Part shown: in pieces, positions 1 through 57,425 of the stretch
How positions within the stretch are numbered: the stretch's first letter is position 1
Layout: each line of letters opens with the position of its first letter
Source: Thermotogota bacterium
GTDB taxonomy: Bacteria; Hydrothermota; Hydrothermia; LBFQ01
Direction: 5' to 3'
Assembly: GCA_013154295.1 (NCBI GenBank)
Contig: JAADCS010000008.1
Span: 1-57,425, forward strand
Length of the DNA: 57,425 nt
Position numbers and translations under genes: made by a program
Notes under the pieces: model-generated
Databases searched by the model: none
Seen by the model: only the letters and a program-made list of their open reading frames with translations
Told to the model about the DNA's origin: nothing

Positions 1-1
1 C

Positions 2-103
2 GATCCCGGAACCGGTGTGATGCGCCACGCCGATGCCGGATACGAGAAGGCCATAGAGTTCGCCAAGAGGATGGGGATAAAGATTCCGATGTTAAAACCC
101 TAA
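2..103 (+). CDS. hutU: Urocanate hydratase, C-terminal fragment (5' end outside the window)
   Basis: Manual translation gives [33 protein letters not shown]; DPGxGVxRHADAGY is the conserved urocanase C-terminal motif. Confidence 0.9.
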
Positions 104-1089
104 ACCTGCGACAGGACGAGTTTAACTATCCGCCCGGCGGCATCGGGAACGAAGTAATGGTGGAGGCGTTTACGGTATAGAGCATCCTTAAAGAGGAGCA
201 GGCGCAGCTTATTTCTTACCTTTTCCAAGTCAGCTTCCTCTTGAAGGAGCATCTCGGCAGCCCCGAAGTTTACCACATCCAAAGCGTTGTGTATCTGGTG
301 CCCTCCAGCGTAGGGATAAGGTATAAAAAGAGGGGGAACCCCCATAAGGGCGATCTCCCCTATGCTACTCATTCCGGCCCTTGTTATCACGACATCTATA
401 GCAGAATAGAATGCCTCTATCTCCTCCAAAAAGTTAATAAACAGGTAGTTTTTACCTCGTCTGGCTTGCCCCCTCTTTCCAACCAAGGCGACCACAAAAT
501 ACTTCCCGGTCTCAGCTAACTCTTCGGCCAACGAGTTTAAAAAGAGTGATCCCTGACTACCTCCCATGATTCCTACGACTGGTAGTTCAGTGTGGATACC
601 TAAGCGTTCCATAGCCTCTTCTTTGGGTATGGGAATCAACGCCTTCCTTATAGGAATACCTACGAAAACTCCTTTCTTGTAAAAACGTACCGAATGTCTA
701 AAGGCGCACAGTACTCCCCGTGAGAAGGGTTCGAAGAAACGGTTAGCCTTTCCGGGCATGGCGTCCCCTTCAAAGAGATAGATATCCCTTCCAAGTAATA
801 CGGCGTTGAAGAGGGGGGGAAATATAGGGTATCCACCGAACGCTAAGAGGACGTCCGATCTCCACACCTCCGTAAAGGTTCTGAAGATACCGTCGGCTAT
901 AATAGGCAAGTTCTTTAACTTAAGCTCGGCAGCGTTGTATACGAACTTAGCCCTGTTTATGCCCATACGTACCTTCAACCCCCCCAGAATTAGATCCACA
1001 TCCGTATAGCTTTCCAGCGCTCTGTCCAATACTGCTAAAGCCGGGGATATATGCCCACCCGTACCCCCCGAAACAAGAAGGAGCCGCAA
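100..1089 (-). CDS. murG: UDP-GlcNAc:lipid I N-acetylglucosaminyltransferase
   Basis: GGTGGH, FGGY, GGSQGS, RAG and HQxxNA motifs. Confidence 0.9.
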
Positions 1090-1100
1090 GACCCGGTAGT

Positions 1101-3359
1101 TTAAGGCAGCAGCACTTTCAAAACCTGCCTTCTACCATCCTCCCATCTTATCACAAAGAAGTATATTCCACCGGAGAGGTCCTTCAATGACACCTCGGAA
1201 TTAGCTTGGAGGTGTAGTTCCTTGATCCTACGGCCCGTAGGTGAGAATACGGCTACCTTGGCATCCGCTCCTTCGACCTGAAGTCTTCTACCGGTGATCT
1301 TTACCGACCCCTTCGCAATTCCTTCGGTCACGTTCAAAGAGGTATCCCTACCGACTATACATGTTCCCACACCACCGGAGACCACCAGCGCATAGGGTTG
1401 AGGTCCGTTGGGAACGTTATAACCTTTGACCTTTATAACGTACTCACCCCGACTGGAGTTCTTTATACGCACCAACTCCCACGTGTTAACTCTGTCGTGA
1501 GGTATGCTTCCATCGTTGGGGGTGAGGTTATCAGGGCCACTGGTTGGAGCGTTCCCTATGAACACTTCGGAAGAAGGTCCCTCCACCTTAAGATCTAGAT
1601 CGTTGACCAGGCAGGAGGAGGAGTTACAGTTCGTGCTAGCTGGATAATCGGTCCAGACGAGAACAATACGTGTCACCACGTGGGGGTTACATATTTCCAC
1701 CCGATAGATATGCTCCTCGCCTGTACTTATACCCGCCGTGTTATCCACGAACCATAGATGGGATTTACGAATATCTGAAGAGTCGGTCAAACTGGTCCAG
1801 TCGTCGTAGGGTGAAAGTTCCATAACGTTATCTAAAACAGGTATACCTGCCCCCTCGTTACCGTTGGGTACGGGGTTATCGGGACCGGGAGGAGAACCAT
1901 CGGTATCTCCATCACCGCTGGCAGGTACGGCGGAGGCCAGCATGGAAGCCTTTATCAAGGCAGCGGAAGGAGTATGGGGACCGCCAGGGGCATAACCGTC
2001 TTCGTAGTATTGACGAAGGAGCAGGGCCATTCCCGCTGCCGCAGGTGTGGCCATGGAGGTGCCGCTCATGACACTTATGCCACAGGAGGTGGTGTTGTCG
2101 GCCGAATAGGTGTAGTTTCCATGCACCAAGACATCAACGCTAAATCTTCCATCGGGATACTCCCCGTAGGCGCTCCAGGTCGTCTTCCAAGGTTGGGATC
2201 GATACATAGCAGCTACCGTTAGATCGTTTTTGGCTGAAGCAGGATCGGACGCAGCTCTTCTACATCCAGAGCTACAGCCCTGATCACCATGGTTACCGGC
2301 GGCAAAGACTACCAACATATCCGGGTTGTTCCACATGAAACGGTCTATGTCGCGGGAGACGGTATTGTAGTTGGAGGGAGAACACGTCCCGTAAGGTATA
2401 CAGATGTATCCCCAACTGTTAGTGTGGACACGCGCCCCCAAGGCATAAGCGTCGTTCAGAGTGGTGTAAAAGCTAGACGCACCGCCTAAGGGTTCTTGAG
2501 ATATGAGGCGGGCCTTGTATGCCATCCCCCTATATTGGAGGTTACTGGTTTGTTCATCGGTTCCACCTACGGCCGTTCCGGCTGTATGGGTACCATGCGC
2601 ACCGTTGGCAAATCCTCCCCCATCGTAGTCCATTAGCGCGATCACTTTAGATGATCCGTCTACAGTTCCGTTGAAAAAGCAGTGACTTGGATAGAGACCG
2701 TTATCGTTATGGCCTAAGATCTGACCTTCCCCGTGAATTCCAACCGACCAAATTATGGTGTCCGGGGAAGCAACTGCATCTACATCGGCGTATTGGTATA
2801 TCTGGTGCAAAAGAGCGTTCCGGTTGTTGAAAGCCATCTTGGGATACTGTGGCTCCACAACATACACAGCCGGATGACGTGCTATCTCTCGCATCTCCTC
2901 TGTGCTTAGATAGGTTTCGTGAAACGGTCCATCCTCACTCGTGGTCACTATCTCAATACCCATGTCTTTCAGTTTTTTCTCAACTTCGCCAAGGGCCTCC
3001 TTATCGTAGAGAAGGATCCTTACCTTATAACGACTTCCAGAACGTTCCGCACATGTTAAAACGGAGCTTAGATCGGGCGGAAGCTTATACTCCGGCAATA
3101 TGGGAGCGATACCCGAAACGAACTCACGATCGAGGATCTTAGGGAGCGCAGCCGAAGATGCCTTTACCACAAAGGCAAAGTGGGGTAGATAATCGTAGAA
3201 TCTTACACCTAATTTGGAGAGTTCCTCTTTCCATTGGGGAAGTATGGGACCGCGAAACTGCAATATGAAATATTCGCTCCTTTGAACCGCCTTCAAACTC
3301 TTACTTGCGGACAGAGGATGTCCGTTAAACCAGACGGTGGCAACGAAAACCTGCAGCAT
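1101..3359 (-). CDS. Secreted S8 subtilase (KP-43-like) with a T9SS-like C-terminal sorting domain
   Basis: Catalytic triad motifs DNG, HGTHTAG and GTSMATP; oxyanion AAGN; LVWTD/NDLDL beta-domain; tail VFSPTGRRI...LSGGIYFFVI. Confidence 0.9.
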   Translation of the reverse strand: MLQVFVATVWFNGHPLSASKSLKAVQRSEYFILQFRGPILPQWKEELSKLGVRFYDYLPHFAFVVKASSAALPKILDREFVSGIAPILPEYKLPPDLSSVLTCAERSGSRYKVRILLYDKEALGEVEKKLKDMGIEIVTTSEDGPFHETYLSTEEMREIARHPAVYVVEPQYPKMAFNNRNALLHQIYQYADVDAVASPDTIIWSVGIHGEGQILGHNDNGLYPSHCFFNGTVDGSSKVIALMDYDGGGFANGAHGTHTAGTAVGGTDEQTSNLQYRGMAYKARLISQEPLGGASSFYTTLNDAYALGARVHTNSWGYICIPYGTCSPSNYNTVSRDIDRFMWNNPDMLVVFAAGNHGDQGCSSGCRRAASDPASAKNDLTVAAMYRSQPWKTTWSAYGEYPDGRFSVDVLVHGNYTYSADNTTSCGISVMSGTSMATPAAAGMALLLRQYYEDGYAPGGPHTPSAALIKASMLASAVPASGDGDTDGSPPGPDNPVPNGNEGAGIPVLDNVMELSPYDDWTSLTDSSDIRKSHLWFVDNTAGISTGEEHIYRVEICNPHVVTRIVLVWTDYPASTNCNSSSCLVNDLDLKVEGPSSEVFIGNAPTSGPDNLTPNDGSIPHDRVNTWELVRIKNSSRGEYVIKVKGYNVPNGPQPYALVVSGGVGTCIVGRDTSLNVTEGIAKGSVKITGRRLQVEGADAKVAVFSPTGRRIKELHLQANSEVSLKDLSGGIYFFVIRWEDGRRQVLKVLLP

Positions 3360-3403
3360 CGTTAGTATTCTAAAGGTGTTTTATTCACACGGTGAATTGG
3401 ATT

Positions 3404-3841
3404 TCAGACAGCTTTAGCTCTTTCTCGTAGAAGATTTTCTTGGATTATGTGAGCTATCGTGATCTCTGAAAGAATTTCTTCAATGCGCGGCTGTAGACGA
3501 TTCCAAACGCTTCTAAGAACGCAGTCGGAGACCGAGAATGTACAACCCTTCTGTTCCCCCGGAATCAGGCATTTGGCGAGGCCATACTTACCTTCAATTG
3601 CCTCTATAACATTAAGTATGCTTATACTTTCGGGGGGAACGGCCAAAGTGTATCCACCTTTTTTGCCCCGTGTACTTTTTATCATACCCGCCCGCCTCAA
3701 CTTTATAAGGAGCTGTTCCAAAAAGTTCGGGGGTATCCTCTCCAATGAACTGATTTGGGGGACGCTTATAGGTTCCTCGTTCATGCCCACTCTCGCCAAC
3801 GCCTTGATGGCGTACTCAACCCTTAAAGTAAATCTCAACAA
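3404..3841 (-). CDS. Rrf2 family transcriptional regulator (Fe-S type, three Cys)
   Basis: YAIKAL, FLEQLLxKLRRAG, STRGKKGGYxLA and a C-x7-C-x6-C cluster. Confidence 0.9.
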   Translation of the reverse strand: MLRFTLRVEYAIKALARVGMNEEPISVPQISSLERIPPNFLEQLLIKLRRAGMIKSTRGKKGGYTLAVPPESISILNVIEAIEGKYGLAKCLIPGEQKGCTFSVSDCVLRSVWNRLQPRIEEILSEITIAHIIQENLLRERAKAV

Positions 3842-3843
3842 GG

Positions 3844-3917
3844 AGGTGGCGCCGGGATTCGAACCCGGGAATAGCGGATTTGCAATCCGCCGCCTTAGTC
3901 CGCTTGGCTACGCCACC
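3844..3917 (-). tRNA. tRNA-Cys(GCA)
   Basis: Cloverleaf GGTGGCG...GCGGA-TT-GCA-AA-TCCGC...GGTTCGAATCC...CGCCACC-T; followed by CC only, so CCA is not fully encoded. Confidence 0.95.
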
Positions 3918-3928
3918 CTGAAGATTTT

Positions 3929-3980
3929 ATTATAGAGTCGTCGGATACGCTGTTGCAAGTAAAAATTACGACCTTACAAT
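3929..3980. promoter_or_regulatory. Divergent sigma70-type promoters sharing a palindromic -35 (TTGCAA, 3953-3958)
   Basis: Minus strand has TATAAT at 3929-3934 (18-nt spacer) before tRNA-Cys; plus strand has TACAAT at 3975-3980 (16-nt spacer) before rseP. Confidence 0.6.
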
Positions 3981-3988
3981 AGGCGACC

Positions 3989-5254
3989 GTGTTTGAAGGT
4001 CTCCTATCACTGGTGGCTATCCTGTTTGGATTTGGGCTTCTCATAGTCTGGCACGAGTTGGGTCACCTTTTGGCAGCCCTATCCGTAGGCGTTAAAGTGG
4101 AGGTTTTCTCAATCGGTTTCGGTAGAAGGTTGTTTGGATTTCGTTGGAGGGGTATAGACGTCAGAATTTCGGCTATACCCTTCGGAGGATACGTCAGGTT
4201 CGCTGATGAGGGCAATGCGGGGATACCCCTTGAGTTTTTCTCACGTCCTCTCTGGCAGAGAATCTGGGTGGTGGTGGCTGGTCCTCTTTTCTCCTTTATT
4301 TTAGGTCCCATCCTCATCGCCTTGGCCTTGGGCATCTCCGGACGGTTGAGTGTCATGACCACACGTATATGGCGTTCCCATGTGGTGGAGTTTAAGGATA
4401 TGGATTCGGTCTTGACGCTAAACGGTGAGTTTCTAAGGAGTGGGGAGAGATTTTTGAACCTTATAGGTAGGGAGGGTAAGAAAGATGTAGAGCTTTTGCG
4501 CGGTAACCGTCGCTTAAGCTTCGTCATAACGAGAAGGATCCCCCCCGAAAGTTTGGAGATGAGAATACCGCCCGTCGTGGGAGAGGTTCGGAAGGGGTGG
4601 CCGGCGGAGAGTGCCGGTTTGAGGGTGGGTGATACGATACTTGCTGTAGATAGCCTGCGAATATTCACCTGGCAGCAGTTGGTAGAATACGTTAAGGATA
4701 AGAAAGACGGAAGTGAGGTCCTCTTGGTGGTTAAAAGAGGAAAAGACACCCTCCGGATTCAGGTTAAAGTCCGGAGGGAAGGGGACAGGGGGTTTATAGG
4801 CGTAACCGCTGCGTACCGTACTTACCCCATGTCACCTGTAGAGATTCTCAAGGAAACTGGTCGTTTGACGTTTAAATTTTCGGTTCTACTCTTTGATGCT
4901 CTAAAGAAGGTCGTGAAGAGGGAGGCTAAGGTTGAGGAGACCATAGGAGGACCTATCACTATAGGGGCAGCTATGGCGGTCAGCGCTCAACAAGGGCTTG
5001 ATCGTTACCTCCTACTTTTGGCCGTTATTACTCTACAGCTTGCCGTTATAAATCTGTTCCCTATACCAGGTCTTGACGGGGGACATATACTTCTATTTTT
5101 GGTGGATGAGATATACTACCGGATAAGGAAACGTCGCATTCCCATGCGGGCGTACTTCTGGATCATGATGGTAGGTTTCAGTCTACTCGTGACCTTGGCG
5201 ATCCTGGTTCTTGGTCTTGATGTTTTCAGACTTATGACAGGTAAGCTCAGATGA
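3989..5254 (+). CDS. rseP: RIP metalloprotease RseP (M50 with PDZ domain)
   Basis: HELGH, FSIGFG, AIPFGGYV, AGP, a PDZ domain and NLFPIPGLDGG. Confidence 0.93.
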   Translation: MFEGLLSLVAILFGFGLLIVWHELGHLLAALSVGVKVEVFSIGFGRRLFGFRWRGIDVRISAIPFGGYVRFADEGNAGIPLEFFSRPLWQRIWVVVAGPLFSFILGPILIALALGISGRLSVMTTRIWRSHVVEFKDMDSVLTLNGEFLRSGERFLNLIGREGKKDVELLRGNRRLSFVITRRIPPESLEMRIPPVVGEVRKGWPAESAGLRVGDTILAVDSLRIFTWQQLVEYVKDKKDGSEVLLVVKRGKDTLRIQVKVRREGDRGFIGVTAAYRTYPMSPVEILKETGRLTFKFSVLLFDALKKVVKREAKVEETIGGPITIGAAMAVSAQQGLDRYLLLLAVITLQLAVINLFPIPGLDGGHILLFLVDEIYYRIRKRRIPMRAYFWIMMVGFSLLVTLAILVLGLDVFRLMTGKLR

Positions 5255-5352
5255 TGGGGACCGTACAAGGCGTTCTAACGATGGAAAAATAAATTGGCGT
5301 GATACTGCCAAACCGAAGAAAAGGCCACAACGGAACAGCGATACTACAGTTC

Positions 5353-5384
5353 GTACTCATCTTGGATGTTTCCGCAAAGGAAAG
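5353..5384 (+). repeat. Degenerate copy of the 36-nt palindromic intergenic repeat
   Basis: GTACTCATCTTGGATGTTTCCGCAAAGGAAAG aligns by eye, with gaps, to GTTTCACTTGGAGGCTGTTTGGCCGCAGAGTGAAAC. Confidence 0.4.
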
Positions 5385-5438
5385 CATACCGTTATCACGT
5401 TCAGATATTTAGTCTTTCAGGTCTATAATAACCTCCTC

Positions 5439-6842
5439 ATGGAGATGGCAAAGAGCCTTTTTCTCATTGGTCCAGAGCTTACGATAGCGGTAGGTATCCT
5501 GTTGGTCCTCCTGCTCGATGTGGTAATACGAAAGGAGAAATGGATATTAAGTCTGATCTCTCTGTTTTTTATAGGTGTTGCCGGGATTCTCACCTTTGCA
5601 ACCTTAAGGGTATCAGGTGAGGCATTCGGCATGCTGTTGGTTTCCCCTTTGGGCAGGACTTTTGACTTGATAATCCTTTTGGGGGCAGCACTTACAACCC
5701 TTTTGGCTTGGGATAAAAAGGGGGAACATAACTTCCTGTTACTCTCGGCCGTTCTCGGGGCGATGGTTCTTGTAAAGTCCATACACTTTATCTCGTTCAT
5801 TTTGGCCTTGGAACTTTTCTCCTTCGCTGTAATAGGTCAGATAGCCTTAGAAGGTGATCGTTTTGCAACCGAGGCGGCCTTAAAGTTCTTTATACTATCG
5901 GTTTTAGCGTCAACTTTCCTGGTCATGGGAGCGGCTTTCCTCTACATGATCTACGGTAGCTTTTACTTCCCCATAGCGTATCTTAGCGACGTGTTCGAGC
6001 TTAAATCTCTAAGCTCCTCACTTCTTTTCATCTTAGGTTTCGTTTTCATTCTCGTGGGTATGGGCTTCAAACTCTCCGCCGTGCCCTTCCATTTTTGGAC
6101 TCCGGAAGTCTTTAGAGGGGCGCACTCCTCGGTTGCCGGTTTTGTGGCCACTGTATCCAAAGCGTCGGCCTTCGGGTTTCTGATAAACCTGCTATGGATA
6201 ACCTTCGGTAGGCAGGTTGCTTTGTGGAGTGATCTTCTACTCTGGATAGGTGCTATAACTATGTTGGTGGGTAATCTGGCTGCGTTGGGAGAGAGAGATA
6301 TAAAGCGCATGCTGGGGTACTCCACCATAGCCCATGCCGGTTATATCCTCACAGCCATAGGGGTTGGTACCAATTTTGGCGTGGGTTCGGCTCTCTTTTA
6401 CCTTTTCATTTATACCTTGATGACCTTGGGTGCCTTTGCTGTGGTCAATTCTGTAGGTGAAAGGAGGAGCGACCTATCCTACTATAGAGGGCTTTTGCGC
6501 ACTAACCCCTTCCAAACCGTTCTGTTGGTGATCTTCTTCGTATCTTTGGCTGGCATACCTCCCACGGCAGGGTTTGTCGGCAAGTTCTATCTTTTCTCCT
6601 CCGTTCTACAGGCTGGAGAAGTTGGATTCGTGGTTTGGGCTTTGATAAATGGTGTTATCTCGGCTTACTACTATATGAGACCTGTGTTCTACGCTCTGGG
6701 ATTTGAACCTGAACATGTCTTTGAGGCTAAATTACGACCAGCCCTCTTCTTGGTTATGATCGTTGGTCTTGTGGGAGTATTTTACTTCGGTCTCGCTCCG
6801 AGTGGTCTTCTGGAGTTTGCCAGATCGGTCGTAGGGTATTGA
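5439..6842 (+). CDS. nuoN: NADH-quinone oxidoreductase subunit N
   Basis: TEAALKFF, FKLSAVPFHFWTPEV, KRMLGYSTIAHAGY and SLAGIPPTAGFVGKF. Confidence 0.93.
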   Translation: MEMAKSLFLIGPELTIAVGILLVLLLDVVIRKEKWILSLISLFFIGVAGILTFATLRVSGEAFGMLLVSPLGRTFDLIILLGAALTTLLAWDKKGEHNFLLLSAVLGAMVLVKSIHFISFILALELFSFAVIGQIALEGDRFATEAALKFFILSVLASTFLVMGAAFLYMIYGSFYFPIAYLSDVFELKSLSSSLLFILGFVFILVGMGFKLSAVPFHFWTPEVFRGAHSSVAGFVATVSKASAFGFLINLLWITFGRQVALWSDLLLWIGAITMLVGNLAALGERDIKRMLGYSTIAHAGYILTAIGVGTNFGVGSALFYLFIYTLMTLGAFAVVNSVGERRSDLSYYRGLLRTNPFQTVLLVIFFVSLAGIPPTAGFVGKFYLFSSVLQAGEVGFVVWALINGVISAYYYMRPVFYALGFEPEHVFEAKLRPALFLVMIVGLVGVFYFGLAPSGLLEFARSVVGY

Positions 6843-7525
6843 TGTGGCCTTTTGAGGGGAAGGGAGTTTGGCTCCTATACGACCCCGACCGCCTCTCACC
6901 GGAGGATTTTATGGAGAGGTTGGAGAGATTCCGTGAAACTTTACGACCTTCGGCCGTGCTGGTAGGTACCAGCTTCCTTGAGGGGAACATATGCGAGAGG
7001 GTGAGGATTCTTAAGGGCACGACCGACCTTCCGGTTATCTTATTTCCGGGTTCCCACTACCAGCTCTGTCCCTTTTACGATTACGTTCTCTTTCTGTCGT
7101 TGCTTTCAGGTAGAAACCCGGAGTATCTGATCGGTGAGCATGTTAAGGCAGCTCCGCAGATAAAGCGCTTGGGCCTTAAGGTGATACCGGTGGCATACCT
7201 ACTCATAGATGGTGGCACCTACACCGCCACAGAGTTTGTCAGTAACACCAAACCTATACCGAGAGATAAGCCGGAGTTAATTCTGGCCCACGTTTTAGCG
7301 GCCAGGTATTTGGGGTTTGCCGCCGTGTATCTTGAGGCTGGTTCCGGAGCCGTTTTGAGCGTTCCAACGGATACGGTGACCAAAGTAAAGGAGGAAGTAG
7401 GGCTACCTGTCATAGTGGGTGGTGGCATAAGGAGCCTCCAGGAGGTGGATGAGTATCATGGGGCCGGTGCAGACGTGGTGGTGATAGGTACGGCCGTAGA
7501 GGATGGCAATCTAAAGGGTACATGA
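6839..7525 (+). CDS. Geranylgeranylglyceryl/heptaprenylglyceryl phosphate synthase (group II-like)
   Basis: DPD, PVILFPG, SLLSGRNPEYLIG, YLEAGSGA and VGGGIRS. Confidence 0.9.
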   Translation: MMWPFEGKGVWLLYDPDRLSPEDFMERLERFRETLRPSAVLVGTSFLEGNICERVRILKGTTDLPVILFPGSHYQLCPFYDYVLFLSLLSGRNPEYLIGEHVKAAPQIKRLGLKVIPVAYLLIDGGTYTATEFVSNTKPIPRDKPELILAHVLAARYLGFAAVYLEAGSGAVLSVPTDTVTKVKEEVGLPVIVGGGIRSLQEVDEYHGAGADVVVIGTAVEDGNLKGT

Positions 7526-7547
7526 TACATCGGTATAATTGACGCTT

Positions 7548-8528
7548 ATGTTGGAGTTCAACCTTGAGGATATAGCCGGTACTTCCGAGGTGGAAAGTGA
7601 ATGGGATGTGGCGATAGTAGGAGGTGGGCCTGCGGGTTTAACGGCGGCTCTCTATTCTGGCAGATCCATGCGAAAGACTATCATCTTCGAAAAGTTAGCT
7701 GTAGGTGGCCAGATCTCCGTTACGGATGAGGTTGATAACTACCCTGGTATAGAGAGAATCAAGGGGCCAGAGTTGGCCAGGCTTATGGAAAAACACGCCA
7801 AGAGATTCGGTGCCAAGATCGTTTTCGCCGAGGTTCTAAAGATACGCAAGGAAGAAGGCGGAAAGTTTACACTTGAAACCACAGAAGGTGCATTCAAGGC
7901 CAAAGCGGTCATATGGGCTACGGGTGCCGAACCGAGGAAGTTGGGAGTCCCTGGTGAGAAGGAATTCACCGGTAGGGGTGTCTCTTACTGTGCCGTGTGT
8001 GACGGTCCCTTCTTCAAGGGCAAACCTGTCGCCGTGATAGGTGGTGGTGACTCCGCCTTCACCGAGGCTCTTTACCTCGCGGGTATAGCGGGCAAGGTTT
8101 ATCTCATACACCGCCGGGAACAGTTTAGAGCGCAGAGGATATACGTGGAGCAGCTGAAAAGCAAACCCAACGTTGAGTTCCTTTTGAATAAGGTGGTGGT
8201 TGAATTCGTTGGGGATAAGATGCTCAAGGGGCTACGTTTGGTGGACACTAAAACCGGGGAAGAGAGTTTCTTGGAGGTGAGCGCGGCTTTCGTGTATATC
8301 GGCCTCAGGCCCGTAAACGAGGTCATCCAAGATCTTGTAGATCTGGATGAGAGGGGGTTTGCTTTGGTGGGTGAGGATACTAAAACCAAGACACCGGGCC
8401 TGTTCGTGGCTGGGGATGGTCGTGTGAAGTTTCTAAGGCAGGTGGTCACAGCTGTGGCGGATGGGGCCGTGGCCGCCATGATGGCCGACGAGTATATAAG
8501 AGAAGTTGAAAGCGAAGGGCAACCTTAA
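7548..8528 (+). CDS. trxB: Thioredoxin-disulfide reductase (start moved to ATG 7548)
   Basis: GGGPAG, GVSYCAVCDG, GGGDSA, HRR and AGD; TATAAT 8 nt before ATG 7548. Confidence 0.93.
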   Translation: MLEFNLEDIAGTSEVESEWDVAIVGGGPAGLTAALYSGRSMRKTIIFEKLAVGGQISVTDEVDNYPGIERIKGPELARLMEKHAKRFGAKIVFAEVLKIRKEEGGKFTLETTEGAFKAKAVIWATGAEPRKLGVPGEKEFTGRGVSYCAVCDGPFFKGKPVAVIGGGDSAFTEALYLAGIAGKVYLIHRREQFRAQRIYVEQLKSKPNVEFLLNKVVVEFVGDKMLKGLRLVDTKTGEESFLEVSAAFVYIGLRPVNEVIQDLVDLDERGFALVGEDTKTKTPGLFVAGDGRVKFLRQVVTAVADGAVAAMMADEYIREVESEGQP

Positions 8529-8540
8529 AATACCAAATCC

Positions 8541-9713
8541 ATGGCTAGGAAGACCATACTATCCGGAATGCGACCGACCGGTCGGATGCATGTGGGACAT
8601 CTGGCTGGAGTTTTGAGTAACTGGGTCAAATTACAGTATGAGTATGAATGCTTATACGAGATAGCCGATTGGCATGCTCTAACCGACGATCCCTACCGAT
8701 CCAAGGAGATAGATGAGAACGTTTTGGGTATGGTTAAGGATTGGTTAGCCGTGGGCATAGATCCTTCCAAGGCTACGATATTCCGCCAATCCTACGTACC
8801 AGAACATGCTGAACTCCATCTGATGTTTTCTATGTTGGTATCCGTTCCTCGACTCCTACGAAATCCTACTTTCAAGGAAAAGCTGGCTGAACTACGCAAG
8901 AAAAAGGGCTACACCCGATTGGCTTTCAAGATGGGTGAGCTTGATGTGGAGAAGGAGCTGGAGGGTGCGTTGAATTTCCTACGGAGTGAAAATCCAGCCA
9001 AGGCTCTTAGAATGCTTCAAAGTTTAATAAGCCGAACCAAAAGCGAAGTATTAGATAGGATAACGACGGAAACGGTCTTGGATGAAACGGCTATACCGCC
9101 GGAGATCTCCTACGGTTTTTTGGGCTACCCGGTACTTCAGGCTGCTGATATACTCCTATATAAGGGGGAAGTGGTACCCATAGGGGAGGATCAGCTTCCC
9201 CACCTTGAGCTTACGAGGGAGATAGCAAGGGATTTTAATCGTCACTACGCCCCCATATTTCCCGTCCCCGAACCCCTACTTACGGAGACACCTAGAATAT
9301 TAGGAACGGATGGCCGTAAAATGTCTAAATCTTACGATAACGCCATCTTTCTAAGTGATCCTCCCGAAGTTATAGAGAAGAAGGTAAAATCCAGTATAAC
9401 GGATCCGATGAAGGTGCGGCTCAAGGATCCTGGGAGACCTGAGATTTGCCCCATCTTTCAAATGCATAGGGTCTTCAACCGAGAGGAGGCTCCGGTGATA
9501 GAGGAAGCCTGTCGGGCTGGGGAGCTTGGATGTGTCGCCTGCAAAAAACGCCTGGCTGAAGTTTTGAAGGAGAAGCTTGCTCCCATAAGAGATAGGGCCG
9601 CCTCCTACAGCGATGATGAGGTTTCGGAGGTGATACGTGAGGGTTCAAGGAGGGCTAAGGAAAGGGCCATACGCACCATGGAGGAAGTAAGGGGGGCCGT
9701 TTTCGGTTCGTGA
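8541..9713 (+). CDS. trpS: Tryptophan-tRNA ligase with a ~65 aa insertion
   Basis: SGMRPTG, HVGH, YPVLQAADIL, GEDQ and KMSKS. Confidence 0.95.
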   Translation: MARKTILSGMRPTGRMHVGHLAGVLSNWVKLQYEYECLYEIADWHALTDDPYRSKEIDENVLGMVKDWLAVGIDPSKATIFRQSYVPEHAELHLMFSMLVSVPRLLRNPTFKEKLAELRKKKGYTRLAFKMGELDVEKELEGALNFLRSENPAKALRMLQSLISRTKSEVLDRITTETVLDETAIPPEISYGFLGYPVLQAADILLYKGEVVPIGEDQLPHLELTREIARDFNRHYAPIFPVPEPLLTETPRILGTDGRKMSKSYDNAIFLSDPPEVIEKKVKSSITDPMKVRLKDPGRPEICPIFQMHRVFNREEAPVIEEACRAGELGCVACKKRLAEVLKEKLAPIRDRAASYSDDEVSEVIREGSRRAKERAIRTMEEVRGAVFGS

Positions 9714-10612
9714 GGGTTTCGGTAGTCATCCCCACTCTGAACGCCGAGGATAAACTTCCACATCTTTTGGATAGTTTGAGGAAACAAACTGCGAATCCAG
9801 AGATCATTGTAGTGGATTCGTCCTCCTCCGATCGCACTCCGGATATAGGAAAAGGGGCTGACGTGTTCGTTCAGATTCCCCGATCCAAGTTCAACCATGG
9901 TCTTACCAGGAACTTCGGGCTTGAGTTAGCATCGGGGGAAGTGGTGGTCTTTATGTCACAGGACGCTTTACCCGAAAACGAGCTAACCTTGGAAACGCTG
10001 GTACAACCGATCTTTGAAGGAAAAGTGGTGTTAGCTTATGCCCGCCACATACCTCCGCCTGGCACCAAACCCCCGGAGGTGTTCTTCAGGTTGTTCAGTT
10101 ATCCTCCCAAGTCGGAGATACGGCACAGGGATATGCTTTCCCAGATGGGCCTTAGGGTTTTTTCTAACTCCAACGTGTGTGCCGCATACTTGAAGGAAAA
10201 GCTTTTGGAAGTGGGTGGATTTCCCAAGGTTATCCTGTCGGAGGATCTTCTAGTTGCCGCCAAGTTGATACTGGCGGGCTACCGTACGATGTACAATGCC
10301 GATGCGAAAGTCTACCATGCCCACAATTTTACTCCCCTTGCTCTCTTCAGGCGGTACTTCTCAATAGGCGTATTCTACGCAGAGAATAGCTGGCTTAGGA
10401 AATACGGAGGCAGGGGAGATACTCTTCGTTTCTTTTTCCAAGAACTGCTCTATCTGGCTGAAAACTACCCTCTCTGGATACCTTACGCTCTACTTGAAAA
10501 CTTTGCCCGTTTCTTGGGGTTGATCTTGGGATACAATTATCGGCTATTTCCCCGTTCTCTATTATCTACCCTTTCGGGTTATCCCAACTATTTCAATCAA
10601 GCCAACGTATAG
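9710..10612 (+). CDS. GT2 glycosyltransferase (rhamnosyltransferase-like)
   Basis: SVVIPTLN, VVDSSSSD, FNHGLTRN, SQDA and SED. Confidence 0.88.
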   Translation: MRVSVVIPTLNAEDKLPHLLDSLRKQTANPEIIVVDSSSSDRTPDIGKGADVFVQIPRSKFNHGLTRNFGLELASGEVVVFMSQDALPENELTLETLVQPIFEGKVVLAYARHIPPPGTKPPEVFFRLFSYPPKSEIRHRDMLSQMGLRVFSNSNVCAAYLKEKLLEVGGFPKVILSEDLLVAAKLILAGYRTMYNADAKVYHAHNFTPLALFRRYFSIGVFYAENSWLRKYGGRGDTLRFFFQELLYLAENYPLWIPYALLENFARFLGLILGYNYRLFPRSLLSTLSGYPNYFNQANV

Positions 10613-10949
10613 CGTCTTTTCCTAAAGCGTAGAGGTAAGCCACCAAAAGGACAGCGAGGAAAACCCCCCCTTCCACGGCGGCTATGACTTTCATGTCTGC
10701 CACTTTTACGGCCCAAGGTAGCAGAACTGCCACCTCAACGTCAAATACCAAAAAGATGAGAGCTACCAAAAAGTACTTTATAGCTACCTTTCCGTGGGCA
10801 TCTCCTTTTACCTGGATTCCTGATTCGTAGGGGTAGTCCTTAGTGGGTGTGGGGCGGCGGGGTCCAAGAAAGAGCGATACCAGAATCCCTCCGTACGCTA
10901 CTAAAAACCCCACGACTAACATTATTCCGAGCTTCCAAAGTTCAGACAT
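10593..10949 (-). CDS. nuoA: NADH-quinone oxidoreductase subunit A (start moved to ATG 10949)
   Basis: PYESG and YFLVALIFLVFDVE...PWA; TAGAAT 7 nt before ATG. Confidence 0.93.
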   Translation of the reverse strand: MSELWKLGIMLVVGFLVAYGGILVSLFLGPRRPTPTKDYPYESGIQVKGDAHGKVAIKYFLVALIFLVFDVEVAVLLPWAVKVADMKVIAAVEGGVFLAVLLVAYLYALGKDAIRWLD

Positions 10950-10994
10950 AGTAGCTATTCTACCCCCGACCAACGGTTCTCGTGGAGACGTTTG

Positions 10995-11026
10995 AAAAAA
11001 AGAGGGGGGATTTCCCCCCTCTTTTT
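10995..11026 (-). terminator. Intrinsic terminator after rpoC
   Basis: AAAAAAAGAGGGGGGA-TT-TCCCCCCTCTTTTT inverted repeat with a 7-U tract on the minus strand. Confidence 0.85.
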
Positions 11027-14000
11027 AGGATCCTTTGGCCTGCTTTTCCTCCTCCAGTTCTTCAACTTCCAAGAGTATCTTATCCATTCGCCACGCAGGG
11101 AATCCGGTTCCAGCTGGTATCAGATCACCGATTATGACTCGCTCTTTAAGGCCCTTGAGGTTATCCCTCTGCTTACGTACAGCAGCCTCCGCCAGGACTC
11201 TCGGAGCCTCTTCAAAGGATGCCGCCGCCAAGAAGCTGTCGGTGGTGGCGGCTACCTTACTTATACCCAAGAGGATAGGTTCGTATTTGGCGGGTTTCCC
11301 TCCACGTTCTATAACCTTGCGGTTTTCTTCAAGAACACGGTTGAGATCCACTATCTGCTCTGGTAGGAAGATGGTGTTTCCTCCATCCACTATCCTAACT
11401 CTACGGAGCATCTGGCGGATGATGATCTCTATGTGTTTGTCGTTTATCTTCACACCGGAGACACGGTAAACTTTTTGGATCTCCTCCAACAGGTACTCAG
11501 CAGCGGCCTCTTTACCCTTGATGCGGAGTATGTCTTTGGGAGAGATATCCCCGCCTATGAGTTTATCCATGGCTTTAACGCGGTCACCTTTGGAAACCAG
11601 GAGGTACTCACCGTACTTAACCTGGTAAGTCTGGGTGGTACCATCGTCATGTTCTACCACTATGCGGATCATTCCCTTGCGGTCATCTATGATGATATCC
11701 TTGACTATGCCGTCCTTTTCAACTATTACAGCGTTATTCTTGGGTACGCGGGCCTCAAACAGCTCCTCGACCTTGGGCAGTCCTCCAGTTATGTCCCTGG
11801 TCTTGTAGATCAGCCTGGGCACTCTCGCTATTATCTCGCCGGGGTTGACGTAGGGGTTACCGGTACCTTTGAAAATCTCATAGGCCTTCTTGCTCAAACG
11901 GGCATCGTTGGCCAGAGGTATGACCTCTAAGACCTCACCAGTGTTTGGATCCAGTACCTTAGCCTTCGGGTAGAGACGACGGTGCCTGACAACCTCTACC
12001 ACGTACTCTAAGGTGGTTCCTTGGAGATCCTCCTTGAGAGATACCCCTTCTATCAGCCCCTCGAACACCAACTTACCCGCCTTGGTTACCAGAATAGGCA
12101 TGGCGTAGAAGTCCCATTCGGCCAGCACATCTCCCTTCTCCACCCTCTCACCATCGCCTACGAAGATCTTGTAGCCATATTCCAGACCGTACTCTTTATG
12201 ACGTCCATCGCTACCTTCCAAAACGAGCGTTCCTTTGCGCGAAACGACTATCCAACCACCGTCGGCCTGTTCTATGGCCTTGAAATTCTTCCACCTTATC
12301 ACCCCAGGAAAGTGGGCTATATGTTTGGATTCTCCCACTATACGCTCGGCGGCTCCACCTGTGTGTTTAGTTCTTAGGGTGAGCTGGGTTCCAGGTTCAC
12401 CGATGGATTGGGCTGCCACTATACCAACCGCCTCTCCGGTATCCACCTTTTTGCCCGTGGCCAGATTGCGACCGTAACACTTAGCACATACACCGTGGGG
12501 AGCCTGACAGTATAGGACCGAACGGATATGCACCTCGTCTATACCGGCATCCTCTATCCTCTTAGCTTTCTCTTCGGTTATCTCCTCACCGGCTTCCACT
12601 ATCACCTCACCGGTAACGGGATGATAGACATCGTAGAGGGAGTACCTTCCCACTATGCGGTCGGAGAGAGGTTCTATAACCGTTTCCCCCTCCTTGAGAG
12701 CCCGAACGGCCCTTCCCTGTATGGCTCCACAGTCCTCCATCGTGACGACCACCTCTTGGGCGGCATCCACAAGCCTACGGGTTAGGTAGCCGGCATCGGC
12801 CGTCTTCATGGCCACGTCGGAAAGACCCTTACGGGCGCCGTGGGAGGAGATGAAGAACTCTATGGAGGAGAGTCCTTCCTTTAGAGAGGAGAGTACCGGG
12901 GTCGGTATCAACTCGCCGGCCTGTCCCTTCTTGGCTGGCCGTGTCATCAGGCCTCTCATGGCACCCAACTGCCGTGTTTGGTCTATGTTACCTCTGGCTC
13001 CGGACATCACCATCATGTAGAGAGGGTTGAAACCGTCCTTATCCTTCTTTAGGTACTCTAACATCTTGGAGGTGACCTCCTCGGTCACACGGGTCCAGAT
13101 GTCAAAGATTCTCTGCTGTTTTTCGGCGTGGGTTATCTTTCCTTGAGCATGGAGTCTCTCTATCTGCTCGATCTCTTTGAAGGCTTTCTTGATTATACGC
13201 TCCTTTTCAGGAGGTACTATCACATCGTCTATACCGAAGGTGACACCGGACCAGGCTGCCCATTTGAAGCCCAGCTCCTTCATATTATCAAGGAAGTGAG
13301 CGGTCTCCCATGTTCCAAGGTGTTTGTATATTCTTCCTACGAGCCTGGCTATATCCTTCTTGCCGTACTCTTTGTTTATGTCGGAGTAGGTTAGGCCAAC
13401 CTCCCACATCCTCTGGGGAACTATAGAAGCGAAAACGGCCCTTCCGGCTGTGGTGCGTACCAGTTCTCTTTCGGTTTGGGGATCGTATCCGAAGGGATTG
13501 CCACTCTTAGGTACGGAGACGTATATGGGGTCGTTGACATCGACGGCATCGTTCTCGAGGGCCAGGATGGCCTCGTATAGATCGGCAAACTTGGGCAACT
13601 TATCCTCACTCCTGTCGGTAGGTTTCTCCTTGGTTAGGAAGTTTATACCTATGACCATGTCCTGCGAGGCTGTAGCCAGAGGGCCACCATGGGCAGGTGA
13701 AAGGATGTTATGGGGGGCTAAGAGCAGAGCGTAAGTTTCGGCTATAGCCTCCGGATGGATGGGTACGAAGACGGCCATTTGGTCTCCATCAAAGTCGGCG
13801 TTATAGGCTGCGCATACCAGAGGATGAAGTTTTATAGCATAACCTTCAGTCAAAACTGGCTCGAAGGCCTGAATGGATACCCTGTGGAGCGTGGGTGCTC
13901 TGTTAAGCATGACCGGATAATGCCGGGTTATATCCGAAAGTAACTCCAGGGTCTGGTGGTTCTTTTCCTTTATAAACTCGTGTTTTTCGGATCTGGTGTA

Positions 14001-15278
14001 TGCCAAACCCGTCCTCTCTAACTTCTCCTCAAGCCAAGGTTTAAAGAGCTCAAGGGCCATATCTTTGGGTAACCCCATCTGATGAAGTTTGAGCTCAGGA
14101 CCGACCACTATAACGGCACGACCGGAGTAATCCACCCTTTTACCCAATAGGTTTCTACGCAACAACCCCTTCTTTCCACGTAAGTAATCAGTGAGGGACT
14201 TACGGCGCTGACCGCTCCTGTTGGTGGAGGGACGGCGCAAGCGGGAGTTATCAATTAGGGCCTCAACTGCGTGCTTTATTTGGCGTTTTTCGTTTATTAT
14301 CATTAGCTCGAAACCACCCTTCTCGTATATCTGCTTGAGACGATGGTTACGACGGATCACGTCCCTATAGAGATCCGTCAGGTCGGTGTTGGCGAACTTA
14401 CCACCCTCCAAGGGGAGTAGGGGTCGCAGATCCGGAGGCAAAACGGGTATAACCTCAAGCACCATCCAGGCCGGATTCTGACCCGACAGGATAAAAGCTT
14501 CTATTATCTTGAGACGGTTTATGAGACGGGTACGCTCAGTGGGATTGGTGGTGTTCATGAACTTCAAACGGGTATCCCTGTACAGGTATTCAAGGCGGGT
14601 CATCCTCTCGCGGGTCCTTTCATCCTCAACCACCTCGTTCAACTCCTCAAGGAGCTTCTTTATCGCCTCGGCTCCCCATCCGGCGATGAAGGAGTCGGGT
14701 CCAAGGACACTTATGAGCTTGCGATACTCTTCCACCGAAAGCACCTGCCCCTTCTTCATATGGATGGTGCGCGTGCTGCCATCATCCATTTCTATCTTGA
14801 CAGTGGCAGGCGATCTCTTAGGATCAAGGATCACATAGGCGTCATAGTTTATTATGAGCTCAAATTTGCTCTTGGGTATCCCCAAGAGGGTGGGTATGAT
14901 GTAGGGAGGCATCTTGTAAAACCAAGGATGTACTACGGGGGTATTGAGAACGATGTACCCCATCCTCTCGCGGCGTACGTCGGACCTCGTCACCTCCACT
15001 CCGCATCTATCACATATAACTCCCTCGTACCTTCTGCCTTTGAACTTACCACAGGCGCATTCGTAATCCTTGACGGGTCCGAATATCCTTTCACAGTAAA
15101 GACCCCCAGGTTCGGGTTTCAGCGTTTTGTAGTTTATCGTTTCGGCGCTTTTAACCTCACCTGCGCCATACTCCCCCCTTTCGCGTCCCTTTCTCTCGGC
15201 CTCCGACCAACGTTTTATGGCGTCGGGAGAGGCCAGAGAGGCTATAACCGCCTTTATAGTTTTCCAAGTGGTCGCCAT
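11025..15278 (-). CDS. rpoC: RNA polymerase beta' subunit (start moved to ATG 15278)
   Basis: Zinc-finger CACGK...CDRC, NADFDGD and bridge helix GYLTRRL; SD-like GGGGG before MATTWK. Confidence 0.98.
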   Translation of the reverse strand: MATTWKTIKAVIASLASPDAIKRWSEAERKGRERGEYGAGEVKSAETINYKTLKPEPGGLYCERIFGPVKDYECACGKFKGRRYEGVICDRCGVEVTRSDVRRERMGYIVLNTPVVHPWFYKMPPYIIPTLLGIPKSKFELIINYDAYVILDPKRSPATVKIEMDDGSTRTIHMKKGQVLSVEEYRKLISVLGPDSFIAGWGAEAIKKLLEELNEVVEDERTRERMTRLEYLYRDTRLKFMNTTNPTERTRLINRLKIIEAFILSGQNPAWMVLEVIPVLPPDLRPLLPLEGGKFANTDLTDLYRDVIRRNHRLKQIYEKGGFELMIINEKRQIKHAVEALIDNSRLRRPSTNRSGQRRKSLTDYLRGKKGLLRRNLLGKRVDYSGRAVIVVGPELKLHQMGLPKDMALELFKPWLEEKLERTGLAYTRSEKHEFIKEKNHQTLELLSDITRHYPVMLNRAPTLHRVSIQAFEPVLTEGYAIKLHPLVCAAYNADFDGDQMAVFVPIHPEAIAETYALLLAPHNILSPAHGGPLATASQDMVIGINFLTKEKPTDRSEDKLPKFADLYEAILALENDAVDVNDPIYVSVPKSGNPFGYDPQTERELVRTTAGRAVFASIVPQRMWEVGLTYSDINKEYGKKDIARLVGRIYKHLGTWETAHFLDNMKELGFKWAAWSGVTFGIDDVIVPPEKERIIKKAFKEIEQIERLHAQGKITHAEKQQRIFDIWTRVTEEVTSKMLEYLKKDKDGFNPLYMMVMSGARGNIDQTRQLGAMRGLMTRPAKKGQAGELIPTPVLSSLKEGLSSIEFFISSHGARKGLSDVAMKTADAGYLTRRLVDAAQEVVVTMEDCGAIQGRAVRALKEGETVIEPLSDRIVGRYSLYDVYHPVTGEVIVEAGEEITEEKAKRIEDAGIDEVHIRSVLYCQAPHGVCAKCYGRNLATGKKVDTGEAVGIVAAQSIGEPGTQLTLRTKHTGGAAERIVGESKHIAHFPGVIRWKNFKAIEQADGGWIVVSRKGTLVLEGSDGRHKEYGLEYGYKIFVGDGERVEKGDVLAEWDFYAMPILVTKAGKLVFEGLIEGVSLKEDLQGTTLEYVVEVVRHRRLYPKAKVLDPNTGEVLEVIPLANDARLSKKAYEIFKGTGNPYVNPGEIIARVPRLIYKTRDITGGLPKVEELFEARVPKNNAVIVEKDGIVKDIIIDDRKGMIRIVVEHDDGTTQTYQVKYGEYLLVSKGDRVKAMDKLIGGDISPKDILRIKGKEAAAEYLLEEIQKVYRVSGVKINDKHIEIIIRQMLRRVRIVDGGNTIFLPEQIVDLNRVLEENRKVIERGGKPAKYEPILLGISKVAATTDSFLAAASFEEAPRVLAEAAVRKQRDNLKGLKERVIIGDLIPAGTGFPAWRMDKILLEVEELEEEKQAKGS

Positions 15279-15288
15279 GTTTCCCCCT

Positions 15289-18200
15289 TTACTTTTCTTC
15301 TTCTCTTTCCATCTTAAGATCAACCGCGAGCGCCTTCAGGAACTTCGTAAGAACCTGGAAGGTTGCGGGAGTTGAAGGCAAGGGAGGTTCCGTCCCCTCA
15401 CGTATGGCCTTGTAGGTTTGAACCCTTCCTTTTATATCATCGCTCTTCACGGTTAACATCTCCCATAGGGCATAGGCGGCGCCGTGGGCTTCCAGTGCCC
15501 AAACCTCCATCTCTCCGAATCTCTGACCACCCATGTGGGCGCGGCCACCTACGGGTTGTTGGGTTATAAGCGAATAAGGACCTGTAGAGCGAGCGTGGAT
15601 CTTATCCTCGGCCATGTGTATGAGTTTCATTATATACATGGATCCGACGGTTACAGGATATTTGAGGTATTCACCGGTGCGTCCGTCCCTAAGGCGCATC
15701 TTACCGCCCTCGCTTAATCCCGCCAATTTGAGTTGCTCCTTTACCTCCTCCACGGTCAAACTTTGGAAGGCGGGAGCTGCGTACTTAACACCCTTACGAG
15801 CTATCTCCTCGGCAAACGCCTTAAGATCCTCTTTCTCCGCCTCTCTTATCCAGCGTTTTAGGTTTTCATCCCTGTGGGGCTCGTAGAGTTTCATAAGGAA
15901 GGTACGGAGCTCGGAGATGGGTGCTTTGCTCTCCAGGAGTTTACGTAGCTTCTCAGTGTTTCTTATAGCAGCGTAACCCAAAACCGTTTCCAATATCTGA
16001 CCGAAGTTCATACGTGATGGGACACCCAAGGGGTTGAGAACCACGTCAACGGGAGTTCCATCTTCCATAAAAGGCATATCGGCTCTCGGTGCCACTATGG
16101 ATATGACACCCTTGTTTCCATGGCGTCCGGCCAATTTGTCGCCAACGCGGATCTTGCGCTTTTGGGCTATGTAGACTTTTATAACCTGGCGTACTCCGGC
16201 GGGAAGATCGTCTCCCCTACGGATGGTGGCCAGGCCTTCATCATACTCCTCCATCAACCGTTCATAAGCTTCCTGTCCATCTTCCACCGTCTTAATAAAC
16301 TCATCCTCTATCTCTCTGTCCTCAAAGGTGCCGGGTTCCACTACCAGCTTGAGAGGATCAACACTCTGAAGGAATTCCAAAGTTACCTTATCGCCCGCTT
16401 TCAAGATCTCCACTAACTCGTCCCCTTTGCGGATCCATATAGGCTTCTTCACTTCGTGGCCTAAAGCTATAGAGAGCGATTCCCTTAGTGTAGCTCTAAG
16501 ATCGTTTATCCGTAGGTTTATCTCATCAAGAAGCTTTTTCTGACGGGGACCTATAGGTCTGTCGGGGGGTATGGGTCTATCGGGACGTACGCTATCGTCT
16601 ACGTACAGTTCTCCGGGTATGAAGTTACCTTCTTTATCGTTCATCCCGAAGGCCAGAGGATCGTCTGGTAACGATCTGGTGAGTATTTCAACTCCTATAA
16701 CGGTCCCATAGACGCTCGGAGGCACCCTCAAGGAGGTGTTCTTCCAGGGGCGCGACTTTTCGCCGAAGATAGACATAAGAAGTTTCTCCTCCGGTGAGAG
16801 TTCGCTGAACTTTTTCTCCTCCCGTGGAGTGTTTTTACCTACTAAAATATCCCTCGGCGACACCTTGGTCCCTATACGGGCTATGCCGTACTCGTCCAGA
16901 TGCTGAAGTCGAGAAGGTTTCTCCTTGTAAGGTTCGGGAGTTACTATCTCTGGGCCAAGGCGAGTGTCTAAGACGTCGGTGGTAAACTCCAAGATATGGA
17001 AGGAAGTTAGAAGGTCTTCCATGACTATACGATCGGATATGACTATGGCATCTTCGAAGTTGTAGCCGTACCATGGCATGAAAGCTACGGTCAGGTTTCT
17101 TCCTAACGAGATTTCACCACCTACCGAAGATAGATTCTCGGCCAAAATATCACCCTTCTTGACCTTTTGACCTTTCCTAACTTTGGGAATATAGTGTATT
17201 ATAGTATTCTGGCCCGAACGCTCAAAAACACGAAGATGATAGGTTTTTAGGTTAAACCTGGCGCCTTCTGGCCGAATCATTATCTTCTGGAAATCTACAT
17301 AGGCTACCTCACCGTTTTCCTCGGCCAGAATCACGGCTCCGCTGTCTTTAGCGATCTTCTCTTCCATACCGGTACCTACCAAGGGGGGTTCCGGATTGAG
17401 AAGGGGAACGGCCTGTCTCTGCATGTTGGATCCCATCAGAGCACGGTTGGCGTCGTCGTACTCCAAGAAGGGTATCAAGGAGGTTGAGGGGGATATTATC
17501 TGCCTCGGCGATAAGTCCATGTAATCTATATGCTCGCGATCCACGAAGATGTAGTTGCGCCGATGTCTGACTATGATGTTTTTGGCCTTCTTTATGAGTT
17601 TGGTTTTGGGATGAACCTCCAGATCAGCGGGTGCTATGCGGAGATTGTAATCCTCATGAGGTGCCACGTAGGAGATCCTGTTGGTGACCTTACCGTTCTC
17701 AACCTTGACTATGGGGGTCTCTAAGAAACCCAGGTCATTTATGCGGGCGTAGACCGTAGGTGAGAGTATCAAACCTATGTTTTGACCTTCCGGAGTTTCT
17801 ATAGGGCATATACGGCCGTAGTGGGAGGGATGGACGTCCCGTACCTCCAAAGTGGCCGTTTCGCGCGTTAATCCGCCTTTACCTAAAGCTGATATGCGGC
17901 GCTTGTTGGTCAGTTCGGAGAGAGGATTCGTCTGATCCAAAAGTTGGGAAAGGCTGTTTTGGGTAAAGAAGGCTACTACGGATCTGGAAACTATCTTCGG
18001 ATGTACGATCTTACGTAGGGAGCTTTCCTCATCTATAAGCTTTTCGCGAATACCTTTAGCCGTTCTTATAAATTCAGTACGCACGGCCTCATAGAGCTGC
18101 TCGCCAACGCGTTTTATCCTACGGTGAGCCAAATCGTCTATATCGTCCTCTTCACCCTCTCCTCTGTAGAGGTTTATAAGTTCTCTTAAGGCGACTATAA

Positions 18201-19722
18201 AGTCCTCCTTAGTGAACTTTTCAACATCTTCGGCCGGTATTCCGTACCCTTCGAGATCCCTTAGATGTTTTTCAAAGTCAAGGCGGGCGTTTATTTTGTA
18301 CCTACCTACCCTACCCAAATACGTCTTATCCGGTGAGAAAAAGTAGGCCCTTAGGAACTCTTCGGCCGTCTCCAAGGTGGAAGATGAGAACCTTATGGTC
18401 CTGTAGATAAAACGGATGGCTTCCTCCTTGGTTCGCATCTTATCATCCTTCAGAGCCTTGTATATGAGTGAAACGGCAGGATCCTTGGGATCGAAGACCT
18501 TCACCTTCGCCACGCGATGTTCCTTAAGGATCTCAAGTATGTTATCGTCTATGAGAATCGGTTCGACGTTTTTATCCTTTTTGGATTCTTTGAACATGGG
18601 GACGATTATCTCTCCATCCTCATTCACCACATCCTCCGCCAGATAGTATCCTTTCGCCTCGGACACCGATACCTCTTTAGCTATGTGGCCGATGGCCACT
18701 TTAACTATCTGGCGAGGCGTTTCAAGTCCCATGAACCTTAGGAATCGGGTAAGATAGAACTTTCTCTTGCGAAGGACGAAATAAATACCTTTCTCACCCT
18801 CTATACGGAGTTCCATCCAGGGTCCCCTGTAGGGTATGAGCAAGGCTTTGAAGATCTTATTCAAGCCCTCTTCGTCTACTACGAAGTATATCCCTGGAGA
18901 GCGGTGTATCTGGCTTATAACCACCCTCTCAACACCCTGAACGACGAAAGTCCCCCTTTCGGTCATGTAAGGGATGTCGGTAAAGTAAACTACATCTTCT
19001 CTTTCTTCCTCTAACATACCGTTTTCGTCAAACACCCTTTCTATCACCCGTATATGGATCGGAACCGAATAGGTGAGATCCTTCTTCTGGGCATCCTCTG
19101 GGGTGCGGGAAGGCCTCCCTACCTTGTAGTCCAAGTACTCTATTTCAACACGTCCGGATGTACTCTGGATGGGAAAGATCTCCCTTAAAATTTGGTGCAG
19201 GCTCGTTCTTGAACGTGGATCGGAATAATCGAAGAAGGAGTCTTCCACCTCGTAGCGCAGGGATCCGATCCGGGTGGCCACCTCATTCTTGAACTTCTCA
19301 ATTGACTCTTTAGATAGTCCAACGAAACCGATTCGGGTGTCGGGATGGGAGGCCGTGAGATCCAGGAGGCGTTTCATCTCCTCTCTGCTATAGGATCTCT
19401 TAGGCAAAACGATATAATGCTGTTGGGGTTTAGGTATATCCTCCCGCGTCACTTCTTCTCCGAACTCGTCCCTCAGTATGGTTTCAAATTCCTTGGCCAG
19501 TTCGTAACGCTCACTCGTTTTCCCTTTATAAACCTTTATGGCTAAAGCCCATCTTTCGGCCAGATCCCGCAAAAAGTTCAAGAGAGCATTCCCACGACTG
19601 GTAGGACTCCATAGGACGTTGAACCTCTCAGCCAGAAAATCATCATAAGATTTAAGCTGCAAAGCCAAAAGATAGGGTATATCCTTCTCCTCTATCTTTC
19701 CTACCCTCACAACCTGTTGCAT
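15289..19722 (-). CDS. rpoB: RNA polymerase beta subunit with a large N-terminal insertion
   Basis: [23 protein letters not shown] and [22 protein letters not shown]. Confidence 0.98.
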   Translation of the reverse strand: [1477 protein letters not shown]

Positions 19723-19743
19723 GGGTTCCTCCTTTTAAACGCC

Positions 19744-19774
19744 AAAGAGGGGAAGCCCTTGGTGACTTCCCCTC
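19744..19774 (-). terminator. rplL-rpoB intergenic hairpin (attenuator-like)
   Basis: 9-bp stem GAGGGGAAG/CTTCCCCTC followed by a short U tract, at the same position as the known rplL-rpoB attenuator. Confidence 0.6.
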
Positions 19775-19792
19775 GTATCTCGGTGCGCGGTT

Positions 19793-20179
19793 TTACTTGA
19801 GTTCAACCTTGGCCCCAGCCGCCTCAAATTTCTTCTTGATCTCCTCGGCCTCCTCTTTGGAGACTCCTTCCTTTATAACCTTGGGCAGACCCTCTATCAT
19901 GGCTTTGGCCTCTTTGAGGCCCACACCGGTGACCTCGCGGATCACTTTCAGGGCCTTTATCTTGTTGTCTATGGCCGTCAGGACCACGTCAAAGGAGGTC
20001 TTCTCCTCCTCCTGTGCCTCGGCACCGGCGGCGCCGGGGACAGCGGCTACGGCCACAGGGGCGGCGGCACTGACGCCGAACTTGTCCTCCAAAGCTTTGA
20101 CAAGCTCGGCGAGTTCCAAAACCGTCAGCTGCTCAATTGCGGCGACTATCTCCTCCACCGAGAGTTTTTTCTCTGTCAT
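19793..20179 (-). CDS. rplL: 50S ribosomal protein L7/L12
   Basis: [23 protein letters not shown] and GLKEAK. Confidence 0.98.
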
Positions 20180-20182
20180 CTT

Positions 20183-20707
20183 CTAACCCTCCTTTTCTTT
20201 CTTTTCCTTTATAGCGTTAATCGCATATACGAGGTTACGCATAACACCACTCAGAACCCCCACGATACCGTAAAGGGGACCAGCCACGGCTCCCACGACC
20301 TGGGCACGTAGTTCTTGAGTCGAGGGAAGTTTGGCCAACCTCTCTATCTCCTCCTTATCCAAAAACTGTCCATGCATTATACCGGCCTTCAGCTCTCCCT
20401 TTTCCACCTCTTTGGAGAAGTCGGCGAATATCTTGACCGGCTCCACCTCATCGGAAAATGATATGATTATGGCCGTAGGACCGACTAAGACGTCCGTTAT
20501 CTCCGGTATCTTATCGGCGAAGACCAACTTCATGAGATTGTTCTTTACGACCTTAACGTTGTAGCCCTTCTCCTTGAGCTGTTTTCGTAGATCGTTCATC
20601 TCCGCCACGGTTAGCCCCTTGAAATCGAAGAGAGCTATCATAGTGGCCTCCTCTCCCCACTGGCGGAGTTGTTCGAGCATCTTAGTTTTCCACTCTCTCG
20701 TCTTCAT
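20183..20707 (-). CDS. rplJ: 50S ribosomal protein L10
   Basis: GLTVAEMNDLR, VVKNNL and LAKLPS; synteny. Confidence 0.96.
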   Translation of the reverse strand: MKTREWKTKMLEQLRQWGEEATMIALFDFKGLTVAEMNDLRKQLKEKGYNVKVVKNNLMKLVFADKIPEITDVLVGPTAIIISFSDEVEPVKIFADFSKEVEKGELKAGIMHGQFLDKEEIERLAKLPSTQELRAQVVGAVAGPLYGIVGVLSGVMRNLVYAINAIKEKKEKEG

Positions 20708-21429
20708 ATCTTAACCCCCCTCTTACGTAATTCGTTTATAACGTCGTTGAGATCCACCTTCACCGAGGGTCCCATGGTGGTCGTCAGGTATACGGACTTG
20801 AAAAGACTCCCCTTAACTCCCTGGGGTTTGTTGCGAGCTATCTCCTCCAAAACCGTCATGGCATTCTCGTAGAGCTGTTCAGGGGTAAAGTCGGTCTTAC
20901 CGATGATAACGTGGATGTTACCCGTCTTATCGTTGCGAATTTCAACGCGACCCTTTTTAAGTTCCCTGACCACATCGCCGACGTTCTGGGTGACGGTACC
21001 GGTTTTGGGACTGGGCATCAGGCCTCTTGGCCCCAAAATGCGACCCAGCTTACCCACCTCTCTCATAGCTTCTGGTGTGGCCACCACCGCATCGAAATCC
21101 AACCATCCCTGTTTGATCTTCTCAATGTACTCCTTGAAACCTACGTAGTCAGCTCCAGCTTCCTTGGCCTCCTTCTCCTTTTCGGGGTTACTGGTTAGAA
21201 CTAACACCCGGACCTTCCTACCGGTGCCATGGGGAAGTACGACAGGTATACGGATGTTCTGTTCAGGTTTGCGAGGATCTATGTTCAGCCGAGCGTGAAG
21301 TTCAACCGATTCTGTGAAACGGGCACTTTGGAACTTACGTACCATCTCGACGGCCTCTTTGAGAGGATACGTTTTGCTTAGATCAAACATTTCTAAGAGT
21401 TTGCGGTATCTCTTTCCAACTTTGGCCAT
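20704..21429 (-). CDS. rplA: 50S ribosomal protein L1
   Basis: [17 protein letters not shown] and TTMGPS. Confidence 0.98.
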
Positions 21430-21430
21430 C

Positions 21431-21871
21431 TCAACCCTCCACGATCTTTATACCCATGCTACGGGCGGTTCCTTCTATCATGCGGACGGCAGCTTCAAGA
21501 TCGGTGGTATTCAGATCGGGCATCTTCTGCTTGGCTATTTCCACGACCTGAGAGCGCTTTACGGTGCCTACCACCTGTTTTCCAGGTTCACTGGCGCCTT
21601 TCTCAACGCCTGCGGCCTTCTTGAGAAGTACGGAGGCCGGTGGCGTTTTGAACTCAAGGTCAAACGTCCTATCTTTGTATATGGTTATGACGACGGGAAT
21701 GATAAGACCCATCTTGTCCCGTGTGGCATCGTTAAACTGCTTTACAAATTGCATCAAGTTGATGCCATAGGGACTGAGTGTGGGTCCCACCGGAGGCGCA
21801 GGAGAAGCCTGACCGGCGGGGAGCTGGAGTTTTACCGTCGCCACGACCTCCTTCTTCCTTTTTCTGGCCAT
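21431..21871 (-). CDS. rplK: 50S ribosomal protein L11
   Basis: PAPPVGP, KTPPAS and GTARSMG. Confidence 0.98.
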
Positions 21872-21883
21872 CTTTCAACCTCC

Positions 21884-22810
21884 TTAGCTTATCCTTTCAA
21901 CCATGGGGAACCTAAAGTCCAGTTCCAAGTACTTCCCAAACTCCTTAACTTTAACCTTCACCAATCCCTTCTCCTCGTTTATATCAACCACCTCCCCCTT
22001 TCTGCCTCTGAACGCACCTTCTACTATCTTGACCTTATCGCCTACCTCAAACGGCGTCTTGCGCTTACTCTCCTCCTCTTGCTGGCGAATTAGTTCCTCT
22101 ATGCGACGTATCTCCTCTTCACTCATCTTCATGTATGCGGGTTCTCCGGTTTCGGGATCCCTCGCTCTGATAGGTCGGGTGCGGGAGATCATCTGAGTGA
22201 TCCTATCTATGACCTTTTGGTCTTCCTCCATCTTTATGAAGATGTAACCCCGATATATCGGTTTTTCTATTACTCGCGTTTCCTCTATGGTTTCGTATTG
22301 ACCTGGTCCAGGTTTTAGGACGCTCCTCTTAATAGAGTATGATATACCCCATTCCTTTAGTTTCTTCTCCAAATCCGGTAGCACCCTTTCGTTTATACCC
22401 ATAATGGTAGGTTTTAAACCTAAGGCCTTTAGCAGTTTGAAGAGATCCTCAAGGCGGTAACGATCCACCTTAACAAAGCGATACACGCCACGCTTTATCT
22501 CCTCCACAGGATAGGGAAGATCGGCTATAGAACTGAGTTTTCCTCTAAAACCTATGGGGTAAGACTGAACACTTTTAGTAAACTCGACCGGAATACCGTT
22601 CTTCCAATCTTCAACGATTATATCAACGAGGCGAGGTTTTCTTTTGCGTTTGATAAAACGGGTGGTACGTATGGTGGGGACGAATACGCTTTCAACTTTA
22701 TCCTCAAGCTTCAAATCTTTGATTAACTTCTCAATTCTCCTCTTGGTACGGAGTTCTTGACCCGATACGGTCCAAAATACTAGCCAGTTCTTTTCCTTCA
22801 CATCCTTCAT
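21884..22810 (-). CDS. nusG: Transcription termination/antitermination factor NusG with a large internal insertion
   Basis: NGN domain (W...SGQE...VFVP...IYRGYIFI), KOW domain (GDKVKIVEGAFRG) and secE-nusG-rplK synteny. Confidence 0.9.
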   Translation of the reverse strand: MKDVKEKNWLVFWTVSGQELRTKRRIEKLIKDLKLEDKVESVFVPTIRTTRFIKRKRKPRLVDIIVEDWKNGIPVEFTKSVQSYPIGFRGKLSSIADLPYPVEEIKRGVYRFVKVDRYRLEDLFKLLKALGLKPTIMGINERVLPDLEKKLKEWGISYSIKRSVLKPGPGQYETIEETRVIEKPIYRGYIFIKMEEDQKVIDRITQMISRTRPIRARDPETGEPAYMKMSEEEIRRIEELIRQQEEESKRKTPFEVGDKVKIVEGAFRGRKGEVVDINEEKGLVKVKVKEFGKYLELDFRFPMVERIS

Positions 22811-22817
22811 AATACCT

Positions 22818-23054
22818 TTACCCTCCTAAAATCATCAGTACAACCCGCGAAATGAGGAAGTCGGAGATCCATATAAAAAGGGTGGTGAAGGCGGATATAG
22901 CTAAGACGCCAGCGGTCCCCACTACCAGGCTGTTCCAATCGGGCCATGTTAGGCGGCCCAACTCCTCCTTCATTTCCTCCATAAACTCTGGTAAGTTAAA
23001 GATCACCTCCCCTAACTTCCTAAGGGTTTCCTTTAGGGATTGCATTACGTTCAT
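22818..23054 (-). CDS. secE: Preprotein translocase subunit SecE
   Basis: ELxRLTWP motif followed by one TM helix; synteny. Confidence 0.9.
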   Translation of the reverse strand: MNVMQSLKETLRKLGEVIFNLPEFMEEMKEELGRLTWPDWNSLVVGTAGVLAISAFTTLFIWISDFLISRVVLMILGG

Positions 23055-23218
23055 ATGCGAGCCTCCTTGTGGAGCGTATGTTTACGGCACCACTTACAGT
23101 ATTTTCGTAGCTCCATCTTCTTCCTGTTGGAGCGCTGTTTACTTATGGCGTAATTAAATCTACCACACACACTACACTTCAAGCCTACAGTGTGTCTTCC
23201 TTGGGTCTTTTTGGCCAT
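23051..23218 (-). CDS. rpmG: 50S ribosomal protein L33, zinc-binding C+ form (true start ATG 23218)
   Basis: LKCSVC...NY...KYCKWCRKHTLHKE; the longer ORF in the track runs into the tRNA. Confidence 0.95.
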   Translation of the reverse strand: MAKKTQGRHTVGLKCSVCGRFNYAISKQRSNRKKMELRKYCKWCRKHTLHKEARI

Positions 23219-23221
23219 AAA

Positions 23222-23295
23222 CAGGGCCGGAGGGACTCGAACCCCCAACCTGCGGATTTGGAATCCGCCGCTCTACCAAATTGAGCTACGGCCCT
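23222..23295 (-). tRNA. tRNA-Trp(CCA)
   Basis: AGGGCCG TAGCTCAATTTGGTAGAGC GCGGA-TT-CCA-AA-TCCGC ... GGTTCGAGTCC CGGCCCT-G; no encoded CCA; TATAAT at 23329-23334. Confidence 0.95.
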
Positions 23296-23418
23296 ACAAA
23301 AAAACTTCCACCCTCCCTTGCGGAAGGTATTATACGGTCGTTTTACATCGTGTGTGAAACCAAAGATAAAGAAGAATACCGACCCAAAAGATAAGGTAAG
23401 CTGCTATTAGATAGACCA

Positions 23419-23766
23419 TCAGCGCAAAATCAAATGTGGTACCTCATCGGCGTTTGGAGAAAAGAGATGGAGGCTATCTACCAACTTACCACCCTCTTGG
23501 GAGTAAACGTAACCGACTAAAGCGTGGGAGCCGGGGTTACACCGTTGCAAACGATCCAAAGCCATAAGAACCCCAACGACACCGTATTCCTCTACGGCTT
23601 TACGACCGTATCGGGAGCAGCTTATGGGATGGGCGAAGTTGCATACATCAGGTTGTATATCGGATAGAAAAAATTGGTATATCCTTATAAAGGACCATGC
23701 CAACAGTTTCGGGGGATTGGAAACGACCTGCGGCGGTATAGCCGCCAAAACGAACGCCAACATCAA
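23419..23766 (-). CDS. yidD: Membrane protein insertion efficiency factor YidD
   Basis: IRIYQ...C.F...SCSxY...A+..YG...RLQRCNP. Confidence 0.8.
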   Translation of the reverse strand: MMLAFVLAAIPPQVVSNPPKLLAWSFIRIYQFFLSDIQPDVCNFAHPISCSRYGRKAVEEYGVVGVLMALDRLQRCNPGSHALVGYVYSQEGGKLVDSLHLFSPNADEVPHLILR

Positions 23767-23820
23767 CAGGCTATTCTACAGCCGGAATGAAGTTCTTTAT
23801 CCGGCATATAATACTTCGTC

Positions 23821-24669
23821 ATGGGAGGTTTAGATCTGCTTTTCCTTCTTATCTTTTTGATGTCGCTTCAACCCGTTATACAGAGAAAGATGCTTCAGAA
23901 TGCCCGTTTAAACAAAATACGGGAGATAGAGCGGAAACGAGGAAGCCGTGTCATAACCCTTATACACAGGCAGGAAACGGTAGGATTCTTCGGTCTTCCG
24001 ATCTCACGGTTTATAGATATTGAAGATTCGGAGGCCATACTTAGGGCCATACACATGACAGACGATAACGTACCCATAGATCTGATAATTCACACTCCGG
24101 GAGGACTGGTTTTAGCGGCAGGGCAGATAGCGAGAGCTTTGAAACGGCATAAGGCTAAAACCACGGTTATAGTGCCTCATTATGCCATGAGCGGAGGAAC
24201 GCTGATAGCTCTGGCTGCCGACGAGATACTGATGAACCCTGATGCGGTTTTGGGTCCCGTGGACCCTCAGCTCGGTTTTGCCAACTCGGTGGTACCGGCA
24301 GCTTCCGTTCTAAAGGTCGTTGAGAGTAAACCTCCGGATAAGGTGGAGGACCGAACCCTCATACTCGCGGACGTGTCGCGTAAAGCTATAAAACAGATGG
24401 AAAGCTTCGTGTTATCTCTCCTTAAAGATAAGATGGAAGAGGAGAGAGCCAGAAAGGTGGCTAAGGATCTAACTTCTGGGAAATGGACTCACGATTATCC
24501 ATTGACAGTAGAGGATCTCACATCTATGGGTATAAAGGTTAGCCTGGACGTTCCCAAGGAGGTCTATGAACTCATGGAACTTTATAGAGCAGAGCAAGGT
24601 GCCTTGAGACGTCCTTCGGTGGAGTTCGTACCCACCTACCACGGTTTGCAGAAGGGAGAGAGTGGATAA
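23821..24669 (+). CDS. SDH/ClpP-class membrane-anchored serine proteinase
   Basis: IHTPGG, VPHYAMSGGTLIALAADEI, LGPVDPQ and WTHDYP. Confidence 0.9.
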   Translation: MGGLDLLFLLIFLMSLQPVIQRKMLQNARLNKIREIERKRGSRVITLIHRQETVGFFGLPISRFIDIEDSEAILRAIHMTDDNVPIDLIIHTPGGLVLAAGQIARALKRHKAKTTVIVPHYAMSGGTLIALAADEILMNPDAVLGPVDPQLGFANSVVPAASVLKVVESKPPDKVEDRTLILADVSRKAIKQMESFVLSLLKDKMEEERARKVAKDLTSGKWTHDYPLTVEDLTSMGIKVSLDVPKEVYELMELYRAEQGALRRPSVEFVPTYHGLQKGESG

Positions 24670-24864
24670 AAGGTTTGCACGATCCTCCGGTGGAAGTTTA
24701 GCAACTATTTACTTCACAGGGGTAAGTGGGAATGCCTTCGCTATAGAAACCGCGCCGGGGAACTGCGACCTCGCTGAAGACAGGGTGAATAAATTGAGGT
24801 GTGGCCATATAATATCTTTACCTCACAAAGGTTCCCTTAGAACGCATTCGCTGCCGTAGAAACC

Positions 24865-24894
24865 CTTTGACTTGGAGCGAGCGTTTGACCAGCA
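24865..24894 (+). repeat. Degenerate copy of the 36-nt repeat, opposite in orientation to 25024-25059
   Basis: CTTTGACTTGGAGCGAGCGTTTGACCAGCA versus GTTTCACTTGGAGGCTGTTTGGCCGCA. Confidence 0.45.
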
Positions 24895-24964
24895 TTGTTG
24901 GCCAAGGCGAATCATTTATGATTCAAAGAATCGGAGGGTTTCGAAAGTGTTCTAATCACCGTTC

Positions 24965-25147
24965 CTTTCACTTCCTACGATTGCAAGCCTTCATTGGAGA
25001 CTGGTAGTACGAACATCGCTTCGGTTTCACTCTGCGGCCAAACAGCCTCCAAGTGAAACCATCCCATGATCTGTTAATATGAATTTAATAGGCCTTTTCC
25101 CACCTTCTTGAACAAAACCCGTACCCAGCGAATGGCGATTTATGGAG
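24965..25147 (-). repeat. CRISPR-like mini-unit A: leader (25060-25147), 36-nt repeat (25024-25059), 22-nt spacer, degenerate repeat (24965-25001)
   Basis: The repeat matches 54648-54683 at 35/36 nt; leader motifs are shared with unit B. Confidence 0.7.
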
Positions 25148-25157
25148 TATCATTATC

Positions 25158-25901
25158 TCACTTTATCAGCACTTGAAATAGCGTCATGGCTATCACGGAA
25201 AGCGTCACGGCGGTAGCTACCATTTGGGAGGAAGTATCCTTGAGGGCATCCGATAGAAGCTCCGAAAAGGCTATCCAGAGCATAGCGCCGGCCGCGAACC
25301 CCAAACCCACGGGCAAAAAGGGTTTAAATATCTCAACGAAAACGTAAGCTGGAACTGCCATCAAAGGCTGGGGTAGCGATGTAAAGATGGCCCAAAGACC
25401 TGCCCATATCCAGGAAACTCCACGTGGCACCATCACCAGTGCAACAGCCAAACCTTCGGGGATGTTATGGACGGCTATGGCGAGACTTATAAAGGTACCG
25501 AACTTCTCTCCACCACCGAAGGAGACCCCAACCCCTATCCCCTCTGCAAAGGAGTGGGCTACCATCACACCTATGATTATCAGGACCTTACGGGCATCGG
25601 CACCGCTAAGTATCCCAAGGTGTATATCCTCGTGACCATGGAGAAGTTCATGACTGAGAATGATGAATCCTAAACCTGCCAAAACCCCCACCAACGTTCG
25701 CACCAAGCTGTAGCTCACCCCTTCGTTTATCAGACTGAAACTGGCTGTTATCATCAGGCCAGCGGCTATAGCGTTGGCTAGCCCCAAATATCGTCTTTTA
25801 AAACGCTTTACCACGGCAAAAGGCAAAGCTCCAAGACCTGTAGCCAGAGCGGTTATAAACGCATAGATAAAAACTTTCAAAACATCCACGGAACCCGACA
25901 C
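25158..25901 (-). CDS. ZIP family divalent metal transporter (ZupT/GufA-like)
   Basis: ATGLGALP, HSFAEGIGVGVSF and AIAVHNIPEGLAV. Confidence 0.92.
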   Translation of the reverse strand: MSGSVDVLKVFIYAFITALATGLGALPFAVVKRFKRRYLGLANAIAAGLMITASFSLINEGVSYSLVRTLVGVLAGLGFIILSHELLHGHEDIHLGILSGADARKVLIIIGVMVAHSFAEGIGVGVSFGGGEKFGTFISLAIAVHNIPEGLAVALVMVPRGVSWIWAGLWAIFTSLPQPLMAVPAYVFVEIFKPFLPVGLGFAAGAMLWIAFSELLSDALKDTSSQMVATAVTLSVIAMTLFQVLIK

Positions 25902-25910
25902 GCAAGTATT

Positions 25911-26987
25911 CTATGGCCTGACCGTTACTCCCCAACGACTCTCTATTTCCTCCAAGAGAGCGCTTAACAGCTCCTCCTCCTTGACTCTCCTAACTGGCTT
26001 TCCCCTCACAAATATAAGTCCCGAACCTTTGCCGGCGGCTATGCCTATGTCGGCCTCACGCGCCTCGCCAGGACCATTCACCTCGCAGCCCATCACGGCC
26101 ACCTTGAGCGGTAGTTTAAGCCCTTCGAGAGCCTTCTCAACCTTTTCGGCCAAACCTATAAGATCTATCTTGGTGCGGCCACAGGTGGGACAGGCTATCA
26201 GCATGATACCGCGACTGCGTATCTGCAAAGATTTCAGAATCTCCCAAGCTACCCTAACCTCCTCAACCGGATCTGCTGTCAGGGAAACTCGAAACGTGTC
26301 CCCTATACCTTCAGCCAAAAGAGTGCCTATACCCACGGAAGATTTTATAATACCCGTTTTTGGGGTACCAGCCTCCGTTACACCAAGGTGCAGTGGATAG
26401 TCTATCACTTGGGCGAGCTTGCGATAGGCCTCTATCATCTGGGGGACATAAGCGGACTTAGCTGAAACTACTATATCTTCAAATCCTTCGTCCTCAAAGA
26501 AACGTATCCAACGAACCGCACTTTCCACTATACCGTCCGTCGTGACACCACCATATTTGTCTATCAAATCCATCTCCAACGAACCAGCATTGACACCTAT
26601 ACGTATAGGAATACGGTTCGCCTTAGCTGCAGCTATTACCTCCCTGACCTTATCTTTACCACCTATGTTTCCGGGATTTATCCTTATTTTATCGGCTCCG
26701 GCATCGGCAGCCATCACGGCGATTCTGTGGTCAAAGTGGACGTCCGCTACGATAGGCACACGCCCCTTAAAGTTTTCAACGATTTTACGAAAAGCAGGGA
26801 TAGTTTTACGGGATGGAACAGCCACCCTGACTATCTCGCAACCTGCCTCAACCAACCTTTCAATCTGTTCTATGGTCCCCTCCACGTCGTTGGTATCCGT
26901 ACTGGTCATAGATTGAACGGCTATGGGATTATCTCCTCCGATGGCCACGTTACCTATTCTTACGACCCGTGTCTTCCGTCGCTCCAT
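25911..26987 (-). CDS. ispG: HMBPP synthase IspG (start moved to ATG 26987)
   Basis: VQSMT, ADVHF, RINPGNIG, HLGVTEAG, CPTCGR and MGCEVNGPGE. Confidence 0.97.
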   Translation of the reverse strand: MERRKTRVVRIGNVAIGGDNPIAVQSMTSTDTNDVEGTIEQIERLVEAGCEIVRVAVPSRKTIPAFRKIVENFKGRVPIVADVHFDHRIAVMAADAGADKIRINPGNIGGKDKVREVIAAAKANRIPIRIGVNAGSLEMDLIDKYGGVTTDGIVESAVRWIRFFEDEGFEDIVVSAKSAYVPQMIEAYRKLAQVIDYPLHLGVTEAGTPKTGIIKSSVGIGTLLAEGIGDTFRVSLTADPVEEVRVAWEILKSLQIRSRGIMLIACPTCGRTKIDLIGLAEKVEKALEGLKLPLKVAVMGCEVNGPGEAREADIGIAAGKGSGLIFVRGKPVRRVKEEELLSALLEEIESRWGVTVRP

Positions 26988-27000
26988 AACGATACCGATT

Positions 27001-28443
27001 CTAAGGCTGTAAGCCTTTAACGCGCTCATCTAGCGTTTTTAACCTACCTACCACCTTATCCTTACCCAGTACTTCCAAGAGTAGAAAGAGGCTCGGGCCC
27101 ACACCCACACCTGAAACTGCCACCCTGGTGGCGTGTATCAGAAGAGCGTGTTTTACCCCTAACTCATCGGCGTATCCTCGTAGCACTCTTTCGATCTCTT
27201 CTTCTTTCCAGCTCTCCAACCGTTCAAACCTGGTAGCTAACTCCCGCAAGTAGGTAAAGATGTTGGGATCCTTTAAGCGTTTTTTGACGGCTTTGCCATC
27301 CAAAGGATAGTTCTCCGAAAAAACGAAAACGCCGTACTCAAAGAAATCTCTAAGGGTTTTGGCCCTCTCTTTAAAAAGTTTCACGAGTTTTTCAAGATCT
27401 TCTCTCGAAACCGCATAACCGTGTCCCAGATCCGATAGATAATCGTTATACTCCCTTAAACGTTCCAGGAGTTCCCTATCACTTAAGGATCGGATGTATT
27501 CGGAATTCATCCAGTAAAGTTTGTTATGATCGAAGACCGACGCCGATTTGTTAACATCCTTTAGGTCGAACAGTTTTATGGCCTCTTCTTTGGAGATTAT
27601 CTCCCTGTTGTCACCGGGTGACCATCCCAGAAGAAGAAGATAGTTGAATAGAGCCTCCGGAAGGATCCCCTGAATCCTAAATTCCTCTAAGGACGTGGAA
27701 CCATGACGTTTGGAGAGTTTCTGTCTATCGGGACCCAATATCATAGGGAGGTGGGCAAACTGGGGTAGATCCCAACCCATGGCCTTGTATATAAGAATCT
27801 GCTTGGGGGTGTTGGGAATGTGATCATCTCCTCTAACGACGTGGGTTACGCCCATATCATGGTCATCCACCACAACCGCAAAGTTATACGTAGGGAAACC
27901 GTCGGATCTTACGATTATGAAATCCCCTCCCAAATCGTTGGTGTTGTAGGTTATGTCCCCGTGGACGATGTCATGGAAGGTTATCTCGGTATTATCGGGG
28001 ACGTAAAACCTCACCGAAAACCTGCGACCCTCCTCCTCATACCTCCAGCGTTCTTCGTCGCTAAGGTGGAGACACTTGCGTGAGTAGCGATAGGGAACAC
28101 CTTTACGGCGAGCCTCCTCTCTCTCCGCCTCCAACTCCTCCGGTGTGCAGTAGCACCTATAGGCTTTACCGCGATCTATGAGCTCATCGGCCACTTCACG
28201 GTACCTTTCCAGCCTCTCGCTCTGAAAGACCACATCCTCATCCCACTCGAGACCGAGCCATTTTAAACCATTTAAGATGGCATCGACCCACTCCGGCTTA
28301 TACCTCTGGCGGTCCGTATCCTCTATCCTTAAGAGAAACTTACCCCCTGTATGCCTGGAGTAGAGATAGTTAAAAATAGCCGTGCGTGCTCCACCCACAT
28401 GCAAGTAACCGGTGGGTGAGGGTGCGAATCTGGTCCTAACCAT
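27001..28443 (-). CDS. gltX: Glutamate-tRNA ligase
   Basis: RFAPSPTGYLHVGG, LRIEDTD and KLSKRHG. Confidence 0.97.
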   Translation of the reverse strand: MVRTRFAPSPTGYLHVGGARTAIFNYLYSRHTGGKFLLRIEDTDRQRYKPEWVDAILNGLKWLGLEWDEDVVFQSERLERYREVADELIDRGKAYRCYCTPEELEAEREEARRKGVPYRYSRKCLHLSDEERWRYEEEGRRFSVRFYVPDNTEITFHDIVHGDITYNTNDLGGDFIIVRSDGFPTYNFAVVVDDHDMGVTHVVRGDDHIPNTPKQILIYKAMGWDLPQFAHLPMILGPDRQKLSKRHGSTSLEEFRIQGILPEALFNYLLLLGWSPGDNREIISKEEAIKLFDLKDVNKSASVFDHNKLYWMNSEYIRSLSDRELLERLREYNDYLSDLGHGYAVSREDLEKLVKLFKERAKTLRDFFEYGVFVFSENYPLDGKAVKKRLKDPNIFTYLRELATRFERLESWKEEEIERVLRGYADELGVKHALLIHATRVAVSGVGVGPSLFLLLEVLGKDKVVGRLKTLDERVKGLQP

Positions 28444-28514
28444 GGTGGCAATTGTACCGCCGATTCATCAACGAATACCGAGGATGACGTCTTCGGTTGT
28501 ATAATACCGGCCTG

Positions 28515-30344
28515 ATGGTAAAAAGGTACATAGCGACAGACTGTGGGAGTACCACGACCAAAGCCATAATGGTCCAAAAGAAAGAAGAAGGTTGGAGACT
28601 CATAGCAAGAGGTGAAGCCCCAACCACGGTTGAAAAACCCTTTGAGGACGTTACCATAGGTGTCAGGAATGCCATCAGAGAACTGGAAGAGATAACCGGT
28701 ATAAGACTGTTAGACGAGGAAGGAAACATCATCAAGATGGAGAAGCCTACCGAAAGGGAGGGGACCAACTTGTACGTCTCCACATCCTCCGCCGGTGGTG
28801 GTCTCCAGATGTTGGTGGTGGGTGTGGTTAAAAATATGACTGCCGAGTCGGCCGCCAGAGCGGCTTTGGGTGCGGGTGCTATTGTGATGGATGTAATCTC
28901 CATAGATGATGGCAGGAAACCTTACGAAAAGGTTAAACGAATAAGGGAGCTAAGGCCGGACATGATCCTTTTAGCCGGGGGTGTTGAGGGGGGAACCGTA
29001 AAACACGTGGTTGAATTGGCGGAACTGATAGCGGCTGCCGATCCCAAACCTCGATTCGGCTCCACCTACAAGATGCCCGTGATCTATGCTGGTAACTCGG
29101 CAGCTCGCGAGGAGATAAAGAAGATATTGGGCGACAAGGTGGCCCTGTACATAGTAGATAATATCCGTCCCACCTTGGACACCGAAAACCTACATCCGGC
29201 GCGAGAAAAGATACACGACCTATTCTTGGAACACGTGATGCAACAGGCTCCCGGTTATGCCAAGCTCATGCGCATGGTAGATGCCCCTATAGTACCCACA
29301 CCTGGAGCCGTGGGCATGCTCATAGAAAGGGTGGCTCGCAAGGAGCAGATTGAGGTGTTAGGAGTGGACATCGGGGGGGCCACCACAGACGTTTTTTCGG
29401 TCTTTCGCAACTCCGAAGGCGAACTGGTTTTCAATCGTACCGTCTCTGCTAACTTGGGTATGAGCTACTCTATATCTAACGTAATGGTAGAGGCGGGAGT
29501 AAAGAACGTTCTACGGTGGATTCCCTTCAAGATAAGTGAGTCCGACCTTAAAAATCGTGTGCGCAACAAGATGATAAGACCCACGACCATACCCATGACC
29601 ATAAAAAGCCTGATAATAGAACAGGCCATAGCCAGGGAGGCTCTACGCTTATCCTTGGAGCAGCATAAGATGTTCGCCACCGAGCTGAAAGGTGTTCAAA
29701 AGGGAGGAGATATAGCCAGAGCCATAGGAGGTGAAGAGGAACGTACGCTGGTCAACATGATGAACCTTGATCTCATAATCGGATCGGGGGGTGTCCTCTC
29801 ACATGCCCCAAGGCGTGTCCAGTCCGCTTTGATGATGTTGGATGCCTTCCAACCGGAAGGTATAACTCGTCTCGCCGTAGACAGTATATTCATGATGCCC
29901 CATCTGGGTGTCATATCTACTATAGACGAGGAGGCGGCTTGGGAGGTGTTTGATAGGGACTGTCTCATCCGATTGGGGACAGTCATAGCTCCTAAGGTCA
30001 TTGCCAAAGAGGGAAAGCTTATACTCCAGGCCACCCTGGAGTATCCAGACGGCCACACTACTCATATAGATCTACACTTTGGCCAGATAGTGCGTATAGA
30101 TCTACCTTTGGGCCAGAGAGTGAAGATTCACCTGGACCCCCGTAGAGGTGTCGACGTAGGAGAGGGGAAGGGCAAGAAGATTGTTACCGAGGTCGAAGGA
30201 GGAGTGGTGGGGCTCATTTTGGATGGTAGAGGTCGGCCGTTGGTTATACCGGAAAACGAACATAAGAGGGTTGAAAAACTCTTGGAGTGGTTTAAAGCTT
30301 TAGACGTCTACCCCATGTTGGATAGTTTGGAAAAAGCGGCCTAA
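28515..30344 (+). CDS. GlmL/MutL-type (glutamate mutase L) actin-like ATPase (start moved to ATG 28515)
   Basis: DCGSTTTK, STSSAGGGL, VDIGGATTDVFS, RTVSANLGMSYS and IGSGGVLSH. Confidence 0.85.
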   Translation: MVKRYIATDCGSTTTKAIMVQKKEEGWRLIARGEAPTTVEKPFEDVTIGVRNAIRELEEITGIRLLDEEGNIIKMEKPTEREGTNLYVSTSSAGGGLQMLVVGVVKNMTAESAARAALGAGAIVMDVISIDDGRKPYEKVKRIRELRPDMILLAGGVEGGTVKHVVELAELIAAADPKPRFGSTYKMPVIYAGNSAAREEIKKILGDKVALYIVDNIRPTLDTENLHPAREKIHDLFLEHVMQQAPGYAKLMRMVDAPIVPTPGAVGMLIERVARKEQIEVLGVDIGGATTDVFSVFRNSEGELVFNRTVSANLGMSYSISNVMVEAGVKNVLRWIPFKISESDLKNRVRNKMIRPTTIPMTIKSLIIEQAIAREALRLSLEQHKMFATELKGVQKGGDIARAIGGEEERTLVNMMNLDLIIGSGGVLSHAPRRVQSALMMLDAFQPEGITRLAVDSIFMMPHLGVISTIDEEAAWEVFDRDCLIRLGTVIAPKVIAKEGKLILQATLEYPDGHTTHIDLHFGQIVRIDLPLGQRVKIHLDPRRGVDVGEGKGKKIVTEVEGGVVGLILDGRGRPLVIPENEHKRVEKLLEWFKALDVYPMLDSLEKAA

Positions 30345-31021
30345 CTAATCTCCGAGCGAAGTAGAAGCAAAATGTTGTAAAGAGCTTCAGCTAAGCTGTA
30401 GTGATGGAAATCCTTCCAGTTCTCCTTCGTTTCCCAGAAAGGTTGTAGGGTCCTGTAACCGTGTCTTTCGTAACTCAAAGCCTGGAACAGTAGTTCCAGT
30501 TTATCGGCGGCTCTAACCACCAGGGCCTCCGGTGAACTGCGACTCTCAAACTCCCTATAAAGATCCCTTATGCTGTTACCCACATCACCTAAAACCGACA
30601 CCACCTCGTTATAGGCCATAGCTTCTGCTCTCTCCAGCTCCTCGGAAGGGATATAACGGCGTGCTTCCAAATGAACGTCCCCTATGCGACTCTCACCCAA
30701 CTCATGGAATAGAGCCATGGTGGCAGCCTTGTAGGGATCAACTTTCTCACCTAACTCTCTTAGGAAAGCTGCCATGACGAAGGAGAGCATAGCTACACCT
30801 GTCGTATGTTCGGCTACACTTTCGGGTTCTTTGACACCGTAGTACCACCAACCGGACCTTGGAATCAGCTTGAGGCGTTGGCTATCCTCCATAAACTCCC
30901 ACACAAGATAAGCCAAAACATCTAACGGGGAACAACCTACCCTCTCTATAACCCTCTCTACCTTATCCAGTGGCAGAGCGAGTCTTTCGGCTAAGGAGCG
31001 TGCCTTACAGTCCTCCATCAA
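30341..31021 (-). CDS. HD-domain 5'-deoxynucleotidase (YfbR/HDDC2-like)
   Basis: LKxxPRSGW, ESVAEH, ALFHELGE (HE in place of HD) and ADKLE. Confidence 0.85.
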   Translation of the reverse strand: MMEDCKARSLAERLALPLDKVERVIERVGCSPLDVLAYLVWEFMEDSQRLKLIPRSGWWYYGVKEPESVAEHTTGVAMLSFVMAAFLRELGEKVDPYKAATMALFHELGESRIGDVHLEARRYIPSEELERAEAMAYNEVVSVLGDVGNSIRDLYREFESRSSPEALVVRAADKLELLFQALSYERHGYRTLQPFWETKENWKDFHHYSLAEALYNILLLLRSEIS

Positions 31022-32064
31022 CTGGGATCTATCTCAAAGAGGACCTTCATGGCTCTTCCCTGGAAGATAACGTTAAAAGCCTCTTCATACTCTTCCAAGG
31101 TCACCCTGTGGGTTATGAGGGGTGATAGATCGACCTTGCCGCTTTCAAGGAGAGCTGTGGTTATCGCCCAGGTTTCATACATTTTACGACCGACGATGCC
31201 ATAAAGCGTTAGGTTCTTCATGATTATGTCGTTCATAGGTACATCTATCCTGTTTTTGCCATAGAGACCCAACAGACCTACCCAACCACCGTTGGTTATC
31301 ATCTCAAAGCCCTGGTTCAAAGCGTTGGGGTTGCCCGACATCTCTATAACCACATCCACACCGTTCCCGGAGGTTTCATCCATGACAGCTGTACGCACGT
31401 CGTCTATCTCTGGATTGAGGACCAGATCCGCTCCCATCCTACTGGCTATCTTAAGGCGAAACTCGTTTATATCGGTGGCTATCACCTTGCGGGCACCGGA
31501 GGCTTTAGCCACGGCCACGGCCATGGCTCCTATGGGACCTGTTCCCACTACCAGGACGTTTTTCCCCGTTATATCGTCAGCCAGGACTGTATGTACCGCG
31601 TTTCCCATAGGCTCCATCAAGGGGACCCAATCTTTGGGTATGCTCTCTGGTATCTTCCAGGCATTCTCTGCCGGTATCACCATATACTCAGCAAAAGCCC
31701 CATCCCTATTGAATCCCAAAATTTCCACGTTCTTACATACGTGGGGTTTACCTATACGGCACTGGTAACACTTGCCACAGGCTATGTGGGTTTCAACTCC
31801 GATGTAATCTCCCACCTTGGGACTTTCAACGCCAGGTCCCACCTCTACTACCTCCCCAGCGGATTCGTGCCCCACTATACGTGGAAGTTGCCTCAAAGAG
31901 GTCTGGGCAAACTCGTCCCACTTGTAGATATGGACGTCGCTTCCGCAGATGGAAGCATACTTAACCTTTACCAAGATCTCACCAGGCCCGGGTTTTGGAA
32001 CATCGGTCTCTATCAACTGAAGACCCGGTCCCGGTTTGCTCTTTGCTACAGCTTTCATCTTCAT
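31018..32064 (-). CDS. tdh: L-threonine 3-dehydrogenase
   Basis: SICGSDVHIYKWD, GHE, ETHIACGKCYQC, EPMGNAVHT and GRKMYETW. Confidence 0.92.
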   Translation of the reverse strand: MKMKAVAKSKPGPGLQLIETDVPKPGPGEILVKVKYASICGSDVHIYKWDEFAQTSLRQLPRIVGHESAGEVVEVGPGVESPKVGDYIGVETHIACGKCYQCRIGKPHVCKNVEILGFNRDGAFAEYMVIPAENAWKIPESIPKDWVPLMEPMGNAVHTVLADDITGKNVLVVGTGPIGAMAVAVAKASGARKVIATDINEFRLKIASRMGADLVLNPEIDDVRTAVMDETSGNGVDVVIEMSGNPNALNQGFEMITNGGWVGLLGLYGKNRIDVPMNDIIMKNLTLYGIVGRKMYETWAITTALLESGKVDLSPLITHRVTLEEYEEAFNVIFQGRAMKVLFEIDPS

Positions 32065-32067
32065 AGC

Positions 32068-33132
32068 TTACCAGGGTTTAAAGGAATCCTTATACATCTC
32101 CGCTATCTTCCTTGCAAAGGCGGCTATTAGTTTGATGGCCCCTTCAACATCCCGGACATCCACCATCTCGGCCGGAGAATGCAAGTAGCGGCAGGGTACG
32201 GATATGAGAGCCGTCGGGATACCGCTACGGGTTATCTGGATGAAGTTAGCATCGGTAGGTGTTCCCCTTGGTATGGCCTCTATTTGAACATCTATTCCCT
32301 CCTCTCTGGCCACCTCCCTTAGCAGGTTAAAGACCACCTGGTTTATATTGGGGCCTACTGCTAAAACGGGACCTTTACCCAAGCTCACATCCCCTATCTG
32401 ACTCTTGGGAACACCGGGAAAATCCGTGGCCACCGTAACATCTACGGCTATGGCCACATCCGGATCGGTAGCGAAGGCCGAGGTTTTGGCTCCCCTAAGT
32501 CCTATCTCCTCCTGAACCGTAGCCACGGCTACGACACGCGTGGACGTGGGATTCTCAGCGTAGAGACGCAGAGCTTCAAGGATCACAAAAGCGCCTATCC
32601 GATCGTCCAGAGCACGAGAAACCACCTTCTCCTCGTTTAGGAACTCACCATCCCAATCCAAAACACCGTAGGAACCTACGTCTATCCTCTTCAGGAGTTC
32701 TTCCTTACTCAAGCCGAAATCCACGAAGATCTCCTCTACCTTAACGGCCTTTTCCCTCTCCTCGGGGCGGAGTATGTGGATGGGCTTACGACCCACCACT
32801 CCCTTAAGGATGCCACCATCCTTGGTTAAAAACCTCACTCTCTGACCTACCAGCACCTGTGGATCCCATCCACCTACGGGTGCCACGTATACGAACCCGT
32901 TCTCATCTACGTACCTGACCATCAGTCCGATCTCGTCAATGTGACCGGCCAGCATCAACGTAGGGGAGTCACCTCCAGCTTCAGCGTAGGCGTTCCCGTG
33001 GGTATCCGCATAGACCTTGGCAAAACTCTTCGCCTCATTTTGCCAGACTTTGGATGCTTCCCTTTCGTTCCCGGAAGGACCTATTTGAGAAAGAAGCTTG
33101 AGAAGAAAATCTCGGTTGAGGGAATATGCCAT
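32068..33132 (-). CDS. M42 family aminopeptidase
   Basis: AGHIDEIG, ALDDRIG, VQEEIGLRGA and RYLHSPAE. Confidence 0.93.
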   Translation of the reverse strand: MAYSLNRDFLLKLLSQIGPSGNEREASKVWQNEAKSFAKVYADTHGNAYAEAGGDSPTLMLAGHIDEIGLMVRYVDENGFVYVAPVGGWDPQVLVGQRVRFLTKDGGILKGVVGRKPIHILRPEEREKAVKVEEIFVDFGLSKEELLKRIDVGSYGVLDWDGEFLNEEKVVSRALDDRIGAFVILEALRLYAENPTSTRVVAVATVQEEIGLRGAKTSAFATDPDVAIAVDVTVATDFPGVPKSQIGDVSLGKGPVLAVGPNINQVVFNLLREVAREEGIDVQIEAIPRGTPTDANFIQITRSGIPTALISVPCRYLHSPAEMVDVRDVEGAIKLIAAFARKIAEMYKDSFKPW

Positions 33133-33141
33133 AGGTGGAGA

Positions 33142-34518
33142 TTATACAGAAGACTTACGTTTTACGGTTTCTCTCACGGCGAAGAGCGTAGCAACTACAA
33201 AAACGCTCTCAAACAGAAACTTGAATCTCATGTTCTCGCGTCTCTCGGCCAGGACGCTGACTGTTAAAAGGTAGAGAAGAAGAACGTATAGGGGAAAGTT
33301 CCTACCCCTTAAACTCCAAGGGAGGGTTGCCAGGAAGAGTAGAACGAGAATTACCGTGGTAATACCAAATTTACTCACTATTTTCCCATATAAAACATCG
33401 TATATGCTGAATATTGGATAAATTCTAAGGAACTTATCAAAATTTTCAAACAATAATTTGAATCTACCTGTAAACGGATGATCGTAAGGGGGAAGGGAAA
33501 AAATACGAAAAGCAGAAACGAAAGCCCTAAAGTATATCCAAGGATAGCGCAAAAAGAGACGCAAATTATCCTTCAGGAGCAGAGAGCTAACTTCGGGGAA
33601 TATGGCGTGATTGTAGTTGGGAGCATTCGTCGTAGGTTCTCTCCACGCGTCCAAAACCTCAACGCCATACTCTTTAACCTTCTTTCCTATGAGTTGGGCG
33701 TAAGTTTCAGGTGGTGAAAAAGGGTAAGTGGTCATAAGAGCCGACACTACTCCTTCTTTGTGTAGCTTTAGGAATCTCTCTCTACCCCAACCGGGCATAT
33801 TCCATACTAAACGTGTTATGTTCATACCGGTCCAACTGGTCGCCGAGAAATTACCGAATAGAAACCAATTCTTCAAGTACCAGAGGGCGACTGGCAGAAG
33901 GAACACCGAACCCACCGTTAATACGGAACGCCATATCCGCGGATGGCGGATGGCAAGAGTGGCGATCAATACGGGAAACAGGATCACATGATAGAGTGTC
34001 CTCAAAAGTGTTAATACCATTAGAAGAGACATAACTGCCACCAAGTCCCTTCTCCTACCCGCAAGGGAAAAACGGACCAAGAAGAAAGCCAGGGCCAGGG
34101 TTAGGAAAGCGGACGGGTAGGTGTAAAAATACCAGGTTTCGTATATCAGGGTGGAAGGGTTGAAGATCCAAAGGATCAAAATCAATAAGAAAGAAACTTT
34201 TGGAGAAAAACCCAAAAGATGAAGAAGCCGATATAGGAACAGTACGCTTAAAAGACCCATAGCGAGAAAGAGGACGGCCCATATTCTGAACCCAAAGGGT
34301 AACTTCAAACCTACATAGGTCATGGCGTTGAATATGGGGGGTTGCATGTGCAGATACCAAAGGGAGGTTATAGGTTTTTCGGTGAGCCAAAGAGGATCTA
34401 AGAGCTGCCAGGCCCATTGCAGGGAAGAAATATCAAATCTGATACCCAAAACGAACCACGCCATAATACGATGAAGAAGGAATAGAGTTAATGAGAGGTT
34501 CAACCATATATCCTTCAT
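33142..34518 (-). CDS. Polytopic membrane protein, possibly a GT-C-type glycosyltransferase
   Basis: Many TM segments; WQLLD...HMQPP, WYLKN..LFG and ENMRF motifs. Confidence 0.6.
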   Translation of the reverse strand: MKDIWLNLSLTLFLLHRIMAWFVLGIRFDISSLQWAWQLLDPLWLTEKPITSLWYLHMQPPIFNAMTYVGLKLPFGFRIWAVLFLAMGLLSVLFLYRLLHLLGFSPKVSFLLILILWIFNPSTLIYETWYFYTYPSAFLTLALAFFLVRFSLAGRRRDLVAVMSLLMVLTLLRTLYHVILFPVLIATLAIRHPRIWRSVLTVGSVFLLPVALWYLKNWFLFGNFSATSWTGMNITRLVWNMPGWGRERFLKLHKEGVVSALMTTYPFSPPETYAQLIGKKVKEYGVEVLDAWREPTTNAPNYNHAIFPEVSSLLLKDNLRLFLRYPWIYFRAFVSAFRIFSLPPYDHPFTGRFKLLFENFDKFLRIYPIFSIYDVLYGKIVSKFGITTVILVLLFLATLPWSLRGRNFPLYVLLLYLLTVSVLAERRENMRFKFLFESVFVVATLFAVRETVKRKSSV

Positions 34519-35444
34519 GGCAGTACGAAGGTTCCTACTTCACCTCTCTCGGCCTCCCGAAGATACTCCGGCGAAGTTATTACCACCTTTTTGCCTCCAC
34601 CTCGTATGAAGTCTATGGCGGCTTCCACCTTGGGAAGCATGCTACCGGGAGCGAAATGTCCCTCCTCTTTCAACCTCTCCAGCTCATGGATTCCCACCTC
34701 TCTTAAAGGTTTCTGCTTAGGCGTGTTGTAATTAATATAGACGAAAGGAATCTGGGTCAGAATGTACAGAACGTCGGCCCTTACCTCCAAACCCAAAAGG
34801 GCACTGGCCCTATCCTTATCTATAACGGCCGGAACGCCAGAGAACTTTTCATCCACGGGTATCCCTCCACCACCAACAGCCACCACCACCACACCAGCCT
34901 CAATGAGGGAGTTTATGAGCGGGGCGTTTATCACTTCCAAAGGTCGTGGAGATCCTACGACTAACCTCCAACCCCTTCCCGCATCCTCCTTAACTGGCAG
35001 TCCCGTGAGTATGGAGAGTTCCAGAGCCTCACTTCTATCCATAAAGTCCCCTATAGGTTTGGAGGGAGAACGTAAGGCCGGGTCGTCTCGGGAGACCCGT
35101 ACCATAGTGAGCAAAGTTGCAACCTCTCTCTCTATACCCTTGTTCCTGAGGAGGGCCCTCAAGTGGGCTTCAAGGATGTAACCTATCCACCCTTGGGTTG
35201 AAGCCGTAAGGGCATGTAGAGGGTACATGGGAAATCGCTCCTTAGTTAGAAAGTGTCGCATAAACTCCATACCCACCTGGGGCCCGTTACCATGTGTGAT
35301 CACCAGTTTTTTGTTCGGTGAGAAGAACCCCCCTTCAAGCAGATTTTCCAACGTGCGTCGTGCGTTTTCATAATGCACCTCATAATCCATCCCCTCCCCC
35401 TTACGGCGGAGAGCGTTCCCTCCAAGGGCCACTACCACCTTCAT
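34515..35444 (-). CDS. arcC: Carbamate kinase
   Basis: VALGGNAL, THGNGPQVG, GGGGIPV, AVIDKD and GSMLPKVEAA. Confidence 0.95.
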   Translation of the reverse strand: MKVVVALGGNALRRKGEGMDYEVHYENARRTLENLLEGGFFSPNKKLVITHGNGPQVGMEFMRHFLTKERFPMYPLHALTASTQGWIGYILEAHLRALLRNKGIEREVATLLTMVRVSRDDPALRSPSKPIGDFMDRSEALELSILTGLPVKEDAGRGWRLVVGSPRPLEVINAPLINSLIEAGVVVVAVGGGGIPVDEKFSGVPAVIDKDRASALLGLEVRADVLYILTQIPFVYINYNTPKQKPLREVGIHELERLKEEGHFAPGSMLPKVEAAIDFIRGGGKKVVITSPEYLREAERGEVGTFVLP

Positions 35445-36229
35445 CGTAAGGTATATGCTACTGCCAGAATATGCCTATCTCCAAAAAGACCCAGCGGGTT
35501 ATAAACGTAAGAGAAAACTATACGCCGATAACGAAGGGTGAAGCCGAAGTGGGTACCAGCTAACCTATCTCGGCCGTATCCTCCGTATAGGTGGGCATAG
35601 TGGGAGTTGTAGCCTATCCCAAAGCGAAGCGTACCGTAGTCTAAGCCCAAACCTAAGACGTAAGCTTTACCTCCTACGTAGTAGTATCTACCTTGAACGT
35701 AAGCAAACAACCTCTGAAAGGATAGGTCGGCTCCTCCCATGGCTTTAAAGGAGGTAAGAGTACGTCTCAAACCCACGGGTAGAAGTTCATATCCCAAACC
35801 ATCTATGCTTCCCCTGAAGTTCCACCCTCCCCAATCGGTTTTAAAGGTCCTTTGAAAGTTTGCTACCACACCGAGGGCTACCCCTCGGCTTTGGGGTGAG
35901 AGGGAAACATAGCGCAGGGAGAGACCAGCTGCGATCCTCCATCCGTTAAAGTCTAAAGTATGCGCTCCATCCAACGAAACGAAGTTGGAAGAGAAAGACC
36001 CCACCACGTTGCCCTTTTCGTCGGTTTGGAGCATGCCGCCAGAGGTAAAGAACTTACTTCGTAAGCGATAGGAAGAATAAGAACCGCCGATGATCCCACC
36101 GTAAGAACCGGCAGCGTAATTGAAAACCGATGTATAGAACCTCATATTTGGGAAAACGTAACCCTCCAACTCCCACGGTGAAAAGTCACCGTTAAACACG
36201 TCGTACGCGTATGAGAAAAGTAGGAGCAT
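35441..36229 (-). CDS. Putative outer-membrane beta-barrel protein (PorV/PorQ-like)
   Basis: Alternating Gly/aromatic strands; SGGMLQTDEKGNVVGSFS resembles the PorV-type loop; the C-terminus is YVYNPLGLFGDRHILAVAYTL. Confidence 0.55.
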   Translation of the reverse strand: MLLLFSYAYDVFNGDFSPWELEGYVFPNMRFYTSVFNYAAGSYGGIIGGSYSSYRLRSKFFTSGGMLQTDEKGNVVGSFSSNFVSLDGAHTLDFNGWRIAAGLSLRYVSLSPQSRGVALGVVANFQRTFKTDWGGWNFRGSIDGLGYELLPVGLRRTLTSFKAMGGADLSFQRLFAYVQGRYYYVGGKAYVLGLGLDYGTLRFGIGYNSHYAHLYGGYGRDRLAGTHFGFTLRYRRIVFSYVYNPLGLFGDRHILAVAYTLR

Positions 36230-36238
36230 GGAAGTATT

Positions 36239-36697
36239 CTACTGCTGACTTTTGATTCTCCTAACCTCTTCTAACATAGAGAGAACCGCACTCGCCGCTT
36301 CCCAACCTTTGTTTCCGAACTTTCCTCCGGCTCTGTTAAAACCCTGCTCCAAGGATTCAACCGTAAGAACAGCCAAACCCACGGGTTTCTTGATCTTCGT
36401 AGCCACCTCCAACAGAGATGAGAGAACAGCCACAGAGAGATGTTCCCAATGGGGCGTTTCCCCTCTGAGTATGCAACCTACAACCACAAAACCCTTATAC
36501 CTGTCCTCATCTCCCAGTATGGCGAGCATTTGAGGGAGTTCAAAAGAGCCGGGGGCATTCACCACCTCGTAGGTGTAGCCCCCGGCTTTTAATCTACCAA
36601 TGGCCCCCTCTCTCAACCTTTCCGTTACGACCCCGTTAGAGAGGGAGACCAGAACACATATCTTGCTCTCTTCTTTACTTTTGCTTCCCGTCGCCAC
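36239..36697 (-). CDS. ribH: 6,7-dimethyl-8-ribityllumazine synthase
   Basis: PGSFELP, GCILRGETPH and RAGGKFGNKG. Confidence 0.93.
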   Translation of the reverse strand: MATGSKSKEESKICVLVSLSNGVVTERLREGAIGRLKAGGYTYEVVNAPGSFELPQMLAILGDEDRYKGFVVVGCILRGETPHWEHLSVAVLSSLLEVATKIKKPVGLAVLTVESLEQGFNRAGGKFGNKGWEAASAVLSMLEEVRRIKSQQ

Positions 36698-38267
36698 CTA
36701 AGTCGCTCCCCTCCGGCAGGAGAACATAGACCTCCACGCGCCTGTCCTTGGCAAGACCTTTACCTGTAGGTTCGAAGATGGTGTAGTTGGCCACTTCCTC
36801 AAACCTATCCTCACTGAGGTCGAACTGCCTCACCAGATACTCTTTCACGGCTAACGCTCTCTTCTTGGAGAGGAGTTCATTGTAGAAAGCCCCTCCTCTA
36901 CGGTCGGCGTGACCACGTATGACTACCTTGGCGTAAGGTTCCTTGGACAGGATCTCGCCCACCTTATCCAACTCCTTCTGGTACTTGGGCTTTATGATGG
37001 TCTTGTCGGTGTCGAAATAAACCACGGCCACCAGTTTGGGCTTACGGGAGAGTTTCTTGTAGAGTTTGACTTTCAAAACAGCGTCGGTAGTTAGATTCAC
37101 ACCTACATCTATGGGATGATAGTTCTCGTCATCCTTGGAGATGGTCAGTAGATAGTTGGAAGCGGGTAGGCTATCGTTGCGGTAGGTGCCGCTCTCATCC
37201 GTGGTGCCTTCGGTGGTCACCTTACCTACGACCTTCACCTTGGCGCCGCTTATCGGCTCCCCGGAAAGTGAATCCACCACTATCACCATGAGGGTTCTGG
37301 GTCCAAGCTCCTCAACTGCCTGAACTACGGCCGGGCCTCCACCAACACCCATCATAGAAGGACCTACGGGACCGTATATACGCTCGGCTATACGGGCCGG
37401 CGAGACGTGAGCGCCTACGAAAAGCTCCCAGTTCCACTCCCACTTTTCGGGATCGTCGGGGGAGAGGTAATACCTGTTGACGTAGTAGTTCATGGAGATG
37501 TTGGTACCGGCCGAGAGTACGAGCCCACCGTTGAAGAACCTGTAGCGCAGCATCGGCGTAGCGAACAGATAGTCGCTATTAAAGGATATAGGACCGTAAT
37601 ACTTCAGCTCAAAACCGCTCTCCAGATCGTAGTAGGTAGTGAATATGCCAAAGCCCACATAGAGAGGATTATCCGCCAGACCGCCCTTTTTGGTATCTAC
37701 GTTGTATCCGAAGCCCAAAGCGAGGTTTGCCAGAAGACGGGTAGACCATTGCTCACTTATGAAATCATATCCACCGGAAACGCCGAGTCGTGCCCCCAAG
37801 AGACCCTCACGCACTTTGAAAGAATCAACGTAGGTACCAACACGTATAGGCCCCTTCTGGGTTTCTCCTACAGGTACTAACAAGCTCAAGAGAGCGGAAA
37901 TACCCCAGTTTCTTTTTCCTATGAACTGGTATTTGGCTCCAAGCTCAAAGTCCCTCATGCCACCGAACCAACGGTCGTCGCGGGTAGTGTCGTCCAACTG
38001 CCCTTTATTTAACCAGTTGATACCTTTAAGCGTGGCGTAGAGTTCCAAGTTACGGACGGGTACTGTGTTTATGGAGCCCCAACCTAAAAGAAAATCCTGT
38101 ATACCGTAAGGTTGGCTCCATATCTTCTCCGCGTATATGGTGGTTTCCAGATAGTTTATATAACCACCGCTTACAAGTTTTTCCGTGGAGGCTCTCCAAT
38201 CAAAAACGTCAAAATAACCGCTTGCCCCCGTATTGGATAGGTAGCTAACGAGCATCAGCATGGTCAT
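36675..38267 (-). CDS. OmpA-family protein: N-terminal barrel-like region, carboxypeptidase-regulatory-like domain and peptidoglycan-binding domain
   Basis: VDSLSGEPISGAKV...TDESG; VYFDTDK, GHADRRG..YN.LLS.KRA and DRRVEV. Confidence 0.85.
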   Translation of the reverse strand: MTMLMLVSYLSNTGASGYFDVFDWRASTEKLVSGGYINYLETTIYAEKIWSQPYGIQDFLLGWGSINTVPVRNLELYATLKGINWLNKGQLDDTTRDDRWFGGMRDFELGAKYQFIGKRNWGISALLSLLVPVGETQKGPIRVGTYVDSFKVREGLLGARLGVSGGYDFISEQWSTRLLANLALGFGYNVDTKKGGLADNPLYVGFGIFTTYYDLESGFELKYYGPISFNSDYLFATPMLRYRFFNGGLVLSAGTNISMNYYVNRYYLSPDDPEKWEWNWELFVGAHVSPARIAERIYGPVGPSMMGVGGGPAVVQAVEELGPRTLMVIVVDSLSGEPISGAKVKVVGKVTTEGTTDESGTYRNDSLPASNYLLTISKDDENYHPIDVGVNLTTDAVLKVKLYKKLSRKPKLVAVVYFDTDKTIIKPKYQKELDKVGEILSKEPYAKVVIRGHADRRGGAFYNELLSKKRALAVKEYLVRQFDLSEDRFEEVANYTIFEPTGKGLAKDRRVEVYVLLPEGSDLGGDGKQK

Positions 38268-38270
38268 AAG

Positions 38271-38343
38271 TGCCCCGCGAGGGACTCGAACCCCCGACCC
38301 GCGGATTAAGAATCCGCTGCTCTACCGTCTGAGCTAGCGGGGC
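38271..38343 (-). tRNA. tRNA-Lys(CTT)
   Basis: GCCCCGC TAGCTCAGACGGTAGAGC A GCGGA-TT-CTT-AA-TCCGC ... GGTTCGAGTCC GCGGGGC-A; no encoded CCA. Confidence 0.95.
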
Positions 38344-38356
38344 ACGTAGGTGGATA

Positions 38357-39355
38357 TTATAGGGTGGAAAGTTGTTTGGTGATGGCTTTATTGAAAGCGA
38401 AAACCATGTCGGAGATGTGGGCTATCCTACTACCACTTGAAAGTGCCGATTTTTTAAACATTTTCAAGCTTGAGAGAACTTTTTTCAGACCCGATGTCAG
38501 AGCTTCGGATGTAGGAGGAACCACTTCTACGCCGGGTAGATTCCAAACGGCAGCTCCATCCACATCGGTGGCCACTACCGGTGTACCGCAGGCCAAAGAC
38601 TCTAAAACCGGAAAGCCCAATCCCTCGGTGCGAGAGCTCAAAACGAAGACATCGGCGGAGGAATACAGACGGCGCAGTTCGGTATCGTTTCTTGGGAAGA
38701 ATCGTCGTGTTGATAATGGAAGTTGGGGTATCTCCACATCTCTTCCACCGACGAACCAGATCTCAAAACTTAGTGTTTTAGCCAAAAGTTCTATCACTTT
38801 TAGAAAAATATCAAAACCCTTTCGTCTTTCCTTACGGGGCATATACATCACTACCGGTAGATCTCGTTTAAGTGAAGGGTCAGGATCCGGAAAGAAGGTG
38901 TTCTTATCAACTCCTGCCGGTATAACATGCTGCGCATGGACTAATTTTGCCAAGGCCGGATTGTAGGTCACCTTTACGAGGGGGAAGGAATAGGTCAGAT
39001 GGGCAGCTACTTTGAAAATGGGGTTTGAGTAAAATCTACTCTCCACGTCCTGAACGAAGTAAATCATCCTTCGGGAGAAAGGAAACAAATAAGCTGTGGG
39101 CCAGAAGTTAGCCACGATCATATCGTACCCTTTAACGAGAGGAACGAACCTAAGTAGAGCCGACAGGCGGTTTCTTCCGGGGACCTCAACTCTTTTAACT
39201 TCGGGTCTTATATGGAAGGTAGTTTCGGATCGTTCCCTTGGATAAAGGATACTGATTTCATGCCCATAATCTACCAAACCGTTTGCTATCTCCAAAACTT
39301 TTCTTACTCCTCCGAAGTTACCTAAGCCTAGGAGGGGGAACGCTATTCTCGCCAC
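38357..39355 (-). CDS. GT4 family glycosyltransferase
   Basis: GGVR, RKG and YSSADVFV.SS..EGLGFPVLESLACGTPVV. Confidence 0.9.
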   Translation of the reverse strand: MARIAFPLLGLGNFGGVRKVLEIANGLVDYGHEISILYPRERSETTFHIRPEVKRVEVPGRNRLSALLRFVPLVKGYDMIVANFWPTAYLFPFSRRMIYFVQDVESRFYSNPIFKVAAHLTYSFPLVKVTYNPALAKLVHAQHVIPAGVDKNTFFPDPDPSLKRDLPVVMYMPRKERRKGFDIFLKVIELLAKTLSFEIWFVGGRDVEIPQLPLSTRRFFPRNDTELRRLYSSADVFVLSSRTEGLGFPVLESLACGTPVVATDVDGAAVWNLPGVEVVPPTSEALTSGLKKVLSSLKMFKKSALSSGSRIAHISDMVFAFNKAITKQLSTL

Positions 39356-39364
39356 GCCGCGGGA

Positions 39365-39805
39365 TCACTCCAGAACCTTGACTTCCGGTATCTTGCCATC
39401 GAATTTGATCCACCTTCCACCACCGGTTATCCTCCAACGCCATGAGACCTCGTAGGTTTTCTTGGTGGGTACGTTTATGGCCCTGGCATAGTATATTACG
39501 AAAACTGTATCTCCCTTGCGCTCGACTCTCCAACCGGAGGTATCCGGTTGGGCCACCTTGGGTAGATAAGCTATGTTTCCACTTGCAGCCGCCTTTATCA
39601 GCTTGCTTATGAACTGCGGATCCTTAGCCCTTTTTCCTTCGTATTGAGCTATCACCACTGCCACGCCTCTGCCACCCCGAACTATATCTTTTTGGGATTC
39701 GCTTAGGTTGGCTTTAACCTTCTTTATGGCTGCCTCATCGGAGAGAGAACCTCCGGAGCATCCGATCAAAACCCCTAACAGTAAGAAGGAGATCAATTTT
39801 CTCAT
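39365..39805 (-). CDS. Hypothetical lipoprotein
   Basis: Signal peptide II with lipobox LIGC; -10 motif upstream. Confidence 0.7.
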   Translation of the reverse strand: MRKLISFLLLGVLIGCSGGSLSDEAAIKKVKANLSESQKDIVRGGRGVAVVIAQYEGKRAKDPQFISKLIKAAASGNIAYLPKVAQPDTSGWRVERKGDTVFVIYYARAINVPTKKTYEVSWRWRITGGGRWIKFDGKIPEVKVLE

Positions 39806-39832
39806 GGTACGTGGATTTTACGGTCGTAGGTT

Positions 39833-40747
39833 TCAGTAGGTTTCGTCGAAGCGGCGCACGCAGTCTTCGTTTATGTGAAGTTTGAGCTTTTTGGCCACCT
39901 CCAAGTTGAATCCGGAGATTCCCTTGGTTTTCCCTTTGACGAAGAAGATGTACCTTTTCAAGATAACGGAGCGCCAGTCTACGGAAGTGCTGTCCTCTTC
40001 ACCACCTTTAACTCTTTCGAGCAGGTCTTCTATCAAGGAAGCCAGGGCATCTCCTATCTCCTCCTCCTCAGGTTCCCATCCCATCAGGGCTCCCTGTCTG
40101 ACATCGCTAATCCTAACACCGGCTACAGCTATTTTTCTTTTGGCAGCACCTTTTAAAAGGTCTCTAAGGTACCTACCCAAACTCACACGGGAACCGGATG
40201 GCACCCAAATTACTCTTACGCCCACGCTTTTGAGGTCGTCTAAGACTTCGTTTATCTGCGAAGGTGAGGATACGAACTGTATGTGCATTTCGAAAACTCC
40301 TGGGTTGGTTTCGTAGAAAAGACGGTTGAGTGTCCCCCAATCTTCGGTGTGAAGTATTATACCTAAGATCTTGGCCTCCTTCACGCTGCACAGCAACCTC
40401 TCTAACTGATCCCTGTAGTCTATGGCCACATACACACCAGCAAAGTTCTGGGGTGGGTCTATCAGATGGGTGTAGTTTTCAACGTACAGGACCGGATGGT
40501 TTTTAACGTACTGGGAGGCAAACCGTAGAGATTTTGGTCCCAGGGCCACGATCAGGTTATACTTATCACCTTTCATCTTCCAAAACCTCTTCCAAAAGGT
40601 CGTTGGGGATTCATCTTTGGGAACCCTCTCCCAGGTCATAACTTGGACCAAACCCTGTAAATGATACTTCAGTCGGTTGGAGATGGCCTTTGAATAGAAG
40701 GCCATGCTATCCCTTAGGACCAGAACTTGACCCATCAGAAAGAGCAT
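39833..40747 (-). CDS. ABC-transporter substrate-binding-like protein
   Basis: LIVALG, PVLY, GII and V..GAL pattern typical of ABC_sub_bind; no cognate permease nearby. Confidence 0.55.
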   Translation of the reverse strand: MLFLMGQVLVLRDSMAFYSKAISNRLKYHLQGLVQVMTWERVPKDESPTTFWKRFWKMKGDKYNLIVALGPKSLRFASQYVKNHPVLYVENYTHLIDPPQNFAGVYVAIDYRDQLERLLCSVKEAKILGIILHTEDWGTLNRLFYETNPGVFEMHIQFVSSPSQINEVLDDLKSVGVRVIWVPSGSRVSLGRYLRDLLKGAAKRKIAVAGVRISDVRQGALMGWEPEEEEIGDALASLIEDLLERVKGGEEDSTSVDWRSVILKRYIFFVKGKTKGISGFNLEVAKKLKLHINEDCVRRFDETY

Positions 40748-40759
40748 GGTTTTTATATT

Positions 40760-41659
40760 TTACGGGTGACTTAAACCCCGGGATACCAAAATCCCAAGAG
40801 CCACGGAGTTGAGTTTGTCCTCGTCACTTTCGTTTCGTGAGGGTATGAGTATGGGAACCTTGGCGCCGAATATAACGTGCCCGACCGGGACTTTGGCATA
40901 GTAGGTGTAAGCTTTACCTAAGATGTTGCCCGCCTCTATGTTTGGAACCACCAAAATATCGGCTTCACCGGCCACCTCGCTTTCCAAGTTTTTTCGTCGT
41001 GCGGCCATCTTTGAGACGGCCACGTCCAAGGCCAACGGCCCATCCACCACACAATCTGACGATCCCCCCTCTTCGTATATCCTTTTTATCTCAGCTGCCT
41101 CTACGGAAGAAGGAATCTTTTCTGTGGGATACTCAACCGCCGATAGGAGGGCGACGCGAGGCTTATCGAAACCTAACGTATGGAAAACCTCTACAGCGTT
41201 TTTAACGATCTCCAGTTTGGTTTTCAGATCGGGAGCAACATTCACGCCGCCGTCGGTCATTCCTACGAGGCGGGACTTATCGGTGGCGGGATCCTCGGCT
41301 ATCAAGACGTCCGAGAGTATCCTGTCGGTACGGAGTCCTCTCTCTTTCCTTAAGACCTCCTTAAGGAGGGTTCCCGTTTTCAGAAAACCCTTCATTATGA
41401 TGTGGGCCTCGCCCTTTAAAACGTCCTCTACAGCTCTGCGGGACGCCTCGTGGGGATCGGTGACCTTTTTGATCCTTATCCCATAGGGTAGGGATGGAAG
41501 CGTTTCCGATATGTAGAGTATAACACTATCCACCAGTCCCATCTGCACCGATTTAATAGCCGTTCTCAGGCTGTAATCGTCAACGCCCCAGGGTATGGCT
41601 AAAACCATACCGGTGACCTTTTTTGCCTCCTCCCTTATTTGGGCAAAACTCCTATACAT
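40760..41659 (-). CDS. ptb: Phosphate butyryl/acetyltransferase
   Basis: MKGFLKT, TDGGVNVAP, ALLSAVE, DGPLALD, PNIEAGNIL and SR. Confidence 0.88.
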   Translation of the reverse strand: MYRSFAQIREEAKKVTGMVLAIPWGVDDYSLRTAIKSVQMGLVDSVILYISETLPSLPYGIRIKKVTDPHEASRRAVEDVLKGEAHIIMKGFLKTGTLLKEVLRKERGLRTDRILSDVLIAEDPATDKSRLVGMTDGGVNVAPDLKTKLEIVKNAVEVFHTLGFDKPRVALLSAVEYPTEKIPSSVEAAEIKRIYEEGGSSDCVVDGPLALDVAVSKMAARRKNLESEVAGEADILVVPNIEAGNILGKAYTYYAKVPVGHVIFGAKVPILIPSRNESDEDKLNSVALGILVSRGLSHP

Positions 41660-41671
41660 GAACCTAAGATT

Positions 41672-42382
41672 TTAACTTTGCACCATCTTTAGGAGGACCC
41701 GCCAGTCACCATATTCGACCCGATAACCTTTTGAAGCCAACAGCACTTTTAAAAGTAGGGATAAACCCTCCCCTTTGAGAGCCTTAGGGTTTAACAGATT
41801 CTCAACCACGTACAAGTATGTCTCATGAGGGTTGAGGGGGGTTATACGGGGTTCGGTCAGATGGGGGACGTAACGTACTAAAAACAGCGAGCTTAGGGGT
41901 ACGGGAGGAGAGATTCTATCCAGCGGCGTCGATATATCTACCGGCAACGTGGGATAAATCAGGCCATCGCGTGGATTCAAGGCCACCATATCATCCGATA
42001 GATAGCCGTAGGTTTCCTTTAAAAAGCCTTTAGCGACGGTACTCTTACCCCAGGCGTGCTGACCCAGAAACATGTAAGCTTCCCCTCGATGAGCTACGGC
42101 ACTGGCATGTAGGAGGAGAAAATTCTCTGCATTCCTTCCATAGAAATTACGCAGAGCCCTTCCCAGAAAAACGGCTACCCGTTTAGGTTCTATGTCACGT
42201 AGGTGTATAACACCTGAAGAAGGTAGAAACTCGTTGGAGCTATCCTCCAAAAGGCACATGTTACGCAGACACATACAGGGATAGAATTGGACTATCTCCC
42301 GGACCAAGAAGAGAGCCTCTTTTAGCTTTTCGGAATGCCTCAAAAGGATATGGGCGTCGTATATACCTAGGGCTGTGGTCAT
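41672..42382 (-). CDS. HPr kinase-related P-loop protein
   Basis: LHASAV, a Walker A-like GQHAWGKST and LSDD. Confidence 0.7.
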   Translation of the reverse strand: MTTALGIYDAHILLRHSEKLKEALFLVREIVQFYPCMCLRNMCLLEDSSNEFLPSSGVIHLRDIEPKRVAVFLGRALRNFYGRNAENFLLLHASAVAHRGEAYMFLGQHAWGKSTVAKGFLKETYGYLSDDMVALNPRDGLIYPTLPVDISTPLDRISPPVPLSSLFLVRYVPHLTEPRITPLNPHETYLYVVENLLNPKALKGEGLSLLLKVLLASKGYRVEYGDWRVLLKMVQS

Positions 42383-43314
42383 ACCTTTCCTCCTATACGA
42401 TTCTTGAGGTTCATGTGTCCTTCAAGAACCAGTTCAACCTCGTCTCCAACCTCCAAGGAACGTCCAACCTCCACACCGCAAGAGAGAGGTACGGTTCCGC
42501 TTCCCAAAAGTTCCCCAGGAAAGAGTCTTTCACTCAGGCTGGCGTAAGACACCATCTGCTGGGGTGTATGTTGAGCGCCAGTCGTGGTAGAGGATGAGAC
42601 TTCCTCTCCGTTTATGATTACCCTAACCTTAAGATCGTTAAACCGAGGAAGAATCTCGGAAGCTGGTATGACTACGGATGAGATGGCTGTGGCGAAGTTT
42701 TTGGCTTTCACCACAGGACCGAAGGGATTTCCCTCGTACTCTTTGACCTGCACGTCCCGCGCCGAGAAGTCATTTATAAGGACAACCCCACCTATCAACC
42801 TCTCTGCCTCCTTCGGGGTAAGGTTTCTACCTTCTCCCACCAGGACGAAGCCTATCTCCAACTCGTAATCGAGGTAATCGGTATGGGAAGGATAAGGTAT
42901 GATGTCGCCATCGGTGTAGATCTGCAAGTGATTCCCCATATAATAAACTGGCACTTCGTAAAACAATCTGGGAGGTTTTAATAGAAAGCGGAAAATGGGT
43001 AGTCTCACGAGAGGATAGAGAAAGGGTTTGAACTTTTTTATGAGCCCTAATTTGGCTCGCACGTAATGTTTCTCCCAAAGCATGAAATCCCTGAACGACA
43101 GGGGTTTGAAAGGCAACAGGGGTTTTCCGGTTAGAGGAGAGGCTCCTTTCAACGATTCCTTGATCTTTCCCTTCACCTTCTCCCAATCTCTTAGAAGGAT
43201 GAGGAGATCATCCGAATACTCCTTCAAACCCAGAGCTTCAACGGGTATCCAACCATCTCCTTTGCCTACAGCCACACTTACTCTATCTCCAAATCGCACT
43301 CTGGCCAGCCTCAT
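42379..43314 (-). CDS. Fumarylacetoacetate hydrolase family protein
   Basis: RDF, DYELEIG, NDFSARDVQ, KAKNF and GSGTV. Confidence 0.9.
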   Translation of the reverse strand: MRLARVRFGDRVSVAVGKGDGWIPVEALGLKEYSDDLLILLRDWEKVKGKIKESLKGASPLTGKPLLPFKPLSFRDFMLWEKHYVRAKLGLIKKFKPFLYPLVRLPIFRFLLKPPRLFYEVPVYYMGNHLQIYTDGDIIPYPSHTDYLDYELEIGFVLVGEGRNLTPKEAERLIGGVVLINDFSARDVQVKEYEGNPFGPVVKAKNFATAISSVVIPASEILPRFNDLKVRVIINGEEVSSSTTTGAQHTPQQMVSYASLSERLFPGELLGSGTVPLSCGVEVGRSLEVGDEVELVLEGHMNLKNRIGGKV

Positions 43315-44153
43315 CGTAGGTCCCTTAAAAACTCACGGAGATGACGGTTGAATTCCCCAGGATTTTCCAGGGGGGAACTGTGACCTGCCTTCGGTATAAC
43401 TACCAGCCTACTACCTGGGATCGTTTCGTAAAGCTTTAGAGCTTCCTCATAAGGTCGTGCTTTATCCTCCTGCCCGACCACCACCAAAGTTGGCACCCTC
43501 ACTTTGGTTAGTTCTCCAGTGAAGGAGGGACGGTTAAAGATAGACCAGGCGGTTTTGACTAAAGCTTCCTTTTTCATCGGGTCTTTACTCCATGATCTCC
43601 ATTTCTCCTCATACTCCCGTACGAACGGTTTCCTTAAAGAACTTTCGGCAAATAGGATTCTCTTTAGAGAGTTGGCCAGAAGAGAAGGACCGAAGATGTA
43701 AAAGAACAGCGTCATCAAACTCCAGAGTATTTTCTTTGAAACTACTTCTGAATCCGCTCCGGTATCCGCCAAGACCAAACCTTTTAAAAGCTTCGGATTC
43801 CTCGCCCCTAACCTCATGCCTACGAAACCTCCCATAGATACCCCCACCCAAACGCAAGGATCCTTGTCGCATCCCCAAAAATGAAGGAGCTCCACCGCAT
43901 CTCTGTAGAGTTCCTTAATCTCGTAGCCACAATGGGCCACCTCACTCCTACCTTGCCCCCTCCAGTCAAAGGCTATTACTCTATGGGAGGTTCCAAACTC
44001 CTCCAGCTGGTAGCGAAACATATCGCTGTCCAATAGAAAACCATGAGCAAACACCAAGGTAGGCGATCCCTCTCCCATTTCAGTGTAGAAATAACGTGAG
44101 CTTCTTATATCTACATACGGCACTTCGCCCATTTTAAGGGTGAAATGTCGCAT
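43311..44153 (-). CDS. Alpha/beta fold hydrolase
   Basis: HGF, DWRGQGRS, GVSMGG, G.ED and AGH. Confidence 0.9.
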   Translation of the reverse strand: MRHFTLKMGEVPYVDIRSSRYFYTEMGEGSPTLVFAHGFLLDSDMFRYQLEEFGTSHRVIAFDWRGQGRSEVAHCGYEIKELYRDAVELLHFWGCDKDPCVWVGVSMGGFVGMRLGARNPKLLKGLVLADTGADSEVVSKKILWSLMTLFFYIFGPSLLANSLKRILFAESSLRKPFVREYEEKWRSWSKDPMKKEALVKTAWSIFNRPSFTGELTKVRVPTLVVVGQEDKARPYEEALKLYETIPGSRLVVIPKAGHSSPLENPGEFNRHLREFLRDLR

Positions 44154-44826
44154 TGGCTCTCTTGAGGTCCTCAGGAGTGTCTATACCGAATCCCTCATAT
44201 GGTACTATAGCCACTTTTATTTTCCAACCGTGATAGAGGGGACGCAGCTGTTCTAACTTTTCACTCGTTTCCAAGGGTGAAGGTGGGAGATTTAAGAACT
44301 CCTTCAGGTCCCGCAGACGATAGGCATACATTCCGATATGTATCAGAAACTCCCTGGTACCATGGGGTATAGGCTGACGTGAAAAGTATAGGGCTTCATT
44401 TTTGCGATTTATAACTACCTTCACTCGGTTTGGATCCCTTCCATCGTTGGAAGGGTAGGCCAGGGTGTATATGTGGGCATCTTTCTCTTCGGCCATGCGA
44501 AACAAAGTGTCTATCAGTGAGGGTTTCACGAAGGGCTCATCCCCTTGGACGTTGGCCACTACGGTATCTTCGGGGAGGTCGCCAAGGGCATAGGCGAGAC
44601 GATCGCTCCCCGAAGGCAGATCGGAGGGTGTAAGGATCACCTCACATAGATCAGATACGGCTTGACCTATACGTTCATCATCCGTGGCCACCACCACCCT
44701 GTCGACCTGTGAGCGTAGGGCGGCCTCCACTACCCACCTTATCACAGGTTTTCCGCCCAAAGGGGCCAAGAGTTTACCCGGAAACCTACTGGAGAAGTAC
44801 CGGGCTGGAATTCCAACAACTCGCAT
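44134..44826 (-). CDS. kdsB: 3-deoxy-manno-octulosonate cytidylyltransferase
   Basis: IPARY.SSRFPGK, SGSDR, NVQGDEP, YFSR and EKLEQLR. Confidence 0.95.
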   Translation of the reverse strand: MRVVGIPARYFSSRFPGKLLAPLGGKPVIRWVVEAALRSQVDRVVVATDDERIGQAVSDLCEVILTPSDLPSGSDRLAYALGDLPEDTVVANVQGDEPFVKPSLIDTLFRMAEEKDAHIYTLAYPSNDGRDPNRVKVVINRKNEALYFSRQPIPHGTREFLIHIGMYAYRLRDLKEFLNLPPSPLETSEKLEQLRPLYHGWKIKVAIVPYEGFGIDTPEDLKRANATFHP

Positions 44827-44834
44827 GTGATATT

Positions 44835-45668
44835 CTACGAGCGAAGAAGTTTGCGAGCTGCCCCCCTGGCCGCATCGGTCCCCTCAACTATCACGAATGC
44901 GTACCTTTTAAAGAGCTTTTTAAATTCCGCTGTAAAGAAGGAGGACTTAAAGAGGCCGCCGTGAAGGGCTAAAGTTTTCAACCCACCTAACTCTTCACTG
45001 ACCCTAATACACATACCCAAAAGCTCCCTAAGGGCAGCGCGTACTACAAACAGGGCATCCGTATCTCCCACCTCTGCTGCTTCCAGCACCTTGGGTGAAA
45101 GGGAGGCTATACGACGTACGGCTTCCGGTAGGGAAAGACGATGTATCTCGGCCAACTGGTCTCTTATCGCTTCCAAGTTCTCACTTCCGAAGAGAGCTAA
45201 ACGTAAGAAACTCTCCTTCTTAAGAGCAATTTCAGTGGCTAAACGCCCGATCCAAAAGGCACTACCCCAATCATCTACCAAGGGGCCAAATCCCCCAAAT
45301 CTCACCTTTTTGCCATCGCGCTCACCGTAACATACGGATCCAGTACCAGCTACCACCACCATACCCTCATCGGAGAAGACGTCATAGAAGGCCCCTTCGA
45401 AGTCGGCCATGACGGTTGAGACTCCCAAAATCCTCCGTACCTTCTCTCTTTCATCTTTCCGCCAAACTCCCCTCATGGCCACGGCCACTTTCCCCACACC
45501 TAAGGTTTCAATTTCCGAACGTAGAGCTTCTAACTCATCTCCCCATTTCCAGGAGAGGTCTCCCTTCCCTATCACTGAACCGTCACCGGCCAGAAGGACG
45601 TAACGGCTACCACTCCCACCTACATCCACACCTAAGATCCTCTCACTCTCTGGACTCCGCCTCCTCAA
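44835..45668 (-). CDS. BadF/BadG/BcrA/BcrD family ATPase (N-acetylglucosamine/MurNAc kinase-like)
   Basis: GVDVGGS, AGTGS, GGFG..VDDWGSAFWIG and GGLF. Confidence 0.85.
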   Translation of the reverse strand: MRRRSPESERILGVDVGGSGSRYVLLAGDGSVIGKGDLSWKWGDELEALRSEIETLGVGKVAVAMRGVWRKDEREKVRRILGVSTVMADFEGAFYDVFSDEGMVVVAGTGSVCYGERDGKKVRFGGFGPLVDDWGSAFWIGRLATEIALKKESFLRLALFGSENLEAIRDQLAEIHRLSLPEAVRRIASLSPKVLEAAEVGDTDALFVVRAALRELLGMCIRVSEELGGLKTLALHGGLFKSSFFTAEFKKLFKRYAFVIVEGTDAARGAARKLLRS

Positions 45669-45672
45669 GGCT

Positions 45673-46197
45673 TCACTTTATGATGCCTATGATACCGCAA
45701 GCTACACGGGGCCCAGCATTGCCAGCCGGTTGGGACTTGTAGTCATCGGCTCCTGCATGAATTATCACAGACCTGCCCAAAACCGAGTAGGGAGAAGGTA
45801 CCACGGTGAAGGCTTTCGTTGTGAAGTTTAAAATGGCTTCGCCTTTGGCGTTGCTTTTCATGTTGGGTAGATCGCCGGAATGATGGGTGCCTATGGGATC
45901 GTTAGGATTACCATGTCTGCCGGTATGGTAAGGATCAAAATGGCCACCGGCAGCCTTGGGAGAAGAACAGTCACCGAACTGATGCACGTGTATGGCGAAG
46001 GTTTTGTTTTTAGGTAAACCGGTGATCTTGCCGAATACACGCACTCTCATATCGTCATACTGATAGAAAAGAACCTCCCCACGTACGTTTTTATCCTTGA
46101 AACCGAAGAGTTGAGCTTTGGCCTTCATGATAGGGGAGTCGTCTGTCGCCCCTATCAAAAAAACTGCTACTATTATCAACGTTAAGATCCTCCTCAT
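45673..46197 (-). CDS. sodC: Periplasmic Cu/Zn superoxide dismutase
   Basis: Signal peptide; HVH, AGGHF, HG, HSGDLPN, IIHAGADD and GNAGPRVACG. Confidence 0.93.
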   Translation of the reverse strand: MRRILTLIIVAVFLIGATDDSPIMKAKAQLFGFKDKNVRGEVLFYQYDDMRVRVFGKITGLPKNKTFAIHVHQFGDCSSPKAAGGHFDPYHTGRHGNPNDPIGTHHSGDLPNMKSNAKGEAILNFTTKAFTVVPSPYSVLGRSVIIHAGADDYKSQPAGNAGPRVACGIIGIIK

Positions 46198-46205
46198 AGA
46201 CGGGC

Positions 46206-46236
46206 ATTCTACAGGTGTCGTGTTCCTCTTTACAAT
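46206..46236. promoter_or_regulatory. Back-to-back -10 elements for sodC and lysS
   Basis: TAGAAT (minus, 46206-46211) lies 8 nt before the sodC ATG; TACAAT (plus, 46231-46236) lies 8 nt before the lysS ATG. Confidence 0.65.
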
Positions 46237-46244
46237 TACCCTCT

Positions 46245-47747
46245 ATGGCGTCCTCGGAGTATGAAGTCAGACTCAAAAAGTTAAATATGCTGCGGGATCT
46301 AGGCGTTTCCTATCCCTACAGGTACGATATAACCCACACCGTAGACGAACTCAAGGAGAATTTCCGGGAAGGTCTTGAAGTCAGGATAGCCGGCCGAGTT
46401 ATGACCAAGCGACCCTTTGGTAAGCTCATCTTCTCCCACATAAGAGGTGATTTTACTGACCTCCAGATAATGGTTCAAAGGGGTAGAACCCCGGAAGACT
46501 TCTTCGTGGGTTTAGAGCTTGCCAGGTACGAGGGCAGTAAAAACCCGGCTAAGATTTACGAAAAGCTCGTAGATATAGGGGATGTGGTAGGAATTGAGGG
46601 CCACACTTTAAGAACTAAAACAGGTGAGCCTACTGTCTTAGTCAAAAAACTTACACTGCTTGTAAAATCTCTACATCCTTTACCAGAGAAATGGCATGGT
46701 ATTCAAGATCCTGAACTGAAATACAGAAAACGCTATCTGTACTTAATAACGTCTCTGGAAGCTCGTCGCCATTTCTATAAGCGATTCCTATTCTTAAAAG
46801 AGACCCGACGATTCTTTGAGGATAGAGGTTTCGTTGAATTGGAAACCCCCATACTCCAACCTATCTACGGCGGAGCTACGGCGCGCCCTTTTAAAACCTA
46901 TTCCAATGCCCTGGAAACTGACCTTTATCTCCGTATAGCCACGGAGATCTCCTTGAAGAAGCTCCTGGTCGGAGGGTTCTCGCGCATATACGAGATAGGT
47001 AAGAACTTCCGCAACGAAGGTATAGATTCTACCCACTACCCCGAATTTACAGCCCTTGAGGCCTACGCTGCCTTTTGGGACTATGGTGATATAATGGATC
47101 TTACCGAGGAGTACTTCAATACGATGGTCAAGCTGCTAACCGGAGGCAATGAAACTTTCATCTACGGAGGACAGGAGATAAATGCTGCAAGGCCCTTTCA
47201 AAGGATCTCCTTCGTGGATGCGCTTAACGAAAGGTTAAGTTTCGATGTACTTTCTGCTCCTTACGAGAAACTCCTAAAGGTGGCTGAGAAGGAGGGTATA
47301 AAGATCAAAAAACCAACGAGGGCCAAGCTGTACGATAAACTCTTCGATCATTTCGTAGGTGATCGACTTAAAAATCCCACCTTTGTGATAGATCATCCCT
47401 TAGAACTCTCCCCCTTTGCCCGCAAACACCGCAGTAAGGAGGGCGTAGTGGAGAGGTTCGAGCTCTTCGTCGCCGGTATGGAGGTGGCCAACGCCTTCTC
47501 CGAGCTGAACGACCCCCACGAACAGAGGGATCGCCTCCTGAAGGAGGTCGAACTGCGCAAAGTGGCCAAAGATGAAGAGCTGCCGGAGGATGTAGATTGG
47601 GATTTCATAGAGGCCTTGGAATACGGTATGCCTCCTACCGGTGGTCTCGGATTGGGATTGGACCGCATCTTCATGCTCATAACCTCCTCCGATAACATAA
47701 GGGACGTGATACCTCTCCCTGTTCTAAGACCGAAAAGGGAAGAGTGA
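46245..47747 (+). CDS. lysS: Lysine-tRNA ligase, class II (start moved to ATG 46245)
   Basis: PLPEKWHG, GGATARPF, YLRIA, FRNEG and YGMPPTGGLGLGLDR. Confidence 0.97.
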   Translation: MASSEYEVRLKKLNMLRDLGVSYPYRYDITHTVDELKENFREGLEVRIAGRVMTKRPFGKLIFSHIRGDFTDLQIMVQRGRTPEDFFVGLELARYEGSKNPAKIYEKLVDIGDVVGIEGHTLRTKTGEPTVLVKKLTLLVKSLHPLPEKWHGIQDPELKYRKRYLYLITSLEARRHFYKRFLFLKETRRFFEDRGFVELETPILQPIYGGATARPFKTYSNALETDLYLRIATEISLKKLLVGGFSRIYEIGKNFRNEGIDSTHYPEFTALEAYAAFWDYGDIMDLTEEYFNTMVKLLTGGNETFIYGGQEINAARPFQRISFVDALNERLSFDVLSAPYEKLLKVAEKEGIKIKKPTRAKLYDKLFDHFVGDRLKNPTFVIDHPLELSPFARKHRSKEGVVERFELFVAGMEVANAFSELNDPHEQRDRLLKEVELRKVAKDEELPEDVDWDFIEALEYGMPPTGGLGLGLDRIFMLITSSDNIRDVIPLPVLRPKREE

Positions 47748-47785
47748 AGCCGCATACCCTACTGCGGCGACCGTAGAATATCACA

Positions 47786-48289
47786 ATGAGGGTGTGGAGG
47801 GTGATAGTTAGCGTTGCGGTGGTAGGAGTCGGAGCTTTGGTAATTCTGTACTTTTTCATGGAAAGATTGGAGAGAAAGACGGTTCGTTTGGAGTTCAATG
47901 AGGAGCCTGCAGTCGTAGACACCTCGGATAACTGGCGTGTTGAGGATCTTCCAGAAAGATGGCCGGAGTTTTTTAACGATTCTCTCGCTGCCTTGGGGGA
48001 AGAACTCTTCGCCACACGCGGATGTAGAGTATGCCATACGGTAGGTGGGGGTGACTTGGTCGGTCCTGATCTAGCAAACCTGCGAAAGAGAGCCACCTAT
48101 AGATGGTCTCTGCTTATGCTTCTCAAACCGGACAGTATGCAACAGTACGACAGCACCGCCCGAAGGCTGCTGAAAGAATACGGTGTTCAAATGCCCAACC
48201 AAAAACTCACTCCTCAGGAGGCTGAAGCTATTCTACACTACGTCCTAAAAGGTGGCCGGAATCAGAACTCAAACAGCTCCGGTAGGTAG
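47786..48289 (+). CDS. Membrane-anchored monoheme cytochrome c
   Basis: N-terminal TM helix, CRVCH, GPDL and distal Met in QMPNQ. Confidence 0.9.
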   Translation: MRVWRVIVSVAVVGVGALVILYFFMERLERKTVRLEFNEEPAVVDTSDNWRVEDLPERWPEFFNDSLAALGEELFATRGCRVCHTVGGGDLVGPDLANLRKRATYRWSLLMLLKPDSMQQYDSTARRLLKEYGVQMPNQKLTPQEAEAILHYVLKGGRNQNSNSSGR

Positions 48290-49092
48290 GTCTTGAGCAT
48301 CTCGTTTATCAGGATCTTCTCCTGCTGTACGGCCACGGAGTCGTCCGTGTATATGACCGTACGTACGTTGGGGCCCTGAAGGGGACCGAACTTGTCGGGA
48401 GGTACCTGAACGTTCTCCTTTACCTCAACTGCCTCAACGAAGATCTGCGCTCCACTCTCGGTGAGAACCTCCCACCCCAAGGGTATACCCTTGTATATGA
48501 AGAGCCTTATGTCCTTGCCTTTGACCTTGTAAACGTCGGCTTTCTTACCCGCTATCTTCTTAACGAACAGCTGGTTGGGTTTTTGGATCATACCCTTGTA
48601 GACTATCCCCAGCTGGAGTTCCTTGGCGAACTTTTCAATCAGGGGACCTATCTTGTTCTTTTGTTCCGGAGAAAGTTTGTCCCACCTACTCTTCAGAATC
48701 AGGAATAGGTTGTTGGGACGCGCCGAACCTATGATAGAATCAGGTATGAAAGTATCTCTAAGCTCCTCCTTGATGTATTTGCGTTTGAAACGTCGACCGT
48801 AGGAGTATATCCACTCCTTGGTACCTATATCCCAACCTTCCAAGGGTACCTTACCGAACTTTACGGATATGACGTTCCGATGCTTGTGGGTCTTGAGGCC
48901 GTATTCGTCCCACCAAAGCTCCTCGTAACCCTCTTCATCACCCGAAACCTTATACTTTATGTATCCGCTCTTCACATCGTAGGGACGGAATACGTCCTCA
49001 ATGCTTAACTTGGAATAATCCTTCTTCTTCCCGCAGGAGAAAGCTCCAAAAACTATAGCCCCGCCTACGAACAACAAAAGCAATCTCCTCAT
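48262..49092 (-). CDS. Hypothetical lipoprotein
   Basis: Lipobox AFSC; beta-rich, with IAGKKADVY reminiscent of the LolA/DUF4412-like fold. Confidence 0.7.
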   Translation of the reverse strand: MRRLLLLFVGGAIVFGAFSCGKKKDYSKLSIEDVFRPYDVKSGYIKYKVSGDEEGYEELWWDEYGLKTHKHRNVISVKFGKVPLEGWDIGTKEWIYSYGRRFKRKYIKEELRDTFIPDSIIGSARPNNLFLILKSRWDKLSPEQKNKIGPLIEKFAKELQLGIVYKGMIQKPNQLFVKKIAGKKADVYKVKGKDIRLFIYKGIPLGWEVLTESGAQIFVEAVEVKENVQVPPDKFGPLQGPNVRTVIYTDDSVAVQQEKILINEMLKTYLPELFEF

Positions 49093-49142
49093 AAGTGGGG
49101 AAGTCTATTTCAACCCCCCAGTGGCTTATTCTAAGGAGGAAA

Positions 49143-49634
49143 CTACCCGTTTTCGTAGAGGTCAGTCAAGTCTTCGTAGGTCTCTCGGTGGCCTTCGTCG
49201 TACCTGTCGGGGTTCTCAAGTAGGTCCTCAAGGAGTTGTGGCGTCATGTCTTTTAAAGGGGTGCCGTTCAGGAGACCGGCAGGGGCGTGGTCGCATAGGC
49301 CTATACATTCGGTCTCCTCTACGAACACCTTCTTGGGGTCGGCCTTTTCCTTAGCCAGCTTTAGTAGATCGTAGGCACCCTTCTGCATGCAGGCCAGGTT
49401 GGTGCATATGGATAGTTTGTGTTTCGGTGTGGGTTCGAGGTGGAAAAAATGATAGAAGGAAGCTACGCTTACGATTTGGGTTTCGCCATAACCTAAAACT
49501 TCGTTTATAAGTTTTATACCATCCGGATGTATCCAACCGTACTCATCTTGAACTTCGTGTAAGGCCGCTATGAGGGCACTGTCAGCTTTCGGAAATATGC
49601 GTTTGACGTTTTCCAACCTTTCTTTCAGAGTCAT
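49143..49634 (-). CDS. nuoE: NuoE-like 2Fe-2S subunit
   Basis: LHEVQDEYGWI, VASFY, CTNLAC and ECIGLCDHAP. Confidence 0.88.
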   Translation of the reverse strand: MTLKERLENVKRIFPKADSALIAALHEVQDEYGWIHPDGIKLINEVLGYGETQIVSVASFYHFFHLEPTPKHKLSICTNLACMQKGAYDLLKLAKEKADPKKVFVEETECIGLCDHAPAGLLNGTPLKDMTPQLLEDLLENPDRYDEGHRETYEDLTDLYENG

Positions 49635-49690
49635 CTGGTTGGTATTCTAACAGAGAACGGTGACCCCGTTGCCCCTTTCAGGGCTACTTT

Positions 49691-51262
49691 CTATTTCCTA
49701 TCTAAAGCCGCCTTTAAAAGGCCTACGAAAAGGGGACCAGGATTCAAGGGGCGAGAGGTGTACTCCGGGTGAAACTGTACTCCTACATAGAAGGGATGCT
49801 CTGCCCACTCTATTACCTCAACCAACCCTCTCGTTTCCCCCACTATCTGTAGGCCACTCTTTTCAAAACTATCCCTGTAGGCGTTGTTGAACTCGTATCG
49901 GTGTCTATGTCTCTCCCTTATAATTTCCTTACCATATAGCTTGCGGGTCAGCCCCTCTCTAAGACTCACTTCCTGACCTCCGAGCCTCATCGTAGCTCCC
50001 AGGCGATCTATGTTCTTCTGGTCCGGAAGCAGATGTATCACAGGATGGGGAGTGTTGGGTTGAAACTCCTCACTGTGGGCATCTTTCAGCTTCAGTACGT
50101 TCCTGGCCCATTCCACTGTCATAAGTTGCATGCCTAAGCATATGCCCAATATAGGTACGGAATTTTTACGGGCAAAACTTATAGCGGATATTTTGCCCTC
50201 TATCCCTCTCTCGCCAAAACCTCCAGCTATGATGAGGGCATCGTAATCTTTCAGGTTTCGCGTTCCCTCCCTCTCAAGGCGTATAGCGTCTATAAGCTCC
50301 ACCTTGGGTTTAACTTTCAAATGGGCACCGGCATGAATAACGGCCTCTATAAGGCTTTTGTAAGCGTCCCGAACCTCTATGTACTTACCTACTATCCCTA
50401 CGCTCACCTCTCCCACGGAATTCTCCACCCTCTCCACGAAGTTCTCCCATGCTTCGAGGGAGCGGTCGGTATATATTCCAAGACCCAGTTTTTCAAATAT
50501 GAGATCGTCTAAATTCTGCTCTGCTAGGAGGAAGGGAACACGATATACGTTTTCTAAATCGTGAGCGCCTACGACGGCCCTTAGGGGGAGACTTGAGAAG
50601 AGGGCCAACTTTTTACGTGCTTCCGGAGTTAGGGGTTTTTCGCCTCTGGCGATTAAGGCGTCAGGCTGTATGCCTATTTCCCTTAGTTTCTGAACAGAAT
50701 GCTGGGTAGGTTTGGTCTTTATCTCCCCGATGGACTTGACGAAAGGCACGTAGGAAACGTGTAGGTAGAAAGAACTCTCTTCAAGCCCCATCTGACGGGC
50801 AGCTTCCAAAAAGGGAAGGCTCTCTATATCTCCCACGGTTCCACCTATCTCCACCACCGTTACATCGTACTCTCTGGCTACCTCCCTTATTCGCTCCTTT
50901 ATAAGATCTGTGAGGTGGGGTACAACCTGAACCGTGGCTCCCAGATACTTACCCTGGCGTTCTCTTTCGATCACCTCCAGGTATACCTGGCCGGCCGTTA
51001 GATTGTTCCTCTTAGATAGATCCTCGTTGAGAAAACGTTCATAATGCCCTATGTCCAAATCGGTCTCACCCCCGTCGTCCGTAACGAACACTTCTCCGTG
51101 TTGATATGGATTCATGGTACCAGCATCGTAATTGAGGTAGGGGTCTATCTTTATGATGCTGACTCTTAAACCACGACTCTTAAGAAGCAAACCTATTGAG
51201 GCTGAGGTTATTCCTTTACCCAACGAGGAGAGAACTCCACCTGTTACGAAAACCAACTTCAT
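49691..51262 (-). CDS. pyrG: CTP synthase
   Basis: TGGVLSSLGKG, DPYLN, KTKPTQHSV, GICLGMQ, RHRHRYE and QFHPE. Confidence 0.98.
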   Translation of the reverse strand: MKLVFVTGGVLSSLGKGITSASIGLLLKSRGLRVSIIKIDPYLNYDAGTMNPYQHGEVFVTDDGGETDLDIGHYERFLNEDLSKRNNLTAGQVYLEVIERERQGKYLGATVQVVPHLTDLIKERIREVAREYDVTVVEIGGTVGDIESLPFLEAARQMGLEESSFYLHVSYVPFVKSIGEIKTKPTQHSVQKLREIGIQPDALIARGEKPLTPEARKKLALFSSLPLRAVVGAHDLENVYRVPFLLAEQNLDDLIFEKLGLGIYTDRSLEAWENFVERVENSVGEVSVGIVGKYIEVRDAYKSLIEAVIHAGAHLKVKPKVELIDAIRLEREGTRNLKDYDALIIAGGFGERGIEGKISAISFARKNSVPILGICLGMQLMTVEWARNVLKLKDAHSEEFQPNTPHPVIHLLPDQKNIDRLGATMRLGGQEVSLREGLTRKLYGKEIIRERHRHRYEFNNAYRDSFEKSGLQIVGETRGLVEVIEWAEHPFYVGVQFHPEYTSRPLNPGPLFVGLLKAALDRK

Positions 51263-51298
51263 AGGGCAAAGGATTTTAAGTCCGTAGCGGGGAATAGG

Positions 51299-52618
51299 CT
51301 AAGGGTAGTTAGAGGGATCCAACAGGTTGCTAAGGATCTCTTCCAATTTCATTGCCCTTGAGCCTTTAATGGCCACCACCTCCCCATCCCACCTTGGGAT
51401 GTACTCGACCACCTGGCCGTATTCCGAAGCCAACCATCCTTTCTTACCACAGCGTTTGGCTTCCTCGACCGTAATCCTAGCCCACCGACCGAAACCGATC
51501 ACCTCCGATATACCGTAACGGCATATTCTCTCCCCAGCCCATCTATGCCAGCGCTCGGATTCCTTGCCCAATTCCAACATATCCCCGAAAACCAGTAGGA
51601 TCCTTTTGCCCCTATAGAGGAGCGAGAGGGATCTCAACAGGCCCTCAACTGAAAGCGGGTTGGAGTTATAGGCGTCGTTTACTATGATCTTGTCTCTCCA
51701 ACGTATTCTTTCCATTCTCATCGGTTGACCTTTAAAATTCTTAAGGGCGTTTTGTACATCCTTGAGAGGAATTCCAAAAAGCAGTGAAAAGGAGGCTACG
51801 GCTAAAGCGTTCTCCCCGAAACCAACGTGGGGGTAGGGGACGAAGAAGTCAAATCCCCTAAACCGGAAGGAAACACCTTCCTTACTCAAAGTTAGGTCCT
51901 CCCCTTTAAAATGCGACTTCTCGGAAAAGCCGTACCTGTAGTGGGGAACTTCCGGGAATATGGGGGCGTCCTCCGGCACTAGGACGAAACCGTCGGTATA
52001 ACGAAGAGCCGAATACTCCTCCATCACGGCGTTGTACGTACTTCCCAGACCTTCAAGGTGTTCCGGCCCTAACTTCGTATAGACTACATGGTTCGGTCGC
52101 GCGAGCGAGGATAATTCCGAAATCTCGCCGAGCCTATTCGTTCCAAGTTCAAGGACCCATACATCCTCGTTCCCTTCGGTATTGAGAATGGTTAGGGCCA
52201 CACCTATCAGGTTGTTGTAGCTCTTGATTGGCCCCCTCACCCTATAGAACCCTCTTAGGACCTGGAGCATCATCTCCTTGGTGGTGGTCTTACCTACGGC
52301 TCCCAGAATCGCAATCACCTGACCTCCAAACTGGCTACGGGCGTAAGCCACCAACCTACGTAATGCATATCTGACGTCCTCCACCACCACACCCGCCGTC
52401 ATTCCTGGTACTACCCTACGAGCCAAGACACCTGCAGCCCCTTTTCTTACAGCATCTGCCACAAAAGTATGGCCATCGTGTCTATCACCTTTAAGAGCTA
52501 CAAAGAGTTGCCCCACCTTTACGGAGCGGCTATCGACAGTTACGCCGCGCACTTCCTTGTCTTCTCCTACCAGATAACCACCGGTTATGCGGGCGATTTC
52601 AGAAAGTTTAAAACGCAT
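51299..52618 (-). CDS. murF: UDP-MurNAc-tripeptide-D-Ala-D-Ala ligase
   Basis: DSR, DGH, GKTTTKE, NN.IG, NDAYNSNP, GDMLELG and KGSR. Confidence 0.95.
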   Translation of the reverse strand: MRFKLSEIARITGGYLVGEDKEVRGVTVDSRSVKVGQLFVALKGDRHDGHTFVADAVRKGAAGVLARRVVPGMTAGVVVEDVRYALRRLVAYARSQFGGQVIAILGAVGKTTTKEMMLQVLRGFYRVRGPIKSYNNLIGVALTILNTEGNEDVWVLELGTNRLGEISELSSLARPNHVVYTKLGPEHLEGLGSTYNAVMEEYSALRYTDGFVLVPEDAPIFPEVPHYRYGFSEKSHFKGEDLTLSKEGVSFRFRGFDFFVPYPHVGFGENALAVASFSLLFGIPLKDVQNALKNFKGQPMRMERIRWRDKIIVNDAYNSNPLSVEGLLRSLSLLYRGKRILLVFGDMLELGKESERWHRWAGERICRYGISEVIGFGRWARITVEEAKRCGKKGWLASEYGQVVEYIPRWDGEVVAIKGSRAMKLEEILSNLLDPSNYP

Positions 52619-52738
52619 ACCCTAAATTCTAAGGTAAAAATGCTGTTACAACCTAACCTTGAACAACCTACGGGAGCAATGCAATGTATTGGCAAACTCC
52701 CAAAACCCCTTTCACATACGACCATAAAATCGGAATCT

Positions 52739-54445
52739 ATGAAAAAGGGTTTGGTTTTGCTTTGGATAATCCTGCCGATTTTTGCTTTCGCCGATACTCT
52801 GGCAATAATACACATAAACGATACCCATCACCATCTCTTTCCCCACGGAGAATGGAACGGTATATCGTCGGCAGCCCACAAGATAAGGGAGTTGAAGTCT
52901 TTCTATCCTAACAATCTGTTCTTTCATGCTGGCGATATTTTCGTGGGAGATTTTTCTTTTCCGTACGGTTTAGGACGGGCGGAGCTGCGCCTTTTGAGCC
53001 TCCTTTCACCGGACGCTATAACTTTGGGCAACCACGAGTTGGATATAACACCAGATAGTCTGTACTCGGTTTTAAACGATGTTGGAGGATTTACTACCTT
53101 CCTTTCGGCCAACTTGAGACCGGACACCATACCCCTAGCTTCTTTGGTTAGGCCCTATACCACCTTCAGCAGATCCGGTAGGTTGATATGCGTTTTAGGT
53201 TTGACTACAAACCAATTTAATTTGCTTAACCCAGCCCAAGATCCGGTACAGTTTGAAAACCCGGTCTACGTGGCTCAAATATACGAGGATACATTTGACC
53301 TTTTAGGGTGTGATCTACGGTTGATCCTATCCCATGCTGGTGTCCATATGGACAGTTCCATAGCTTCATCCACCCGTTCCTACGACCTTATCGTCTCTGG
53401 ACATACCCACGCCTGTTATGACGGGGCTGCCGCTATACCTAATGCCTCCGGCGATACCACCTATCTGGCAGAGGCCTGTGAACATTACAAGGCCGTGGGG
53501 CTGTGGTTGGTAGATATGGATAGCTTGAAGGTGATCGGTCACAGGCTCTTTAGGTTAAGTGATACGTCAGCTTTAGATCCGGAGTTCGTGGACTCGTTGA
53601 ACGTCCTTCAAGCTCGTATAGAGAGTCGTTATGGTCCAGTTTTCGACGACTCCGTGGCCTACGCGGTCCGTGAATTGACCAATGTACCTGACAGCTCCCA
53701 GTATCTGGATACACCCTTGGGTAACCTCATAACCGATGCTTTACGTTCCAAAGCCGCCAGTGATGTGGCCGTACTACCCTACTTCTATATTGCTGAACCT
53801 TTTACGGTAGGTCGAATCACCTCCAACGACGTTCTCATGGCTTTTCCTTATGGACTAAGTGAAACAGCTATCACAGGAACTAATATGTACCTTTTGAGAA
53901 TACATCTAACAGGAGCCGATTTTTACCGTCTCCTTTCAGTGGCCCAGGAGTTCGTGGGTAGCTCTCCCATCGTTCAGGTTTCGGGAATGGCATACCGATT
54001 TTCTCCCGATTCCAGCCCACCCCTTCTGCCGGAGGATATAACCATCGGCGGAGCTCCTCTGGATACTACGGCCGTTTACAGTGTTGCTGCCGATATGGGT
54101 ACTTTACATCTAGCCAGCCTTTTAGGAGTAACTCCCGTGATGGTTGAAACCACTTCTTACACTATGTTCGAAGCTATGCGAGAGTATTTCCGAGAGATGG
54201 GAGCTTTAAATCACACCTCCGAGGGACGCATAGCCTACAGAAATTCTTTGAACTTGGCCGAGCGAAGAGCGGTTGAGTCGGCGATTCGCGTTAGCGAACG
54301 CACCGTATCTTCCAACGAGCCTTTCAGTGTATATGATGCAACCGGAAGACTTCTGGCCCGTAACGTTTTCGTCTTTAGGACTCATAAGGTAGGGGTTTTC
54401 TTCGTCAAAAGGGGGAGGGAGGTTATCCGCATAATCTTGAGATGA
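52739..54445 (+). CDS. Secreted 5'-nucleotidase/metallophosphoesterase with a T9SS-like tail (start ATG 52739)
   Basis: Signal peptide MKKGLVLL..AFA; NDTH, AGD, GNHE, LSH and SGHTH; tail YDATGRL...GVFFV. Confidence 0.9.
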   Translation: MKKGLVLLWIILPIFAFADTLAIIHINDTHHHLFPHGEWNGISSAAHKIRELKSFYPNNLFFHAGDIFVGDFSFPYGLGRAELRLLSLLSPDAITLGNHELDITPDSLYSVLNDVGGFTTFLSANLRPDTIPLASLVRPYTTFSRSGRLICVLGLTTNQFNLLNPAQDPVQFENPVYVAQIYEDTFDLLGCDLRLILSHAGVHMDSSIASSTRSYDLIVSGHTHACYDGAAAIPNASGDTTYLAEACEHYKAVGLWLVDMDSLKVIGHRLFRLSDTSALDPEFVDSLNVLQARIESRYGPVFDDSVAYAVRELTNVPDSSQYLDTPLGNLITDALRSKAASDVAVLPYFYIAEPFTVGRITSNDVLMAFPYGLSETAITGTNMYLLRIHLTGADFYRLLSVAQEFVGSSPIVQVSGMAYRFSPDSSPPLLPEDITIGGAPLDTTAVYSVAADMGTLHLASLLGVTPVMVETTSYTMFEAMREYFREMGALNHTSEGRIAYRNSLNLAERRAVESAIRVSERTVSSNEPFSVYDATGRLLARNVFVFRTHKVGVFFVKRGREVIRIILR

Positions 54446-54557
54446 GCGTTTTTCATCCATAGCGATGTGCTGGATCTTTTAATGCCAATTCTTTTGGTGA
54501 ATAAGATCGGGTGTGGTGTATTCGGCTATGCTGGGCGTGATAGGTCATACTCTCTTG

Positions 54558-54734
54558 CTCCATAAATATCCCTTTTGGGTAAGGCATTCCTTCCAAGAGG
54601 TATACACAAACGGGCCGAAGTTTTAAAGGCGGTAGGCGAACGGGGTGGTTTCACTTGGAGGCTATTTGGCCGCAGAGTGAAACCGATTCAGGTGCTACGA
54701 GCTGGTAGTAGTCGGAGAAGCCAACGAGAGAAAA
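54558..54734 (+). repeat. CRISPR-like mini-unit B: leader (54558-54647), 36-nt repeat (54648-54683), 21-nt spacer, strongly degenerate repeat (54705-54734)
   Basis: Repeat GTTTCACTTGGAGGCTATTTGGCCGCAGAGTGAAAC; the 41-nt block 54646-54686 matches 25021-25061 (minus) at 40/41. Confidence 0.7.
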
Positions 54735-54784
54735 TAACGGCGACTCGAAAAGGAACGTCTCTAGTCGAACGAATTCAACTTAAC

Positions 54785-55708
54785 TTAAGCTTCACCTTCC
54801 TTTTTTAGTAAATCTCCCGCCAAACCCAACGAAGAGGCCAGCTTGGAGAGTTCAACTGGGAAGAAGATCTTGGTAGCCTGGCCATCAGCCAGTTTCTTCA
54901 AGGCCTCAAAGTATTGGATGGTTATCACCTCGTGTGTGGGTTGGGTTTCTTTTATAGCGTTGAAGATGTAAAGAATACGATCTCTTTCCGCTTCGGCCAC
55001 CAAACGTATGGCTTTGGCCTTACCTTCCGCTTCCAGGATCTGGGCTTGTCTTTTACCTTCCGCCTGAAGAATCTGGGCCTGCTTTTGACCTTCCGCTTTC
55101 TTTATCTGCGACTCCTTGTAACCTTCGGCCTCAAGGATCATAGCTCTCTTTTCTCTTTCAGCCTTCATCTGCTTGTGCATGGCCTCCATTACGTCGCGAG
55201 GAGGGTCTATGCGTTTTAGCTCTACGCGAGTGACCTTAACCCCCCAACTGTCCGTCGCCTCGTCCAGGGTTATTCGGAGTTTGGAGTTTATGACCTCACG
55301 GCTCGTGAGAGTTTCGTCCAAGGTCAGCTCACCTATGATGTTTCGCAGGTTTGTCTGGGCGAGATTTATAACGGCCAGTTTGAAGTTCTGGACCTTATAG
55401 ACCACGTCCTCTGGTTTAACGACCTTGTAGTATATCACCCCATCGACCGTAACGACCACGTTGTCCTTGGTTATAACTTCCTGGGGGGGTACATCCACCA
55501 CCTGCTCTCTCATATCCACCTTTATGACCCTCTCTACTATGGGGATGACCAGGTGGAGACCGGAGTACAGGGTCTTACGGTACTTTCCGAAGCGCTCAAC
55601 TATAGCGGCCTCGTAGGGCCTAACTATAACAACCGCCTTGTATATGAAGATTATGAAGACCCATATAAGGGCGACGATAGCCAGAATGCCAATAGGTCCT
55701 CCTATCAT
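54785..55708 (-). CDS. SPFH/Band 7/stomatin family protein
   Basis: [30 protein letters not shown] and [10 protein letters not shown]. Confidence 0.95.
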
Positions 55709-56154
55709 GACTCCCTCCTTTTTGTTTTCTTTACTTTCAGCTTAGCTCCTAAGATTTCCACAACCTCAACTTCATCGCCAACTTTTAAAGGGTCGTCGCT
55801 TTCGGCTCTCCATTCCTCACCCTCTACCCGCACCACATAACCATAGGGATCCGCTTCTACGACCTTACCCACCTTTCCGATCAAACCTTGGGGGGTGAAG
55901 GCGGTAGGTGGAGGTCCTTCATCATCGCTTGAAAGTTTATAAGCTACGGCGATAATAGAAGTTACCACTAGTATGAAGATCACCGCTTGGATCGGCCACG
56001 GGACGCCAAAGTACGTCATAAAGGAGACCAAAACAAAGCCCACTCCTACGGCGAAAAACTCAAAGTTGGTGGGAAGACCCAACTCTGAAACTATGAAAGA
56101 GACCCCTACTATCAAAAAAACTATACTCCAAACTTGCTGGCTCCAATGTGGCAC
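55705..56154 (-). CDS. NfeD family protein, the SPFH partner (probable start GTG 56154)
   Basis: TM hairpin plus an OB fold (LIGKVG...V.VEGEEWRA...GDEVEV); adjacent to the SPFH gene. Confidence 0.88.
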
Positions 56155-56216
56155 GTTATATTTTAAAGCGGTAATCTGATCATAGACCTCCTGCTTCCCC
56201 TGTATAATAATCGCCG

Positions 56217-56474
56217 ATGCGTAAGCTGGTGTCGATATTCCTTTTTGCAGTTTCATCGGTTGTGATCGCTGGATGTGTAACGAGTAAGGATGCTAAGGAG
56301 TTTGAGCGCCGCTTAAGCCGCCTTGAGCGGGAGGTAAATAGTTTGAGAAGGGAAGTTTCGGAGGCCAAGGGAGAGGTTTCGTCCGCTGTGGGTAAGGTTA
56401 AAGCTCTGGAGGAGAACTACAGGTTTCTACTTAACGAGTTGAAGCGGATAAAGGGAAAGCGCGGGAGGAAGTGA
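56217..56474 (+). CDS. Small coiled-coil lipoprotein
   Basis: Lipobox IAGC followed by a heptad pattern; TATAAT 8 nt before ATG. Confidence 0.75.
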   Translation: MRKLVSIFLFAVSSVVIAGCVTSKDAKEFERRLSRLEREVNSLRREVSEAKGEVSSAVGKVKALEENYRFLLNELKRIKGKRGRK

Positions 56475-56475
56475 T

Positions 56476-57195
56476 ATGCTTGAGATTATAGGGGTATGGA
56501 TCGCGGCGTTTCTAACGCTGGCTATCCTCTCCCTCATCGTTAAGGAGAATCCACTCTATCGTTTTGCCGAACACATCTTCGTCGGAGTTTCCGCTGGCTA
56601 CGGTGTAATGAACACGTTCAACCAAGCTATATGGCCCCAAATAGCTCAAGGTATAAGGGATAGTAAGTTCATCGTTATAAAAATCGGCACGTTCAACTTC
56701 ATGGGTCAAAAGGTTCCGTTTTTGACCGTAGGGCAGTTGGTCATTCTTATAGGTGTAATCTTGGGTATCATGATCTTGGCTAAGTTGGAGATCTTTAAGT
56801 ACGTAGCTCCCAATCTACGTTGGATCTCCCTCTATCCGTTGGCCGTTACCATAGGTATAGGTACAGGTATAGGTCTAACGGCCGCTTTTCAGGGTTTCAT
56901 ATTTCCCCAGGTGAAAGCCACTTTCCTCCCCCTTTGGACGTCAAACTTTATGGAGCCCGCAAGTCTCATGATGATACTATCCAACTGGGTTTTCTTGATA
57001 GGTGTTGTAACTACAATTTTATACTTTTTCTTCTCGGCCGAACAAAAAGGTATAATGAAACCTATAGTTAGCGTAGGTATCGTGTTCATTATGGTAGCCT
57101 TTGGGGCCTCTTTCGGCTATACTGTAATGGGGAGGATCTCTTTATTGTTGGGTCGCATTTACTTCCTTCTCCATAACTGGTTACAGCTGATTTAG
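56476..57195 (+). CDS. Conserved hypothetical polytopic membrane protein
   Basis: About six TM helices; NPLYRFAEHIFVGVSAGY and MVAFGASFGYTVMGRISLL; SD GGGAGG. Confidence 0.8.
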   Translation: MLEIIGVWIAAFLTLAILSLIVKENPLYRFAEHIFVGVSAGYGVMNTFNQAIWPQIAQGIRDSKFIVIKIGTFNFMGQKVPFLTVGQLVILIGVILGIMILAKLEIFKYVAPNLRWISLYPLAVTIGIGTGIGLTAAFQGFIFPQVKATFLPLWTSNFMEPASLMMILSNWVFLIGVVTTILYFFFSAEQKGIMKPIVSVGIVFIMVAFGASFGYTVMGRISLLLGRIYFLLHNWLQLI

Positions 57196-57212
57196 AAATC
57201 GTATTGGTCAAT

Positions 57213-57425
57213 TTACAAGAGTACGGGAGAGATGGATTTTGATAAACAGGAGTTGTGGATAAAATTCAACGTTTCAATATTTTTCTTATCTGGCGTCCCT
57301 TCTTGATGAAGAAAATTGATGAAGAAAACGCCTTCACGTATCTCCGAAGCATTTACCCTTCTGCCTGCAGCATCGTATATAACGATCTCTCCATCATCGC
57401 CTCTACTTATAATTTCCTCATCAAC
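57213..57425 (-). CDS. 3' end of a protein with a T9SS-like C-terminal domain, frameshifted by a 13-bp duplication (5' end outside the window)
   Basis: Manual translation gives VDEEIISRGDDGEIVIYDAAGRRVNASEIREGVFFI..., the same tail motif as the other two secreted enzymes. Confidence 0.7.
   Translation of the reverse strand, partial: VDEEIISRGDDGEIVIYDAAGRRVNASEIREGVFFINFLHQEGTPDKKNIETLNFIHNSCLSKSISPVLL
57303..57328. repeat. Perfect 13-bp tandem duplication (TTGATGAAGAAAA twice)
   Basis: Read directly at 57303-57315 and 57316-57328. Confidence 0.95.

Follow-up and report, generated by a model that had tools for sequence, protein, structure and literature searches.

In animal mitochondria, tRNAs abut protein genes at distances of zero to a few nucleotides, tRNA excision sets the mRNA end, and CCA is added afterwards; the mRNAs lack a Shine-Dalgarno (SD) sequence and are leaderless or nearly so. 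This tRNA punctuation was reportedly described by Ojala, Montoya and Attardi in 1981. In plant mitochondria, tRNA-shaped structures known as t-elements direct endonucleolytic cuts that make mRNA ends. Bacteria may also place tRNAs and a protein gene under one promoter, as in the thrU-tyrU-glyT-thrT-tufB operon of E. coli, where the tRNAs are excised from the shared transcript; in operons of the tufB type a long spacer with an SD stands ahead of the protein gene. Animal mitochondrial tRNA punctuation is the subject of PMC3790967, going by the accessible part of that paper. For genomes of GeneMarkS-2 group C, the accessible part of PMC6028130 describes Pribnow boxes that precede the starts of operon-first genes by a short, constant distance, with SD elsewhere, and gives a box-to-start distance of 6-8 nt in M. 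tuberculosis; its main text never mentions the word “tRNA”. For Propionibacterium acnes, the accessible part of PMC3848588 reports many leaderless mRNAs, including some with GUG or UUG starts, and tRNA genes transcribed one by one for the most part. Our search of the literature found no paper describing leaderless mRNAs made by tRNA excision in bacteria.

The genome studied here is that of an uncultured bacterium of candidate division WOR-3 from a hot environment. The window, i.e. the whole analysed stretch of 57,425 nucleotides, contains exactly three tRNAs according to ARAGORN, all on the minus strand (Table 1). As the initial annotation had stated, each ends 2-3 nt ahead of a start codon, with spacers of 2, 3 and 3 nt according to sequence and acceptor-stem pairing, and none of the three (tRNA-Cys, tRNA-Trp, tRNA-Lys) encodes a full CCA. 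The statement that such a space is too short for a promoter or an SD holds as well. At tRNA-Cys the 3' end is followed by CC and then by T instead of A, so that no CCA results. The gene behind tRNA-Trp, rpmG, is the first of the rpmG-secE-nusG-rpl-rpoBC operon. Its stop overlaps the start of secE (ATGA), and Pfam matches further down the operon comprise L11, L1, L10, L7/L12, Rpb2 and Rpb1 domains; the 308-aa ORF in the nusG position has no Pfam match at 1e-8. Within the window, neither the Rrf2 gene nor the OmpA-like gene has a tRNA beyond its 3' end, and none follows rpoC at the end of the operon.

Table 1. Features at the three tRNA-start junctions of the window and their surroundings.
Feature	Position	Strand	Basis and remarks
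-35-like hexamer TTGCAA, tRNA-Cys promoter	3953-3958	-	sequence
-10 box TATAAT, tRNA-Cys promoter	3929..3934	-	sequence; begins 17 nt 5' of tRNA
tRNA-Cys(GCA), CCA not encoded, discriminator T3844	3844..3917	-	ARAGORN; acceptor pairs 7/7
Spacer CC, 2 nt, tRNA-Cys discriminator to start codon	3842..3843	-	sequence, acceptor pairing
Rrf2-family regulator gene, 145 aa, TTG start 3841-3839, without SD	3404..3841	-	ORF list, profiles
-10 box TATAAT 5' of tRNA-Trp	23329..23334	-	sequence; begins 39 nt before tRNA
tRNA-Trp(CCA), CCA not encoded, discriminator G at 23222	23222..23295	-	ARAGORN, acceptor pairing
Spacer TTT, 3 nt, tRNA-Trp to rpmG	23219..23221	-	sequence, acceptor pairing
rpmG (ribosomal protein L33), 55 aa, ATG start 23218-23216, without SD	23051..23218	-	TIGR01023
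secE	22818..23054	-	PF00584; own SD AAGGAGG at 23062-23068
Remaining operon: nusG-position ORF, rplK, rplA, rplJ, rplL, rpoB, rpoC	11025..22810	-	ORF list, Pfam
nusG-position ORF, 308 aa	21884-22810	-	name from position only
-10 box TATAAT, tRNA-Lys promoter	38356..38361	-	sequence, ORF ends
tRNA-Lys(CTT), CCA not encoded, discriminator A at 38271	38271..38343	-	ARAGORN, acceptor pairing
Spacer CTT, 3 nt, tRNA-Lys to OmpA-domain gene	38268..38270	-	sequence, acceptor pairing
OmpA-domain protein gene, 530 aa, ATG start 38267-38265, without SD	36675..38267	-	ORF list
Group-1 glycosyltransferase gene	38357..39355	-	ends 13 nt before tRNA-Lys; context

The tRNA-adjacent codons on which the initial annotation relied are supported as starts by profiles for Rrf2 and L33 and by conservation for the OmpA-like protein. 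Residues 1-132 of the Rrf2-family regulator align with positions 1-130 of TIGR02944 and residues 3-133 with positions 2-131 of TIGR00738 (123.5 bits), and residues 1-55 of L33 match positions 1-55 of the 56 in TIGR01023. The OmpA-domain protein has its PF00691 and PF13620 matches in the C-terminal half; its N-terminus is kept in five of five genus-level loci (L051-L055), all of which show tRNA-Lys(CTT), YTT and ATG. These five have CTT or TTT as spacer, and G007, a genome of another genus, has CTT (L149). Across the studied assembly (G000), 12 genes with homology or conservation support begin 1-9 nt past a tRNA. Alignments to NCBIfam profiles begin with the first residues for MnmA (spacer 9 nt), TsaE (6), PurB and MurI (5 each), L33 (3), Rrf2, Prs and L28 (2 each) and for NuoH, GatC and MurA (1 each). 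It is hardly credible that the real starts lie further downstream with signals of their own. Room for this would be left by three ORFs at junctions (89, 365 and 86 aa) that lack a family assignment and a profile to anchor the start, but the profiles of most named genes align from residues 1-5, no SD stands within the first codons of L33, L28, MurA and Rrf2, and at L055 the first ATG is the sole start candidate near the N-terminus of the OmpA-like protein.

G000 has 48 tRNAs that are followed by 100 nt or more of sequence. In 13 of them a start codon no more than 5 nt away opens an ORF of 50 aa or longer, versus 7.1% of 20,000 random positions of the same genome (binomial p = 2e-5), a rate beyond chance. 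The tRNA-start junctions are confirmed as real, and the genome-wide distances, the measurement of which had been suggested with the initial annotation, reveal a pattern much larger than first noticed. A start at 0-5 nt follows 28/46 tRNAs in G007, from another genus, and 21/45 in G017, from another family, and only 1/46 in G020, which belongs to the same class and is more distant. Junction ORFs match NCBIfam families in 22/34 cases in G007, all 22 aligning within 15 residues of the model N-terminus, and in 14/24 cases in G017. Individual junctions are likewise conserved. The order tRNA-Trp, YTT (TTT or CTT) and ATG of rpmG occurs in 16/20 related loci; at the remaining four (L014-L017) the spacer measures 30-45 nt and contains GGGAGG or AAGGAGG, and two of these loci encode CCA. 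All 12 genomes of family f1 show tRNA-Cys followed after 1-2 nt by TTG, and the TTG start of Rrf2 is kept in loci L021-L032. Further, tRNA-Lys(TTT) stands 0-3 nt before the TTG of murA in 10/10 informative family loci and tRNA-Gly(TCC) 2-4 nt before the ATG of rpmB in 12/12 family loci. The tRNA-abutted layout is kept across genera and families.

These figures bear on the view that the junctions are a by-product of genome compaction, in which read-through from the tRNA promoter would be followed by SD-independent internal initiation, e.g. at A/U-rich unstructured starts, and any cut would be irrelevant. Some 89% of the genome is covered by ORFs (crude call), 12.8% of 1677 ordinary ORF stop codons also have a start within 5 nt downstream, and junction genes fold over their initial 40 nt like other gene starts. 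We nevertheless regard this view as quite improbable. The start-abutting rate after tRNAs amounts to 27-61% in the order's three genomes (G000, G007, G017) versus 7% for random positions and 13% behind stop codons; G020 is equally compact and still has its single case; and the spacers remain tiny over genus and family divergence although the flanks change. Moreover, the alternatives seen in relatives always have a proper SD or a well-spaced -10 box, never neither.

As judged by anti-SD duplex energies, SD-like pairing is absent in the last 20 nt before junction starts. The mean energy of junction genes (-1.7 kcal/mol) is like that of the leaderless class (-2.0 kcal/mol) and weaker than that of random 20-mers (-3.6 kcal/mol) and of other genes (-5.5 kcal/mol). 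The 16S 3' ends retain the anti-SD CACCUCCUUU (sequence CACCTCCTTT), and an SD-like motif precedes 610/1764 ORFs in G000. About one third of ordinary genes have a -10 box 5-10 nt 5' of the start, i.e. a leaderless layout with predicted leaders of 0-3 nt. Hexamers resembling the -10 box begin at -15 to -12 in 454/1728 ORF starts versus about 5 per background position, and over candidate starts they occur in 689/1764 ORFs versus 29/4677 internal controls; the size of this class is approximate because the ORF calls are crude and no gene finder was used. Most tRNAs have a TA[TAC]AAT box 14-23 nt 5' of their 5' end. In the window, the box upstream of tRNA-Trp is also kept in relatives, and that of tRNA-Lys includes TAA at 38357-38359, the stop codon of the glycosyltransferase gene upstream.

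Because no promoter-like box lies between tRNA and start, and one is found 5' of the tRNA, tRNA and protein gene appear to be co-transcribed. We consider it probable that tRNA and mRNA share a transcript, are separated by an endonuclease, and that the mRNA is translated leaderless. Under this mechanism each tRNA gene would have a compact promoter of its own, its box (TATAAT or TAAAAT) lying a few nucleotides 5', and one transcript would comprise the tRNA plus the downstream protein gene or genes. RNase P would trim the short 5' leader, an endonuclease would cut at or just past the discriminator base, and a class-II nucleotidyltransferase would put CCA on the tRNA. The freed mRNA 5' end would lie 0-5 nt (at most 9) from the start codon and would be read by the leaderless route in use for about one third of the lineage's genes, whose promoters stand 5-10 nt before the start. 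Since there is no SD and the tRNA abuts the start, tRNA excision probably yields a ready leaderless message. The tRNA gene would then serve as promoter and mRNA 5'-end maker for the downstream gene, up to and including the rpmG-secE-nusG-rpl-rpoBC operon.

Alternatively, the tRNA-mRNA chimera could be translated uncut, the tRNA acting as a 5' stabiliser or ribosome-loading structure and being matured later by 3' exonucleases that reach the acceptor stem. Profile searches found no gene for a tRNA 3' endonuclease, and an exonucleolytic route would explain how CCA-less tRNAs mature without RNase Z; P. acnes, too, has CCA-less tRNA genes with no obvious tRNase Z, according to the accessible part of PMC3848588. 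The same part of that paper, however, reports tRNA 3'-end cleavage sites in P. acnes. Judging from ribosome geometry, a stable 74-nt fold so close to the P-site codon (0-3 nt before it) should collide with the mRNA exit path. In addition, the 0-5-nt spacers resemble the predicted 0-3-nt leaders of promoter-type leaderless genes, a match expected only with a 5' end at the tRNA boundary. Finally, orthologues alternate between tRNA-abutted and promoter-leaderless layouts: in sister families a -10 box precedes the ATG by 6-9 nt at murA, at rpmB and at the Rrf2 gene, and in still other families rpmB is SD-led. Translation of an uncut chimera is therefore unlikely in our judgement.

The inventory of processing enzymes in G000 agrees with part of the picture. 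It includes RNase P RNA (207.7 bits) and two class-II nucleotidyltransferases of the CCA-adding type (PolyA_pol head). CCA is not encoded in 48/50 tRNAs, the two exceptions being duplicates on likely foreign contigs, and the three trailer nucleotides behind the discriminator (+1 to +3) read Y-T-T in 47, 37 and 37 of 50 tRNAs, regardless of what follows. Both features fit RNase Z substrates in Bacillus subtilis. All this would suit the exact version of the initial annotation, in which the cut behind the discriminator is made by canonical RNase Z, but the gene search did not bear it out. TIGR02651 has no match at E <= 0.001 in G000, an assembly whose completeness of 92.9% leaves absence unproven, and none above cut-off in 41 related genomes. 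A PF12706 search retrieved only a beta-CASP nuclease and an ORF truncated at a contig end, which on our own reading, made without a profile search, looks like a UPF0173-type hydrolase. A short RNase-Z-like protein (231-239 aa) occurs in only 5/41 related genomes and is absent from G000, G007 and G017, all of which bear junctions. A canonical RNase Z cut is thus very unlikely. Of the two enzymes expected with the initial annotation, the CCA-adding type was found and rnz was not. Its broader proposal, that tRNA processing makes near-leaderless mRNAs, is favoured by the anatomy, the lack of an SD, the tRNAs' own boxes, the leaderless promoters and the conservation, and fails as to RNase Z. RNase E/G, RNase J and RNase PH were not found in G000 (93% complete) either; RNase Y and a 438-aa beta-CASP nuclease are present and are candidates, the only cutters in hand.

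Start codons and leader lengths of the junction genes weigh against the preferred mechanism. Half or more begin with TTG (6/12 in G000, 22/34 in G007), and the 6-9-nt leaders of MnmA and TsaE exceed typical leaderless ends. In E. coli, leaderless translation is strongly AUG-dependent.

A 5' end made by cleavage needs no +1 purine, which would explain UUG as the preferred start. Tentatively, as a possibility we hold short of even, tRNA genes in one WOR-3 order may be portable expression cassettes cut by an endonuclease other than RNase Z, which would account for the UUG preference. Such a cassette would combine a compact promoter with a tRNA, and excising that tRNA would create the 5' end of the leaderless message. 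If so, a quarter to 60% of tRNA genes, depending on the genome, would drive housekeeping genes such as those for L33, L28, L19, L31, MurA, Prs, PurB, Asd and NuoH, and the beta-CASP nuclease and RNase Y would be the candidates for the tRNA 3' endonuclease.

Compared with mitochondria, the WOR-3 tRNAs likewise directly abut protein genes (2, 3 and 3 nt in the window, 12 supported junctions in the genome), and at the sequence level there is likewise no SD before the start, with spacers of 0-9 nt. In contrast to mitochondria, most WOR-3 tRNAs have a promoter box of their own instead of a genome-long polycistron, they mark only the 5' side of the message, and the host is a free-living bacterium that also has SD-led genes. 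Mitochondria use RNase P at the 5' side and RNase Z at the 3' side, whereas here RNase P RNA is present and an RNase Z gene was not found. G000 resembles GeneMarkS-2 group C, as characterised in the accessible part of PMC6028130, in its fixed-distance -10 boxes, SD for other genes and intact anti-SD; unlike in that group, the tRNA takes the place of the promoter box at the junctions, and cleavage, not transcription initiation, would produce the 5' end. The junctions differ from the tufB type in their spacers of 0-9 nt without SD, although that classical form exists among relatives at rpmG (L014-L017). P. acnes shares leaderless mRNAs, CCA-less tRNA genes and the lack of an obvious tRNase Z with the WOR-3 genome; the accessible part of its account (PMC3848588) describes neither tRNA-abutted start codons nor leaderless mRNAs made by excision. 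The t-elements, finally, are non-functional organellar tRNA mimics, whereas the WOR-3 structures are working tRNAs of the cell.

The window holds three tRNA genes (ARAGORN), all on the minus strand, and each adjoins the start codon of a protein gene (see table). Placing the discriminator base by the 7-bp acceptor pairing and by sequence reading gives the spacers of 2-3 nt between discriminator and start that the initial annotation had reported; on sequence reading, none of the three (0/3) encodes a full CCA, also as it had stated. The starts are genuine. In NCBIfam profile searches positions 1-130 of TIGR02944 match Rrf2 residues 1-132, and positions 1-55 of 56 of TIGR01023 match L33 residues 1-55. 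In the 530-aa protein the OmpA and CarboxypepD_reg domains identified by profile searches lie in the C-terminal half, and its start is therefore supported by conservation: tRNA-Lys, YTT (Y = C or T) and ATG follow one another at 5/5 genus-level loci, and at locus L055 the first ATG is the sole possible start.

Table. Coordinates of the tRNA-start junctions and of other features discussed; unprefixed positions refer to the window, G000 is the window's own genome assembly and G007 that of a relative.
Feature	Position	Strand	Details
TATAAT box upstream of tRNA-Cys	3934-3929	-	sequence read
tRNA-Cys(GCA) junction	discriminator T3844, then CC, TTG 3841-3839	-	opens 145-aa ORF (Rrf2)
TATAAT box upstream of tRNA-Trp	23334-23329	-	sequence read
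tRNA-Trp(CCA) junction	discriminator G23222, then TTT, ATG 23218-23216	-	opens 55-aa ORF (L33)
TATAAT box upstream of tRNA-Lys	38361-38356	-	sequence read; holds stop codon of upstream glycosyltransferase gene
tRNA-Lys(CTT) junction	discriminator A38271, then CTT, ATG 38267-38265	-	opens 530-aa ORF (OmpA-like)
308-aa ORF in nusG position	21884-22810	-	between secE and rplK
tRNA-Gln(TTG)	G000 C48:6446-6519	-	1 nt, then TTG start of gatC
tmRNA locus	G000 C143:13045-13497		tag ANASYALAA; tRNA-Arg(CCT) 7 nt after
Truncated metallo-beta-lactamase-fold ORF	G000 C167:9607-9802	+	TTTAAAAT box 9 nt before ATG
Locus with five-tRNA cluster (L163)	G007 C8:31523-32333		Ile, Pro, Pro, Pro, Val; last tRNA, 0 nt, then TTG start of adenosylhomocysteinase

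Neither a -10-like box nor a Shine-Dalgarno (SD)-like element could be read between tRNA and start at the three window junctions, in agreement with the initial annotation. Two hidden signals were considered and rejected. A promoter within the tRNA and aimed at the start codon is out, with 0/3 starts showing a TANNNT box 6-9 nt upstream; an SD hidden in the tRNA 3' end is out on the weak anti-SD duplex energies over the 20 nt preceding it. Behind tRNA-Trp the genes run in the order rpmG, secE, the 308-aa ORF, rplK, rplA, rplJ, rplL, rpoB and rpoC; secE has its own AAGGAGG and its start overlaps the rpmG stop. The 308-aa ORF has no Pfam match at E <= 1e-8 and, being much longer than NusG (roughly 180 aa), may carry an insertion.

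The close spacing recurs elsewhere in G000 (1.97 Mb, 169 contigs, 92.9% complete, 6.1% contaminated), of which the window is contig C54. Counting start codons that open an ORF of >= 50 aa, 18/48 tRNAs are followed by one within 15 nt and 13/48 by one within 5 nt. The corresponding rates for 20,000 random positions, drawn from G000 alone and serving as a proxy for the relatives, are 17.2% and 7.1% (binomial p = 2e-5 for 13/48), and ordinary stop codons in G000 are followed by a start within 5 nt in 12.8% of cases. The spacing seen after tRNAs exceeds chance. Eleven of the 18 junction ORFs, with spacers of 1-9 nt, are anchored at the N-terminus by NCBIfam profiles (MnmA, TsaE, NuoH, GatC, Rrf2, L33, MurA, Prs, L28, PurB and MurI), and conservation anchors a 12th, the OmpA-like gene. 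Three ORFs (89, 365 and 86 aa) belong to no protein family; by reading, without alignment, apparent counterparts lie behind the same tRNAs in G007. The remaining three were judged spurious, namely those behind Arg-CCT (64 aa), Tyr (73 aa; preceded by a terminator hairpin) and Ser-GGA (103 aa; crossing tRNA-Tyr).

Among the 50 G000 tRNAs with enough flank, only two encode CCA, both being duplicates on the foreign-looking contigs C52 and C135, and the trailer bases +1, +2 and +3 are Y, T and T in 47, 37 and 37 cases, respectively. A TA[TAC]AAT box begins 14-23 nt before the 5' end of most of these tRNAs. In the G000 tRNA promoters the -10 box sits in a common extended motif, approximately cccTTATAATAtcc, and in most cases no clear -35 hexamer accompanies it; the 5' leaders of the tRNAs are predicted to measure a few nucleotides only. 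The assembly also holds foreign contigs (contigs concerned: C46, C113, C129, C119, C52 and C135), with three differing 16S 3' ends, duplicate tRNAs and two L28 genes that share only 52% identity. GatC is a subunit of the amidotransferase producing Gln-tRNA(Gln), and tRNA-modification genes likewise stand behind tRNAs, mnmA after tRNA-Gly(GCC) and tsaE after tRNA-Leu(TAG); this could be either coincidence or a functional link.

At each of the junctions examined the layout is kept across relatives. The arrangement tRNA-Trp, TTT or CTT, ATG(rpmG) is found at 16/20 loci. These come from two genera of the window's own family and from a single genus of a second one, in which the L33 N-terminus differs. 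At the other four loci GGGAGG or AAGGAGG lies in a spacer of 30-45 nt, and two of them encode CCA. tRNA-Cys is followed after 1-2 nt by the TTG of the Rrf2 gene in 12/12 genomes of the family; in other lineages this gene starts with ATG, without a tRNA, and at ten loci a box of TAAAAT/TTTAAA type ends 6-9 nt upstream of that ATG. Behind tRNA-Lys(TTT), 0-3 nt precede the TTG of murA at 10/10 informative family loci, and in several other families murA starts with ATG or GTG, 6-9 nt downstream of a -10 box. For rpmB, tRNA-Gly(TCC) plus 2-4 nt precedes the ATG at 12/12 family loci, and in other lineages either the gene has an SD (GGAGG) or its ATG directly follows a -10 box. Since prs stands behind Ser-CGA in G000 and behind Ala-TGC in G017, a genome of another family of the same order, a tRNA gene with its compact promoter is suggested to move as a unit.

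Spacing was also counted over all tRNA loci retrieved from three relatives. In G007 (another genus, same family) a start lies within 15 nt at 34/46 tRNAs and at 0-5 nt at 28/46; 22/34 of the junction ORF fragments match an NCBIfam family, and all 22 matches begin <=15 residues from the model N-terminus. G017 has 24/45 within 15 nt, a count that leaves out the Trp-L33 pair (missed by the length filter), and 21/45 at 0-5 nt, all at 0-4 nt; here 14/24 junction ORFs match an NCBIfam family, from the N-terminus. G020, from another family of the class, has 10/46 and 1/46, encodes CCA in four tRNAs and shows SD-bearing spacers; it can be taken as a naturally occurring negative control. The trait thus characterises a group at the level of the order, G007 showing it most strongly. 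The G007 five-tRNA cluster has a single promoter box before its first tRNA, so the gene-abutting tRNA is the last of the cluster. Among the ARAGORN calls are also a G017 tRNA-Asn whose anticodon is ATT (L182), with an ATG opening an ORF 2 nt on, and in G020 a 'tRNA-Stop' with anticodon TTA (L228) overlapping a tRNA-Asp locus; these may be miscalls or unusual tRNAs. The tRNA-start junctions are thus confirmed and generalised beyond the window.

How such genes would be translated is suggested by the start signals of the genome. Over the 20 nt that precede the start, the best anti-SD duplex averages -1.7 kcal/mol for G000 junction genes and -1.8 for those of G007 and G017; the leaderless class (ORFs with a -10 box 5-10 nt before the start) gives -2.0, random 20-mers -3.6 and the other genes -5.5. 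By this measure the junction genes have no SD; the anti-SD of the 16S is intact. Hexamers resembling a -10 box, with the first base at 15 to 12 nt before starts, number 105, 132, 90 and 127 of 1728 (background ~5 per position), and in a scan over candidate starts 689/1764 crude ORFs carry a leaderless-type box vs 29/4677 internal start-like codons. G000 is, on these counts, rich in leaderless-type promoters. The pattern implies leaders about 0-3 nt long, which is also the range of the spacers between tRNA and start, and is the one named group C by GeneMarkS-2 (PMC6028130). The truncated metallo-beta-lactamase-fold ORF exemplifies the leaderless layout. Among orthologues the layouts are switched: the Rrf2 gene, murA and rpmB occur both tRNA-abutted and promoter-leaderless, and rpmB and rpmG also SD-led. 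Folding of the first 40 nt does not tell the classes apart (junction -5.4, leaderless -5.6, SD class -5.5 kcal/mol).

The missing SD, the abundance of leaderless promoters and the switching among orthologues together argue that the tRNA boundary would set the 5' end, a task that elsewhere falls to a promoter. In the proposed mechanism tRNA and downstream gene would be co-transcribed from the tRNA promoter, the transcript would be cut at the discriminator or immediately behind it, CCA would be added to the released tRNA and the freed message would be initiated leaderless. We infer the cut and the initiation mode from sequence comparison, and regard co-transcription, a predicted cut and leaderless initiation, whichever the enzyme, as fairly probable. 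TTG opens 6/12 supported junction genes in G000 and 22/34 in G007, vs 77/689 in the leaderless class (Fisher p = 0.001 and 2e-12, respectively). A conceivable cause is a need for a purine at +1 in promoter-made ends from which cut ends would be free, together with a merging of the T-rich trailer with TTG.

The claim that RNase Z makes the cut is not supported by our data. In G000, TIGR02651 has no match at E <= 0.001, and across 41 genomes (G000 and 40 relatives) no match exceeds its cut-off; incompleteness of the assemblies is an unlikely reason, because the same blank is seen in many genomes. PF12706 matches only a 438-aa beta-CASP/RMMBL nuclease and the truncated ORF at the end of contig C167, which we take, by our own reading and without a profile search, to resemble a UPF0173-type hydrolase. 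An RNase-Z-like protein of 231-239 aa is patchy (5/41 genomes) and absent from G000, G007 and G017. RNase E/G, RNase J and RNase PH were not found in G000; RNase Y (623 bits) and RNase P RNA were. As for the CCA-adding enzyme that the initial annotation proposed to look for, two class-II nucleotidyltransferases are present (384 and 463 aa, the longer with an HD domain). A published study of Propionibacterium acnes describes tRNA genes without CCA, cleavage at the 3' ends of tRNAs, many leaderless mRNAs and no obvious tRNase Z (PMC3848588). The earlier interpretation thus stands in part: near-leaderless mRNAs arising by tRNA 3' processing are plausible on the comparative evidence, and the assignment to RNase Z is not supported.

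If true, tRNA excision, a mitochondrial peculiarity, would be a routine maker of translatable mRNAs in a free-living bacterial lineage, and tRNA supply would be coupled directly to the expression of ribosomal, RNA polymerase, cell-wall and nucleotide-synthesis genes. It would also point to a tRNA 3' endonuclease in bacteria without RNase Z, and offer a natural test of whether leaderless initiation tolerates 5'-monophosphate ends and UUG starts. For annotation, gene finders expecting an SD or a promoter box would misplace junction starts, and ORFs adjoining tRNAs may be trimmed or dropped. A search of the literature, subscription journals aside, returned no description of bacterial genes flush after tRNAs or of tRNA excision as a source of leaderless bacterial mRNAs. 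The closest known system is mitochondrial tRNA punctuation, which shares the abutting layout, the excision-defined ends (which we infer here) and the SD-less messages. In contrast to mitochondria, the tRNAs here have their own promoters and mark 5' ends only, and no RNase Z gene was found. Classical tRNA-mRNA operons differ from these junctions in keeping a spacer with an SD. The tRNA-abutted layout is also an extension of the known bacterial leaderless organisation.

Follow-up and report, generated by a model that had tools for sequence, protein, structure and literature searches.

REP and BIME sequences of enterobacteria and pseudomonads are short imperfect extragenic palindromes that occur in high copy number and in both orientations, with variable linkers and in mosaics. 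They are associated with RAYT (Y1) transposases, whose genes the repeats usually flank. RUP of Streptococcus pneumoniae is 107 bp long, occurs in 108 copies, inserts into IS elements, and is considered to move by means of IS630-Spn1, given the likeness in the terminal inverted repeats (TIRs) and the TA targets (PMC2229807). Correia/NEMIS elements of Neisseria are MITEs with TIRs of ~24 bp, a terminal TA, subtypes defined by internal segments, and an internal protein-binding DNA motif (PMC2229807). Here, we analysed two repeat units, copy A and copy B, in a window of 57,425 nt (the whole stretch of DNA studied). We consider it probable, at roughly 70%, that both are members of a lineage-specific IS630-type MITE family of ~100 copies that spread in trans and carries mosaic flanks, and that they are not CRISPR guides. 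The family is selfish DNA of a common type: its members are relics of small transposons built around a palindrome, and it belongs with the IS630-type MITEs while showing a mosaic structure like that of REP/BIME. RUP and this family share ~100 intergenic copies, termini like those of an IS630-family IS in the same genome, TA flanks, and copies inside IS elements, but the full-length copies here, which are non-coding, reach ~300–390 bp, three to four times the length of RUP. The family also differs from RUP in its mosaic internal modules, in a central 40-nt palindrome that outnumbers and outconserves the TIRs, and in its host, an uncultured WOR-3/Hydrothermia-like lineage. The family resembles Correia/NEMIS in being a MITE with TIRs, a terminal TA and subtypes distinguished by internal segments, but sequence and host are different, and IHF binds the Correia motif whereas the palindrome here has no known binder. 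Its extragenic imperfect palindromes with variable linkers in mosaic arrangement are like REP/BIME in form, which does not imply the same mechanism; unlike in REP/BIME, no Y1/RAYT gene was found here, and unlike in BIMEs, the palindromes are not paired or clustered in inverted orientation and many lie inside TIR-bounded elements.

Comparison of the two units bore out the basic description in the earlier note. The 36-mer is present in both copies (Table 1) with a single G/A difference, and none of 100 shuffled controls gave any match. When extended to TG + 36-mer + CGA, the units agree at 40 of 41 positions. Both copies have the inverted arms and inner hairpin, with an outer stem of 9–10 pairs and an inner GGCT/GGCC stem-loop, and each folds as single-stranded DNA with a dG of −11.8 kcal/mol (z −4.1 and −4.7). 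The convergent setting also holds by the neighbouring ORFs, which encode a ZIP transporter and an SDH-type protease around copy A, and a 5'-nucleotidase and an SPFH protein around copy B. The common upstream motifs CTCCATAAAT, TGGGTA and GGG(A/G)TG are visible in the alignment of the copies, but what had been taken for a leader is the left TIR followed by an upstream module.

Table 1. Parts of the two repeat units in the window.
Feature	Position	Strand	Basis or remark
Copy A left TIR, degenerate (TAATGATACTCCATAAATCGCC)	25134..25155	-	Boundary by eye
Copy A upstream (U) module, rest of the 'leader'	25062..25133	-	Alignment with copy B
Copy A 40-nt palindrome core, TG + 36-mer (25024-25059) + CG	25022..25061	-	90-copy conserved unit, fold
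Copy A downstream (D) module, holds the 22-nt 'spacer' and 'decayed repeat'	24836..25021	-	Profile hD2
Copy A right TIR (+ strand TAATATCTTTACCTCACAAAGGTTCC)	24810..24835	-	TA flank at 24808-24809
Copy B left TIR (TCATACTCTCTTGCTCCATAAATATCCC)	54545..54572	+	TIR HMM E 0.17
Copy B upstream U1 module	54573..54645	+	hU1 E 5e-19, match also covers left TIR
Copy B 40-nt palindrome core (36-mer 54648-54683)	54646..54685	+	90-copy unit, fold
Copy B downstream module, decayed/truncated	54686..54765	+	Right limit approximate

The left TIR of copy A begins 3 nt past the ZIP stop codon (25160–25158) and resembles the family left end TAATACTCTTTTACCGCATAAACGTC without its CTTTTAC stretch, giving no TIR HMM match at E ≤ 1. 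Its upstream module has no significant match to the U1 or U2 profile and is therefore a diverged version. The downstream module matches hD2 at E 4e-44 over model positions 1–222; copy A is 81% identical to the copy on contig C131 over 274 bp, with further matches on C104, C152, C81, C118, C89, C43, and C17, and its right TIR is a near-match to the right end at C17:14469–14487 (TAATACTTTTTACCTCACAAAGGTCC). Copy B is 75% identical to the C71 copy over 151 bp. Downstream of its hairpin there is no recognisable right TIR and no hD1 or hD2 match; the module stops ~20 nt short of the SPFH stop (54785), and over its initial ~15 nt it agrees with the beginning of the D module elsewhere in the family. 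The 21–22-nt segments that follow the hairpins, formerly read as unique spacers, return at other loci: that of copy A on C118, C131, C152, C104, and C163 with point changes, and that of copy B in similar form on C86, C5, C149, and C1. The supposed decayed second repeat after copy A, which matches the repeat at ~11 of 16 plus 7 bases (hand count), is a non-palindromic internal part of the recurrent downstream module.

A degenerate pattern (≤2 mismatches) located 99 dispersed copies on 60 contigs of the 1.97-Mb assembly; 44 sites were found at ≤3 mismatches (reversed control, 0) and 90 at ≤7 substitutions. The family fragments this MAG, with 28 of the 99 sites lying ≤700 nt from a contig end, as expected because repeats break assemblies. 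Almost all copies (87/90) lie outside the ORF-based gene map (coding fraction 0.879; binomial P 1e-75). Sixty-five copies have genes on both sides, with 32 tandem, 20 convergent, and 13 divergent settings, and convergent sites are enriched whether intergenic regions are weighted by count (P 0.0005) or by length (P 0.002). Copies show no preferred direction with respect to the genes beside them (16 same, 16 opposite). The nearest pairs among the 99 sites are 87, 239, 268, 376, and 882 nt apart, and similarity between copies reaches from about −150 to about +200 relative to the hairpin.

The earlier note had proposed genome-wide single-guide CRISPR-like cassettes, in which leader, repeat, short spacer and degenerate repeat form a solitary unit feeding an effector elsewhere. 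The 36-nt length and GTTTC...GAAAC ends do recall CRISPR mini-arrays and solitary units, one hairpin in the sister species (G001) lies 13 nt past a CRISPR array, counted from its final, truncated repeat, and a pair on C7 (68017 and 68104) is 87 nt apart with a degenerate second member. Against this, the 99 sites include no array, repeat-spacer-repeat periodicity and unique spacers are lacking, the 'spacers' belong to a few recurrent module families, and orientation is random. The palindrome here is complete and takes in both termini, unlike those repeats that leave a single-stranded 8-nt handle. No cas genes lie near the units in the window, as had been stated, but the genome does have a type I-B cas operon (C152) and, on C169, a canonical array of 17 repeats with a different 29–30-nt repeat, GTTCAAATTCCACAAGGTAGATTAAGAAC; the array repeat of G001 is GTTTGTAGCCTACCTATGAGGGATTGAAAC. 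Apart from tandem repeats within protein-coding sequence, a k-mer array scan of the assembly found the C169 array and nothing else. A long cas-adjacent array with the identical repeat was sought and was absent, so the window units are not decayed orphan arrays. Searches of 185,579 species genomes, of 241 million metagenome records and of IMG/VR gave no match to the hairpin pattern; hence no array with the window repeat is on record. Both 'spacers' gave 0 matches in viral contigs by an exact-match search, a weak test. We regard the cassette reading as extremely improbable, and this false CRISPR lead is removed.

Another proposal was a REP-like or structured non-coding RNA family. Its first half, a REP-like dispersed family, is essentially right and can be narrowed, the units probably being the cores of IS630-type MITEs with mosaic flanks, but the RNA half found no support. 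A family of RNAs, or of cis-acting RNA elements that stabilise 3' ends or serve as processing sites, would agree with the stable hairpin and with the enrichment at convergent gene ends, a place where transcripts could gain protection from a 3' hairpin. Compensatory changes, however, are nearly nil (seen at three of 18 pairs, in no more than 1 of 67 distinct sequences, and in 0 at the other 15), the equal split of orientations shows no bias toward genes, the full element folds like shuffled sequence (z −1.06), and no U-tract follows the hairpin in copies A and B. At the gathering threshold, Rfam returned only three tRNAs in the window, and at E ≤ 1 on five repeat-bearing loci a single chance-level match elsewhere and none on the repeat. 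An RNA function is thus highly improbable.

Analysis of the element ends links the family to IS630. The full-length layout comprises a 26-nt TIR, an upstream module of ~90–120 nt, the 40-nt palindrome, a downstream module of ~180 nt, and the inverted TIR. In a subset of copies, the left and right ends share TAATACTCTTTTACC(G/C)CATAAA(C/G)GTC in inverted orientation, and a search with the 19-nt TIR core gave 46 matches versus 10 in the reversed control. Nearly all ends read TA followed by ATACTCTTTTACC...; the TA directly before most ends could equally be a target duplication or part of the repeat, since in congeners the intergenic DNA has diverged too far, and the gene order has changed too much, for an empty site to be compared. 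A TIR was detected near 25 of 90 hairpins (within 300–400 nt, HMM E ≤ 1; 3 have both ends, 16 just the left one and 6 just the right one) with a 36-column HMM so insensitive that it missed the clear-by-eye right end and the degenerate left end of copy A. The left end of an IS in the same genome, TAATACTCTTTAGCCCCATTTGCGTC, is identical to the 26-nt MITE end at 19 positions, the terminal 11 included (hand count). The ORF that follows this end has an IS630 transposase as its best NCBIfam match (E 4e-12, partial, below cut-off), and a C-terminal DDE_3/IS630 fragment lies at C12:1–291 (E 4.5e-16; PF13358 above cut-off). This IS630-family IS is present in fragments at contig ends, as N- and C-terminal pieces plus a truncated second element on C12, with no intact copy in the assembly, and one copy of the transposase gene is interrupted by a MITE (C32 end/C168 start). 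The elements are small, non-coding, multi-copy and intergenic, as MITEs are, with TIRs, seen for a subset only, that resemble those of an IS in the same genome.

In the proposed mechanism, an IS630-family transposase of this genome would bind the common termini and insert the elements at TA dinucleotides, spreading them in trans. After selection, the surviving copies would be almost solely intergenic and disproportionately often between convergent gene ends, and they would decay, lose ends, suffer arm deletions, and recombine into mosaic upstream/downstream combinations. The downstream module was seen at at least 13 loci, and U1 is combined with D1, D2, D3, or D6 or lacks a shared downstream module. 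Of the 90 copies, 32 match none of the four main flank module profiles and 33 have no BLAST-detectable flank in common with any other copy. When copies were ascertained by their flanks, 60 of 66 profile matches reaching the hairpin-proximal end had a hairpin at ≤7 mismatches; the other six comprise two truncated hairpins, one armless, and three intact ones with 8–9 mismatches to the single consensus, which are one variant and one opposite-orientation copy counted twice. A hairpin subfamily with a 13-nt deletion in one arm occurs at at least four loci, indicating spread, or at least duplication, without need for an intact hairpin.

The best-conserved part of the family is the 40-nt palindrome, TGGTTTCAC...GTGAAACCA. 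Consensus match is 0.91–0.94 in the hairpin versus 0.64–0.73 in flank columns, and pairwise identity 0.89–0.90 versus 0.77–0.82 (of 70 pairs that could be aligned, 66 are more alike in the hairpin), a contrast inflated by the ascertainment of copies through the hairpin. Several observations count against MITE-driven spread, among them the small share of hairpins with a TIR nearby, the 32 copies without a flank module profile, and the lack of an intact IS630 copy in the assembly. In addition, the palindrome is better conserved than the termini needed for transposition, and hairpin and IS do not co-occur across genomes. An alternative, which we consider unlikely, is that the palindrome itself spreads or is maintained in a REP-like manner, by a hairpin enzyme or a host DNA-binding protein, and that the MITEs merely captured and amplified it. 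It would account for the roughly twofold higher conservation of the hairpin, for the sharp edges TG...C(A/G) of the conserved unit, outside which information content is ~0.1 bit, for the copies without a common flank or module profile, for three bare copies in unrelated contexts in G001, and for the mosaic flanks resembling BIMEs. In 16–22 of 67 distinct sequences, pairs 2/33 and 11/24 are disrupted with no compensating change, so that sequence and not pairing is conserved, which fits protein recognition. On the other side, the 92.9%-complete assembly has no Y1 (RAYT/IS200) or TnpB-type match, PF01797 giving none in six frames with a control positive in 6 of 14 genomes, and no Y2 match, a result that carries no information because the Y2 control matched 0 of 14 control genomes. 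Even the 'solo' copies retain ~15 nt from the start of the downstream module, suggesting descent from longer elements. Moreover, possibly orthologous hairpins in this genome and its sister (G000:C86 and G001:C33) differ at 8 of 36 positions (hand count), close to the coding-DNA divergence of the two genomes (73–82% identity), and this locus therefore bears no sign of constraint. Both of these hairpins lie upstream of the same unknown gene. Under the IS630-type MITE reading, simple descent alone probably does not account for the persistence of the central palindrome; a putative sequence-specific DNA-binding protein, a role in propagating the element, or gene conversion may be responsible.

Comparison with relatives revealed that the family is almost exclusive to one uncultured hot-environment bacterium. 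G001 has three hairpins, with no MITE module or TIR at them and no match to this IS630 transposase, and the pattern is absent from the other 39 relatives. The hairpin is also missing from the congeners G002 and G004, although both encode transposases related to this one at ~50% identity. The nearest named relatives point to a WOR-3/Hydrothermia-like lineage. The family offers a clear-cut case from nature of a burst of IS630-type MITEs limited to a single species, in an uncultured lineage associated with thermophiles. Of wider interest, conservation and spread are greatest in the internal palindrome, not in the termini that the transposase binds, and the palindrome stands bare in the sister species. 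Since bare copies occur there, the palindrome could be more than transposon cargo, a sequence-specifically recognised DNA element older than the burst, captured by an IS630 MITE and multiplied ~30-fold here, although we judge this version improbable. If the palindrome is a protein-binding site, a host or foreign cis-element would have been amplified genome-wide by a MITE.

In one concrete, putative form of this improbable reading, the repeats may act on ParB or on another protein that binds palindromes, either titrating it or diverting it. The outer arms of the hairpin hold the parS heptamer half-sites GTTTCAC and GTGAAAC, 22 nt apart. The hairpin is not parS itself, a contiguous 16-bp palindrome of two 8-bp half-sites, as its half-sites are split by the 22-nt inner hairpin. 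Canonical parS was not found in this assembly, and each of six congeners has exactly one perfect parS. ParA and ParB are retained here, and the helix-turn-helix segment of ParB is the same as that of the congeners except for one residue just before the segment.

The 36-mer GTTTCACTTGGAGGCT(G/A)TTTGGCCGCAGAGTGAAAC is present in the window at 25024-25059 on the minus strand (copy A) and at 54648-54683 on the plus strand (copy B), as an earlier note on this DNA had claimed, with matches in none of 100 dinucleotide-preserving shuffles. The two copies are identical at 40 of 41 positions, counting TG on the 5' side and CGA on the 3' side of the 36-mer. Each folds, as single-stranded DNA, into a hairpin whose outer stem of 9-10 pairs is separated by a small internal loop from an inner GGCT/GGCC stem capped by a 4-nt loop, with a free energy of -11.8 kcal/mol (z of -4.1 and -4.7 against shuffles). 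The ORFs converge on each copy, confirming the convergent gene setting described for both, and the upstream motifs said to be shared are seen in the pairwise alignment of copies A and B. The only Rfam matches in the window are three minus-strand tRNA genes (3844-3917, 23222-23295 and 38271-38343).

Analysis of the whole assembly (1.97 Mb in 169 contigs, here given C-numbers, the window being C54; 48.6% G+C, 92.9% completeness, 6.1% contamination) revealed that the hairpin is dispersed and multi-copy. The 36-mer pattern at up to 3 mismatches matched 44 sites, versus 0 for the reversed control; a substitution-only scan at up to 7 changes gave 90 distinct sites, the set behind all flank analyses, while a degenerate pattern for the palindrome, allowing up to 2 mismatches, gave 99 sites on 60 contigs, 28 of them with a contig end within 700 nt. 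The nearest pairs are 87, 239, 268, 376 and 882 nt apart, so the hairpins form no array. The genome's only close pair, at C7:68017-68141 (locus L121, 1501-1625), consists of an intact palindrome, a 51-nt gap and the degenerate palindrome GTACCACTATGAAGCTGCTTGACCGCAAAGTGATAC. Against a gene map (coding fraction 0.879) assembled greedily from ORFs of 100 aa or more that do not overlap, rather than taken from a gene caller, 87 of the 90 hairpins are intergenic (P about 1e-75), and the other three are inside ORFs of ~110 aa that may be spurious. Because of contig ends, 22 sites have no gene on one side. The 65 sites with genes on both sides comprise 32 tandem, 20 convergent and 13 divergent contexts, with convergent sites over-represented relative to backgrounds of 14% by intergenic-region count (P 0.0005) and 16% by length (P 0.002). 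In the tandem contexts, hairpin and genes share a strand in 16 cases and lie on opposite strands in 16.

When the 90 copies and their 500-nt flanks were compared all against all, the likeness extended well beyond the hairpin, from about -150 to +200 around it; 35 of the 90 are still alignable with another copy at ~60 nt upstream and 39 at ~80 nt downstream. Twelve aligned copies of one downstream type terminate in ...GACCTTTATGGGGTAAAAGAGTATTA, which is the reverse complement of TAATACTCTTTTACCGCATAAACGTC, the start of the commonest upstream module, and the two ends are therefore terminal inverted repeats (TIRs). A 19-nt TIR core at up to 4 mismatches gave 46 matches, versus 10 for the reversed control. 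TA lies directly 5' of ATACTC at nearly all ends, while the bases just outside vary. With its ends identified as TIRs, copy A spans about 25155 to 24810 (~345 bp), as a miniature inverted-repeat element (MITE) with upstream (U) and downstream (D) modules around the hairpin.

Anatomy and neighbours of the two window copies, and loci of the arm-deleted hairpin (contig given where outside the window)
Feature	Position (strand)	Detail
Copy A, degenerate left end	25155-25134	
Copy A, hairpin core	25061-25022	
Copy A, downstream module		match to hD2, the profile of module D2, E 4e-44
Copy A, right end	24835-24810	TA alongside at 24808-24809
Copy A neighbour	25158-25901 (-)	ZIP transporter
Copy A neighbour	23821-24669 (+)	SDH-type ClpP-like protease
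Copy B	start ~54545	left end and U1 module (E 5e-19); right part decayed
Copy B neighbour	52469-54445 (+)	5'-nucleotidase-like protein
Copy B neighbour	54785-55708 (-)	SPFH/Band-7 protein
13-nt arm-deletion variant	C144:13247	
13-nt arm-deletion variant	C75:18542 / C146:13154	
13-nt arm-deletion variant	C156:7094	
13-nt arm-deletion variant	C19:9744	

The TIRs resemble the end of an IS630-family element of the same genome. The start of a multi-copy ORF lies at the ends of three contigs (C154:11023-11407, C32:24497-24867 and, on the minus strand, C118:1-468); among NCBIfam models it best matches NF033545, the IS630 transposase (E 4e-12 over positions 11-98 of 299), with a score under the cut-off because the ORF is partial, and it also matches Pfam HTH_28, HTH_23, HTH_32 and HTH_29. 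An IS630 C-terminus is found at C12:1-291 (NF033545 E 4.5e-16, with DDE_3 above cut-off). The minus strand of C12 also carries, at about 6200-7060, a second, different, truncated IS630 gene, and further short fragments are found at the ends of C1, C71 and C28. No repeat in the assembly is longer than 730 bp, so IS copies have evidently been collapsed or left unassembled. The IS end, TAATACTCTTTAGC(C/T)C(C/T)ATTTGCGTC, lies ~45 nt 5' of the start codon and is identical to the MITE end at 19 of 26 positions by hand count, including the first 11; a related IS in the congener G002 opens with the same 11 bases. At C146:12973-13268 and C75:18361-18656 (96.6% identity), an inverted MITE with a truncated, half hairpin is fused to the IS630 left end, as would result from movement of the composite as a single unit. 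IS630-family elements duplicate TA. Copies of the MITE would have been mobilised in trans, perhaps with TA duplication at insertion. One MITE sits within a transposase gene copy that is split between the end of C32 (C32:24497-24867) and the start of C168 (C168:1-300). This is similar to RUP of S. pneumoniae, which PMC2229807 presents as the classical IS630-dependent MITE and describes as also inserting into IS elements. The family is a previously undescribed IS630-type MITE with REP/BIME-like mosaicism, and its history is best explained by a species-level burst followed by decay, deletions and inter-copy recombination.

One of the readings offered by the earlier note was that the units may be CRISPR-like single-guide cassettes. 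The genome encodes a type I-B cluster, cas2-cas4-cas1-cas8b, at C152:163-3842 (cas1 matching the type I-B model TIGR03641 at E 4e-125), and carries a canonical array at C169:6649-9338 with 17 repeats GTTCAAATTCCACAAGGTAGATTAAGAAC (29-30 nt) and spacers of 35-38 nt; comparison of this repeat with the 36-mer revealed that the two are unrelated. A decayed array lies ~1.3 kb upstream of the canonical one. The supposedly different spacers recur across the family: the 22-mer of copy A is found with point changes 3' of the hairpins at C118, C131, C152, C104 and C163, and the segment of copy B resembles those at C86, C5, C149 and C1. Neither proposed spacer had an exact match in IMG/VR. From the mapped MITE anatomy of copies A and B, the region taken for a leader is the left TIR plus an upstream module, and the presumed spacer with its decayed repeat is a downstream module. 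The observation is real and its CRISPR reading is wrong; guides of this kind fail on their defining features, and we give them almost no credence.

Several features are at odds with a plain MITE. A TIR HMM of 36 columns, built from 23 ends and searched within 300-400 nt of the hairpin at E up to 1, detected a TIR for only 25 of the 90 hairpins, far fewer TIRs than hairpins (both ends in 3, left alone in 16, right alone in 6), a count from an insensitive model that overlooked both the right end of copy A, clear by eye, and its degenerate left end. Profiles of the main modules, U1, U2, D1 and D2, recognised at least one flank in 58 of the 90 copies and none in 32, and 33 of the 90 share no BLAST-detectable flank with any other. 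The flanks are mosaic, with U1 (26 copies) joined to D1, D2, D3, D6 or nothing shared, a pattern that may have arisen by recombination between copies. What is conserved is a 40-mer with sharp limits, TG-36-C(A/G), although solo copies weakly keep ~15 nt at the start of the downstream module. Within one and the same set of copies, the consensus match is 0.91-0.94 for the 40-mer versus 0.64-0.73 for flank columns; in BLAST-alignable pairs (global alignment was discarded because unrelated sequence scored 0.75), identity is 0.89-0.90 for the hairpin versus 0.77-0.82 for the flank, and the hairpin is the more identical in 24 of the 26 pairs aligned upstream and 42 of the 44 aligned downstream, a contrast inflated by the ascertainment of copies through the hairpin. 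When copies were ascertained by flank, 60 of the 66 profile matches reaching the hairpin side carry the hairpin at up to 7 mismatches; the other six are three intact hairpins scoring 8-9 mismatches against the single consensus (one variant, and a single oppositely read copy that entered the count twice), two truncated hairpins and one lacking both arms. A subfamily at no fewer than four loci has lost 13 nt from one arm, between two TTT runs. At C144:2330, both arms are lost and the loop region alone is left between intact U and D modules.

The earlier note had also considered a dispersed REP-like or structured RNA family. Double changes occur in at most 1 of 67 distinct sequences at 3 of the 18 pairs and in none at the other 15, and pairs 2/33 and 11/24 are disrupted in 16-22 of the 67. 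Compensatory covariation is essentially absent, indicating that the sequence is kept and not the pairing. A structured RNA family, for all the stability of the predicted fold, fails its defining tests and is very improbable. The dispersal and mosaic form of a REP-like family hold, and the units are best read as IS630-type MITEs rather than structured ncRNAs.

Comparison with relatives suggested a narrow distribution. In exact form, the degenerate pattern had no match in 185,579 species represented by one genome each, in 241 million metagenome records or in IMG/VR, collections from which the own and very near genomes are possibly excluded. The hairpin at up to 3 mismatches is absent from all 40 relatives, in which the exact outer arms gave one unrelated match and otherwise none. 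A looser pattern in 12 genomes of the family matched 99 sites in the own genome, 3 in the same-genus sister species G001 and 0 in the other ten. For orientation, the own IspG shares 72% identity with a 'Candidatus Hydrothermia bacterium' MAG and 59-61% with WOR-3 MAGs, the nearest named relatives, which places the organism in that lineage. Relatives of the transposase (~50% identity) are encoded in G002, G004 and G009, which carry no hairpin, and the MITE terminus was not found in G001-G004 and G006, save for one weak match. In metagenome contigs, an arms-only pattern gave 17 single sites (L177-L193) that have the 9-nt outer arms in common and unrelated inner sequence, about a chance number by an estimate made without a shuffled control. 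About half of them are long perfect or near-perfect 38-nt palindromes, which probably reflects how common long palindromes are. We found no description of this repeat in the literature searched.

The one unusual trait of the family is its dominant, conserved central palindrome, which outlasts the termini in the own genome and stands bare in the sister species: the three hairpins of G001 carry the same GG(A/G)TG...CGAT borders as the own copies, with no module or TIR likeness, and G001 has no match to this IS630 transposase. In the main rival reading, the palindrome itself would be what is maintained or mobile, as a REP-like unit or protein-binding site captured by MITEs. However, the possibly orthologous hairpins at C86 and G001:C33, 5' of the same unknown gene, differ at 8 of 36 positions by hand count, approximately the coding-DNA divergence of the two genomes, which argues against constraint, and we consider this origin unlikely. 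One bare palindrome of G001, at C16:592-627 (locus L138, G001:C16:200-1100), lies 13 nt past the last, truncated repeat of a CRISPR array and, going by the ATTGAAAC repeat end, on its trailer side, a single case that could be chance.

The outer arms of the hairpin are two parS half-site heptamers, 22 nt apart, and the assembly encodes ParA and ParB (C142:12331-13870). A perfect parS occurs exactly once in each of six congeners, in five of them just 5' of the ortholog of C88:4709-5692. In the own assembly, the perfect parS 16-mer gave no site at up to 2 mismatches, and the corresponding position (C88:4500-4709) has none; the best candidate is TGTTCCACATGAAACG, at 2327-2342 in the window, and its 2 mismatches against the degenerate consensus equal the chance expectation. 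A change in ParB specificity found no support, the helix-turn-helix segment matching that of the congeners save for one residue just before it. An assembly gap is the simplest explanation for the absent canonical parS, and a functional link between the repeats and ParB is of low probability.

Synteny gave no lead on breakpoints: the genes beside both window copies are on different contigs in all six congeners, but gene order is also rearranged on the side of the ZIP gene that has no hairpin. Among partner-gene candidates, a 213-aa ORF family with no Pfam match is represented by C158:114-752 (minus strand) and five fragments on C49, C12, C161, C86 and C104, and its members are often at contig ends. 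A hairpin lies 80-240 nt 5' of the members on C86, C104 and C49, and also of that on G001:C33 (L173). Multiple copies of the family occur throughout the genus and in one neighbouring genus, at 1-10 matches per genome in 8 of 41 genomes. A role as a REPtron-like partner was rejected on account of 3-10 matches in four of the five hairpin-free same-genus genomes, and of 9 in the same-family G009, which has no hairpin. Searches of the own assembly for RAYT and TnpB partners gave no matches, nor did one for IS91 (Y2), run without a working control. Twelve ORFs from multi-copy families of at least 100 aa contain no Pfam transposase domain; nine are biotin carboxylase, Uma2 endonuclease, TPR, YceI or pentapeptide-repeat proteins, and three are matchless, one of these being the IS630 gene read in the antisense frame. 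Tandem repeats of ~99 nt (33 aa), which by eye from the translation read like ankyrin repeats, occur in multi-copy ORFs at C71:1-1109, C32:315-3249, C25:2-760, C118:36498-36977 and C155:3965-4447. The Uma2-family endonuclease gene has four copies (C164:165-728, C50, C38 and C151), mostly at contig ends.
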